Counted from the whole stretch's first letter, positions 1 to 63,778 are shown. The stretch: DNA of 63,778 nucleotides, filler included, from Reclinomonas americana ATCC 50394 (GCA_048213135.1; 10 parts of 10 records of this genome joined end to end with filler, not necessarily neighbours in it); one strand, 5' to 3'. Numbers and translations: made by a program. Notes: generated from the letters alone by a model not told the origin.

Positions 1-2126
1 AATATCCACTGGCGAATGAATCGGTCAAACACAGCGCAACGAGTTAGCCGCTCCGTCGTGCCGCTTGCCACCAGCTGCGGCAGAACTCGCAGCACAGCCG
101 ACAGCATGAATGGATTCGTTATCAGAGTTTGGACTCCGTGCACGGCACTCAGTGCTCGTCTGTACTCGTCAACTGATAGCCAGCCCGTCGACATGTCCCG
201 CTGGTACGCGACAAAGTGGCAAAGGTATTCATCAATCTGGGCTTCGTTGAATGGCTCCACCGCGCGTTCCACCAACGATCGCAGGTCCGCCTGCCCGCTG
301 TCGTTCGTGGGAACAAAGAATCGACTGTAGTCGCCGCCACCCGAGCCCATGCCAGTTGCGTAATCCGAACGACATGTCACAATAACCTTCACATCAGTGC
401 ATCCTCTGAGCTGTTCGTGCACATCAATCAGTAATGCACAGACCACACGAGAAAATAGAAGCGAGGGAGAAAGAGGCTAACCTGTGCTGTGTCTAAAAGA
501 TTGATCTCACTGTACAGTTCATCATACCCATCCAACAGCAACAACATCGGCATCTGCTTGACGCGCTGCACAGCGGCCCGTGGCCACGTCGACGGTAGGA
601 CCTCCTCAAACATGCAGTGCTCTACGTTGCGCAGCGCCGACAAGGGCACACGCACGGGCAGCCGCTGACTGCGTCCTTCTCGCCACGCTCGCCATGCGTA
701 GTCCGCCATGACCGTTATCGACGTTGTCTTGCCAGCTCCGCTATTGCCGGTGAAGAGCAACACGCGTGCACAGTTGTCGTCGGCAACAAATGCATCGACC
801 TCAGATAGCAGATCGTGCGGCACGCCGTCAACAATCGTCAGCAGCGGCACGTACATTTGCAGTGCGGTGCGCAAGCTTTCATCATCGCGAAACGCCGACG
901 ATTCGCGCTCACTGTAGCTTTCAAGCAATGCGGCAAATTCCGCATCCGTCAAGCCAACCCGTCCTACGAGAGTAGGCATTTAGATAGAGATTGGACCCAG
1001 CGGATGCAGATATCGATGTGGATCATCGCGAGGAACTTACTTGTGCGAACGTTTTCCAGCAAGGCGCGAAAGCGGGCGAGCGGCGCATCGCCAAGTTGAA
1101 GTGCGGATATGGCCACGACCAGACGCCCCTCGCCAGTACCATCGCCAAGCAGACCGGTGACCTCACCGGCAGTGGCGACAGGTTGATCACGGTGACCAAT
1201 GAGAGCGTGGCGAATGTCACGCAGCATCTTCACCGCCCGCCGCTGCACAGGTCATGAGAGGTGCGTCACACAGTCCAGACACGCGCAACAAAAAAACTGA
1301 CCTCTTCATCTGAGGCGATGAGAAAATGACAGCTCTTGTCAGCCTCTACGATCCCGCCGTACATCAGCATCGCGCAAAGTGCCGCCAAGTCGAACTGCGG
1401 GCACGGCGGATCGCAAGAGGTATTCGCATCAAAGGCTGCCTTCCAGGCGAGCACGTGAGCTCGCTGCTCGCTGTGCTGCAAACACACACGTTTGCCGCCG
1501 GGTTTGTAACTGCGACAAGAGAAAAGAACAACATGAGTATAAAAAGGAGATGGAATGACCACCACACCACAAACCGCGCAGGAGTCCCTCGGGCATTCGT
1601 GCAGCACCACGCTTCATCGACGCGCATGCTTGGATGAAGGCGGCAGAACGCAGGCAACGCCGTGCGAAGTCGCGCCGCCAGTGCGTCTCTGGCAACCCCC
1701 ATGGCAGCTTGTATCAGCATGTAGTTGATCTCTCTACTCGCACACATTGAACAGATGAGATGCACTCCTCTCTCTCATCGACAACACACACAACTACGCA
1801 CCCGTTGTTTTCCACATCCACTGTCAATGTAGTCTCCGCCGTGATGCCGAGTTCTCGCAGAGTGGATTCATCTGACAATGGCAGTATCATTTCCGATCGC
1901 ACACACACACGTGCATCCGCACTGACTCCCAGCATGCGCATTCCGCGCTGCACCAGGTCGCACAGGCGCGTGTCACCAGTGACGCCGGCCACGGTGGTGC
2001 GTGAAGTGCCGTCTGCCAGGCGAATGTGAATAGAAAAAGACTGCAAGGCGACAGCAACAGCATGTAAGAAAGCGACGTCGACGAGCTATCAGCGAGAGTG
2101 TGCACACGAGGAGAGTTGCGCACCAT
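1..2126 (-). CDS. Multi-exon NLR-like protein: ubiquitin-like domain + HEPN-like domain + NACHT NTPase (3' end runs off window)
   Basis: ATG-only first exon (2124-2126). Ubl-like exon (SFSIHIRLADG...LSDESTLRELGITAETTLTV), then FDLAALCAML...LRDIRHALIGH. Walker A GNSGAGKT, Walker B LLLLDGYDE, and a last visible exon with VKVIVTCRSDY...PFNEAQIDEYL...NPFML. GT-AG introns join these in frame. Confidence 0.8.
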
Positions 2127-2685
2127 AGAGTGAGGTGGAGAGTGTTATCACGCCGCGGTGTTGGAAAATTTCGAAATCTGGTATCGACCAAAAGGTGCGT
2201 TGGTTTGTCGACCGCGTCTGACAACAGCACTCACGCCAGTGGACAACACTGAAAACGTGTCGACTTGCAGCGGGAACACCGAGTATCAGCCTCATGTGGT
2301 CAAGGCAAGATGAAACAAAACAAAGTTTGGCTCGCGATATCGTCGGACTACTGTCAGGTCTGCAAGACTGACAAATGAAGCTTGTTGATGATGGTGCTGC
2401 ACAGGTTATCACATCGAAACGCGCAGCTGCCTTCTGCACACTGGTGATCATATCGGGATCGCCCCAAAACGGCAGCGGTACCGCTCTCATCTGCAGTTTA
2501 TCCTCGTCGCAGTTTGGCCTCTCTCGTATGCATCGACTATTCTCGAAATCCTGTCCTCACTTGTAAATAAGTGGTTGTTCTCCCCTCTCTTTTCCTTCAT
2601 ATCTCCAGCCTGTACATTAACGCTCAGTTCGCTCAAACAACATCCCACCCACCAACTCACTCACCCGCTCCTCCTCCTCCTTCCT

Positions 2686-3769
2686 TCATCTCGGTGTCAA
2701 TCGACCACGCGACGACGACCGAGCAGGCGCCGGTCCGCCGGGCGGCGTCGGCGAGATTCCACCACCACCGATACTGGCACGCGATGCATCGCGAGTGAGT
2801 GGCGGACTGAGTGCCGCAACAGCCGTCGCCGCAGTTGTCGCGTTGATGTTGCCGCGTCGGGTGGCCGCCGGACCTGGTGAGGTGGATCGAGCGCGCAACT
2901 CACGACCTGTTGCGCCAGTGTCAGTAGACGACCGCACTTCTTTTCCTCGACTGTTGATTGACAAGACGCAACGAATGTTGGCCGCGTGTGCCACGGGGTC
3001 GTTGCGCAGCGACGACGCAATCGTCGGCAAATGTGCTCGCGAGGACGGCGGTGAGAGTGACGCGGGAGCGGCACCAGCGCCAGTGATGCTTCCACGAGCA
3101 GCCGGTGGCTGCTTCATGGCCTCCACACGGTCGCGGTGCGACTGCAACAACGACGTGGACGAGCCGGCCGACGGCATGGGCGGGATCTCCGCGTTGCTCT
3201 CGTGGCGCAGTATCTGTGATAAAATGAGCACAAGTAAAAGGATGGCAGTGCGCGAGAGATGAAGACGCAACTCGACTGAGTCGCGGTGCGCTAATGGACT
3301 GCGGACTGCGACGCAAGTCCGGAGACCGCTCACGCGCCGAGATGGAGCCCGTTGCCGATTCCTGCGAATCACGCACAGCGCCGGCACTGTCGCTCCCTTC
3401 GCCGGCGGCGATGGGCGGCAGAGCCACACGAGACGCCGCGCCCACAATCAGACCACGAGGAGATACCGGAGCGGAGATTGAAACCGGTGCGACGCTGCAC
3501 GATTACGGAGGATGATAAGACGAGATGCTGGTTGCGGACATGACACAGGGGAGCGTTCGCACCGTGGGGCATTCAAGTAGGCCGAGCTGATGGCAGTGCC
3601 GTCTTCCGGCAGCGCACTGTCGACACAGGTGAGTGAGGCGGAAACAAGCAACAGCTGCGGACATGAGTGGACTTGAATCTCACCGCAAGTACTCGGCACG
3701 CTCGCGAACCCCAGACAGGTCTGCCTGCGACCCTTGGCCACTGGCACTAAAATGATCGTCCTGCTTCAT
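2686..3769 (-). CDS. Hypothetical Ser/Pro/Arg-rich low-complexity protein, multi-exon
   Basis: Minus-strand ORF pieces (MKQDDHF..., VGAASRVALPP..., ILRHESNAE...RGRLTPR*) join through GT-AG introns. No recognisable domain; start uncertain. Confidence 0.45.
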
Positions 3770-3865
3770 GGAGCAGAAGTGAAGATTAGCAGCGCCTCGA
3801 CGCAAATCACACATGCAGAGCGAATGACACAGCCACAAATGATGACGCAGACACTTGCGCAGAAG

Positions 3866-3965
3866 NNNNNNNNNNNNNNNNNNNNNNNNNNNNNNNNNNN
3901 NNNNNNNNNTTAATTAATTAANNNNNNNNNNNNNNNNNNNNNNNNNNNNNNNNNNNNNNNNNNNN
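3866..3965. other. Assembly gap spacer (N-run + TTAATTAATTAA + N-run); also at 7792, 10555, 23149, 26054, 41363, 56584, 58920, 61532
   Basis: Same 100-nt layout nine times, with an all-frame stop linker. Artificial. Confidence 0.97.
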
Positions 3966-3999
3966 CAGCTCGCACTCGTTCATTGCTCTCGGATCAGAT

Positions 4000-6900
4000 G
4001 GATTGCTGTTGCGTGTCACGCGGGCACACCCATACGTCTCTTCGCTGCCGCGGCTGCGCTCATGTATTATTCCCCCGTCGCGCAGCATGTCGTGGGTGTG
4101 GGAGAGCGAGGGTCTGGCGCTGGACGACGGGCCAAAGCCGGGCACACATCCGGGGCGGTGGACGCTGAAATCCATGCTGCACTGCGTCAACAATCCCGTC
4201 CTGTGCACGGAGCTGTCGCCGAGTGGGAAGCTGGCGGCCATTGGCACGCAGATTGGCACGGTGCAGATTTTCAATTTGGAGATGGGCGATCTGTATCGCG
4301 AATTCAGCCTGTTCCCGGCACCCGTGCGTGGCATTCAGTGGATCAGCGAGGTGCAGCTGGTGGCCTATGGCGCGAAGGAGTTGCGTGGATAAGCTGTCTG
4401 TTTTCAGGGAACGGTCACTCACTTGCTTGACAGAGCCGACGAGCAAGGCACCTTTCGCAATCATCTCGTGCAACTGAACATTCCCTCCGGCAACGTTACC
4501 CCCATGCGCAAAATGTTCGAGGCCGAGACCACATTTATCCGCGGCATTCGCGTCTCCAACTCTACCCGTCTGCTGGCTCTGTTCTTGCGCAATCGGTTAG
4601 TGTGAGAGGGCAGTTTTCGCGCACGCCAGTTCCACGCCACCCACTCACTCACCGCGGTGCCACTCGCTAGCACCACCGAGCTGTGGAGCCTGGAGGCCAA
4701 CAACCTCATCCGCATGGTTCCGGTGCAGGATGTGACGGCGCTCGAGTGGCACCGCATCTCGGCGGAGTTGCCGGGCATGGAGGCCTCGGTGCCGACGGAC
4801 CAGTTGCATGAGGAGTTTGTGTTTGCCACGGCGGATGGTTTGGGAAGGGGAAGGGGGGAGAAGGGGAAGAGAATGAGAGAGAGAGAGAAGAGGGAGACGG
4901 AGAAAGAGAGAGCGCAGGAGTGAGTGATGAGGAGGATGAGGAGAAGGAAAAAAGAAATGTGGAAGGAAGACTAATATCGAGAGAGAGAGAAAGAAAGGGT
5001 GACCCAGATAGAGGTGGAAAGGAGAAGAAAAGGAGAAGGAGAAGAGTGTGAGGAGAAGGTGAAAGAGAAAGAATGAATGAACGAAAGCAAAGACAGAAAG
5101 AAGAAAGAAAGAAGCGGGATGAAAGTAGAAGGAGAAGGAAAGAAAAACGAGAGAGAATGAGAAGGACAAAAGAGAGAAGGAACAAAAGAGGAAAGAGAGC
5201 GAAAAAGACGAGGACAAGCGAAGAAAGATGAAAAAGAAAGAAAGAAAGAAAGAAAGAAGAAAACAAGAGAACGACAAAGAATGAAAGAAAAGGAGAAGAA
5301 GAGAAGGTCAGAGGAAGGGGAGTGACATTTATGTGAGTTGAGAAAATTCTTGGACGCTGTCTCGCTCTCCCTTTGTGTCTCTGGTGTGCGAGGGAGAGAG
5401 ACCCCACTACACCTCATCTCTTATAACACCCTCTGCGCATCAGGCGGCATTCAAATCTACTATGTCGAGTCGAACAATTTTGGTTTGGTGGAGAAGCCGA
5501 CCTCGTCGTCGACCAACCCCATCACCGCCATTGCGTGGAAGGATGACTACTTTGTGACGGGCGACGCCGTCGGCAACATTGTGTGGCGCAACATTCGCAC
5601 CAAGTCGACGAGGTGAGTGCGGCGAGTTTCATTGGGGGCGACAGACGCGCTTTTCTTTATTCACCCTTCTTCCCGCAGAACGGTCAACACACAAAACGGG
5701 CTCATCAAGAAGCTCAGCTTCCCCGAGGCCTCGCACAGCGGCCTGCTGCTGGTGTTGTTTGCCGAGGGTGACTACGGCGTGTGGGACATTGAGGAGGGAG
5801 TTGCGTGCACGTCCATTCAACTCTTTGTCGCCTCCTCCTCCCCCTCATCCATTCCACCGCAGATGTGCATCAGCCACTCGGCGGAGCGCAAGCGCCGGCT
5901 GCAGGCCGTGGATGTGGAGTGGGCGCCCAGCAACATGCTCTTTATCGGTTCGTGTTCTCCGTCTCCGTCTCTTCCCCACTGGGAAACGCTGACTTGCATT
6001 CCTGTTTCCCTCGTCGCAGCTCTCACCTCCGGCTCGCTGGCCGTATACGACCTCAACCTCATCTGCTGCTCCTGCGCCTTTGACGAGTACCTGTTTGCCG
6101 AGCCGTTGCAGAGCCCGGTGCTGCTCAACAACGACGCCGCCATTATGCTCAAGGCCGTGCTCGACCACTCGCTGCCAAAGGACGCCGTCAACTGGGCACA
6201 GCACCCAAAGACCGCGCATTTCAACTTGGACGGCTTTATCGCCTTTGCGGCCAGCAAGCGCTCTCTCACCGACCGCTACCACAGCAACGCGGTGCAGTTT
6301 GCCGACCGTGAAGGTGCGTGCTCAACGAATGCATATGTGGCGTTGGTGGAGCACATGTATAGCCGCCGCACTAGCTCAATTCGGTAGAGCATCAGACTCT
6401 TAATCTGAGGGTTGGGGGTTCGAGTCCCCCGTGCGGCTATCATGACGCCGTCAGGCGGCTATCTTTTTTCTTTTTTTTTCACTTATTTTGATGGGAAGTG
6501 TGTGTGAGTGCCATCATGACACGTGACGAGAGAGGGAAGAAGGTGGCACAATGGGAGAAAAGAAAAAGAAAAAGAATTGGGAAGAGCGAAATTTCATTTG
6601 GCTGATTTTCCTTTTTTTGGACATGCAGGTATCGAATTCTGGCGCCTCGTCCGCATTCACATGTCGCGCCTGCGCGAGGGTGAGCGGGAGACACCGACCT
6701 CACAGCGGCGGCATCAGCACGCCGGAAACCCGCTGCTGTACTCGCCGACTGCGGCCGTGTACAGCACACCAGAGCGGCAGGCGGGATCGGCCATTGCCGC
6801 GGCAGCTGCGGCCGCTGTCAGCGGTGGATCGTCGGTGGCGGCTGCTGCTGGTCCGGAGGTGTCGTTCCGCAGCGATACACCGCCACTGTCGAGCCCGGCC

Positions 6901-7636
6901 TCGCCAAACAGCTTGCTGGGCGACGAAGACGCTGTGCCGAATCAGCGCATTTTGGAGACCGCTGCCGACGAGTTGCGTGCGAGGGAATGATTGTTGTCGT
7001 CCTTGTTGTCGAGCCACTCGCTCGCTCACGCGTCCTTTGCTGCAGCCGAACCATGGTGCCTCCAGAGCTGTACTACGCCATGGACCAGGAGTCGGTGCTG
7101 CGCAACGAATCGATTCGCGTCGCGCGCCGTCGCAACGCGCTGCCCGTGTCGGCCACGGCGTCGCAGTTTGACGAGCAGATTGCGGGGGTGGCGCTGGAGC
7201 ACATTAATGTGCGCGACACGGAGGGTGCGCTGCGCGTGTTCCTCAGCACGCCCACCGAGAGCCCCGAGTATCGCGTCAATGGACTGCAGGCGTGTCTGGC
7301 GGCGGCCGCCAACTCGCCCGAGCATTTCGGGTATGCCATCAAGTTGGTGGCGCGCAACTTGATCGCCGGCGGCAACCTCAATGGCGGTGTCGACCTGCTG
7401 TGCCTCGTCGGGCGGCACGTCGATGCCGTGCGTTACCTGCAGGTGTACGATCGGTGGGAGGAGGCGGCGAGGTTGGCCAAGGTTGGTCAGGGGGGAATAA
7501 GGGGAAAGGGGGAATTAGGGAAGGGGGGAAAGGGAAAAGGGGAAGGGGAGAAAGGGGAAGGGGAAAATGGGAAGGGGGAGTGGTGGTGGACATTGGCTGC
7601 TGGGTGGAAAGGGGTGGGAGAGAGAAAGATAAGAGA

Positions 7637-7697
<61 letters not shown>

Positions 7698-9049
7698 CGA
7701 CGACGACGACGGTGTCACTAGTTAGTAGTTGGTTGTGTAGAAGAAGTAGGGAGGAGAGAGGAGGAGAGGAGAGGAGGAGGAGAGAAGTAAGNNNNNNNNN
7801 NNNNNNNNNNNNNNNNNNNNNNNNNNNNNNNNNNNTTAATTAATTAANNNNNNNNNNNNNNNNNNNNNNNNNNNNNNNNNNNNNNNNNNNNCTCATTCCT
7901 CGTCCCGTGTGTGCCGTTAGGCGAGGTACGAAGGAGTAGGAAGAAGTAGACGGAAAGCCGAACGACGGGTGTCACATTGATTGGTTGTGTGAGAAATGGA
8001 GGGAGAGAGAGGGAGAGAGGAGAGAGGGAGAGAGAATAAAGTGAGGAATGAAGGATGAAGGAGAGAAAAACAAGGAAGCCGGAAAGTACAACCGACAGCC
8101 AGAAGAGCAAGAGCGAATAAGCGAAGGCAGCGAGAGTACGGTGGCGAGGGGAGAGATGGATGGGGAAAGGTAGGAGGGCGTTGACTCTTTGGGAGAGAAT
8201 GGGTGGGGAAGAAGGAAAGTAGACAGTGAAAGGGTGAAAATGAAGGAAGGGACGAACCAAGAAAGAGAATAAGGTGGACGAGAACGAGAGAGAGCAAGAG
8301 AGAGAGATGAGTCCTCGTGGGTCAGTCAGAGCTTGGTCTTCGCGGTATCTTGTATTCTTCTGTTTCATTTACTCTCCCACGTCATGCAGACATCGCTGCC
8401 ACAAGAATTTTACGAAGACGCCGTGGAGCGCTGGGCTGACATGCTCTCGGATCGGGGCGAACATGATCAGGTGAGCAGGCATCCTACCTGCAAGTCCGTA
8501 TCTGCATTTCTGCGACTGAACCCGCCATGCTTCATGCAGTGGCAAGCCATGTGCCTGTTCCTGAGCATCGGTCAGCTGTCGTCCGTGTTTGACATGCTGT
8601 GCCGGCACCGGCGATTCGATCTGGCCACGCACCTGCTCACGGTGGTGGTCGACAGCGACATTCCACTCAATGGTGTGTTTATTCGCGCAGTGAGGAGTTG
8701 CCTGCTGGCTGCTGACCCCCACTTGTGTGCGCAGAAAATGCACGCCGTATCGCGACGGGCGCCGTGCGCGAGTATCGCACGCGTTTGACGGAGATGCTGC
8801 GCGACAAGGCGGTCGTCGATCTGTGCATGCGACACATTCACACCGTGTGCGGCAACCAGGTCGATCTGACGCGAGCTTTCACACCCGCTGGTGAGAGCGA
8901 GAGAGACAGAAGGGAGTGTGCATTTTTGCTGACAGCCGTGTGATGCAGACATTGGAGTCGACGTTGCGAGTGCTGCCGCCGATGCACCAGCCGCTGCTGC
9001 TGCTGACGGTGACGCAGATGCGGCGGCCGCTGCTGGTGCTGCCTTGTAG
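4000..9049 (+). CDS. WDR11: WD repeat-containing protein 11 homolog (5' truncated by gap; spans gap 7792-7891)
   Basis: Spliced peptide follows WDR11 motifs: LAAIGTQIGTVQIFNL, VRGIQW, TALEW, EEFVFATADG, ITAIAWKDDYFVTGDAVGNI, DVEWAPS, GIEFW, GVDLLCLVGR..DAVRYLQ...WEEAARLAK. Stop TAG at 9047-9049. Confidence 0.88.
6365..6438 (+). tRNA. tRNA-Lys (CTT), inside a WDR11 intron
   Basis: Acceptor stem GCCGCAC/GTGCGGC, D arm TAGCTCAATTCGGTAGAGC, anticodon arm TCAGA-CTCTTAA-TCTGA, T arm GGGGG-TTCGAGT-CCCCC. Downstream oligo-T. Confidence 0.95.
6464..6479 (+). terminator. Pol III oligo-T terminator of tRNA-Lys
   Basis: T6-C-T9 run about 25 nt after the tRNA. Confidence 0.6.
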
Positions 9050-9131
9050 TGTGGGCGTGAATGAAGCAACGAGAGTAGATGAGCGCACCAAAAATACGGA
9101 AAACAATTCACTCTCGGTTTTCTCTTCGCTC

Positions 9132-11180
9132 TCACTTGTCCTTTGTCGACTCGCTGCTCGGTGCGGTCACCACTGGCTGGCAACCACGCTTGACCCACTC
9201 GTCGACTGCATGGTGGGGTGCGAGTGAGTAATGATCTCCTCGAAGCACAGCTGCACGAAAACGCAACAGCAAGCATCGGTGCCGTACAAAATGTCCCAGA
9301 AACCTGCACGCGACACACGTTCAGCAGCGATACACGCAAGCGACAGAAAGATATCACCAGCGTACGCACGAGTGATGCCACCGTAGCTGCCACTGACTCC
9401 CACGTTGCTCGGGCCACTGCGCAAGACTCATAAAAAATCGATGGCGATTCGACCATACCGCGACAGAGAGAAGAGAAACAAACCCGCACGCCGAATGGTG
9501 GAAGTCGTGATGCAGCGTGGGGCGCAGCCACTGCCACGGCGCAAACGGCAGTGCGTAGCCCGAGTGGCCGTCGATGGTCTCCCAGATGCGCTGCATCAAC
9601 GTGGGTGAGATTGGAGACAAAAGACAGACCCCTCCCCTTGGCCAACGAGACGCAACCAGGAACACCCACAGCCCGAATGTGATGCCGTGGCAGCGCACCA
9701 ACATGGCGCCCGTCAGCACTCCCGGTAGGTTGCCGACCACGGTCTCAAACGGATGCGCATACTCGTACGCCTGCGCAATCGGAACATCAGTGTCGGGGCT
9801 TACAAAATGGCGGCCATATACAATACAAGGTCTCCCCGTCAAACCTCCGCGGAGGTCGCCGTAAACTGATGGTGAATCTTGTGCACGTGGCGATAGAACC
9901 ACGGCGTGTGCAGCAGGCGATGCGTGTGGTAGAAGCAAAAGTCCTCGCACAGCAGGCACACAAAGAGGTGCAGCGGAACCTCGGTCAAAAAGTTCGGCAA
10001 CTCCGCCTCCGTCATGCGATCCAGCGCGCCGCACCAGTCGAACAGCGGGGCCACCAGAAGTGGAGTGGCGACCCATTGGGTGATGAACTGCAAAAGGGAG
10101 AGGGTGGGCAAGGAGAGGGAGGTGGAGAGGGGAGGAGGAGAGGAGATGAGAGGGGACAAGGAAAAGAGAAGAAAGAATGGAGACAACGGAGAAGACGCCA
10201 ACAGAAGAAGACAAGCAACGGCAGACAGAGAACAGGAGAACGAGCAGATGTCGGGAATACAGGAGAGATGGAGAAGGAGAGCTGTGGAGATCACAGGATG
10301 CAAGAGACAGAAGACAAGACCGAGTGACGAGACAAAACGTAAAGCAAGGGAATAGGTGCAGAGAGACCATGGGAACCACAGAGAACGCGAGAGAGAGAGA
10401 GAGATGAGAAGGAGGAGAAGGAGGAGAAGGAGGAGAAGGAGGAGAAGGAGGAGAAGGCGGAGGAGGAGAAGAAGGCGGAGGAGGATGAGGAGGAGGAGAA
10501 GGAAGAGAAGGAGGAGAAAGAGGAGAAGGAGTAGAAAGAGGAGAAGGAGGAGAANNNNNNNNNNNNNNNNNNNNNNNNNNNNNNNNNNNNNNNNNNNNTT
10601 AATTAATTAANNNNNNNNNNNNNNNNNNNNNNNNNNNNNNNNNNNNNNNNNNNNAGAGAGAGAGAGAGAGAGAGAGAAGAGAGAGAGAGGAGGATGAGGA
10701 GGAGGAGAAGGAAGAGAAGGAGGAGAAAGAGGAGAAGGAGTAGAAAGAGGAGAAGGAGGAGAAGGAAGAGAAAGAGAAGGAATAGAACAATCACGAAAGA
10801 AGAAAGATGCAGCACTGCATCACTGATTCATTCCCTTTCCACTCTCCTCCTTCGCCCACCACTCACTCCCTCCCACTCCCTCCACACACCTGATTGACAA
10901 ACTGACCCACAAACGCGCTCCGGCGGACTTGGGCGGGCGGATCGGCGCCGACTCCGCGCGGACGCACACAGCGGTACTTTTCAAACCACTTCCAGCGCCG
11001 CCCGGGGAACTCATACACGAGGAACCACAGCGCAGTGCTGAGCATGTGCGGCACAGCAAAGAGCAGTGTGAGAGCCATTGCCGGGCGCCAGCTGGCGTAG
11101 GCGCCGTCGGAGGTGGGCAAGAGAGGGTTGGCGGGGCTGAGGAACCAGGCCCAGGCGGTGGCGAGAAGGGAGGTGGCCAT
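9132..11180 (-). CDS. Fatty-acid hydroxylase/sterol desaturase family, sterol C4-methyl oxidase (ERG25/MSMO1)-like
   Basis: His boxes FYHTHRLLH, HKIHH, AHPFE, ETIDGHSGY, HHDFHH and FWDILYGTD. Six exons; first intron spans the gap at 10555. Confidence 0.88.
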
Positions 11181-11729
11181 GGCGTAATGGGGGGAAGTGG
11201 GGGAGAAAGGGGTTGTCCTCTGAGCTGAAGGAACGAACGTCGCAGTGGTGCAATGCCAAACGCCCACCCTTGCCGACAATGCGAGAGACCACCTGCTGCT
11301 GACCGGTCGGCGATGCTCGATGGGTGGTGGCTTTAGTTCTTTGCTGCATGCACATGTCGCGATCGACGTCGGTCGAAGTTGCGCATCGATATCGATATCG
11401 TGTCAGTTGCAAGTGGTACAGCAGGCCAGGTGGTGTAATTATCACTGCCAAGGGGAGGTGAACAGCGTGAGAATCAGAGCAGCTGTCAACGCGCGATGTA
11501 CTCGTAAACACAGGCATTTCATGATCACTTGCATTAATATTGACGTCGACGTCGACAACAATACACTTTACTAATCCAAACAGCATCACTCTTGCAAAGA
11601 ACAACTTCGCTGTGGTGGTTGAAGCACGCAGTCCCTCCATCTCGGGAGCAGTGTGGCTTCGAATTCGTCCGCTCGAGTCTCGCCAGCATCGTCGACGTCC
11701 GCGGGACAAGTGCAGGCGTTAATTCACGC

Positions 11730-12323
11730 ATGTCGTTCCGCGATCTGCTCGCCGCCATCCGCGCCGGCAACGTAGCTGAGGTTGCCCGGCTGCTCGACGG
11801 ACCACGTGGCGTCGACCCGGCGCAAAACGACAACGCCGCCATTGGTGTGGCCGCCGAATGCTCCAACGCCGCCATTATGCGCATGTTGCTGGAGGCCAGC
11901 CCGCGCGTGGACCCGTCGGCTGACAACGACTTTGCTCTCCGTTTCGCCGCCGCCAATGGCAGTGTGGCGTGCGTGCAGGTGCTGCTGGCCGATGCGCGGG
12001 TGAACCCGGCTGCGGAGCGAAACACGCCGGTGCGATGGGCGGCGCAGAACGGGCATGTGGAGGTGGTGCGTGCGTTGCTGGCCGATGAGAGGGTGGATCC
12101 GACAGACCAGGACAACGATGCGATCAAGAACGCGGTAAGGTACTGTGCGCGACCGCAGGCCATGGTGCGGCTGCTGTTGGATGACCCGCGAGTGCACGAT
12201 TCATGTGAGTAGCAGCACGCAGATAGGAGTGCTGTTGTTCATGATGGTGGTCTTATGTTCATGGATGTGCGTGCAGTGAGCGCGGAGGAGCTGAACCGGA
12301 TCACGGCGGCTGTGAAGAGGTGA
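11730..12323 (+). CDS. Ankyrin repeat protein
   Basis: Repeats such as VDPSADNDFALRFAAANG and VNPAAERNTPVRWAAQNGHVEVVRALLADERVDP. One 3' intron, stop at 12321-12323. Confidence 0.88.
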
Positions 12324-12798
12324 ATTGTGATGCCCAAAATAGGAACATCCAGTCGCGTACAGTGTAGCTCTCGGGTGCGCTTTCTCTCTTCAACATTACT
12401 GTGCGAGACAGAGCTTGCACTGAGATGAGCTGTACAATCGAGGGGCACTGTATTGTTCACCTCACCAGCACTGTGCATGGTGGATGCTGTCCATTCCTCT
12501 CCTTCCCTGCATCTCCTCCGTGAGATGCATTCGGCTACTGCAAGCGCGGAGGCCACGAGTCGACATCGGAGCACTGCATCATGATCCGCGAACACCTTAC
12601 GAACGGTGTCATGCCGTAAGCTGCATCCTGACGCTCTGCGCTGAACCAGAGTTCGCTGGCGATGGTGTTGTCTTCAGGGCGCAACACAGGCTAAAACAGT
12701 GAGCCGCTTCTCGCCAGAGAGTCGCTGCTCACTACTCCATACTCCACCGAGTCTGGAACCCTCTGAGCGCCTCCCTTCGCCGTACGCGTCACGTCACC

Positions 12799-14116
12799 TC
12801 AGCACACCAGATATCGAAACAACATCGCACTGGCATCCTCGGCAATGAAGCAGCGCAGCACAAGCGCGGGCAGTGGCTCACCCTCGGCAAACGCGGGGTC
12901 GTGCTCTTCGCACCACTGCTCCAACTCCACCAGCGCCGCCAGGGCATGCTGCGCAATCTGCACCTCGCGCTCCGCACACCATCGTGCACTCCACGCGCCT
13001 GTTGCACCACGTCAGCTCTTGTGCGGACACTCTTCCCAAACAACCCGAAAAGACACCAACCAGGCGCCCACACGCAAACGGCATAGTCCGCCGCACCCGC
13101 AGTGACCATGCGTTCATCGTGCAGGAAGGCGACGGCATTGGTGGCCGAGCCGGAGATTGTGGTGACGCAGAGACCAGAACTCAAACTGATCACTTCCACA
13201 GCAGTGCCTGTACCACACGCAGCATTCTTCAGTGGGAGGAGAATGAGATGCCACACGAGGCTCACCTGCGCGACTCGTGACGGCGAGCTGCAGTCCATTG
13301 TTGGTGAACGCCAGTCCATTCGTGCGCATCTTGCTCACCGAGAGCGTGCGAACAAGGACGAGGTCATCGGTCGTCAGCAGCGTCACCACGGCGGCATGGT
13401 GCGCACAGGCAAGCAGCGTCCCATCCGGAGAAAGTGCCATGGCGGTGATGGTGCTCTCCGTTGTGGCTGAGCCCACACGCGCGTAGTCGGCCAGGCGCCA
13501 CTGATTAAGAGTGCTGTGGCTTCCCGTCAGCACGCGTGATTCACCATCTCGCAACGCGTGTACCAGCACAGCCACGGCATTGACAGCACGCGCATCGAGC
13601 GCACCACGTTGTCGACCACTCTCCGCGTCCACCACCACAGTCTCACCACCGCCCGTTCCACAAATCACCACGGTGCCCGTCGGATCAAACGCGACTGATA
13701 GCGCGACGCGATCCGTGAGTGCATTCCACAGGCGCGTGTCACCGTCCGCGGCATGCAGCACATCCCACATGATCAGCATGCCTCCATGAACGCTGTGTGA
13801 TGTGCTCAGCGCACCGACCAGACGATGTGGACAGGTGGACGAGAAGGCCAGACTGTTGACACAACCGCGGCCTTTGAGAGTCAACATTGCAGAGGTGGTC
13901 TGCAGACATTCGCTGTCGTACACGCGCACACTGTGGTCCTCGAACCCGGCGGCCACGAACTGGTGGAGAGGAGAGAGCAGTGAGTGGGTTCGGAAAACGA
14001 CTAGGCGAGCGACTCACTTGTCGTTGAGTGCCTGGGATGACTGGTGACACAGCCACACACCACGGAATGTACAAGCTGGAGGGAGTGAGAGTGATGCACG
14101 TTGCCTCGTCACCCAT
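12799..14116 (-). CDS. WD40 repeat protein with SOCS-box-like C-terminal tail
   Basis: WD repeats (SVRVYD, VNSLAFS, LIMWD, ITAMALSPDG, AVCVWAP). Last exon reads REVQIAQHALAAL...EGEPLPALVLRCFIAEDASAMLFRYLVC*. Confidence 0.75.
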
Positions 14117-14328
14117 TCGATGATGAGGAAGAGGACACGGAAAAATTGACTAGCAAGGTTGTTTTCTGACCCCATGCGCAGTCGCTGAACCACACACTTA
14201 TTCACAAGTACTGCCACTTCTATGCCTTACACTCGAGATCAACGACCGACGCTCAACAGTTTATCACAATTTCATCTTACACGATCGTGCCACTCGAATC
14301 AACAACGGTGCGGTGTCGCAGACGTATC

Positions 14329-14870
14329 TCATTCGCAGCAACCCAAACGACGCCTGCGCCGCGAATTCCACAACGCACAAGTGCGCAGAGCGCGCTTCCT
14401 GTCAGCCACTCCATCATTCTGCAGCAAATTACGACACATTTGGAACTTGAAATCCGCCTCCCTCGCATACGCCATGCACGAATTCACCTCACGCAAGTGC
14501 GCTCCCCTCCACACCGTCCTGTGCATCACCGCATCCCTCAAATCCGCACCGCTCACTCGCACACCCGACAGATATCGTCCACTGAACGACACTTGTGCCA
14601 CACACAACACCGTTGCTGCATTCGCTGCTGCCGTCATTACTCGCTCCTCGTCCTCCTCCCGTGACAACTCAATCACCTCCCACAATCTCGCATGCAATGC
14701 AGGAGACCGTTGCTCCAGCCATCTGCTCCACCAACGGTGGTCGATCATTCAGCAATCGCACTGCCAGCACACGCTGCTGCACATCTTGCATCGTCATCCT
14801 CCTCTCCTCATGCCACGTCTCCCACGCAAACACATGTCGTGCCAGTCGCCCGAGCAGCTGTACGAATGCA
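14329..14870 (-). pseudogene. Frameshifted relic of the post-NACHT/pentapeptide region of a NACHT-WD40-type protein
   Basis: RLLNDRPPLVEQMA and EQRSPALHARLWEVIELSR...AAANAATVLCVAQVSFSGRYLSGVRVSGADLRDA are in frames one base apart near 14717. No NTPase core upstream. Confidence 0.6.
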
Positions 14871-14912
14871 CACATCAGTGGCACTAGCCAACTTAAGAAG
14901 CAAAGCTGCATG

Positions 14913-15507
14913 TCACAGACCAGAATCAGGGTGAACAAGGGTGAACTCTTGCCGGATGGTGAGTGTGTGTCCACCATCAACAGCATCGGGGATCAAGTCA
15001 ATTGTGACTCGGTTCTTGTCGTAGAGGTAGCCCACCCACGTGCCATGGGCAACCGGCTCAGGCTTCAACTTGCCTCTGGACGATTCACACTCATAGATCT
15101 TGTACGAGGACATCGTGCCGGCCGCGGGGATGGTGGAAGCCAGATCGTCACTTCGCTTCAGGTTGTACAGCACCGCGCAGCCATGCAACACAAGCCGATC
15201 CTCGCCTCTCTTGAAGGCCCCACTGAAGTACAGCTTGTCATTGTTGATGTCAGGGACGATGGCCATGCGACACGCCGTGAACTGATCATGACAAGGACGG
15301 TAAATCAAATGTTGACGATCATCACACACGCCATTGTGTTGTCACCTCACACGTCTCAGAGGGTGGACTGTCTGCCAACAAGCGACAATGGACACAGCGG
15401 GCACCGCGGGCAGTGCCGATCATTTCGCACACGGTGGAGGCGCCGTGTGCGATGTCGTCATAAACGACCCGCTGAGAAATCGGCCACACCTCTTCCGCAG
15501 AAGCCAT
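14913..15507 (-). CDS. Hypothetical protein
   Basis: Complex-composition ORF (DDRQHLIYRPCHDQF...HPDSGL*) with a likely upstream exon MASAEEVWP. No recognised domain. Confidence 0.4.
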
Positions 15508-15644
15508 GCTGATACAACACTCAAGGAATAATAGCAGCCGCGCAACACTCGACAGATTGTGAGTGATGACTGTAAATGTAGTCGGAGGACTCGGGGACAC
15601 CCTAGGCCTTTTTTTGACCGCTGCGGTGGAGAGCGGGGGATTCT

Positions 15645-15940
15645 TCGCATGCACAGCTTGTAAGCCACTCAGGCATCTCAAGTTGGACGTGCATGTCGTA
15701 CGCCTGGCTGTGTACTGATGCAGCTGGAGAATGCGCAGCGATTGCAACTTCGATATCGCAATCGATATCAATCGCAGCGTGATCGCTCACGCGTGCAGCA
15801 GCATCGCGTGCACAGCTTGCATGTACAACCACTCAGTCATCTCAAGGAGGTCGTGCAGGCCGTACGCCAAGCTGTACGCCTGATGCAGTCGGAGAACAAG
15901 CTGCAAGATATCGACATCGCGACGTTGGTTGCGATCGTTT
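15645..15940 (+). repeat. Diverged tandem duplication, unit about 160 bp
   Basis: GCACAGCTTG..CCACTCAG.CATCTCAAG..G.CGTGCA..CGTACGCC..GCTGT...CTGATGCAG..GGAGAA at about 15651 and 15810. Confidence 0.7.
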
Positions 15941-16064
15941 TCTGTCGCGACTACGGGATGGCCGGCCATAGATCAACTGCAGCAGCATCGCAGCCTGATA
16001 TGCACATTAAGCCACCCTTCCCTCTTCACACCTCGCCCTCGCGTCCTGCCCATCTCACCTCACA

Positions 16065-18070
16065 ATGTTCCGATTCAACTTTGGAGGCGACACCACTGCC
16101 GACGAGGAAGGCGACGCACCTGCTCCTGCTCCTCCTCCTCCCTCTTCTGTGCCTCGTCTTCCCGGCACACGAGTGTATCCTCCATCGCGTCTCTTTGCTG
16201 GAGGGCCGTTGCTGGCATTCGAGTGTGGACTGCATCATGTGGTCGCCTCTGAGTCGGTTGATGCACCGCAGGGGGCTGCTGAGGCGGATGTGGCGCCTGG
16301 GCAGTACGAGGGCGGCTTGAAAGTGTGGGAATGCACGCGGGATTTGGTGCATTATTTGCATGAGAGGCGGGGGGAGGTGGTGGAGGGGGTGCAGGCGGGG
16401 ATTGGGTTGGATGTTGCGTCGACATGGGGAAGGGCAGGGCAGGAGAAGGATAGCTGAGAGAGAAGGATGGGGAGGCAACGGGGGAGGAGAAGAAGAAGAT
16501 GAGAGACAGACAGAGAGAGGGAGAAGAAGAGGAAGGACGAGAGCGAGAGAAAGAGTGAGGGAAGAAGGACGAGGCAGAAAGAGAGGGAGTGAACGAGGAG
16601 AAGTGAAAGGAAGAGCTTGATTGCTGAAGATGACTGAGAACAAGAACACGAAGAATGAGAGACGAGAGACGAGAGAGAGAGAGAGAGAGAGAGAAGCCAG
16701 TGAAGAAGCATAGCAGCATAGAGACACAACAGCGGCAGGCGAGCACGAGAAGGAGGAGAAAGGGATGGACTGCCACTCTTCCTTCGTTTTCTTGATCTCC
16801 CCCTTCGTCTCCACTTCGTCTCCCCCTTCGTTTCCTACTTCGTCTCCCCCTTCGTCTCCTCCCACTTCGTCTCCTCCCACTTCGTCTCCTCCCACTTCGT
16901 CTCCTCCCACTTCGTCTCCTCCCACTTCGTCTCCCCCTTCGTTTCCCCCACTTCGTCTTACACTTCGTCTCGCACTTCGTCTCGCACTTCGTCTCCCTCT
17001 TCGTCTCGCACTTCGTCTCGCACTTCGTCTCCCTCTTCGTCTCCTCCCACTTCGTCTCAGCTCACTTCGTCTCCCCCCACTTCCGTCTCCCCCCGGTTCC
17101 GTCTCCCCCCCCCCCCACTTCGTCTCCCACTTCGCCTCCCACTTCGTCTGCCACTTGGTCTCCCATTTTGTCTGTTTCTTCTCGTCCACCTCGGTTCGCT
17201 TTGCTTCCTTTCTCTCTCTGTCAGCTCTCTCTTTCCAGTTTTCTTTCACTTTTCCGCTTTTCTCTCCCTCTAATGTCCCTCGCTCGCCTCTTTTCCTCCT
17301 CTCCCCTTCCCCTTCTCTCTCACCTCACCGCCTGCTAATCTGCTTCCTTCCCGCAGCTCGGATGCGGTCACGGACTCGCCGGGATCATGGCCCTCCGCGA
17401 TGGATGGGTATCGCGCATGGATTTTGCCGATTATGCTTCGTCTCCCCCCCGTCCTCTCCTTTACGTGCATTCACTCGCTCACTCGCGACGGTGCAGAACT
17501 CGGAGGTGCTGGAGAACGTGACGGCGCGCAACGTGGTGCTCAACTGCGGTGCCAATGCGATGCGACGGTGTCGCTTCTTCGCCGGCGATTGGGAGTTCTT
17601 TTCGGTCAGAATCATCGCTTCTCTATACTGCTCTACTCCTCTCACTCATCTCGCACATCACCGACAGGATGTGGTGAATCAGCGCTACGAGGGCGACGAT
17701 GAGGAGGAGGGAGTGCTGTCGCCGGTGCTGTACGATCTGATCGTGTCGGGCGACACGTGCTACAATGTCGAGTCGATTCCACGCCTGGTGCAGGTGCTGT
17801 GCAATCATCTGCGACCAGGCACCGGTCGCGCCATTGTGGCCTCCAAGATCTACTATTTTGGCGTGGGTGGCGGCACGCAAGGTTTTCCTGCCTTCCCCGT
17901 CGTCGTCCTTCGAGAACATGACACTCACCCCCTCCCTCCATCCAACAGAATTCCGTGAGGCCGTCGCCGCCAGTCAAGTATTAACCGTGGCCGATTCGTA
18001 CCGCGTCGAAGACGGCCTCTCCAACATTCGCGAGGTGCTGGTCGTGGCCACCACCGCCACCGCAACGTAG
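16065..18070 (+). CDS. METTL18: Histidine protein methyltransferase (METTL18/Hpm1)
   Basis: MFRFNF, YEGGLKVWECTRDL, LD|LGCGHGL, DFADY|NSEVL, RFFAGDW, YDLIVSGDTCY, ASKIYYFGVGGG, SNIREVL. Confidence 0.92.
16780..17160 (+). repeat. Intronic minisatellite (CCCACTTCGTCTCCT-type 12-15 nt units)
   Basis: Many CTTCGTCT cores in tandem within METTL18 intron 1. Confidence 0.85.
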
Positions 18071-18091
18071 ACAAGAATAATAATAGATCGC

Positions 18092-20762
18092 TTACACCAG
18101 TTTGTCAAACACCTCGGCCGCACTAATGCCGGTGGCATTCTGCCGCTCCAGCATAATGGTCTCCAGTCGCTCCATGTCGGTGGTAGCGAGTTCGTTGAAT
18201 CGGGCGTCGATAATGACCAGTCGTGGATTGGCCACCACTGAATCCAGGAGCACGCTGCCGGCTGCGGGGAGAAAAAAAGTCATTTTCAAGGGAGGTGTGA
18301 TGAATGGCAGGCAGGTGTCGCACGCAACTCCTGGCATCAATGGCGTTGCAGGAGACGTCGAGCGCGGTCAGCGAGTGGTTCGAGCGCAGCACCTCGGCCA
18401 GCACCAGGGTTGTCTCCACGCCCAGGCCGGTGCCCTCGAGACTCAGCGTCTGCAGCTTGTGGTTGCTCTGCAATGGAGGTAGAGAGTAAGAAAAGGATAA
18501 GAAAAAGGAGAAGGGGGGGGGGGGGTAAGAACGAGGGGGAAGGAACAGGGGGAAGGAAAGGGGGAAGGAAAAGGGGGAAGGAATAGGGGGAAGGGAACAG
18601 AGGGAAGGAACAGGGGAGAAGGAACAGGGGGAAGGAACACGGGGGAAGGAGCAAGGGGAAGAGAGGAGTGGGGAAGGAGAACGGAAGACCGAGGGGAAAG
18701 GAACAGAGAGGAAGGGGGAAAGGGGGAAGGAACAGGGGGAAGGAACAGCTGGAAAGAAGAACTCTTTCCCCCACCCTGTCCATAGCCTGTCCCTCTCTGT
18801 TCCCCCCATATTTTTCCCCTTGAACTCCTGTCTCCCATGTCCATTCGTCCCTTTCCTGTCTCTCTCCTTGGAAAAAAGTAAAACACGATGGCGCCGACAG
18901 AATCCTTCTGTTCGCCTCCACCCCCATCCCCTTTCTATCACCCACCTTCAACCCATTGACCACATGCAGTGCACCCTCCTCATGCAGCCGGTTGAGACGC
19001 AGCGAGAGACTCTCCAACGTGCTATTCTCCGCAATGGCACGACCCAAATGCTTGCTGCCAGATTTCCCAAAGGCGTTGTCGAACAGATTGAGATGTCTCA
19101 GGTGGCACTTGGCCGGCTGTCGCAACAGCGACGACAGTGCCTTGGCGCCGTCGTCTCCAATCTTATTGTGCGACAAGTCTACCAAGAGGTGTCAGCATGC
19201 GCACAAACTCCCCTTTGCTCATCTCCTACTTCTCCCCCACACTCACCCAACAACGTCACGCTGCTGTTCTTCACCAGGCCCGACAGGATGGCGCGCAGCT
19301 TCAAATCGTCAATCATGTTCTCGCACAGCTTGAGCTCGCGCAGCGTGTTGTTGGAGGAGAGCACGGCGGCGAGATGCAGACAGTCCTGATTGTTGAGGCC
19401 AATGCCGCTCAACGAAAAGTCGGTGCCATACGACTGCGCGCCGTAGGTGACAGAGACGCGCTCCAGTCGCGGCAGGCAGTGGAAGACGAGTCGAATGTCG
19501 AGGTGTGACTTGAGCTGGCGGCACGTGAGGTTGGTCACAATGCCGGCGGCCAGTTCACAGTTTGCCCGGAAGCGATCCACGAAATCCGTCGCCACTTCGC
19601 CGCTCTGCTCCAAAAAGTCCTGCAGGTGCTTCTCCAGGTACAGCTGGCGGGGGGGCGAAGAATGAGATGGGGACAGAGGGGAAAGGGGGTGGAATGGAGA
19701 GGGATGCACACCTTCTTCCAGTGGGTGGTCGGCGGCAACTGTCCCGACGGCCATCGACTCTCACAGCACCGCTTCCAGTACCGCTCGTCGGAGATGCGTA
19801 CGACTGTCAGCACCAGTGGCAAGTCCTGCTCAACACAGGAGGGTAAGAGGGAGGGCGTCCGACAGGAAAATTGTGATGCTGCGCAACTGTGGACAAGTGC
19901 TCCGTGACCATCGCCGCACACTCCTCCGGCAAGTCGGCCAGCGTCGGCTGCTGTAGGAAGCTGGCGGCAATACTCTTGGCGCACAGCAGCAGCAGCGGCG
20001 GCACAAAGTACGACGCGGTGCCGTTTCGTCGGTATGCGTTGGGCGCCAGTGCACGCTGCAGCTCTTGCTCTTGCTGCGAGGGATGAGGGGGGTGAGGGGG
20101 GTGCAAAACAAAGGGGAGATGGAGGGAGATAAAGAATGCACCTTTACAAACTGGTACATGAGCTTGACCTCGGATTGTGAGAGCTTGGCAGCCAGTGCCG
20201 CCTGCTGCTCGTTGAATCTCCTCGACTGTGGGGGTGTGCGGAGAAAGTGAGCAGCGGCAAGGATGCGAAAAAGGAAAGCGACGGCTGTTCCACTCAACGT
20301 CACTGCGCAGCTCGCTGTGCTTCTTTCGCACATCGCGGAGAGGGTTGGAGATCTCGTGTGGTTCCTCGACGAACCAGTCCTCGGCGTTGCCGGCGGGGCC
20401 ACCGACGCCGGCGCTGCTGAGGCGGCCGCGGGTTTCTGGGAAGGGGGGTGAGGCGAAGGAGGAGAAGGAGGGAGAGGGGCACGGCAAAGGAAGGGAGAGA
20501 CACTCTCCACTGTGCTGAAGGCGACAGACACCGTGCAACACTCCGTCACCACAAATGTGATGGTCTCAGATCATGCAACGACACAAGGGCACACAAGGAG
20601 CGCTTGCCACTGGTCTGCTGCTCGATTCCATAGATCTCTCCAGACAAACGTAGAACGTGGCACATTTCCTTGACCGTGGACCAAACACTCACCAGGCAAC
20701 AATGGCTCCGGCACCGGCGGCAACGGCGAGCCCGCCTCCGGCAACACTGCATCCTCACTCAT
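18092..20762 (-). CDS. TCTE1: Dynein regulatory complex subunit 5 (TCTE1), LRR protein
   Basis: VPPLLLLC, DLPL..ISDERYWKRCCESRW, WKKLYLEKHLQ, LTCRQLKSHLD, then LRRs (DLSHNKIGDDGAKAL, LSLRLNRL, LDVSCNAI). 5' exons approximate. Confidence 0.85.
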
Positions 20763-21551
20763 CTATTCGACAAAGAGAAGAAAGATGAGTGAGAATGGAG
20801 AACCGCACAATTGAAGGAATGAGAACAGTCACGCCAGACAGCGATAACCAAGACTCGCCAAGAGAAAAATGCACGAAAACAACAACAGCGTGACCACACA
20901 ATCACCAAACAACAATGGATGCAGACACACAAACGTACTCTCACAGACAAACAACAAGGGATGCAGCACAGAGAGGAATGATCACACAAACTCACTCACT
21001 CGCACAGTCACACCGTCTCACAAATTAACAAGGGGTGCAGATCAGCACACACACTCTCTTTCTCTCTCACTCAAGTAACAGTGTGTGTACGCGAGTGAGT
21101 GAGGACGAGAGAGAGGGAGAGTGAGTGAGCGAGTGAGTGTGCGAGTGAGTGTGTGAGTGGGAGAGAGAAATAGAGAGTGAGTGAGTGAGAGAGTGAGTGA
21201 GTGAGTGAGTGAGTGAGAGAGAGAGGGAGGGAGGGAGTGAGTGAGTGTGTGTGAGTGAGGGAGGGAGTGTGTGCGAGAGAGAGAGAGAGAGTGAAGGAGT
21301 GAGAAAGAGAGAGAGAGAGTGAATGAGTGTGCGGGAGTGAGAGAGAGAGAATGAATGAATGAGTGCGTGATCATTCCTTTCTTATCTGCATCCCTTGATG
21401 CACTCTCTCTCACACACACACACACTCTCTCTCTCACACAACCCTCACCTTTGCCCAATCACAAAAATCGAAAAAATAACGGCCGCACAATGGACAAAAA
21501 CACAACCACACGTCACCGCACCAACACACACACACACACACACACACACCG

Positions 21552-22195
21552 ATGGGCACCAGCGGCAGCAAAGACTCCAGCGGCGCCACCAGCGGCCTCC
21601 GCACACCATCCACCACAGTCGCCTCCGCGCGCAAAGTCATCGCCGCAGCCACAACACAACCACCACCACGCGTAACGGAAAATGATGATAATCAACCGTC
21701 ATCGCCGCCATCGCCGCCAGAGCAGCAGCAAGGCGATCGCGTAGTGAGCATGTCAGCGACGGCGACAACGGCTGGAGATCGCGTCATGTCGCTCAGTGCA
21801 CGCGGGGCAGCGGCCAGTGGGCATCATCATCTGTCCAGTCAGCAGCAGCAGCAGGCGCAGCAGATGATGATGAGTGGGAGATCGCCACGCACGGCGCCGT
21901 CTGCGTCGTCGTCGGGGATGTCGGGAGTGTCGGCGGCGGTGGGAGTTGTGGGAGGTGCTGCTGGCACGCAAGTTGAGTGTGTGGTGTGTGTGTGATGGAG
22001 TGTGTGCGTGCGTGTGTTGTGTGCAAGCGAGCGAGTGAGTGGCTGATGGTGTTCGCTATTGGTTGTCTTTGTCGCACACTTTTCTTCTCACTTTTCTTCT
22101 CACTCACTCACTCACTCACTCACTCACTTGTTACTGTGTGCGCTCATCAAGAGTGTGTTGTTCGCTTTTGGTTGTCTCTTCACTCTCTCCTCTCA

Positions 22196-22228
<33 letters not shown>

Positions 22229-25200
22229 TCACTCACGCACTCTCTTGTCGCTGTTCGCACATTCACTCTCTTCTCTCACTCTCTTCTCTCTCTCTCTCTT
22301 ATTCTCTCTCTCTCGTGCACACTCTCTTCCGCACACTCCCGTTCGCCTCACACATTGCGCGTTCTTCATTGTGTTAGTCATCGGATTTGTTCTCTCACGC
22401 ACACGCACGCTCTCTCTCTCTCTCTTTGCCTTGCCGCTCGCATCTCCCACTCTGCCGCTCACTCTTTTTCTTCACGGTTGACATCAATATCGCATGTGAT
22501 GATGTTCGTTTGCGACTGCTGCACTCGCATCTCTCTCTGTGCCTCCGTCTCTCATTCTCCGTTGACCTGCGCTCCCTCTCTTGCTCATGCGCATCCATTC
22601 TTCACCATTTTCGTCTCGTCATCAAAATGTATCGTCATTTCCGTCGGGTGGCTTTGCGTTGCGGCTGCGTTCTGTCTCTCTCCTCGTCGCTCGTCTCTTC
22701 CTTTTCGTGCATTCTCTTGGATGGCACTCGCTGCGAATCTTGCCGCGCGAGTTACCATGCATGACCGGCTTTTCGGACTTTTGCACGCTCTTGCCCTGCG
22801 TTCTCTCTGTCTCTTCTCCTTCCCTCCCCTTGCATCTCTCATCGCTTTCTCGCAGTTCTTCTCTGCGTTCCCCTCGTCTCATCAACTCTATCGATTTCGT
22901 GTTCGATTGCCGATCGGTCACTCTCTCCTTATCTCTTTCCTTCCTTTCTCACTCGCGCTCTCGCTTGCCATCCTATTCTCTCTCTGCCTCACTCACACAC
23001 ACGCTCTCGCTACTCGTCTCGTCATTGTCTCACTCGCCGCGTTCTTCTGCATCTCCCACCCTCTCTCACACAATTGTCACTCCTCACCCGCTTTCTCTCT
23101 CCCTCTCCTTCTCTCTCCTTCCCTACCCTCCCGCCCTTCCCCCTTCCGNNNNNNNNNNNNNNNNNNNNNNNNNNNNNNNNNNNNNNNNNNNNTTAATTAA
23201 TTAANNNNNNNNNNNNNNNNNNNNNNNNNNNNNNNNNNNNNNNNNNNNCCCCTCCCCCCTTCCCTCCCTCCCTCTCTCTTATCTCCTTCTCATCCCTTCC
23301 GCCTCCCCCAGATCCGACGCGGCCCCCCTGTGACAAGCTTCCCCGGCTCATCACCACCACACCACCACCACCAGACCCCCTCAGCCAATGGCTCAATGTC
23401 GCCCACGGACCTGGACGACGGGATGATTGAGCGATTCGGGGCCACACCGGCATCGCGCGTGCAGCAGACCGAGACGCGGAGAGTGACGGAGCGCGTCACG
23501 CAGCTGACGAGTGGGTCGGCGGCCGGAGCCAGTCACCATCACTCGCAAGAGTCAGCCGTGTCGGCCAGCTCGGTGGTCTCGCGAGTGTCATCAAAGAGTT
23601 GCGTCGCTGACAAGAGAGAGGTGCACGAAAACCTCAAGCCCTCATTTTGGCCGCTGCAGGTGGAGCATCGGTGGGAGTGGGTGCGGGCGGCGGTGCGACA
23701 CACGATTCGGTGGACGCAATACGGCAGGAGATGAATGGCGGTCGGGACGGCTCGTTGAAGCTGGAGGTGGTGGCGAAAGTGAGACCAATCGACGATTTCG
23801 AGATTGAGGAGGGTGCAAGAAAGTTGCGTCTCCCGCTCCGTGACTCGATCGTTGCGCGAGTCTGACTGTGCGTGGGCGAAGGATTCTGGCGGCGTATGGC
23901 AACAAGGTCAGGTTGCGCGGCCCCGATGACGTGCTGCGGAACTTTGAATACGATGGCGTGTACGACAAGTTGCGGAGGCGAACGCGAAGACGCAGGACAA
24001 TTATTCTTGTGTTCTCATCATGTTCTTGTTTCACACAGCGTGTCGGAGAGTGAATTCTACGAGGCGGCCGTGAGGCCCACAATAGCGGACTTTTTGAAGG
24101 GCATCAATGTCTGTGTTGTGTCTTTTGGGCAGACCGGAAGCGGCAAGTCGTACACGCTACGCGGCAGCTCGACGTCCACTGGTGTGATTTCGCAGTCGCT
24201 GAGGAGTATCTTTGATCATTTGACGACACTGCGAGATGTGAGTGTGGGCGATGGTGTAGAGTGGAGATTTGAGGTGTTCCCCTCCGCTTCCCCCGTTCGC
24301 TTCCTTCTTTCGCATTCGTGCATCCTTTTGCTTGCGTGCTCTCGCTCGTGCGCTTTCGCTTCCACTCCTCCTTTTCTGTGCTCGCCCTTCGCTTCCCCCC
24401 TTGCTTCCTCCTTAGCTTCCTCTTTGCTCCCCTTCGTTTCTCTTTGCTCCCCTTCGTTTCTCTTTGCTCCCCTTCGTTTCTCTTTGCTCCCCTCTTCTCC
24501 TCCCACTTCTCTCCCACCATTCTCTCCCACCATTCTCTCCCCCATTAATATTCTCTTCCCCTTTCTCTTCCCCTTTGCTTCCCCCCTTTGCTTCCCCCCT
24601 TTGCTTCCCCCCTTTGCTTCCCCCTTTCACTTCCCCCTTCGTCTTCCCCCTTCGTCTTCCCCCTTCCCTTTTCCTCACTCTTCGCCACCTTTGCAGCCAC
24701 CACACGTCGTCGTCTCGTGCGTGGAGTTGCACAAGGAGGAGGTTCACGACTTGTTGAGCGACGAGGACATTACCCCACCATTATCGATCATCGAATCACG
24801 GACAACCTCCGACATTGTCATTGAGGTACGTTTCTCCCTCTCTCCAATTGTCAAGCCTCTCTTGTGCCCAACCCTTTCCTCCTGCAGGGCGCGGTGGAAT
24901 TGCAAATCGGCTCAGTCGAGGACGGCGTGAGGCTACTACACCAGGCCACGCACAAGCAGAGAGCACACGCATCGCACTTTATCTACCGAGTCACGCTCGT
25001 TCACAACCGGGGTGGCAGTTGCGCGCGCTGTGCTCGCCGTGGCCCTCTCGCCGCCTTTTCCTCACCCTTCTTTTGTCCCCGCAGAGTGGGCCTGCTACTT
25101 CTTCGACCTGATGGGCCACCAAAAGGCGCGGCAATCGGGTGCCGGACTCAACGAGGGCATGGCGATCAATCACTCACTGTCGGCTGTTATGTCGGTGGTG

Positions 25201-25476
25201 GAATCGATTGTCATGCGCAACAGCGGCGCCGTGACGGCATTCAGGGACTCTGTGCTGACATTTTTGATGCGCCACGCTCTGTTGGCGATTGGTCATTGGC
25301 ACGTGTTGTGGGTGCTGCACGCGAGTCCATCCAGCGAGGACTTTGCGGAGACGAAGAACACACTACAGTTGCGTGTACGAAGCAGAAGTGCAGGTGACAT
25401 GTTGGTGGTTTACTGATTGTGTGTGGCGCGCAGAAACGGAGTCACGATTCAAAAGATGAATGGCGTCGTCAAGTGA
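21552..25476 (+). CDS. Kinesin-like motor protein with low-complexity N-terminal extension (spans gap 23149)
   Basis: VVAKVRP, FEYDGVY, GINVCVVSFGQTGSGKSYTL, SCVELHKEEVHDLL, DLMGHQK (divergent DLAGSE), INHSLSA, FRDSVLTFLM, ETKNTLQ. Confidence 0.85.
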
Positions 25477-26583
25477 GGGCCGTCGGGCATTTCCTGTAGA
25501 GTGTGAAGGCTGGTTGGGCGAAGAGTGTCACCAAGTGTAGTACAGTCGATTATGTTATAACTGTTGGTTTCAATGCCGTGGCAAGATGGCTTGTTTGCTC
25601 ACTCGACTGCACACATTTCTCTCAGTCTTTTTCTCTCTCGCACGGCATGCACAGGATTCCATGTCGGCTCTGTCTGATGTCGCGCTCTCACTCTTCGGTC
25701 GTAGCAAGTGCTATGCCTCTCTTTGTCTCAACCTTTGCTCAGGGAAGTTTTCGTCTGTTCCTCGCTTTCCTTCTTTCTCTGTCGTTGTAGTCGAAGGATT
25801 GCAAGTCGGCTCCGTCTTGTGACACTTTTCAGCTCACGACAAGCTCTGAAAGGTCGACGTCGGCTGCTGACTTCGCCATCGCGACGGCGTGTTTCCTGTT
25901 CCTTTTCCTCCTGTTCTCCGTTCTCCCCTCATCAAACGCCATCTCGCCTGCATCTGACTTCGCATGAAAAACCGAACATCGTCCGCCCTGCCACTTGTCC
26001 ACCCATCACAAAAATGCTAATCTCGGAGAAAGGTATCTCGCCCGCACACACTGNNNNNNNNNNNNNNNNNNNNNNNNNNNNNNNNNNNNNNNNNNNNTTA
26101 ATTAATTAANNNNNNNNNNNNNNNNNNNNNNNNNNNNNNNNNNNNNNNNNNNNTATGTGCTCTTTCTGTCGCTTCTTTTCTTCCGCTGACCGTTTGGCTG
26201 TCATTGTGCTGTATTCTGTGCTCTCTCTCGCTGTCGCTCTCTCGCTCTTTCTGTTTCTCTCTCTCTCTCGCTCTCTCACTCTATCCTTTTTCTCGCTCTT
26301 TCTGTTTCTCTCTCTCTCTATCCCAATCTCAATCTCTCTGTGCATGTGTGTGCTCTTTCCTTTCTTCCGCGATCATGACGCTGACTGTTTGATTGTGTTG
26401 TGTTGCCTGTATTCTGCTTTCTCTCTCTCTCTCTCTCTCTCTGTGCTCTTTTTTCTTCCGTGATCATGACACTGTTTGCCTGTGCCTGCTGTATTCTGTG
26501 CTCTTTCTCTCTCCTCTCTTCTTTCTCTCTCTCCCTCTCTCTCTCTCTCTGTGCTCTTGTGTGTGCGCGTGGTGGTGCGACAG

Positions 26584-27411
26584 TGCCTGGAGTTCGTGTA
26601 CGGTGGCGCCGTGGAGATCCGCTCTGCCGACGTGCTCGATCTGCTGTACACGGCGACGGAGCTGGGAGTGACGGCGCTGCGGCAACAGTGCCTCGAGCAC
26701 GCCTTGCGAAACATCAACGACGACACGGTCAACTCGTATTTTGGCCTGTCGTTCATGATTGATGTGGCGCCGCTGCGACAGGCCTGCATCGAGTACATTA
26801 ATCGCAACACGGAGCGCGTGATTGCTCACAAGGCACGTCGTTCGTTGTGCACGTCGTTGTTGTTTTTTTCTCCGGCGGTGTCCTGACTGTGCCGGTGGGC
26901 GCAGGATTTGGCACAGCTGCCGCCACAAGCCATGGACACACTGCTGCGACTGGATGCACTGACAGCAACAGAGGCGTCGCTGTTCCGCGGTCTGTTGGTG
27001 TGGGGCATCACCAAGGCGCTGGAAAGATCGAGCACCATCGAGGCGTGCGTGTCGCAAATGCACGCATGTGCGTACCCGTGCTCTCTTTCTCTCTCTTTCC
27101 TCCCTCGTCTTATTACCCCTCACTCTTACTCTCCTGCTTTCATCAGCCTCACCTGTGGACAAGGCGCGTGTGGCGGAGGCGATTTTGGACCATTTGAAGC
27201 TGCTGCAACTCGATCGATTCTCGTACCAGGAGGTGGAGGACACGCTGGAGGCCAGTGGAGTGGTGCCGCAGACCATGGTGCTCGAGGCGTACAAGCGTTG
27301 CGTTGGCCTCTCCAACAGATGTTCCGTGCCCTTTTCACTCATTTGGTTGGTGCAGTGCAAGCAAGAGAGACGGCCGGTCAGGTTGTACGCCGACGATGCC
27401 GCGGCATGTGA
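26584..27411 (+). CDS. BTB/POZ-BACK domain protein, 3' part (5' lost at gap)
   Basis: CLEFVYGGAVEI...LLYTATELGVTALRQQC, LRQACIEYI, EASLFRGLLVW. Confidence 0.8.
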
Positions 27412-27634
27412 GTCGCCGGCGTCTTCACACTCTTTCTCCCTTTTCGTCATTTCGAGTGCACCGTCACTGACGGGTCTCGCGGAGTGCCACCCCTGTACCA
27501 TCTTGTCGTTTCTGTCCATCTTTTCTTTCGCAAGGGTGGAGGAACGTGTGTGTGTGTGTGTGATGTCCTCTGAGTGTATCATCAGCATTGTCACGGACGC
27601 CCTCTCCTCTCATTTCTATCTAGGGTGAGTTTAC

Positions 27635-28620
27635 TTACTTGGTCAGGGGCGGTAGTCGTTGTTGGAGCCATGCGGAAATGTCATCCAGCTCCTCCATGCA
27701 TGCACTGTGCGGCAGGCCATCGTACTCGTACCACTCGACCGTCTTGATGCCGGCCTTGAGCAGCATGTCGTTTGTGTAGCGTGCGAGTTTGATGGGCACC
27801 ATCTCATCTCTGCACACGCCAGGTAAGACGAGACGACCATCAGCGGTGTGATGGCGCACGCAACGCATTGCCGTGGCACAGCAGGACCGGTGTATCGTGC
27901 GAGGCTGCTGGTGGCATCCAGCGAGTCGGTGCCGGCAAGTACCCCGACATGGAGAACACACCGGCGATCGGCTACTCACCACCACCACACTCAGCGACCG
28001 AAAGCACGAACGGGAGTAACGCAAATCAACTTGACGCACCTTTTCGAGCTGCAGACCCGTGAACAAGCTCACCGCCCCGCCCTGCGAGAAGCCTCCCATG
28101 ACAACGCGATCACGTGCCATCCCCTGCTCATCTATCAGCTTCTCCATGCTCCTGCGCGTCTCCTCGAGCCCGTCGCACGCCTCCGAGAACCGATCGCCCG
28201 TGCGACTTGTCAGATCGTACCACGACGGCATCTGTGGCCACGACAGTCAGCGATCGTTCAGCTGGTGAGTGAGCGAGGCACGCACCTCGTATCCCTCGTT
28301 CATTGTCACCGGCACTGTCGGAGCCGTCGGCAACACAAAGCTGGCATACGGCATCTGCTGGAAGAAGTGACTGGCGGCCTCGGCCCAGCCCACGCACCTG
28401 CTGCTGCATCAGCTGCACACTCTCACACACTGCACGTAAGAGAGAATGAACGCAACGTGTCGCCGAGGCCGTGCAGAATGAGAACAGCTGCAGTGTGCGG
28501 CATTCCTTCCGGAGGCGCCAGCACAAGCAACCCACGTGCAGCGTCGTTGATGATGCGTGGTATGACCGCAGGGCGACGAGACGCTGTTGAGATGAGACGG
28601 CGTGCTCCGAGAAACAACAT
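27635..28620 (-). CDS. Acyl-protein thioesterase / lysophospholipase (alpha/beta hydrolase)
   Basis: ILHGLGDT, LPTAP..PVTMN.G..MPSWYD, GGFSQGGA, CHGNADEMVP, YDGLPHSA. Confidence 0.92.
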
Positions 28621-28680
28621 TTTGTGCAAGCAGTGTCCTCTCCGTCGCCCTGTCCTCCTCTCTTCGTTGCTGTGACGACA

Positions 28681-30520
28681 ATGAGCACTCGAGTCGTTGC
28701 ATTGTTGTTGTTGTTGCTGGCCACGGCCGCGGTTGTCGCGAGTGCAGCGGGTGAGAGCAATCGTGCATGACATGCATTGCATCACTATGTGCTCATTCTC
28801 GTCACACACACACACACACACGCACAGTGCACCGTCGTGTCATGCCGTGGGCGTGTCTTGAACGCTGCGGACGAGATGCAGATGTCGACCAGGCGCGTTC
28901 TCTCTGTGTGTACAAAAGAGAGAGAGAGAATGTTCGCATCTCATGATCTTGCATGCATGTTGTAGTTCATCCAACACCAATCGACGCTGAACGCGGTATC
29001 GTACGAGGCCTTTGATCTGGGAAAGAACGCCACGTTTGTCGACAACAAGTTTACTCGTCTGCAAAGTGCGTCGTCTCCTCATATGCATTGCTGGCGGAGA
29101 AAAATGACTGTGCACTAATGGGTGCCACAGCGGTCCTTCGCGACGCCGGCTACAAGGGCGAGCTGTACGCGATGATCACCACCACCTCCATCAATTACAT
29201 TCTGGAGCTGATGAAGAACCCGCAAGGTTTCATCGAGGCTGCAGTTTCGCGTGGTGTCGCCGACAGTTTCGTGTTTCCCCGCCTGCCTCCCTCTGTCTCC
29301 AGCACTGTGAACCCGCACCGCCGCACACGCAGAGATCACGGGCTACAACATCGACTTTGAGCCGTGCCAGAATGGCGAGTCGGGCTGTGATGCGACGGCA
29401 GCGCGCGAGTTTGCCGACTTTTTGGACCAGTTTGCCAAGGCGCTGCACTCGCACAACATGCGGCTGTCGGTCGATGTGGCCACGTGGTCGGAGTTCTGGG
29501 ACTACGGGAAGATCTCGGCGTCGGCTGTCGACGAAGTGTGTGTGATGGACACGTACACGTCCAGTGTGTCCTCATTCACGCGCTCGCTGCAACACGCGCT
29601 CGCCACCATCCCGAAGAGCAAGCTCACCATTGGCCTCTGCAACACGTGCGCCAAGTCGCCGCTGCCCATCGACACTGTGCAGGTGCGAGAGAGAGAGAGA
29701 GAGTGTGTGCGTGTATGATCTTCACCCCTCCATTTCCTTCTGTTTTCCTCCTTCCTCTGACTCACTACACGAGTGAGCGTGACTGCAAGCACCTTTCCCC
29801 TGTTCTCCTTCTCCATTTCCTCCTTCCTATGGCTCGCCGCACGAGTGAGCGTGACATATTAGTAGTGCGCGCACATGCATCTCCCCTTCCTCCTGACCTT
29901 CTTACTCCTTTTCCACTTCAATTCTTCCCCTGACTCACTTGACAACAAGCACATCCATTTCCCCTACTTCTCCTCTCCACTTTGCGTCTCCATTTTCTTC
30001 TATTTTCCTCCTTCCTCTGACTCAACGAGAGAGCGTGACAGCAAGCACCTTTCCCCTCTTCTCCTTCTCCATTTCCTTCTGTTTCCTCCTTCCTCCGACT
30101 CACAACATGAGAGAGTGTGACATATTAGTGACTGTACTGCACATGCATTTCGCCTTCCTCCTGACCTTCTTTCTCCGTTTCCACGTCGCATCCCCCCTGA
30201 CTCACTTTAGTGACAACAAGCACATCCATTCTCCTTCTTCTCCTTTTCCACTTGCCGTCTCCTTTCTCTCCTTCTCCCTCTCTCCACACCGACTCACTAT
30301 CTCTATGTACTTTTCTTCCCTTCTTCCTTCTCCTTTCCCCCATTCTCCTCCTTCCCCCTTCTCACGTTCCCGTCTTGCACAGACCTTCATGTCTCTGGTC
30401 GAGTCCAGCAACGTGGAGCGTGTGGCCATCTGGGAGACCCCAGTCGAATCGCCGTGGATGCCGCTGCTCGACAAGTTTGTCACCAACTCCACCTCCGTGC
30501 TGGAACTCAATGCACAGTAA
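28681..30520 (+). CDS. Secreted GH18 (chitinase-like) glycoside hydrolase
   Basis: Signal peptide MSTRVVALLLLLLATAA; ITGYNIDFEP catalytic DxE; VCVMDTY; KLTIGL; VAIW. Confidence 0.75.
29715..30240 (+). repeat. Intronic pyrimidine-rich diverged tandem repeats
   Basis: TTTCCTCCTTCCTCTGACTC...GAGCGTGAC.GCAAGCACCTTTCCCCT recurs at about 29744 and 30004, with related sub-units. Confidence 0.75.
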
Positions 30521-30608
30521 TCGAGAGCACACCCCCGTTCTGTACTCTTGCAATCCCTTCCATTAATAAATACAACGTGCCCACTTGTTTTGCTGTACGT
30601 GGTGACAC

Positions 30609-33600
30609 TCAGTGACGACCAGCGGCAGCCGCTGCCAGATACTGCTGCACCATTTCGCGGATACGCGGTTGTAGCTCGTCGGCCATGGCCCTGGCCAGTT
30701 GTGTCGCCATGTCGGCATCTCCCGGCAGCAACTGCGTGTCCTCCTCCACCAACTCGATAACACTCGAACCCTCCTCAATCTCATCGTCGTCATCCTCACC
30801 GGCGGCGGCTATGTGAGCGTGACCACTGGCTCCTCTTGGCGCCGCTGCAGCAGCCGCCGTTCCTCTGGTGCCACTTGTCGCCGGAGGAGGTGCTGCTGCG
30901 GCTGCTGCCGTAGCGGCGGTACCACGCTGTATGGAGGTGCGCCGTGGGCGCGGCGACATTTCACGCTCCGCCGACACCATTTCGCCCGGTGCCGGCAGCT
31001 CACCGCCATCGACCATGGCGACAACATCGTCGTCGGAGAAGTGACGTCGATGCAGATTATTGATTCGCGAGGGCCTCCGTCGCAGCCATGCGTCACTCTG
31101 CAGCGAGTATCGTAAGAAACGGGTCACGCAGACAAGCACATACACATGCTCCGCAACTTCTTTACGTGGACGAATAATCATACTGGGGAAGGCGAAATCG
31201 CCACCAGGCAGGAAGAGGCCCGGCTGATGGCGTTCCGCTGGCGTCTGTGGTGTGGTGGGCCCATCACCTTGCGAACGCGGTCTGTTGGCCGACTCATCCG
31301 GCGCCCCGAAGAACGACTCGCCGTGCATAAGCATCGGCGCCGGTTCGTCGTCGCCACCGTCATCATCATCGTCGCCGTCGTCACCGTCGCTCGCATCGTC
31401 CTTGCTCTTGCCACTGCCTCCCTTGCTGCAGGCGGAGGAAACACAAGCGTTGTGAAAAACAAACTTGTGCCACACAACACACGCACACAGTACCTGTTTG
31501 GCCCGGAGTTCGGCTGGCTCGATTGCTTGCCACGAGCGGCGGCGCGCTTATCTTGTTGCGCCTGCAATCACACACGGGGGAGAGAGAGGGACGGGAGAAA
31601 ATAATGAGTGCATGCAAAACCAGGAGTCGATCACTGACAAGCGCACCTTTTGCTGCAAGCGCTTGCGCACAGTGACGTACGAATCCTCTGCGCATCGGGA
31701 GTGAGCTTGCAAGAGACAGGAAGGAAGCAGGTGCATTCGTCAACAAGTGAACAAACCAATGATTGACACCTGTGCACATGAACAGCAGTGAGACCATTAG
31801 TCATGGAGGAGAGAGTGAGCATGCAACCATGGCTCACCGCCAACGACAGAGCGGCAGAAATGAGAATGAACACGTAGGTGTAGATGTACAGGCGTGAGAA
31901 CGCCCACAGCACGGGTCCACCTGCAACAGACATCATATGTTGGATGACAGCTAAGCACACCAACAAAGCGTAGCAGGTGGGCAAACCAGAAGCAGCAGAA
32001 TCAAACGTCTGATGCACCGAGTCGCCATACAGCAAAGAGAACAGGCTGACGCACGACTCGTCAAAGGTGGCGAACTAACATTGTGCAACGCATGAGCGGC
32101 AGCCAGGGGAAAAGTGGAGACCACACAGAGACACATACACACCCATGGGTTCACGTTGCCGAACGCCAGATTGCCCAACAGCGCGTACGCCATAAAGATC
32201 GGCGTGCCACCCAACAGGTAGGCTCCAAGGTTGCGCGACGCTTGCTTCAGCGTGAGGATGAGGAACTGCGTACGCACACTGTGAGTGACGACGACTGCAA
32301 ACGAGTTGGCGGCGCCACAGCGACGCAACGTAGCAGCCTGGCACATGCTCGAAGAAGCGCATGAAGCTGATCCAGACTGTACACAACGAGGATTGTTGAG
32401 TTTCCTCCAATATCTCACGTCACAACGAGGGGAACACGCAACCAAAGAAGCAGGCCAGGCCATACATCCGATTGACGACATACTCTTGCGAGAACTGCGC
32501 ACTGGTCAGCGATTTCCCATCCTCACACAGCATGTACGAAAAGAGTCAAGAACGCACCACATAGGAGCGGAACATAATGTAGAGGAGGCATGTCAATATG
32601 ACAAAGCCGCAGGCAATGATAGTGAGCACGGTCCAGAAGGACATGAACCAGGTCCACCGCTGCCACCAGCGCATGTTGGTAAACACGTCGTCTGACAAGC
32701 CTTTCGCGCGGAAGTACTGCACTCGGATGGGTGAGCGAAGAGCAGAGAGAGGGGGCAGTTAGATTGGCGCAACTTTGGGGGCGATCTTTCGATTGCGTCG
32801 GATGGCCTGCGTGGGGAGAGAAAGATGACCCCTGAGTGGAGAGTATGTCTACTGAACAGGACAGCAAACACCAACCTTGAAGGTGAGGAATAGCAACAGA
32901 GTGGCGCACACCAACAGCAACCACGACAGCCAGAACACGGTGTCACTCTTCACGGCATCCCAGTTATCTGTCGAACACTCAGCAACACGAGGGGCAACAC
33001 CCGATAGCATCTCGAGACAACGCACTCGGTTCCACGGGGCAGAACTCGGTCCACGCACTAAAGGTCTCCGTCAGCTGACCACCTCGTGCCGACATGTCAT
33101 AGCGGTTCTGTCGGGGCTGGTGAGTGCGCACGCGTACACGCACACAGGCAGAACACGCTGGCATACCTTCAGCTGCCACGTCACGCAGCTGGGCGTATTG
33201 ACGCTGCCCCCTGTCGACGCAGTGGTGCGCAGCGTGTAGCGCAACTCCATGGTTACCAAGTTCTCGTAGAACTCTGTGTACGACGAGACGTGAGTGCGCT
33301 CGATTGCATGAGAACGAGAGAGGAAGTACGCGACGCAACTGCGGACATTGTCTGGCTGACCCACCAGTGGGCCAATGTCACTCGGTCCCACGGGGTAGAC
33401 CACTTCGTACAAATTCATGTCTGACGGGTAATCTTGGTATCTGCAGAGACGCGTGAATGAGCGAGCGACGCACGGCAGCAGCAGATTCATTTCCGAGAGA
33501 ACGCAAACGCAACGCAAAGACGTGTAACAGTGGTTGAAACTGTGCGGCGGAGAACGAGGGTCACAGAACCGTCCACAACACGCATGAATAAACGGCAGCA

Positions 33601-34585
33601 AAGCGACACACAAACCGGCTGATTGTACTCGTCAATGGTGTGGTAAGTCTCGATCGATGTTGCTGTTCAGCAAGGTGAGCGAGACACACGAAGGAATGAC
33701 GTCACAAAGGCACAAGCACCAACGTACCTGGCATGGCTGACCACTGTGCAAGAGAGAGGGAAAGAAGAGTAAACAACTAGGGTTGTGTGTTCCGCAATGC
33801 CATGCACAAGACGCAACTGCTGCAAGCACATTCTGCACGCGATTCGCCACATCCGTGATCCCAAACAGCGTAAACGAAGGATACCCGAGCGGAACTGGCG
33901 ACGAGAGGTGAGAGCAGGTGGCAAACGAGCAAGCGGCCACACCGGAACTCACTCGACGAGTAAATGGACTGGCCATTGGGCAAAAAGTAATTGACAAACG
34001 CCGCATTGGCCGAGTTGAGGTACGGCGTGCGGTTCTCCACAATCTGCATGGCTGCAACAAACAACCAATCAAATCATCAGCCGCACAAAACACACACACA
34101 TTGCCTCGCACAAAAGTAAAACAGACGCAACCAATGGTGGTCACCAACACCAACATCGCAAACGACAGCAGCATCTTCCACGGGAATCGACCAAAGCGAC
34201 ACCACTTGCGAACAGGCGAGCTGCATGCGGAGATGAGAACAAAACACACAAAACACATTGAAAAATTCTTCCGCCACCCTCACCTCTCCACCTCCTCCAC
34301 CACATCCATCACACGGAAGCGATTCGCGCGTGACTCACGTCCGCCTCGCCGCCAATAGCAGCAGCAACAGAGGAGACGCTCAAAGCACGGCGTGCGACGC
34401 GCAATCTGACTTCCCGCCGTCGTCGTCGTCCCACCCGAGTTCACACTGCCCACTTGCGACGCTATTGTCACCACACGCGGTGTCCCGCCCAGCGACTGAT
34501 ACGCATTCGCGTCGGTGGTGGACGGTGCGCCCCCGCGCATTTGTGATGGAATCGGCCAACTGTCCACCACGCGCGCGAGCGGCAT
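30609..34585 (-). CDS. Mucolipin (TRPML) cation channel
   Basis: RFPWKMLL, RYDMSARGGQ, WISFMRFF, LILTLKQA, PIFMAYALLG, FSLLYGDS pore, FSRLYIYTY, SIIEDSY. Many short introns. Confidence 0.88.
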
Positions 34586-34613
34586 CTGTCTCTGTCCAGG
34601 TCGTTGACAAACA

Positions 34614-34676
34614 ATGGCATCGTTGTCGCGCGTTCCTCGTACGGACACGACCGCGTTGGCTTCATCGAAGCTGTGC

Positions 34677-34731
<55 letters not shown>

Positions 34732-36648
34732 AACCGCTGGTGTCTTTGTCGCGCTGACTGCTGTTGTCGATGAGCAGAAACTCGTTGCACAATGACCGCG
34801 TGCACAGTCTTCGCTCGGGCGACTATGAGCGCGCCAAGACGCTGATCAACATGGTGGAGACAGTGAAGCGGGAGTTGCGTTGTGTGTGAGAGAGAGAGCA
34901 AGGCGCTTCTCTGTTGTTGTTTTGGTGCTGACTCGAACAACAGGACGCAGGTGGCGGTGGAAGACGCCGAGGCATGTGGTGCTTGCTGCGTGTGATGGGG
35001 AGGTGGACTGGAGTGCTTATCTCTTTTCTCCTTCTTTTCCTCCTCTCCACCAGCGCGAACGACAGCGATCGGAGAAAAGGCGACTGGATCAGGCTCTGTC
35101 GTCGGAGGAGGAGCAGTTTGAGCGTGAGTGGGACGAGCGACAGGTGGAGGTGGAGAATGAGTGTGCCGAGAAGCTGCGGCACATGGATGTTGCGTTTCTT
35201 GATTATAGAAAGAGATGTATTTTTGCTTTGCGTCATTGTGGTTGCCGACGAGCGCTGCGTGCCTTGTTAGGAGACACATGCGTACGACCGGAGGGTGCTG
35301 GAGGAGCAAATCGAGGCGCTGATCCAGCGCTCGGCGATCAAGTACTCTCCGCGGTATCTGGAGATGCAGGATACGTTGAGGAAGCTGGAGCGAAATCACC
35401 GGTTAGTCCCACATTGGGAGAGGGGAAGGGAGGAGAGAGAAAGAGGGAGGGGGAGAGGGAGAGGGAGAGAGAAAACGACGACTTTGTTCAGGGAGGCAGG
35501 TATGCTTCACTTTCTGAGATGCGGTGACGTATTCGTCTTTAGGAGGGAGGTCTACTCCAAGTTCTGAGATGGAGAGCATTTAGCCAACATCCCTCCACGC
35601 ACACATTCCCGTTTCATGTTGAGGGGTGGTTGAAGGAAGGTGCAGCAACCAAAGTGGAGAGGATCGATGATGAGTTCCCTTCGCAGACTTTTGTGCAGTG
35701 ATCTTGATGTTGCGATTGTTCTTTCCGCACACATTCCCCTTCCTTCATTGTGAGGCTGTTGGAGAGGGAGCTTGCATCAGTGACCATGGTGAAGAGGATC
35801 GGCGACGAGTTCTTTTTGCAGTCACTCCCCTTTCGTGAGGAAAGTTTGCTTCAGTGGTCACTTCCTTCGTTGTGCAAGGGTTTCTCAAGACTGTTCACCG
35901 ACACGCACGCGGGGCAGGCGATGCCTCGCAGCTTCATCTTCTTTTTTTTTTGACACGCAGTAGATATTGGCGCTCTCATCTGATGTTGTTGTGGGATTCC
36001 GTGACTGTGTATGTATCGCAGCGATGAGGAGTCTTTTCCACACACTTCTCCCCCCACCTTCTCCTCCTTCTGAACCCCCTCTTGTGCCTGCAGATACGAC
36101 GAGGCCAAGGAGGTGCGACGACGCCTGTCGGACCTGGAGCAGATGGAGATTCGTGATTTCGAGCAGCAGTTGGCGGAGACCGTGGCACGCCGGAGACAGC
36201 GTCTGGCCGAGAAGCAGCAGTCGGAGCGCACGTTCATGGAGCAGTCGATTGCCAATTCGCAGCTGCGCGCCAAGCGGTTACGCGCCGAGGCGAAGCGAGA
36301 GTTGAGTCGTCACACGCAGCGAGGTTCTCATGTGCGTGCTTGTTGGGTGCTGACCTCGTGTGCTGTCGACAGAATGGAGCAACGCAAGGTCAACCACACG
36401 CGCGACATGCAGCACGCACACGCGTTGGAGTTCTGCGCCCCCAAGGTACCGGCTCAGGTCATTGCCCAGACGCGCCAGTCACACCACCTGTCGTCCACCA
36501 ACCGTGGCACACTGATGATTTCGCGATCAGCGGTACGTACCCTCGATCGCCCATGAAGATAAGCATGCATGTGCTCACTTTGCACGTGTGCCACCAGGGC
36601 AACCCGTTTGCAGTGCCGTCGCTGTGTGCTCTGGACGAAACTCTGTAA
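34614..36648 (+). CDS. Hypothetical coiled-coil protein
   Basis: E/R/Q-rich exons join in frame (GDYERAK, IKYSPRYLEM, RYDEAKEVRRRL, VPSLCALDETL*). Confidence 0.65.
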
Positions 36649-36738
36649 AAACGACGACATCTAGATAACGGAAATGCGTGGGACCAGGATGAAGAAAAAA
36701 CAGCAAACAGTAAAGAAAACATGTGCAGCAATTCGACA

Positions 36739-39700
36739 TTACACTCTCCACGCTTCCAGCACCGCCATCTCCTCCGGCAGATCGATGAAGGGCTTTTCGA
36801 TGCTGCGGATCATCATGGTGCCACAGAAGATGCACTCGCCAGCCACCATGTCATCCAGTTCGTTGTTGAGACGCACGAGCAGTGACGGACCGCGTCCTAT
36901 CGACGACTCGCCTCCGTCGGCTTCGGCAGACCCTGCACACCAAACACGTCAATTATCGCCAGCACCACTCTTTTGTCGCCACGACACGTGCACGCACCGA
37001 GCATTTGTCGTGACGGAGACGACGGTGTGCTGGGAGGCTGCGTCACATCGCGCTCCTTTTCTCGCTTGATCTGCTTGATGAGCTCGGCAATGCGCTCGCG
37101 CCGTGCTTGTGTGCATGTGCGCAGAATCTATCGTCGACAACAACCACATGAGCAGCTGGGATGTGCACAGCACACCACACAATGCGACACACACCTCATC
37201 CAGCAAAGCCTCGGCCAGGAACACATGGCCGCACGGGAACAGATAGAACGAATGACCAAAGATGGGCTGCTGTGTCAAGTCGCACTTTTGCATCGTGTTC
37301 ACAAAGCCGTATCTGTGCGCCACACGTGTCAGTAGACGAGCACGTCCACGCAGCAATGCGCCAGACTTCCAACCTTGTGCGGAGCTCCTTGATATCGTCG
37401 CGAATCTTGTCGGCAGAATCCGTGGCCTCGTTCATCATGTTGTGCAGCTCGTCAATCTCCTTGTTGTAGTCCCCGAGTGAGCGACAGATCTCCGTCTTGA
37501 ACTGGTCGATGCGGACAAAGTCGGGGAAGAACGGCAAAATGTCCTCGATCTTGAGGATCGGGTTCTCATGCACCAGCTCCACAGCCCTGCAGCCATCGCA
37601 CACATCAGCTCTTTTGCCGCCACCCACAACAAACACAATCTCGACGCAACGCGCTAATGCCCTTGTCACCGTGGTGCGTGATCATGTACTCCGCAATGCG
37701 TCTCCACAGCTTCTTGCGCAGATCCTTTTCGTCCTCCGTCGGGCCCTCGGCGTGCACCTTGGCCAACTCCACATCGTCGATTTGCAACGCCATCTCCACC
37801 GCCTCCTCGTACAACTCCATCATCGAATACAGCATGACACACGCTTCGTACATGCCCTCCTCCTTGCAGCGGTGCAGCGCGTACTTGAGATCAAAGAAGC
37901 AGTCTTGGCTCTGCACCAGCAGCAACAAGCGAGATATTTTTCTTGTCAGCGCATGACTGTGAATCGACAGGAAAAAATGAGACGACGCACATGAATGAAC
38001 GCCTTCAGCTTGTCCGCATCCCTGTCGGCGGCGTACAGCGACAGCAGCAAGTTGTGGATCGACTGGTCCATGTTCGACAAGCGCGTGATGCAATACTCGA
38101 GGTACCGGATGACTTGGTTCGAGGTTTCGTCTTGCAGCTCATTCTGCAGCACGCACAGCAACAAGTCAGTGTGCAATGCGCGCGATTTCTTCACCCACAG
38201 CATAAGTCGTCGCCGCCACTGACCTTGGAGGGATCGTAGCGCATGAGGGCCGGAATGAGCTTGACAGGCTCCAGCCAGTCGTACATTTGCAGCGCGCTGA
38301 CCAGCTCACACGGAATGTTTTCCATCAGCACCGGTGAGAATCGGTAAAACAGATCAGCCACTTGTTCGGGCGCCAGATCCGACTGCGGGGGAAAAGGAGG
38401 GGAGAGGGGCAAGTGTGGGTAAAATCAGTCTGCTTACAACATCTCCCTCTCGAAAGAGGGAGAGAGAGAGATAGATATAGAACGAGTGGCAATCTCTCTC
38501 CCTCCACTGGCAAATGCCCCTTTGCGCCCTGTCCTCATTCCTACCTCTCCCTCTCTGCCTCTCTCTCTCTCTCTCAGTTGGTGAGCGAGACAGAGGGGGA
38601 GAGAGAGATAGAGAAAGAACGAGTGACAATCTCTCTGTTACTTCCCCTGCAAATGTCCCTGTCTGCCGTCTCCTCTTCGCCTTTCACTGTCTTGCACTGT
38701 GCCTTAATCTCCGTCCGTGAAAGAGAGAGAAAGAGAGGGAGAGCGAATGGCAGACTCTGTTGCTACCCGCACAATGCCAGTGTCTGCCTTTCCTCTCTCC
38801 CTCTCTCTCTCTGTTGGTGATGGAGACAGACAAAGAGAGAGAGAGAGAGGCAGTCACTTTTCCTTTCCTTGCGAATGTCCTTGTGTGCCCTATCCTTTCT
38901 CACCTCTCTCTCTCATGCTCTCTCCGTCGGTGAGAGACACACACAGAGAGAGAGAGAGCGAATGACAGCCTCCCATCCTTCCCTTGCAAATGCTCCTCTC
39001 TGTCCTTCCACCCTCCCTCTCTCTTTCCCTCTCCCCCTTCCTCTTCCGCCTTCTCTCCCACGCTCGCATACCTGCATGACTTCATGTTCCAGCACATGCA
39101 GCACTTCCATAAAAGTGCCACGGCTGACGTAGTGGCTCAGCTTGCGCTCATAGTCGCCAATGATGGTGGCAAAGTGCAGCATCTCATCCACACGTCCGTG
39201 CGAGTTGACGAGCGAGAATGTCGTCTCCTTGTCCAGTACGTCCTGCGGGCAACAACAAGGCATTGGTGAGCGCACACGTGAGTCGAATACACTCTCAGAG
39301 GCACACACCCACACACCTTGTAATTCTCCAAAAACTCGCGGAACTCATGGAGCACTTGTGAAAAGCGATCGCGATTGGCCGAACCACCTTCCTCCGCATC
39401 ATCACACTCGTGCAGGTACAACTCGGTGAGCCACGTGCTGAGGCATGTCGCTTGTGTCGCGTCCTGCACGTTTTAACAACGACGGTGAGATTTTGTGGTG
39501 CCGTCGAGACTGTTGAAGGATCACACACACACACACACACCTTGGTGGGATCGTACTTGGAGAGCCGAGTCAACAAAAACGTCTTCAGCGCCTCGGTTTC
39601 GCCGGCACCGACAAACTTGAGCGTGATCTCCTCGAACGGGCGGTCCGTGTCAGCGTACAATTTGGCCGCTTGCTGTTGATTTAATGCCGACGTGTGAGCA

Positions 39701-42306
39701 CCAAGAGAAACGTGCACAGCAGCAGCAGATGTTGCTCCACCAAACCTTGAAGTCGCCCTGCATAAAGTGAAAGTCGGCCTCCACCATGCGCACTTTCTCC
39801 TCCTTTTCCGGATCGCCTTCACAGTGGGCCAACGCATCGGCAAAGAAGCGCGGATTCGGTCGTTCCGAGTCCAACGCCGTCTCCAGATACGCACGCCACA
39901 CGCCGGCCTGCTCGCGGACCACGCGCACCTCAAACACGGACGAGTCGCTAAACATCCACACGTAGCCTGAAGACACGGAGAGGGACTGAGATGGGGATCT
40001 AGTAGCGCGCAAGCAGCAGGGGAAAGGACGCACCCGTCATGCAATCACGAGCCAATCCACGCAGTGTGCCAAATCGTGCACGCTGCTGGAACTCCTCGTC
40101 GTAAACCATGCGCCGACGCAAGTTGGAATCCAGTCGCTCGCCAGTGCGATAGAAAATACTGGCCAGTTGCGGTGGGTTGGAGTACAAGCGCAGGCGATTC
40201 TGCAGAGCAGCTCGTTAGTGCACACGTCGTGGAGAGACAAGCACCGCCAGCCACTCACCTCGTGCAAAATGAAGACCAGATACTCGGAGAGCGCAATCGA
40301 CAGGGGAATCTGTGACGGTGCTCCGCTGGAGTCTTCGTTCACCGGGAACGGCATGAGGCCAAAGTCGGTGAGCACCGAGTCGCCAACTTGCTGCGAGGAA
40401 AACTGCACGCGACCCTGATAGATGCCGACCTCTGCCAAACGAACGCTGTCAGGGCGGAGGGCACAGTGCAATGACGACGCACAGCAAAGACGCACCAGTG
40501 AGCCAGGCAAACGTCTTTGGCACCAGCACGTCCTTGTTGCGCTTCGTGTACAACTCGGAAAACACGTGCAGCTCGCTCGAGGGGATGTTGCCTGAGCGTC
40601 TCGTGTTAGGGAGAGAGATAGAGAGGGAAGAAAATGACAGCCAATGCTCGTACCAGGCAACTCCAGGAAGCTGGGCGACGACCGGTAGTTGTCAAACACA
40701 TTCTCGAACGTGTTCAACCCGACAAACTGGTACAGTCGGCTCGGAGTGGCCGCCAGCACAAACCACTTTTCCGTATCAGCGTCTGCAATGCGACACACAG
40801 ATGATGAGCACGTACATACACGCGGAGTTCTCGTCAATGGACGAGCAAAGCAGTACCTGTGTTGGGGAAGCGTGAAATGTCCATGCCCGTCACTGGTGTT
40901 CGATCGGTGCTGCCGTCCGCGAGGCTGTACAGCATCTTGACGCGCGTCACACCGTCTCGTGCGTCGATACGAGCTTCGTAAATCTGCAGTGGACACGGTG
41001 AGAATGCCGGTATTTCCCATCATGGGGTCGAGACGAGGATGGCGCACCTGTCCCTCATTGGTGCCAAAGAGGAAGTTGCCAGTGTTGGTGGCGGTGCCAT
41101 CTTCGCGGTTCCACGCCACACTGCGGATGATCAGCAGCTGCGCAGAGCATATTCCGCAGTGAGATGCGGTGTTTCATACCGACAAACTGCACGCACAAAC
41201 AAACCTCCTTCTTCTCGATACGACGGATCTTGTTCGGCTGCGACAAGTGCACGTAGTACGACTCCTCGCTCATGAACGACGCAATCATGTGCTGGCCCGT
41301 GGGATCCAGATACACAAAGGCCACCGGTTCGGCTTTCTTCAGCGAGATTTCTGCACACACACNNNNNNNNNNNNNNNNNNNNNNNNNNNNNNNNNNNNNN
41401 NNNNNNTTAATTAATTAANNNNNNNNNNNNNNNNNNNNNNNNNNNNNNNNNNNNNNNNNNNNGTCACCTCATCGTCTCTCAGCGCGCATCACGCAGTCAG
41501 GAACACAAACCTGTGGCCTCGTTGCTGGGAATCTTGTAGTGAATGAGGAAGCCGTCGCGCGTGCCAATCAACAGCACTGATGCGCCACAGTGAGCAGACG
41601 ATAGAGGGGGAGAGCAGGAGAGTGAAGCAGTCACAAAACTGTCAGACGAAGCCACCATGGACTCGATGAAACGATGCCGATCAAGCGCATCAATGTCGTA
41701 CTTGTGGCACGAGACCTGCGGCCGATCACTGGAGCTGCGTGTCGTTGCTGCAGAGGCAAGAAAACACACACGGTCAGAACCGGGCCAGCTCAACTTGCTT
41801 TCCATCGTCCGTCGCACGCAACTCGTCACCGGCACATCGTCGTCCGAGTCGTCCTCGGGGATCGGGATCTGGAATCGCTGCACCGTCGCACCACGCACAG
41901 TGAGTCACGGCGACGAGCAACGAGTTTGCACGGGAGAGGAAACACGCACCGAATCATCCGTCAACAAGTCGCCATACAGACCACCTCTCGTGCCACCCAC
42001 CGGACCCACACTAGCCGCGGCACTCGCCACCGACGCCGGTGGTGCCGCCGCCGACGCACCCCCAGAGCTCGCACCCACACGTGGAGCTACAGCAACAACA
42101 CACAGACACGCACACACAAAGCATTTAAGATCCTCTCTCTGAACACAGAGGAATGCGTGTCACTCACCAATTGCACTCGGACCTGCTGCAGCCGCCGCCG
42201 GAACCGTCGAACCCAACTGAGCACTCGGCGGCCGCCGCGCGCTCACCACCGGCAGTGTCTTGGCCGCCCCATTGCTCTCCTCCAACAGATCCAACAGCGA
42301 TGACAT
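36739..42306 (-). CDS. VPS18: Vacuolar protein sorting 18 (Pep3/Deep orange), spans gap 41363
   Basis: FVYLDPTGQH, LAATPSRLYQFVG, PFEEITLKF, STWLTELYL, KLIPALMRY, FDLKYAL, LKIEDILPFFPDFVRIDQFK, FPCGHVF, ECIFCG. Confidence 0.95.
38470..39050. repeat. Intronic diverged tandem repeat with (AG)n/(CT)n arms in VPS18
   Basis: Recurrent GCAAATG(T/C)CC..TGCCC..CTCTCTC..GTTGGTGA..GAGAGAGAG units about 120 nt apart. Confidence 0.65.
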
Positions 42307-42615
42307 TTCTTCTTCTCTCGCGATCTGCAGAGACCAAGAGCTACACAAACACACACACGTGCAGGGCTGTTGAGCAACCACAACGGGGAGAAGAAGAAGA
42401 AGAAGAGGAAAGAGACGACATGAGCGCGCAATGACGCGCACACACACACACACACTTGCATGCACACAGACGCAGAGAGCAATAACAGTACGTGCGGAGG
42501 GGAGAGACATGCAGCGACTCACCTGCGCGCTGCACACGGGACTGAGCGAGGAAGACAGAGAGGCCCAGAGACACTCGCGCGCGGAATTTCATTCACTCTC
42601 TCCTCAATCACTCTG

Positions 42616-45090
42616 ATGGGGAAGAAGCCGCCTGCTTCCCCTCCCGCCTCCCTCGTCGACGGAACAACTCTGGCACCCTTGCTATGGTTCACTGCCTCAC
42701 TATATGCCTACCTCAGCACACTGCATCGCGGGGTTCCACCCGGTGACAGCGGCGAGCTGATTGTCACTGGTATGCACAAAGTCGCCTTCTGCCCCTCTCC
42801 CTCACTCCCGCCGCCCCACTGACTCCGCCACAGCACAGCACCTGGGCGTGGCGCACCCTCCCGGGTATCCAACACTGACCATGCTCTTTCATGTGGCGAT
42901 TGCAGTCGGGCAGTGGGTGGCGCCCGGCAGTGGCATTGCGTGGCGAGTGAACGTGCTGAACGCGGTGATTGCGGCGGCGAGCAACGCCTGCCTGCATGTG
43001 CTGCTGCGTCGCGTCACACGCAGCGTGTGGGTGGCCGTGCTGGTCACTGGTCTCTTTGCGTGGAGGTGAGTGGAGTTGTCTCTCCGCTTGTCGCTTTTTT
43101 GTCGATGTCTGATCGTCGCACGCAGCCCTTTGACGTGGCAGTATGCTGTGGCTGCCGAGGTGTTTGCGCTGAATAACTTGCTGGTGATCGCTCTGCTGTG
43201 GGCGCTGGTCGTGTTTCTGGATCAGCTGGTGCCGTCGTCGGCGGTGCGCGTGGCGCGTTGGAGTGCCGTGCTGTGCGGCTTTGCCATGACCAATCAGCAC
43301 ACGATTGTGCTGTTTGAGTTGCCGGTTGTGCTCTTTGTGTTGTGGTGTCTGCGGGACGACATTCGTCGTCGCCCGTCGCTGCTGTTGCAGTTTGTTGGCT
43401 GCGTTGCGCTCGGACTGCTTCCGTACGCCTACATGCCGCTCACGTCGATCTTGCACGCTGCGCGGTACACGTGGGGTACGTGCCTTCTCTCGACGCCGCG
43501 CCTTTCCCCACTCACGCGGCATCGGCACAGGTCAGACGGGCACGCTGCAGGGATTCCTGGCGCACTTTCTGCGACGCGATTACGGCACGTTTGCGCTGTC
43601 GAGTATTCCCGGGCAGGCCACTGGCAACCTGCTGGACGGCCTCGTCAAGTTTGCGCTGCACTTCCAGTCGGTGACCTACTGGTGTGGACTGCCACTGGTC
43701 GCCGTCGGCGTGTATGCCATGTGGAAGGCACCGGCGCTCTCGCTGCTGCGCTCGCTTCGCCTGCCGCTCTTGTCGTCGGTCACGCTGTACCTGGTCTTCT
43801 TCCACTGGCGAGCCAACCTGAATCTGTCTGCTGGCCTCTACTACGGTGTCGCCATGCGCTTCTGGATGCAACCGACGGCGGCACTGTTGCTGGTGGCCGC
43901 CATCGGTTTGCACTGGTTGTGGAACAGGTTACAACAGCAGCCTCGTCCCGCCGTGGCACTCCTCCTTGCCGTGGTGCTGGTCGCGATCATGGCGGCGCGC
44001 GTGTGGCCGCTCGTCGACGAGTCGACCAACGACCTTAATGCACGCTACGCTCGGCGCGTGCTCGAACCTCTGCCGGCCGGTGCGATTTTGCTGACCAAGG
44101 GCGACAACGTAGTCAATGTGCTGCGCTACGCCCAGTCGTGCGACGGACTACGACCCGATGTCAGCATAATCGAGCAAGACCTGCTCAAGTATCCGTGGTT
44201 TGTGGCGACGCATGGCACGACACATTTGCCGGACGTGGTGTTCCCCGGGGTGCGATGGTTGCCGCCTCCGAATGGCTTCACGCTGCTCCAATTCCTGGAC
44301 GCCAATACGCCACGTCGGCAAGTGTACGTCGCTGGCCCGTTGCGCGTCGACGACACCACATGGCAGTCGACATATGAACTGCGTTACCAGTTCGATGGCT
44401 TTGCTCGGCGATTCGTGCGTCGCCGTCGTTCTTTATTGTCTCTCGCGGACATGATCCTCATGCCTTTCTGCAGGAGCGGTTAGATCAACCAGACGATCCT
44501 GCCGCGCTGCTGGAGCGGTGCAAGGTGCGGTTGAGATGGAAAAAGAGAGAAGGGGAAGTGATTGTTCACACTGGTCGCTTCACAGAGCACACCAGCGCCC
44601 ATCGACACTCTGGAATTCATGTCACCGCAGCGCTACGGCGACGAGACCTGGGAGGCCAAGATGCACGAAGAGCTGTGCATCGAGCATGTAGACGGCCTGG
44701 CCACGCGACTCATCAAGGTGAGTGGGCGCAGAGCGAGAGAAAGAACGGGCAATGTTGGACTGACACGCTGGCCGACAGGTCGGCATGCAACAACCACTCG
44801 ATTCACCGTTCCGTCGCGATCTGCTGGTGGCCGCCATCGAGCGCCTTCAGCGCGACCTGGACGAGCACCGCGTTCCCTACGTGCTCTCGGCGGTACCGTA
44901 CAAGAACCTCGGCTTGGCGCACAACGAGCTCATTCGCCATCCGCTCGAGTCCGCCAACGCCCTGCAGCACCAACAACAGGCCATTGCTGCGTGGACTCGT
45001 TACCTCGAGTTCTCCGTCAAGTCGGACGAGCAGGATCGAGCTCGGATCCGTGCCGCGCTCGACAGGTGGGCCGTCCTTCGACCATCATGA
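42616..45090 (+). CDS. TMEM260: TMEM260 (DUF2723) membrane glycosyltransferase
   Basis: GDSGELI, LGVAHPPGYP, AEVFALNN, TNQHT, GLLPYAY, HFLRRDYGTFAL, RFWMQP, ILLTKGD, LRPDV. Confidence 0.92.
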
Positions 45091-45180
45091 ATCGTACTCA
45101 ATGGAAGTTAATGCATGCATGCATGGGTCCTGTCCAGCAGCTCGTTTTATTCTGTTGTCTCATCATCATCATTATCGCCA

Positions 45181-46127
45181 ATGGAGTCTGAGTTGGTCGC
45201 CCATCTGCTTGATCCGTGGCTCCTCTTCCCGTTTGTGGGACTGGGCCTGGCACTGGCTATTTCCCGTCGCCACCCCGACTCGGCGCCCCTGTCGCGCACC
45301 GATACGTGGATCGCCAACTGGGCGCTCATCAACGGCATCATCATTCACGGCTTCCTCGATGGGTGAGTGCGTGTGTGCGTGCGTGTGTGTGTGTTTGCTG
45401 ACATGTTCCGACTTTGGCACGCGCGCGCATGCAGTGTCATTGGTCTGCTTGGCCAGATTCCCCTGCTGGCGCGTGAGTATGAGCGCCTTGACAAGCGCTA
45501 CTCGTCTGGCGAGCCGAATGTTGCGTGCGTGTGTGCAAGTTTGTTTTTCCCATGCATTTTCTGTCTGATACATGCAACCAGGTGATGCACATTTCTGCGC
45601 TGGAGCTGCTGGTGTACATGCCACTGTGCGTGTGGTGGTATCGTGCGATCATGAAGCAGCAGCCGATTCGTCACGCGCTCAACTTGGTGGTGTCGAGCAT
45701 TCAGATTTACGGTGCTTGCATGTCAGCGATGAGTGGTTGGGCTTCATGTTTTATCGCACTCATGCACGCATTCTCCATGGATGCAGGCACCGTCATCTTT
45801 GCCGGTGTGGAGACGTATCGCGGCTTCCCCAACATCCCGTGGGACCCGGAGAACCCCTTCTCCGGCTCCACCCTCTTCTACTTCTGGCTGTTCTTCGTGG
45901 TGGCCAACCCGATCTGGTGAGCGCATGCTGTGCTGTGTGCTGCGTGCTGCATGCACACACGCATAACTGACTCGCCGTTGTGCAGGATCATTGTGCCGTT
46001 CCTGTGCATCCTGGACGCCTGGAAGGGCATCCACGTGCTGGGCGCCGCCGCCGCCAGCTCCATCAAGACCAAGACCAGCAACGGTGGTGCCGTCGCCGGC
46101 AAGGTCGAGGCCAAGAAGGATAAGTGA
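45181..46127 (+). CDS. EXPERA family (emopamil-binding protein-like) membrane protein
   Basis: NGIIIHGFLDG, EYERLDKRY, SSIQIYGTVIF, FYFWLFFVVANPIWIIVP, C-terminal KKDK. Confidence 0.85.
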
Positions 46128-46179
46128 GGTCGCATGGTCACCCCACAGTCGACTTCTGCGCATCGTACCCGCAATTGAG

Positions 46180-49146
46180 TCACAAGAGTAGGCGAATGAA
46201 CAAGACGCGACGCTCGCACACCGGCAAGATGACCACGCGCGGTGCAACGTCCTCCAGCAGCACAAACATGGCCTGCGCACAGTGCATCCACAAGTCGTCT
46301 GCGTCGGCTTCGAGTGCCGCAACGAGGGAAGCTGCCACGAGCATCAAGCGTCGGTGGAGCAGGCGTCTGCCGTGCGCGAGTCGATGAATGTGCGGCGCCG
46401 TCACCAACACGCTACACCATATGTGTGCAATGATCCGCCGACACAACTCGCGCTCTGTGTGCACGCGTGCGTAAGTAACAGAGGCTTTCCAACAGCGTGT
46501 CTCCGACACACCTCGACCCGATTGCAGCAAGTCGATCTCCAGCCACGACAAGCTCTGCGGCACGGCCGCGACAGAGCGCAGTCGCTCGCTCAGCTGCGCA
46601 AGCTCGACAACTGTACAGTCTGCGACAAGGGCATCCAGCTGCTCAAGCAGACTGGCTGGAAGAATGCCGATCTGCAATGGTTCATGAGCTCGGGTCGCAA
46701 CAGGCGAAACACGTCGGTCATGTGACACACCAACAGCGGCCTGATGCTTGGCGCATCGGTGCCGGTCTTCACGGAGCACAGTGCAACAGCCACGTCTCCT
46801 ACGCTCATCCGCGACTGTTGTGTGCCACCGGAATGGGCCACCAGTAGTTTCCACAGCGCACTGCGTGGCACACAATGAGAAATCAAGGGCAGTAGTACTA
46901 CTTGTTGGTGCCAGCTCGCACCGCAACGCCGACGCCGTGCGCTGTTTCTCCTCTGCCTCACGACGGGCTTCTGCTTGCCGTCGATTTCGGTGGTACTCCT
47001 CCAACAGCCACCCTGCCGAACCTGGACACGAAGAATGGCGTCAGGCATGTGCATGTACTTCGGAAAATAATATCGATACGAACCGTTCTTCTCTTTCGTT
47101 GACTCGAGTTGCTGCTCCATCTCGCGATCGGCGGTGCGACACAGCATGGCCAGTCGATTTAGTCGGTGAAACCACTGGATCGCAGACGGCAATGAGAATC
47201 GGAGTAGTGAAGCATTTCAGTGACTGGCACGCACAGATCGATGGCGAGCATGGCGACGGATCGCACGGCGGATGCGAGAGACGTGACTCCACACAATCAA
47301 CAACGACGATGATGGTGGTAGATCGTGGTGCGGAACCACGTTCATCGACACGGGTTCTGACCTGCATATGCGATCAGTGACATGCCTTGTCAGCAGAGAA
47401 GAAGAGAGGCGGCTTTGCTCACCACCACGAATCGAGGGACTGACGGAAGCGATTCGTCAGTGCGGCCCTCCACTGACCGACAATTGAGACATCCATGCGA
47501 ATTGTTGTCGTCGAGCTGCATCGAGCGAAGAGCCGTTCCACCACACACAAATCGTGCTCTCCGACAGTAGCGGCAGCAGCAGTGATCGCCGGCCGTCGCG
47601 CATATTCCTGCCCGCTGTCCATCGCCGATGTGGCACGCCACATGCACTCGAGTGCCTGCGTGAACCACACAGTTGACGAGCGACCTCGTCGAACACTGCA
47701 TGTCGATGGCCAAGTCAGTGGGGGACGGGAGCATCCATCATCAGTCAACAGCAACAACGCACTTGGCAAACTGCACGAGGTTGGCAAGTGCCGCGTCCAC
47801 TGCCGTCTGCAAATGTCGTTGAAAACAATCAAAGCCGCCTGCATGCCACCACATGAACACAATGAAGAAAAGCGAACATCTGCCGCACAGCGCACCAATC
47901 TCTTCCAGAGCAATGTAGAGCGCGGCCAGTGGAGCACACACATGATGTTGCAAGTCGACCACAGAGATGCGTTGCAGACGCAGCAAGTGGCTGCATTGAT
48001 GTGGATGAGTGCGCATCGTGGCTGAAGACGAGCGGACACAATCGCTAACCTGAGAAAGTGCCGCCCTGTCGCATCGTCAGCTGCATGACGCTCGGCATAC
48101 TTGGACGCCCATGGTCGCAACCACGCCAGAGATTCGACTGCCTCTGTCACGGCATGCGCGCTGGTGTCGACTGCCAGCGACTCGAGACATGCCAGCAGAT
48201 TTGCCGACCATCCACTGGTTTCATCGATAGAAGCCGGCACCTCAAACATCTGCGCTTTCGATGCCGTGGCCCGTCGACCAACCACCGTGAGACCGGCGGC
48301 CAGACCAGCTCGCAGGCGCTCTGCATCCTTCCATCCACCCTCGTGCAGCGCCTCCACCACCGCCGACAATGGCACCGCCTGCGGACACAGTGCATGCACC
48401 TCCTGACGGTTTGCCGATCAGAACACATCATCGCCAGCGGAAGAGAGAGAGAGACAGAGCGCAACTCGAAAGCACTGCAGCTGCTCCTGCGTCTCATCCA
48501 CTCGCAACAGGAACTGGGTCGGCGCTTGCGGCTGGCGACGCACCACGCCGGCTTTGCCAACACCCGCCAGACCCAGCGACCGACGCTGCGGAACAAAGTG
48601 AGTTGCAAGCTCAACACTGGCAAGCCCTGCAGCGTACCATGGCCAACGATGGTGCCGCAGCTCGCAGCTGAGCCTCGGTCTCGCGAATCATGCCCTCGAC
48701 ATCGCCCAGCGACACGCCAGCCAACGCACGAGTGCGCTGCTCACTGCTGGACGGATCAAAGCGCGTAAACGTCTGCTCTCTGTGCAGCCTGCCGGGTCAA
48801 TCATCGAAGCAACCAACCGTCGAAAGAAGAAGACGCAACGATCGCCGACTGGCCTCGCGCACCACTGCAAACAGCACCTCTGGCAACACTTGCAGCCAGC
48901 ATGCTGTCTCCCACAAGGGCGACGACGATGCCGACAAGTGCATGAACGGGAAGAACAGGATCATCAGTGCCTCCGATGCCTCTTCTGCCTCCTGTGCGCA
49001 TGCATGAGAGAGAGACTGAGAGAGTGGGAGAAGGGGATAGAAGCAACGAACCAGCCATCCACGACGCATGCGCAGTGCTCGACATGTGGAGCACAACTCC
49101 TCTGCCCATGATACCACAGGCACAGGAGCACCATCGCCCATGTCAC
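46180..49146 (-). CDS. Large multi-exon hypothetical protein (boundaries approximate)
   Basis: Successive helical-looking minus-strand ORF segments with plausible GT-AG introns. No family recognised. Confidence 0.4.
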
Positions 49147-49249
49147 ACGACGACGAAGAAAGGGAGGACTTGCGAGGACAACTCATTCCTCGTCGTCGCA
49201 TCTTGTGTGCGCGTGGAGAGACTCCTTCTCTCTCTCCCTCTCTTACAAC

Positions 49250-50073
49250 ATGAGCGTGTCATATGAGGAGTTTGATGCGTTTGTGACGCGCTACTGGTCG
49301 GCGCTGCTGGTCGCCTCCGCAGTGCTCTTCTTCTTGTGCAGCTGGCTCTTTGGCAAGTTCAAGGCGATGCTCTATCGCTTGCGTTCCACACGTTGCGTTA
49401 CTCTCTCTCTCTCTCTCTCTCTGTGACTTCTGTGTGTGCTTCTCTCTCTCACGCATGCACACACGCACGCAGGCTTTGATCGCAACGACCGCCGTGTCAA
49501 GGCCATCTTTGAGCAAAAGCGCGAGCGGCAGCTGGAAGAGGAGGAGGAGCGAGTGCGAGAGCGCTTGCGACAGCAGCAGGAGCGACAGGAGGCCATGAGG
49601 TCGGCCTTTCTCTTCTCTTTCTCTCTCACGCATTCCCTTCGGCATTGACCCTCACTTCTTGCCACAGACAACAGGCAGTGGAGCGCGCCATTCCCAACGT
49701 ACTGCAGGCGCAACAGCGGCGGAGAAGGCTCGGCGGTGGGGCCACAGAGCGAGTTGCGTGCAGTGTGCTGATTCTCTGTCTTTCGTTGTGGAAAGTGATT
49801 GTTCACGCGCCGCTGACAACGCAGCCGCCACGTGTCGAGAGACGCGACGGCGAGAACGACAGTGAGAGTGGCAGTGGCAGTGAGCGCGACGAGTCGCCTC
49901 CGCCACGAGCGCCCGCTCCGCCTCCGGTGTCACGGCCGCCGAACCCCTTCTCCTCGTCGTCCTCCAGCAACAGCCGGGCTTACAACCCGCTGGATGGCGG
50001 TGGCGGATTCCGCACGTACAGGCCCACTCGCCGCTACGGCAATGGTCGGTGCGGTCCGTCTGGATGAGGTTAA
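49250..50073 (+). CDS. SELENOS: Selenoprotein S (VIMP) with penultimate selenocysteine (TGA 50065-50067)
   Basis: N-terminal TM, coiled coil, then YNPLDGGGG..YRPTRR...SG-TGA-GGT-TAA, matching the SelS C-terminus (YNPL.G.GGG...G-U-G). SECIS downstream. Confidence 0.88.
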
Positions 50074-50124
50074 GCCGGCAGGCGGGAGAGTGTTCCCGTC
50101 TGCGCCGTGTTGATAGCTTCTGTT

Positions 50125-50213
50125 TGTGTCGACCTCTATCTTGCGTGTGACGGGTGGAGCTTGAATTGGAAACCACCATCGTGTGGGCCGCTTCCACCCT
50201 GATGTGCGACACA
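50125..50213 (+). promoter_or_regulatory. SECIS element (GTGA core variant)
   Basis: GTGAC (50147) and TGAT (50200) core; helix II GGGTGGAGC/GCTTCCACCC; apical A's; outer pairing GTGTCG/CGACAC. Confidence 0.82.
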
Positions 50214-50251
50214 TTGAAGACGAGGCTACTATGGAGAGGCCCCCTATGTTT

Positions 50252-51479
50252 CTATCGTTTACTCCTCACTGGCGGCGGTGCGGTAATGTCGAACGGCTCG
50301 TCATCCGTCTTTGTGATAATATCTAACTCGTCGTCATCGCCACCGTCGCCGTCGTCGGCTTCGGCATCGGGTGCGGAGCCCATCACCGGCACCTGCTTCT
50401 CTCGTAGCATCTGAACAATGGCAGCACGCAAGTCCGCGATACCCGCACTTCGCTTGCTGCTGGTGACAATGAGCAGAGGCACAAACAGTCCCGCCTCGCC
50501 ATATCTCAACAAGGCCTGCACACCATTGTGGTGTAAGCACACCGTCGGCAATCGCCACAAACGAGAAACGCAACTGACTGCATCACGGTGTTGGCCACGG
50601 CAGATAGTTGCGCATCGTTGACACAGTCGGCCTTGGTGAGCACGACCTGGAACGGTCGAGAGCACGACACGAGGAAGTCCATGAACTCCAAGTCGGCCGG
50701 CATGAGATCGCCTCGTCGACTGTCGATGAGAATCAACACGCGCTTCAGACTGCAAGAGACGAGGAGAGAAGACGGTGGGTGAGAACACCAAGCATGCACA
50801 CGCACACACTCCCCTCTCCTGCATCCAACCTTCTCGACGTGGTCATGCTGTGGTGAATCAGGTCGTGGAAACGCTCGGTGGCCTGTCGCGGAGCATCAGC
50901 GTGCCCGTACCCCGGCAGATCCAACAGCAGCACCTTGCCCGCCATTTGCGCATTGCGGATGCCGTAGTAGTTTAGCGTTTGCGTACGACCCTGTGTACGT
51001 TCACTGAGTCCAGCACGCAACGCGAACAAGAGAGGCGAGGAAGCCACCGACCGGCGTCTTGGAAATCTTTACGAGCGCCTTTTGGTTGACCAGCGCATTG
51101 ATGAGCGACGACTTGCCGACATTGGAGCGGCCGGCAAAGGCCACCGTGGGTATCTGTCGCTCGTTGAGTCGCTCGGCCTCGTGCACGCTGTACAGCAGAT
51201 CGAAATCCTGCGAAAACATGACCCTGATCCTCAGTGAGATCCTCAGCGATCAGATGGTGTGTATCAAGAAGCAAAAGAACACGCGCACCTCGCCACGCGA
51301 TGCTGCGCAGCGTTGGGCAGTGGCAAGCGGAAAGGATTGACAAATGCATGCTGGCGACCTGTGCAGGAGAAAGATCAGCGGCTCATCTCCACTGGCGATG
51401 CTCTCTGTGCGTGCTTATCACCAGTGGCAGATGTGGAGAAGAGGCGATGCACGCAGAGGCCTCGTCGCAGAGCTTGCAT
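50252..51479 (-). CDS. EngB/YihA-family GTPase (GTPBP8-like), likely organelle-targeted
   Basis: [47 protein letters not shown]-terminus [18 protein letters not shown] resembles a presequence. Confidence 0.92.
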
Positions 51480-51532
51480 TTGTGTAGTGTATCATCGGAT
51501 CAACAGATCACCTTCCACTCACTGCTGCTTGC

Positions 51533-53026
51533 ATGTCGAGCCACGACAGTTGCGCTCTGCTTAGTGTGTCTCACACACTCTGTCACACACACACACCTCT
51601 CACTCACTCACCGTGTGCAGACTCGGCTGCACCGGCGATCGCCATGCGCCAGTTCATCGCAGGCGCCAGTGCAGGTGTGTGCTTGCTTGCTCTCTCCGCT
51701 CTCCCTCCTCTCTCCCTCTTCCCTCTCTCTCTCTCATGCATGCAGGCTTTGTGGCGGACCTCACCTCGTTCCCTTTCGACACCATCCGCGCACGCATGAT
51801 GACTCAAAAGGTGTGCCTGCTCTCTCTCCACTCTGCTCGCTTTCATCACTGTTGATAATGATCCGCGATCATCGACGTAGGCCGGCAGCGGTGAGTACTA
51901 CAAGGGCGTGGGCGATGCAGTGCGCACCATTATCCGCACCGAGGGCGTGACGGCGTTCTGGCGAGGAGCAAGCACTGGTACGTATGCAAGCATGCATTTG
52001 CGTCTTCCGAGACGCCTCCCCCATTGTGCCATGGTTACCACCGTGCTTGTTTGCTCTTGCTGTGCAGTGGCCGCCGCCACCGGTCCTGCGCATGCATTGT
52101 ACTTTGGAGGCTACGAGACCAGCAAGAGGCTGCTGTCGTACGACGGTTCCGGACGACAGGAGCGGCCACTGGCGCACTTTGTGTCGGGATGGGCGGCGAA
52201 CCTGTCGGGAGCCATTGTGTGGACTCCCATGGTGACTGTGGATGTTGTCGTCGTAGTCGTTGCTTTCATGGACGACAAAGCTGACTTTTGTGTGTTATAA
52301 ACCAGGATGTGGTGAAGCAGCGCATCCAGGCCAAGGTCGGCGCCAACACGGTGGTGGCCACAGCAAAAGACATTATGCGTCAGCAGGGCATCCGTGGATT
52401 CTTCAAGGTGCAGCAGAGTGGCATTCTGCGACGCCTTTGTGTGCTTGCTTATCGACAATGGTTGCAGGGCTTCCTAATCGGCCAGGCAACATGGGGACCA
52501 TTCACTGGCCTCTACTTTTTGGTATGCACACACTCGTCTCCACCTCCACACATGCACGTGAATAGTAACCATGCACGTGTGTGTGCACGTGCTGCAGGGC
52601 TATGAATCACTAAAGACACTGATTGGCCGCGTCCTCGACCGCGACCGCAATCACATCCCGCTGCCGGCCGCGCTCATGGCGGGTGTGGTGGCGGGTGCGG
52701 CGGCCGCGAGTATTACCACGCCTCTGGATTTTGTCAAGACACGATACCAGGTGTTCCGCGACAGCGGGAGCAGTGCGCGTGCCGTGTACCGAGCCATTGT
52801 GTCCTCCAGCGAGGGTGGCCTGCGTCAGTTTTTCCGTGGCACCACCGCGCGCATGATGTGGATCGGACCCAATTGTGGAATCACCATCGCAGCTTGTTGC
52901 GTCATCCGCTGCGTGTGTTTGTACTCCCAGTGACGACACTCACTCACCCTTTTTTCGCACGCCACAGATGAGGCCTTCAAACGCCTGTACCATGCAGCTG
53001 CAGAACCGACCGTAGAGAAGGACTAA
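51533..53026 (+). CDS. Mitochondrial carrier (SLC25) protein
   Basis: Three carrier signatures (PFDTIRARM, PMDVVKQRIQ, PLDFVKTRYQ) and GPAHALYFGGYE. Confidence 0.92.
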
Positions 53027-53087
53027 TCACGTAATAAACCCCCTGCCCCCAATAGTGTGCACGCCTCCGCTTGCTTGATTGATTACG

Positions 53088-54050
53088 TTATGAGGGTTTC
53101 CGTCGCGCATACGTGCGCAACACTCTCGCGGCATCGGCCGGACTCCGCGTTTGCAACTCCAACATGAGTTCCCACGCCGGCTGCGACTCGGCGGTGCCCG
53201 GGAACGGCAGCTGTGCCATCGAGCAGGCTCGGTCGGCCAGCGCCACCAGCACACGCGCAGTGATTACGGCATCGTACAGCGCGCGGTGATATGTCGTCCC
53301 TCCGTCGGTGACCACCGATGTCACATCTGCAGGCGATGTGAGAGCGCGCCGAGGGCACAAACAGTGGAACAGCGGGGCGCACCGAGAGACTTGATGCTGC
53401 CGGCGGCCACCAAGTGCTCCGCGACACTCTGCAGCGCAAACGACGACAACTTGTGCTCTCGCAACAGCCTCCGCGCCAGCACCACCGAGTCGAGCACCTG
53501 TGACGAGCCGTCGACCAGCAACGGTGGCAGCGGTAACCGTACCCGCTCAAACGCCTTGCGCAGATGCCGCAGATCGAACGGCGCATTGTGGAAGCACACC
53601 ACATGACAATCGGCTACACAGCGATGAGCAACAGCAATGGCAGCACAGACACGACACGACACACACCAATGAACGATCGCAGTTGATCCAGCACCAAGCG
53701 CGGCGCCGGTGCCGTCTCCAGCATGCGCGTGGTGATGCCACAGTACTGCTGCACGCGCTGCTCGGTGGCCCCATACCACATGTGCCTGGGAATCGCCACA
53801 AACGGATTCATCAGCGACGAGTACGTGGAAACCACAGCGTCGTTCGCCGCCACCAGCTGCACCTTGGCCACACCCACCTGCACCAACGCACCACCCCGAA
53901 TGAGAGTGAGACAGAGACAGAGAGCGCGTGACACACACCAAAGAAACGCGCCTCGATGACAAAATCAGCAGCCGACAGCCCCGTCGTCTCCGTGTCGATC
54001 ACCGCGCACTGCAGCACGCGGCTCGACTGGCTCATCCATCGTCGCCACAT
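53088..54050 (-). CDS. DEDDh 3'-5' exonuclease (DnaQ-like)
   Basis: VIDTETTGL, HNAPFDLRHL, HRALYDAVITARV. Confidence 0.88.
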
Positions 54051-54053
54051 GAT

Positions 54054-56287
54054 ATGATTGAGACAACAAAATCCGACGGACAGACAGACACTACACTGGA
54101 AGGAATGTTGCGCTCATCGGCGAGACGTAGCGGTAACGGCGGTGGCAGCTGCTCCCACTGCCAGCACGACGAGTACAGCAACAGCAGTGGCGAGCGGCAC
54201 GATCACTCAACCACCGACGACGAGACCGACGAATCTGTCGCTGCTGCTGCCGCGACCGTTGCCTTTGCCGCGGCCGCCGCCTCCTCTTCTTTGTCGTCTG
54301 TGGCGCGCGCCAGTGATGGAAGTGTGGTGACTGAGCTACACTTCTCACGCGACGCACGCGCTCTCGATGCCGAAGATCCGCCATCGCTGACCGTCTACAT
54401 TCGAGCGTGCGCGCGTCTGGGAGTGGCACTGGGACCGGATCCAGCAGTGGTGGTCGCACTAAAGCTGCCGTCGGTCACACTTGTGCGGCCAAGGTTTGTG
54501 TGTGCTTGTGTGTGCCTCTTCTTCTTCTTCTTCGTCTTGGTGTTTGACTGTGAGAGTGCGTGTGTGTGTCTGTATTCGCATATTCCCCCGCGGTTCAGTC
54601 GTACGTGGAGTGAGAGCGATGTGTTGGCGGTGTGCGAGGCGCTGATTCACGACAATTCCATCACTGCGTTGGACTTGTCGAGCCGGTGTCGCAAGTGTGG
54701 ACCTGACTGGTAAGTGTGTGTGTATGTGCGCGCGTGTGTGTGTGGGGGGGACCATTCAATCATTGTCACTCAACTCCGGTTCCGGCGAATGTTCTCGTTG
54801 TTTCATTTTCTTCGTTTCACCGCGCGCTCTCTTCCTTTCACCACTCCTTCATTCCATCTCGCTCGCGCTCCTTCTCCTCCTCCTGTGTCCCCGTGCTCTG
54901 TTTCTCCCCGCCGTGCGTCTCTCGTGCGTGTGTCGCTTCTCCGTTCTCCATTTTTGGTATCGATGAATATTCCCCCCGCACGTGCTGATTCGTGCTGTGC
55001 GCTGCAGGCTCCGTGTGCTGTGTGCGCTGCTTGCCCGCAACCACCGCATCACGTCGGTGAACTTGGCCTCCAATCGCATCGACAACGAGGTGCGTGAACA
55101 TCTCTTGCTGCGTTTGTCCATATTTATCCGCCCAATTTCTTGCATGCTCGAAACAGGGCGCATTCCTTCTGGCCGACCTGCTGATGCACGACGAGAACCT
55201 CAACAATCTGCACGTGCTCAACTTGCGCTCCAACAACATCAAGGTGGACGGTGCGCAGGCTCTGGCCAAGGCGCTCTCACACAACCGCACTCTCGTCTCT
55301 TTCGACATTTCCAATAACTCGATCCGCGTCGACGGCGCGGCGCTCATTATGAATGCCGCCGCCCAGAATGTCAATATCACGATTGCCAATGCCGAGGTTG
55401 GAGGGATGCTTTTGCTGTTGTTGGTGTCCCCGAACTGACTCGAGATCGTGCGGGCAGGGCAATTTGCTGATTGAGGAGCTGGCCAACGCCATCACGCACG
55501 GCGTCGGACTGTTCCTGGCCTTCCTCGGCGGCGTCTACATGATGACGCAGGCCGCACAGCGAACCACCGTGCACATGATGGCGTGCGCCATTTTTGTGTC
55601 GGCACTGACACTGATGTATGCCGCCTCCACTTTTTACCACTCGTTCTTCCTGCTCGACACGGTTTCGTCTGCACTCCCCAATCGCGCGTGTCGTGTGTCT
55701 ATGCCTCTCTCTTACCAAGCCATATGGTTCATGCAGGCGCGTGTCATTTTCAAGATCCTCGATCGCGGCTTCATCTACGTACTCATTGCCGGCACCTACA
55801 CCCCGTTCCTCATGATCAACCTGTACGGCACGTGGACTGGACCGATGTTGATGGCTGGCCAGTGGGGCCTGGCACTATTCGGCATCTTCCTCAGCGTGCG
55901 CCAGTACACCTCGGTGCTGACCACACTGCTGTACGTGTGCATGGGCTGGCTGGTGATGTTGAACCCGAAGCCCTTTGCCGACTCGATCAGCGGCTACGGA
56001 ATGTGGTGGGTGGCGGTCGGCGGCATCTTTTACACTGGCGGCGTTTACTTTTTCCTGAAGGACGAGGTGAAGCCGATCTACCACAGCATTTGGCATGGTG
56101 CGTGTGTGCGTGCACATTGGTGAAGCGACTCGCTGCTGTCGCTGCGTTAACTGACTCGATGTGTGCGGCAGTGTTTGTGATGCTGGGCTCGTTCAGCCAC
56201 TACTTTGCCATCTTGTGGTACGTGGTGCCGCACCGCATTGTGGCGCTGGAGGGTGCCGACGACACCATGTTCCGCGAACTGGCATGA
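54054..56287 (+). CDS. LRR (RNI-like) + hemolysin III/PAQR fusion membrane protein
   Basis: LRRs (VNLASNRIDNEGA, LNLRSNNIKVDGA, FDISNNSI) spliced in frame to EELANAITHGVG, YAASTFYH, LDRGFIYVLIAGTYTPF, HSIWHVFV..GSFSHY. Start uncertain. Confidence 0.85.
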
Positions 56288-56683
56288 TAGATAATTCCGT
56301 ACCTCTAGAGACACACACGCGCGGTTCTCTCCTGCGTATAGCCAGAAAAACCACACACATACGACGCATGACGCGAAGAAAAAACACTTGTACATCACAC
56401 ACCTCCACAAGTAGGTTTCAAATATATTCTTTTCTGCCGCGGCACGGCAAAAATAACACACCAGAGAGAGGGGGAGGGGGGGTTTAGGGTTCTTATTGCA
56501 CTCGCTACTTTTTCGCTAATTGCAGCCCACGGTCGTTGGAACTGCGTCACTATTTTGCTGCTGCGGAGGCACTGCCGCCGGCCNNNNNNNNNNNNNNNNN
56601 NNNNNNNNNNNNNNNNNNNNNNNNNNNTTAATTAATTAANNNNNNNNNNNNNNNNNNNNNNNNNNNNNNNNNNNNNNNNNNNN

Positions 56684-58919
56684 AGTTCGAGTGATGAGTC
56701 GGGGGAGAACCGGGGCAGCTGCCGCAAGCAGTCTCACCATTGTACGCAAGAGACGGCGCTCGTGATCCACCAGCCACAATGAAACACGCTCGGCGTCCAT
56801 GACCTGGATCGAAAGAAACGAAGGGGTGAGTGATCGCGGAGAGGCAAGGGAAACGTGAGGTGTTGCTGACCTCTCGTGACTGCTGCATGATCTGATTAAT
56901 CACATGCTCGTTGGGGGCACCATTGGTCATCGAGGAAGCAATCGCGAAAATGGACTGCGCAATGCGGAGGTCAGTGGTGGTGGAGCAAAGGAGGAGCACT
57001 GGCGGGTGAGAGCGGTACACACCCCAATCTTCTGCTTGCCCTCCTGCACGCGACGCGACATGGACTGGTTGTTGAGCGCCACGGCGCAAAAGTTGGCAAT
57101 GGCCGTGACAGTGCGTTCGTCGCTGGCACTAAACGTCAAGTCCCTGGCATTCCTCTTGTTCAGCACCTGAAGTGATGCACGAGAAGAGTGTGAGAAGCAA
57201 GCTGCGAGGGCCATGCGCAAGCAAGGATTTGAAGTACCTGAATCACACCAATGACGTGTCCGTCGACCGTGACCGGCACGGTCAGCATGCTGCGAGTAAT
57301 GTAGCCGCGCTGCTGATCCACCGAGTCGTTGAAGGCCGAGTGTCCGCGCACGTTGGGTGTGTTGACCAGCGTGCCAGTTTGTGCGACGTGGCCCACAATA
57401 CCGGTGCCCAGAGGCACACGAATCTCCTCCGTGTCTGCGAACCACAAGTGTAAGCAATACAATGTACAACAAAAGTGAGACGCATACACACGCCGCACTC
57501 ACCATGTGCCACCTTGGTCAACAGCACCTCGTTGTCCCAGTCGACTACATACACCGAGCAGCGATCGGCACCGACAATGTCTCGTGTGCAGTCGGCGATG
57601 CGCAGCAAGCAGTTGCTTGTCGTGTCGTGACTGAGAATGTTGGCAAACTCCACGTACGTGTTGCTGCGCACAATCTCCTTTTGTGTGCGCTCATGATGCA
57701 GCGCATTGGTCAGCGAGATGCCGACAAACACTCCGAGAATGGTGCAAAAGTATTCGTCGTCGTCAGTGTACGGCTCGCCACCGTTCTTGTTGATGAACTG
57801 CAGCACACCAATGATCTGTCCGTGACTCTTGATTGGCAGGCACAGCATGCTCTGCGTTTGCGCGTGCGTGCTTGAGAGCCCACTCATTTCTGACACGGAA
57901 ACGATTTCGAGATGATTTCCGTACCTTGGTGGTGTAGCCGGTGAGCTCGTCGACATCGTGATTGAAACGCGGATGCGCGTAGGCGTCGCGAACATTGAGC
58001 ACCGTCTCTGCAGCGGCCGTGCACACACGAATGAGGAGACGCGTGTGTGGTGCACCACAAAACAGAGAATGCGAGCTGTTACGCACCCGATGTGACGCAC
58101 AGCCCCGCAATACCCGATGTCGCGGGCAAGCGGAATTCACTCATGCCATCGGCCATCAGCGACACCAACTCGTTTGTGTCCTTGTCCAACAAGAACATGG
58201 TGGCGCTGTGCATGTGCGCGAGGTGGTGAGTGACGAGCAACATCGATTTGTCACCGTCGCACTCACCGGTCGGAGCGCGTCAGTGTGCGGGCATCTGTGA
58301 GGATTTGAGATGCGAGTTGTGTGGTCGAAATGTTGCTCTGCGCAGGGCGGTGGGGCAGTGAGGATGCTTGTCGACGTGCAATCAACAGTACCGGCTCGCG
58401 CACCGTGACATCTCGAGCAAATCCGAGTAGCGCCTGCAGTCGGTCCTTGTCGTTGCGTGCGTGCTCGTAGTTGCGCTCCAGCAGCTGCTTGCTGAGAATG
58501 TTATCGAAGGCCAGGCTGACGGACTGCAACACACTCTCCACCGCCTGCACCACATGATCGTCCATTTGGCGTCGGCTGCTGCCCCGCTGAATACCATAGA
58601 CGAGAACGCCAGCATGCTATGATAGGAGATAGAGTTGGCACACGAGACAGGCATCAAACATATCACAAACAAAGATCCACTCTTACCGATGTCTTGTCGC
58701 GGTTCTGGAACGGCGAAAAGGCCACCTGCGTCACTGGAGCTGCTGTGCCGTGCAGTGCCGGATCATCGGTTCGTGCATTGTATCGTCTGTCGCTCGACAG
58801 ATCTGCGGCATGCATCACCGGCGAGCAGCTCAGCACGCTGCATCGAACCACGCAGACAAAAAAAGAACCGATGCTCACCGTTGACCACCACCGTGGTCTG
58901 TGTGTTCATGGCAAACATG
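56684..58919 (-). CDS. Tandem GAF-domain protein (phosphodiesterase/cyclase-type GAFs), truncated by gaps
   Basis: Two GAFs with DAYAHPRFN..VD..TGYTTKSMLCLPI..GVLQFINK and GIVGHVAQTG..FNDSVD..GYITRSML..LNK; part of another GAF upstream. No catalytic domain visible. Confidence 0.85.
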
Positions 58920-59144
58920 NNNNNNNNNNNNNNNNNNNNNNNNNNNNNNNNNNNNNNNNNNNNTTAATTAATTAANNNNNNNNNNNNNNNNNNNNNNNNN
59001 NNNNNNNNNNNNNNNNNNNAGTACCGCCGCCGATAGCTGAAGCACCTCCCAATCTAAAAATGACCCTCATACCGATGGTAATGTGTCTGTCGCGTGGCAC
59101 GTATTTGTATGTCGCTGCATCTCACACGCGCGTCACAAAAAAAG

Positions 59145-60954
59145 ATGGCCCCGGCCACCGGCGCTGGAACAGAGTCGCTGATATCGCGATTGGTTGATCG
59201 TTCGTTGTCGAGACCGAGCTCGTCGTCATCGTCAACCTCCACCTCGACAACGACCACCTCCACCACCACCACAACGACCACGCCAACGGCTGGTGGGGGC
59301 CCTGTAGCAGGAGTAGCGGCCGGCGGCACGGCGACTGCACCGATAGTGACATTGGTTGCTGGAGCGACGGCAGCAGGAGTCACAAAGAATACGCTGGCAC
59401 GTGTGGCAGCACCCGAACGGAATCCACAAGCGGCGGCACCGTCGATTGCCAGCCTGCTGACCAATGGCGCGGCAGGAAACACTCACCCCAGTGGAGGAAA
59501 AGGAAAGGGAGCAGCACATCGCGCAGATCCGTGGCTGGTGTCTCGGGCGCTCGGGGTGGCGCACCCGTTTGAGACAGTGATGCCACACCAGCCGGCAACG
59601 AGGTTTGTCGCGCTGCGCATGCTTTTTAATGCTCGACGCATAGCCGGTCGCTCATTATCGCAGCAACAGCGCCGAGGGGATGCACGGTGACATGAGCAAC
59701 AGTGGAGGGCCGGCCAGGCAGCCTCAACAAGCGCGGCCAATACAACGCCCGTCACCGCCGACACTACCGACACCGCCAACCCCGCCGCCGCCGCCACCAC
59801 CCCCGCCACCTCCACCACCTCCCCCGCCACCTCCACCTCCTCCTCCTCCGGTAGTACCAACACCACAGGCAGCACCACCACCACAGACGCCGGCGCAGCC
59901 ACCGTCACAGCCGCTGTCGCAACGACAGCACATGTCTTCTGCGATGTCCACCATGGCCCCACCACAGCAACCACCAGCACGGCCCCACGCAATCGTGGCA
60001 CCCGTCGCAAGTCCGAGTCTTGGATCCATTGTGGCAACAGTCGCCGCAGCGAGTCCCGCAACCAGTGCGCCCGCCGCGGTGGGCATTAACATGCCCTCTT
60101 CCGCATCGCTGATAGGGGCCAGTGTGGGATACCCGGCTGCGACTGCCGCTCTCAATGCGGCCGGTCTTGTTGTCGCGCCTGCTGCGCCAGCCGGTGCCAG
60201 TGGCAGTGGTGGTGGTGGCGCTGCACCGGCACCGTCAGCGGCATCCGTGATTGGCGGACTCGCGTCATCGGGCAGTGCCACTGACGCCTCCGCAGCGCAG
60301 TCGCTGGCGACAATCGCACAACTGAGAGCCTCGAGTTCAACGACTGTCTACGACGCATTCTTCGAGGTGTGTATGGCAAGTATACCTCCTGTTGTGTGCT
60401 GAGGTGCCCTGAGCATCGTGCACGCAGTTTTCGGATACGGCTGCCGTCATTTTCGGCCAAGACCTGCGCGTAATTCACGCGAATCAGGCTCTGCGTGCTC
60501 TTCTCGGCTTTGAGAATACGACCGTGGCGGGCGTGCCGATTACGGAGTTGCTGTGCGCGGGCAAGGTCTGTCCTCTTTTGTTGTACTTCGTCCAGCGAGC
60601 GAGTCGTTGACGATTGTTGTTGTCTTCCCCGCAGGATGAGCTGCAACAACACACCCTGGTACAGTACACCCGCAATGCGATGGAGTATCTCGGCTTCGCG
60701 AATGGGCTCGGGCGCAAGTCTGTGCTCGTCAACGACATGTATGTGTGCCTGCCGTCCGGTGTGCGAGGGCAGACTTCTCGCGAGGTACGTTTGTTCTCGA
60801 TCTGCGGTGCTGTGCGAGCAGCGTCGCTCACTCCGCAACACGCGGGCGCCACCAGGTGTCCTATCGGAGCGTGGCCATCCGCATTCTGTGCTTTCCGCGT
60901 CTCGATGGTGCACAAACGTACTACGAATTTTGTGCCGAACTGCACCTCGTTTGA
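59145..60954 (+). CDS. Pro/Ala/Thr-rich protein with C-terminal PAS-like domain
   Basis: AVIFGQDLRVIHANQALRALLGFENTTVAGVPITELL is PAS-like and follows a poly-Pro tract. 5' exons uncertain. Confidence 0.6.
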
Positions 60955-61003
60955 TCGCGGCAATGGCCGCTTACACGTAATTGAAAACACCATAATTTAC
61001 CAC

Positions 61004-61531
61004 TCATCGTACAGGCTCGCGAATGAACAACGATCCGTAGAGCTCGATCTGTGACAGATGCAGCTCTAGACGGCCCGCGAGTGCCGACTGTATGAGCGAC
61101 ACTCGGAAGCGACGGAATGCACGCGTAGTGTCCACAGGAAATGTTACAAAGGTTCCTGCAAGGAGTGTTGGTCATCCGCAACACAAGGAAAAGAGTGCAT
61201 GCATACGTACCCGCAGGTCCACTCAGCGACGGATCTTGCACGTGCGACGACAATGTGACCCATTCTTTGCCGTCATCGGAGCCCTCGAATCTCCACGACC
61301 GCATGTAGTTGTCTGCGACACAGGGGATGATGAGCATAGCCTCGGAAGCCTTTTTGGCCAAAATAATAACAGGTGCAGCGCGTACCGGTGGTGCCGTCTT
61401 GCCGCAAAGTATACCCGGTGCAGATGAGTGAATGGTCGTCGAGCAGGTCGACCCGCACCCACTGCTCGCGACGGCCTTCGGTGAACCACGTACTCAGATA
61501 CGCGCGGTCCACGAGTCGCTCCGGTCTGTGC
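61004..61531 (-). CDS. F5/8 type C (galactose-binding-like) domain protein, C-terminal part
   Basis: WVRVDL, GYTLRQDG, MRSWRFEGSDDGKEWVTL, FRRFRV, LHLSQIELYG. Confidence 0.78.
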
Positions 61532-61631
61532 NNNNNNNNNNNNNNNNNNNNNNNNNNNNNNNNNNNNNNNNNNNNTTAATTAATTAANNNNNNNNNNNNN
61601 NNNNNNNNNNNNNNNNNNNNNNNNNNNNNNN

Positions 61632-62056
61632 TTCCGTTCGAGTGTGGGATGTGCAATCTGGGGGAACTGTGGCACGAGTGTGTTGTACAACATCAAAAGA
61701 CTTCGAGAAGCCCACTGCCGCGGTGATGTTGAACGACGGGCGGGTTGTGATTGTCGCCTACAGATTTTCTGGCCTTTCAGTGTGGCCTGTTGGTGCGTGG
61801 TCTCTTGGCTGAGTTTGCTTCCCGCTACTGACAAACATTGGCTGTTGGTGGTGATCACACAGGGTCAACGTTGGGCGGGTGGTACATTGGCCGGGAGTAT
61901 GAGTGCATCAGGAGAGCCTTGAAAGCACTGTCGAGAGATGAGGATGAGGAGGGTGACGACGAGGGAGAGCCACTTCCCCACTTTGTTCTACGTTGTTTCC
62001 TTGCTGAGGAAGCAGAGATGCTGTGCTTCCGATATGCCTCGGCCAGTCAATGGTGA
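61632..62056 (+). CDS. 3' end of WD40 family paralog with SOCS-box-like tail
   Basis: LQIFWPF, intron, then GWYIGREYECIRRALKAL...EGEPLPHFVLRCFLAEEAEMLCFRY. Confidence 0.65.
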
Positions 62057-63778
62057 CGTGAATGCAAAGAGAATTGCTCCGAACCGTCGTGTTTCTTGAT
62101 CCAGGCCACTTGACAGTTTCCCACATCAGTGCTTAAGTTCTAGGTTGCATAGACTCGGTCTGCCACATCAAGCTTCAGAGAGTTGAGGCTTGTCATGCCG
62201 ATTTGTTGTCCCATGAAAACACACACGCACAGACTTCCGTATGACGAGCGATGACCACGAGTTCACGGACATTACGCAGCCCCTCGAAGCGCACGACTTT
62301 GGCGAGCACATCTATTATGCGGCAGTATCGGCCGATGTGCATCCGTCCATCGTTGCGCGTCTTGTAAAGAATGCACGAATCAACATTTTGGCATGTTCAT
62401 TAATCATGCCTCCCTCAGCATTCGCAGCTACTGGCTGTGACGAAGGGGAGCACTGTTCAACTCTACGACACCCACCGCCGACATGGATCGCTGCACTTGT
62501 TGTCCACTGTGCAAGTGACAAGGGTCGGTTGCTCCGTGTTGCGGCTGCTCTTTTGCTCCGACGACGGCCGATGGCTCGTGTGTGGTGCCGGTATTGGAGA
62601 CTATGGGGTGAGCATGTGGGACCTTGAGTCGCCGTTGGAACCGCGGCTCGTGTGGTGTGCCACGGAACACGGCTTGCACGTGCTTGCACTTGCTGCGTCT
62701 TCCGAGTACATATTCTCCGGTAGCGCCGACAACTCGGTCAAGGCGATCAACAGGCAGATGGGAGTGTGTGTGGCCGATATGCGACACAAACACAGCGTGC
62801 GCTCGGTGCAGGTGACGGCAGACGAGCGGCTAGTGATCAGTGCCGCGTTCGACAAGCAAGTGATTGTGTGGGATCACGACACGCACGATTGTTTGTCACG
62901 CGTTGAGCTGGCGGAAGACATCTGGTCCATGGTTCTGTTGGCGAACAGTGAGGTGCTTTTCTGCGGACTGCGGAATGGCAAGATTGTGCAGTGTGCATTG
63001 CAGCGTGACGGCGATAGGAATGCAGTTACTGTCGCACAGACGACAGAAGAGTGGTCTGGTCATCAACAAGAAGTGGTGCATCTGCTGCTGCTGGCGAATG
63101 GCCACCACCTCATCAGCACATCCAAAGGTGCGTGCGTGTGCATGTGCAAGGAGTACGAATGAAATAATCACGTGCACTACTCACCGCAATTGAACACAGA
63201 TCATTCAGCTCGAGTGTGGCATGTGCGGACTGGGAGAACAGTGGCACGAGTGCTTCGCATCGATATGGGTGAGATGCAGACCACCGCCACGGTGATGCTG
63301 GAGGATGGACGGGCGGTAATGACAGCCTACAGCCGTGTTGGTCTCTCTGTGTGGCGTCTTGGTGTGTGGGTCATTCACTGTTGTGCATGTACAAGAGCGC
63401 TGCGATCACTGACACCAAGATGCAGGGGTGTCAATGGGTGGGTGGCTGATGGGCCAGGAGTACGAGTGCATCAGAAGAGCCCTGCAAGCACTGTCGAGGG
63501 ATGAGGACGAAGATGAGGGAGCTGGGGATTACGGAGAGTCTCTTCCCCACTTTGTTCTACGTTGTTTCCTTGCCGAGGAAGCAGAGATGCTGTGCTTCCG
63601 ATGCCTCGGCCAGTCAATGGTGACGTGAATGCAAAGAGAATTGCTCCGAACCGTCGTGCTTCTTGATCCAGACCACTTGACAGTTTCCCACATCAGTGCT
63701 TAAGTTCTAGGTTGCATAGACTCGTTCGTCCACATCTAAGTAGCTTCGGAGAGTTGCAGCTTGTCATGCCGAGCTCGA
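61876..63778 (+). repeat. Direct duplication of last exon plus 3' flank (about 61876-62200 vs 63440-63778)
   Basis: Near-identical blocks, e.g. CTTCCCCACTTTGTTCTACGTTGTTTCCTTGC and GTGACGTGAATGCAAAGAGAATTGCTCCGAACCGTCGTG; period about 1.57 kb. Confidence 0.92.
62241..63628 (+). CDS. WD40 repeat protein with SOCS-box-like tail
   Basis: SGSADNSVKA, SAAFDKQVIVWD, GHQQEV...STSKDHSARVW; last exon GWLMGQEYECIRRALQAL...LPHFVLRCFLAEE. Confidence 0.85.

Follow-up and report, generated by a model that had tools for sequence, protein, structure and literature searches.

The window, by which we mean the whole stretch of DNA analysed (63,778 nucleotides from Reclinomonas americana ATCC 50394), carries kinesin-like, WDR11-like, Vps18-like and EngB-like genes, an APT1-like hydrolase, a mitochondrial carrier, a channel-like gene and others, in which two kinds of intron lie side by side in single genes. 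Alongside ordinary introns there are introns that start with the GTTGCGT type of donor, that is, GTGCGT with an extra T, here called class B; all class statistics refer to this one 64-kb window. Nine class B introns are backed by both reading frame and homology, five in the kinesin-like gene, two in the APT1-like hydrolase gene, and one each in the WDR11-like and mitochondrial-carrier genes. They are given below together with two ordinary introns of the kinesin-like gene (a slash marks the donor boundary).

4380..4433, + strand: WDR11-like gene, class B intron a/GTTGCGT..CAG, 54 nt; Pfam WDR11 second propeller
23598..23659, + strand: kinesin-like gene, intron 1, class B a/GTTGCGT, 62 nt; 401-aa frame, recovered by the final gene model
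23823..23881, + strand: kinesin-like gene, intron 2, class B; in-frame junction of the ..VAKVRP.. and ..FEYDGVYD.. exons
23969..24038, + strand: kinesin-like gene, intron 3, class B a/GTTGCGG, 70 nt; ungapped P0048 alignment
24238..24696, + strand: kinesin-like gene, ordinary GTGAGT intron, 459 nt, CT-rich, open in frame; gene models
24826..24887, + strand: kinesin-like gene, ordinary g/GTACGT intron; gene models
25018..25084, + strand: kinesin-like gene, class B a/GTTGCGC, 67 nt, not in the initial list; ungapped P0048 alignment
25368..25433, + strand: kinesin-like gene, last class B intron; needed for the frame to reach the stop codon at 25476
27810..27864, - strand: APT1-like hydrolase gene, class B c/GTTGCGT, 55 nt; Pfam Abhydrolase_2 continuity
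28401..28456, - strand: APT1-like hydrolase gene, class B c/GTTGCGT; Abhydrolase_2 positions 10-25 and 29-60
52896..52967, + strand: mitochondrial-carrier gene, class B t/GTTGCGT, 72 nt; 5' exon matches Mito_carr 3-83 of 96

The complete ATG-to-stop frame of the kinesin-like gene (401 aa, hand-built model) requires five class B introns. Its product was aligned to kinesin P0048 by blastp (E = 2e-27), ungapped over the junctions at 23969 and 25018 and with a 3-residue gap at 25368. The exon after 23969..24038 begins at about Pfam Kinesin position 53, and the junction at 25018 joins ..VHNRGG[K] to WACYFFDLMG.., the next exon matching from about position 225. For intron 2 the acceptor is either 23881 (AAG, 59 nt) or 23911 (CAG, 89 nt), each in frame. 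Around 27864, exon 27867-27971 covers Abhydrolase_2 129-165, codon 166 is split and exon 27638-27808 covers 167-215, and the match is therefore exactly continuous (..LLCHGN[A]DEMVP..). At 28456 (..LHGLGD[T]..) residue 1 of the second exon falls at about position 26, within one residue, and acceptors 53, 56 or 59 nt downstream are all in frame. The trimmed exons flanking 4380 match WDR11 positions 32-79 (exon end about 81) and 85-135 (exon start about 84), so that the match is continuous within one residue; this junction is one among four in-frame GT-AG options. Splicing at 52896 yields ..GITIAA[Y]EAFKR... At the six junctions examined, class B was the sole donor type that recurred among 3-7 in-frame alternatives. 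For class B introns beyond these nine the basis is the gene models alone.

The starting set for the analysis comprised 39 coordinates on both strands, eight of the nine homology-backed introns among them (the ninth, 25018, is new), from a prior reading of the sequence. This initial annotation had counted about 40 introns beginning GTTGCG, GTTGAG, GTTTCG, GTTTTG or GCTTCG. All 39 sites begin with GT and bear the motif assigned to them on the assigned strand (GTTGCG 35, GTTGAG 2, GTTTCG 1, GTTTTG 1), but no GCTTCG is found among them. G occupies +6 in 39/39, and base +7 is T in 33, C in four and G in two, as expected of a donor core shifted by one base.

GTTGCG occurs 96 times on the two strands of the window, more than the 38 copies predicted by base composition or the 69 predicted by a Markov model. 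A 3' module, defined as a CTSAY branch-site motif plus YAG 45-130 nt downstream of the donor, follows 26 of the 35 GTTGCGT copies and 48 of the 96 GTTGCG copies in the window, compared with 25/144 for GTTGC[ACT] and 2167/8104 (27%) for GTNNNN (Fisher p = 6e-9). Within 27.2 kb of gene spans oriented by Pfam matches alone, GTTGCGT is found 17 times in sense and once in antisense (p = 1.4e-4), and control hexamers have no strand bias (sense/antisense: GTTGCC 10/12, GTTGCT 12/12, GTTGCA 7/6, GTTGGC 10/11). Codon statistics were consistent with the frame at 19 of 31 sites, where one third would be expected by chance (p = 0.0013). Judging from the sequence, the GTTGCGT sites are genuine intron starts, and the motifs at all 39 coordinates, the 17:1 strand bias, the module after 26/35 copies and the nine introns supported by frame and homology together bear out the earlier claim to that effect.

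Of the 39 listed sites, 34 enter the final gene models and five do not (16413, 21972, 51549, 31157 and 32773); no 3' module lies near 16413 or 21972. The 3' end of the intron at 34874, another listed site, is uncertain, and several additional class B introns longer than 200 nt in the models are probably false. Further class B and variant introns, all taken from the gene models, are the following.

2907..2972, - strand: class B candidate outside the initial list
3214..3271, - strand: class B, NACHT-gene region, with 3' module
4008..4085, + strand: class B candidate outside the initial list
5800..5862, + strand: class B, WDR11-like gene, 63 nt, 3n, stop-free; frame-consistent codon statistics
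6972..7045, + strand: class B, WDR11-like gene
9206..9267, - strand: class B, fatty-acid-hydroxylase-family gene
9591..9656, - strand: class B, fatty-acid-hydroxylase-family gene, phase-0 junction ..GLWVFL/RIWETIDGHSGY..
18262..18328, - strand: class B, LRR gene
19826..19887, - strand: class B, LRR gene
27297..27355, + strand: class B, BTB-domain gene
29266..29332, + strand: variant donor a/GTTTCGT
32266..32329, - strand: class B, channel-like gene 30609-34585
32377..32442, - strand: class B, same channel-like gene
33274..33339, - strand: class B, same channel-like gene
33441..33513, - strand: class B, same channel-like gene
33744..33817, - strand: class B, same channel-like gene
34052..34131, - strand: class B, same channel-like gene
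35189..35270, + strand: class B, TAG acceptor
36301..36372, + strand: variant donor a/GTTGAGT
37587..37650, - strand: class B, Vps18-like gene
41577..41639, - strand: variant donor a/GTTTTGT, N-terminal part of the Vps18-like gene
41748..41822, - strand: class B, N-terminal part of the Vps18-like gene
45520..45581, + strand: class B, EBP/EXPERA gene
46861..46927, - strand: class B candidate outside the initial list
48789..48839, - strand: class B candidate outside the initial list
49392..49472, + strand: class B
49753..49824, + strand: class B
50516..50574, - strand: class B, EngB-like GTPase gene
62352..62418, + strand: class B, WD40 gene

The short exons flanking 9591..9656, taken alone, gave no Pfam match, and a PDB search with the exon downstream of the EngB-like intron 50516..50574 gave none either; the latter intron has an in-frame alternative donor, GTTTGT at 50562 (47 nt).

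The exon bases next to the donor separate the two classes. At position -1 the 39 listed sites have A in 23, C in eight, T in five and G in three, all three of the latter being TG/, and AG/ does not occur, just as had been claimed. In a model that scores no exon bases, G stands at -1 in 1/20 class B donors versus 27/44 ordinary donors, which likewise agrees with the claim that ordinary donors mostly have G there. At position -2 the listed sites have G in 14, A in 11, C in nine and T in five; ordinary donors have G at -2 in 12/44. The A-rich, G-poor exon end of class B, with -1 behaving like a canonical -2 position (A favoured, G not needed), fits the earlier suggestion that A(-1) and G(+1) take the usual AG(-2,-1) slots.

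Sense copies with a 3' module in the 27.2 kb of oriented genes number 20 for GTTGCG and 21 for GTGCGT, the top ordinary hexamer, and class B makes up about 27-33% of the short introns in our gene models, both fractions coming from our own gene finder, which was set to favour the GTTGCGT motif. By these counts class B appears co-dominant with ordinary donors and is not a secondary class. With about a quarter to a third of short introns starting GTTGCGT, the splicing machinery would thus routinely read a signal that is rare in humans. The initial annotation was accordingly right in seeing a real and large class with A at -1 and the conserved G at +6 in place of +5, but not in calling it "second", nor in supposing that every ordinary donor type had been moved by one base. 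Shifted donors keep to the GCGT core: GTTGAGT has 0/10 copies on the sense strand, GTTGTGT has three sense copies, none with a 3' module, and GTTACGT did not occur in the motif count. The class is therefore stricter than first supposed; the inserted base is T, GTCGCGT perhaps being a minor variant.

The bodies and 3' ends of 48 class B introns of 45-150 nt were compared with those of 62 ordinary introns, both sets taken from the gene models. Class B acceptors are CAG in 46 cases, TAG in one and AAG in one, and neither the CAG acceptor nor GC content differs between the classes. A CTSAY-type branch motif is present in 41/48 class B and 47/62 ordinary introns, with C at its third position in 24/41 and 27/47, respectively; the median distance from branch to 3' end is 17 nt versus 19 nt, and the median length 66.5 nt versus 68 nt. 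Class B shares all 3' features with ordinary introns. Its GT/AG ends, near branch site and the restoration of frame and homology in the nine backed introns are those of major-type (U2-dependent) GT-AG introns.

The reading that we put forward, and to which we give about an even chance of being correct, is that class B introns are major-type GT-AG, branch-site-dependent introns that form a co-dominant donor class read in a register shifted by +1. The signal read first would be the eight-base word AG(G/U)UGCGU, presumably recognised by the 5' end of U1 snRNA. The word would lie as AG/GUGCGU in ordinary donors and as A/GUUGCGU in class B, the two differing in one base, and cleavage would take place directly 5' of its first GU. 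Relative to the GCGU core, class B would be cut one base farther upstream, which is the +1 shifted register, and when U6 is exchanged for U1 the additional U at +3 would have to be left unpaired. Since the class B word starts out with one mismatch, its remaining positions would need to be near perfect, which would account for the rigid GCGT core, the T at +7 and the A at -1. Which RNA may read the word, and in which register, we infer statistically, from fewer than 60 sites within a single 64-kb window. RNAduplex, given the canonical U1 5' end (from Tan et al. 2016) and the class B consensus, placed the optimum in the shifted register, at -1.9 kcal/mol versus -8.6 kcal/mol for GTGCGT. A duplex this weak is hard to reconcile with the use of class B by at least a quarter of introns. 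Moreover, the shifted register allows a G.U wobble at -1 and so would not by itself explain the rarity of G there, and class B exon position -2 has no echo of the -3 preference, which counts against this register. A search for snRNA genes within the window found none.

The weak pairing with canonical U1 would be relieved if class B were read by a variant snRNA, whether the product of an additional U1 gene or a sole U1 that has been re-tuned, with a 5' end fully complementary to AGUUGCGU. The class B consensus is rigid over 7-8 bases (T at +7 in 33/39, A at -1 in 23/39) and lacks the +4/+5 variation of ordinary donors, and co-evolved U1 5' ends are known in Entamoeba and Mastigamoeba (10.1101/2022.06.08.495308). 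The same source, as far as its available text goes, has Thecamonas and Mamiellales keeping a standard U1 despite C at +4, and the 3' halves of the two classes here are indistinguishable; we consider a variant snRNA unlikely. Equally tentative is a broader proposal, that one major spliceosome serves two co-dominant donor codes, the rigid AGUUGCGU word in a quarter to a third of introns being read by a dedicated U1 paralogue that co-evolved with it or by a single U1 for which the use of two registers is obligatory; U6 and the catalytic core would then routinely, not exceptionally, tolerate an additional U at +3.

Alternatively, the same U1 might keep its canonical register and bulge out the additional U at +2/+3, as at human GUUAAGU. 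Class B is indeed GTGCGT plus one T, a bulge would be required anyway at the U6 stage, and work in human cells has proven +2/+3 bulge registers (Tan et al. 2016, PMC4856993). Such a bulge keeps exon -1 paired to C9 of U1, and G(-1) would therefore be expected to be at least as common as in ordinary donors, with pairing on both sides of the bulged U; instead it is depleted (1/20 and 3/39, against 27/44), which makes the bulge rather improbable.

If the boundaries were misplaced, the true donor would be the GT at +6/+7 (GTTGC/GTNNNN) or another near GT, and GTTGC would be exonic. A second GT is present wherever +7 is T (33/39); 4380, 27864 and 52896 have an in-frame alternative that combines it with an AG 2-5 nt further downstream, and at 4380 this option fills the Pfam profile one residue better. 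On the other hand, there is no GT at +6 at 23969 and 25018, that GT cannot be joined in frame at 28456, and at 27864 the class B cut gives exact profile continuity whereas the alternative adds a residue. No donor consensus follows the second GT, and an exonic GTTGC kept across unrelated proteins is implausible, so misplacement is highly unlikely. We give just as little credence to the idea that class B depends on a distinct minor-type (U12-like) spliceosome, divergent and with a rigid 5' signal peculiar to it. The rigid 7-8 base motif recalls U12-type introns, which have a rigid 5' signal, an RTATCCTT donor and a TCCTTRAY branch close to the 3' end, but GTTGCGT is unlike RTATCCTT, and branch motif, 3' distance, CAG acceptor and length equal those of ordinary introns. 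That class B consists of copies of a mobile introner element bringing its own GTTGCGT end, as an abundant, length-uniform class with a fixed 5' end could suggest, is scarcely credible, since interiors tested by 8-mer sharing are no more alike within class B (28/1128 pairs, 2.5%) than within ordinary introns (64/1891, 3.4%) or between classes (103/2976, 3.5%).

Shifted or bulged 5' splice-site registers account for a small minority of human sites, proven site by site, and shifted sites are rare in humans. An organism whose shifted sites match the canonical ones in frequency would offer a natural setting for studying how the cut position is set by U1, U6 and the catalytic core when pairing and GU are out of step, whether donor codes and snRNAs evolve together, and by what route a second code becomes established across a genome. 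The finding has a practical side as well. A single donor position-weight matrix would score class B sites poorly, and our own unbiased and single-matrix gene-finding runs missed them; in automatic annotations of the Reclinomonas americana genome, a large proportion of genes is therefore likely to carry retained introns and errors of frame.

The GTTGCGT donor was not found described in the literature searched by motif, and the class is probably an undescribed version of a known kind of splice site. The ordinary class, with GTGCGT(G) donors and CTSAY branch sites, resembles the signals of Ostreococcus/Mamiellales, where GTGCGTG donors are found (Irimia and Roy 2008, PMC2483917), and of Thecamonas, which has C at +4 (Roy and Bowser, 10.1101/2022.06.08.495308); the available text of these two sources does not mention a GTTGCGT class for either, and in contrast to them the present genome is intron-rich with short introns. 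Archamoebae donors are, like class B, lineage-specific, rigid and extended, with U at +3 and a preference at +7, and their U1 5' end is able to change to match the donor (AACAAAC for GUUUGUU in Entamoeba, ACGUAC in Mastigamoeba; Roy and Bowser, 10.1101/2022.06.08.495308). Entamoeba, however, has a single donor type, GUUUGUU with G at +5, whereas here two registers occur within the same genes.

The bulge +2/+3 sites (Roca et al. 2012, cited in Tan et al. 2016, PMC4856993) likewise carry one additional U behind the GU and otherwise keep a consensus core, but they favour a paired G at -1, of which class B is depleted. Closest are the atypical human 5' splice sites read in a +1 shifted U1 register (Roca and Krainer 2009, cited in PMC4856993), exemplified by the test oligonucleotide of Tan et al. 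2016, with exon ..ACA, intron GU and the AAGU core one base late (PMC4856993). As in these, GU stays at +1/+2, the conserved G sits at +6 rather than +5, the U next to it sits at +7 rather than +6, and the A(-2)G(-1) slots are taken by exon A(-1) and intron G(+1). Class B differs in its core, GCGU rather than AAGU, and, unlike the rare human shifted sites, makes up some 27-33% of short introns and equals the top ordinary hexamer in frequency.

Introns beginning with GTTGCG(T), an ordinary GTGCGT-like donor with one extra T and G at +6, are referred to here as class B; ordinary donors are of the GTNNGT type (GTGCGT, GTGAGT, GTACGT), with G at +5. The 39 donor positions listed in the initial annotation all carry the motif assigned to them on the assigned strand (GTTGCG at 35, GTTGAG at 2, GTTTCG at 1 and GTTTTG at 1), and +7 is T in 33 of the 39. 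Its tally of the last exon base was reproduced (A 23, C 8, T 5, G 3, with AG directly before the cut in none), as was its remark that ordinary donors mostly have G at -1: in a gene model that left exon bases unscored, G was found there in 27/44 ordinary introns versus 1/20 of class B.

Three tests independent of gene models were applied. GTTGCG occurs 96 times in the window, where base composition predicts 38 and a Markov model 69, and both GTTGCG and GTGCGT are about 2.5-fold over-represented over the whole window. GTAAGT, the universal optimum for canonical U1, is under-represented (5 copies vs 21.7 expected); the preferred donor core in the window is GCGU, not AAGU. Secondly, a 3' module (a CTSAY-type branch motif, then YAG as the first AG) lies 45-130 nt downstream of 26/35 GTTGCGT and 48/96 GTTGCG copies, compared with 25/144 copies of GTTGC followed by A, C or T, and 2167/8104 of GTNNNN (p = 6e-9). 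In a stricter earlier version of this test GTTGCG was the most enriched of all GT-hexamers. Thirdly, across gene spans totalling 27.2 kb, with orientation taken from Pfam matches only, GTTGCGT is found 17 times in sense (14 with the module) and once in antisense (0 with the module), and GTGCGT 36 times in sense (21 with the module) and 9 times in antisense (2 with the module). Hexamers one base away from GTTGCG show no strand bias (sense/antisense: GTTGCC 10/12, GTTGCT 12/12, GTTGCA 7/6, GTTGGC 10/11). On these three tests GTTGCG(T) exceeds chance and is a splice signal.

The window (63,778 bases, GC 57%) is a gene-dense eukaryotic region, judged by Pfam matches on open-frame pieces. Its introns are short (median about 67 nt), end in CAG and carry the CTSAY branch motif about 18 nt before the 3' end. 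Open-reading-frame length alone did not discriminate in this GC-rich DNA. The main features are as follows.

Pfam matches: kinesin-like motor, Vps18, WDR11, TMEM260, APT1-like hydrolase, fatty-acid hydroxylase
Further Pfam matches: mitochondrial carrier, EngB-like GTPase, GAF, PAS, LRR, WD40 and NACHT proteins
30609-34585, minus strand: multi-exon membrane protein gene with 8 listed class-B sites
6365-6438, plus strand: tRNA-Lys (anticodon CTT), the sole RNA gene found in the window
3866-3965, 7792-7891, 10555-10654, 23149-23248, 26054-26153: 100-base spacers (nine in all, identical, N44-TTAATTAATTAA-N44)
41363-41462, 56584-56683, 58920-59019, 61532-61631: the remaining spacers of the same kind

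The spacers mostly adjoin CT/GA-rich low-complexity DNA, and since genes run on across them (e.g. the Vps18-like gene over 41363-41462) they behave as scaffold or assembly gaps. The tRNA gene sits within the span of the WDR11-like gene, apparently in one of its introns. No snRNA gene was found in the window with Rfam, at the gathering threshold or at E <= 1, only the tRNA and low-complexity look-alikes. Close relatives of the window's proteins were absent from the collections searched, and a metagenome scan yielded no relative; the TMEM260 exon, from a gene without a class-B intron, has 45 relatives, all at <=40% identity, the best-scoring at 34-35%.

Exon-wise Pfam matching and local alignment to homologues were used to check intron boundaries. 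The kinesin-like gene was built by hand as 8 exons on the plus strand (ATG 23396 to stop 25476) encoding a 401-aa protein, with seven introns.

23598, 23823, 23969, 25018, 25368, plus strand: class-B donors (5 of 7 introns)
24238 (GTGAGT) and 24826 (GTACGT), plus strand: ordinary donors (2 of 7 introns)

The protein aligns with kinesin P0048 (E = 2e-27) with no gaps over the 23969 and 25018 junctions; the intron at 25018 had been missing from the initial annotation. A homologue search with the C-terminal piece gave no match. The switch-II region is divergent (..FFDLMGHQ..), the best relative is only 26% identical, and the protein may, from its sequence, be a non-canonical or inactive motor. 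Intron 24238-24696 of this gene (459 nt, CT-rich) is open in frame and seems coding to ORF-based tools.

In the APT1-like gene, removal of the intron at 27864 joins Abhydrolase_2 positions 129-165, 166 (split codon) and 167-215 with exact continuity, and the match is continuous within one residue across the intron at 28456, as is the profile of the WDR11-like gene at 4380. In the mitochondrial carrier the exon 5' of 52896 covers repeat positions 3-83 of 96, and removal of 52896-52967 yields ..GITIAA[Y]EAFKR... For these six junctions we enumerated all stop-free GT..AG pairs joining two homology-anchored frames. Each junction had 3-7 in-frame options; a GTTGCG donor with a CAG acceptor was among them in 6/6, and the other options were unrelated GT sites. 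The obvious alternative, that the true donor is the second GT at +6/+7 of GTTGCGT, gives a profile fit one residue better at 4380 and is a candidate at that single site. This second GT is absent at 23969 and 25018, allows no in-frame joining at 28456, and at 27864 adds a residue to an already exactly continuous profile. A cruder test than homology, based on codon statistics at the 31 listed sites with a nearby module, gave agreement between the frames on either side at 19/31 versus one third expected (p = 0.0013).

Homology reached other junctions less well. In the EngB-like gene the exon 5' of 50574 could be aligned with EngB structures and the one 3' of it had no match in the structure check, so that 50574 and 50562 are both candidate donors. 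Taken one by one, short exons in the fatty-acid hydroxylase, the N-terminal part of Vps18 and the middle part of WDR11 matched no Pfam profile. The gene at 30609-34585 looks by eye like a polycystin/mucolipin-type channel; searched against 1.84 billion representative proteins, its pore exon returned only 2 weak hits, which puts its 8 listed sites beyond the homology check. Some introns, such as 5800-5862 (+), are stop-free multiples of three, and one of this kind, if retained, would pass undetected in the predicted protein.

A first round of gene finding, with GTNNGT and GTT[GT][CAT]G donors favoured equally and exon bases unscored, returned 44 ordinary, 20 class-B and 9 other short introns at high confidence (73 in all); a second, with learned matrices, returned 62 ordinary, 48 class B and 35 other and used 34/39 listed sites (omitting 16413, 21972, 51549, 31157 and 32773). 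Since both rounds were given the motif, the class-B share of 27-33% is an estimate. Gene finding without donor information and self-training with one donor matrix were noisy or drifted to GTGTGT repeats and were dropped as sources of counts. The model-free count of sense copies with the 3' module (GTTGCG 20, GTGCGT 21, GTGAGT 11, GTACGT 6) agrees with the gene-finder share, and class B is thus co-dominant: the class is large, as first proposed, but with 20 against 21 module-coupled copies it does not rank second.

The proposal that each donor is an ordinary one moved by one base proved too broad, as the class keeps to the GCGT core: of 10 GTTGAGT copies none is in sense, the 3 sense copies of GTTGTGT all lack the module, and GTTACGT does not occur. 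T is the base inserted: GTAGCGT is never in sense, and 1 of the 6 sense copies of GTGGCGT has the module. For GTCGCGT the sense copies number 6, of which 4 have the module, versus 2 antisense, and GTCGCG(T) donors with C in place of T (57054 and 13274, minus strand) may represent a minor form of class B. Separately, donors lacking G+5/T+6 (such as GTTGGA, GTTTGG and GTGAGC) follow G at -1 in 31/35 predicted introns, a count inflated by a model that scored exon bases; in the gene models their position after exon AG is a predicted pattern of exon/intron compensation.

The two donors would be read as two words, AG/GUGCGU (ordinary) and A/GUUGCGU (class B; slash, predicted cut), the same eight bases except the third, with the cut directly 5' of the first GU in either. 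The class-B geometry equals the +1 shifted U1 register of human 5' splice sites, where such sites are rare. The canonical U1 5' end folded with the class-B consensus also returned the shifted register, at -1.9 kcal/mol vs -8.6 for GTGCGT. This weak duplex, together with the rigidity of the class-B word and a scarcity of G at -1 that the shift leaves unexplained, keeps in play a re-tuned or second U1 with a 5' end complementary to AGUUGCGU. Less favoured is a canonical register with the extra U bulged out, the other option known from the excerpted text of Tan et al. (2016, PMC4856993). It predicts G at -1, which is scarce (1/20 class-B introns, 3/39 listed sites), and the base pattern therefore favours the shifted over the bulged reading. 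A separate spliceosome and an origin as introner elements are spoken against, the former because class-B introns match ordinary ones in length, acceptor and GC content and in the motif and distance of the branch site, and because both kinds occur within the same genes, the latter because the intron interiors are unrelated.

A GTTGCGT-type donor class is not mentioned in the literature among the matches listed, in a coverage largely outside subscription journals, nor in the LDA splice-site paper PMC11310860; the listed matches to the motif were primers and sequences without connection to it. Shifted and bulged donors are known; a rigid code of this kind that is co-dominant with the ordinary donors is new within the literature covered, which is absence of reports and not proof. 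As for precedents, the excerpted text of Roy and Bowser (10.1101/2022.06.08.495308) describes U1 of Entamoeba and Mastigamoeba as co-evolved with atypical donors, the Mastigamoeba preference being GUGCGC; in Thecamonas and Mamiellales, according to excerpts of the same source and of Irimia and Roy (2008, PMC2483917), U1 is standard despite C at +4.
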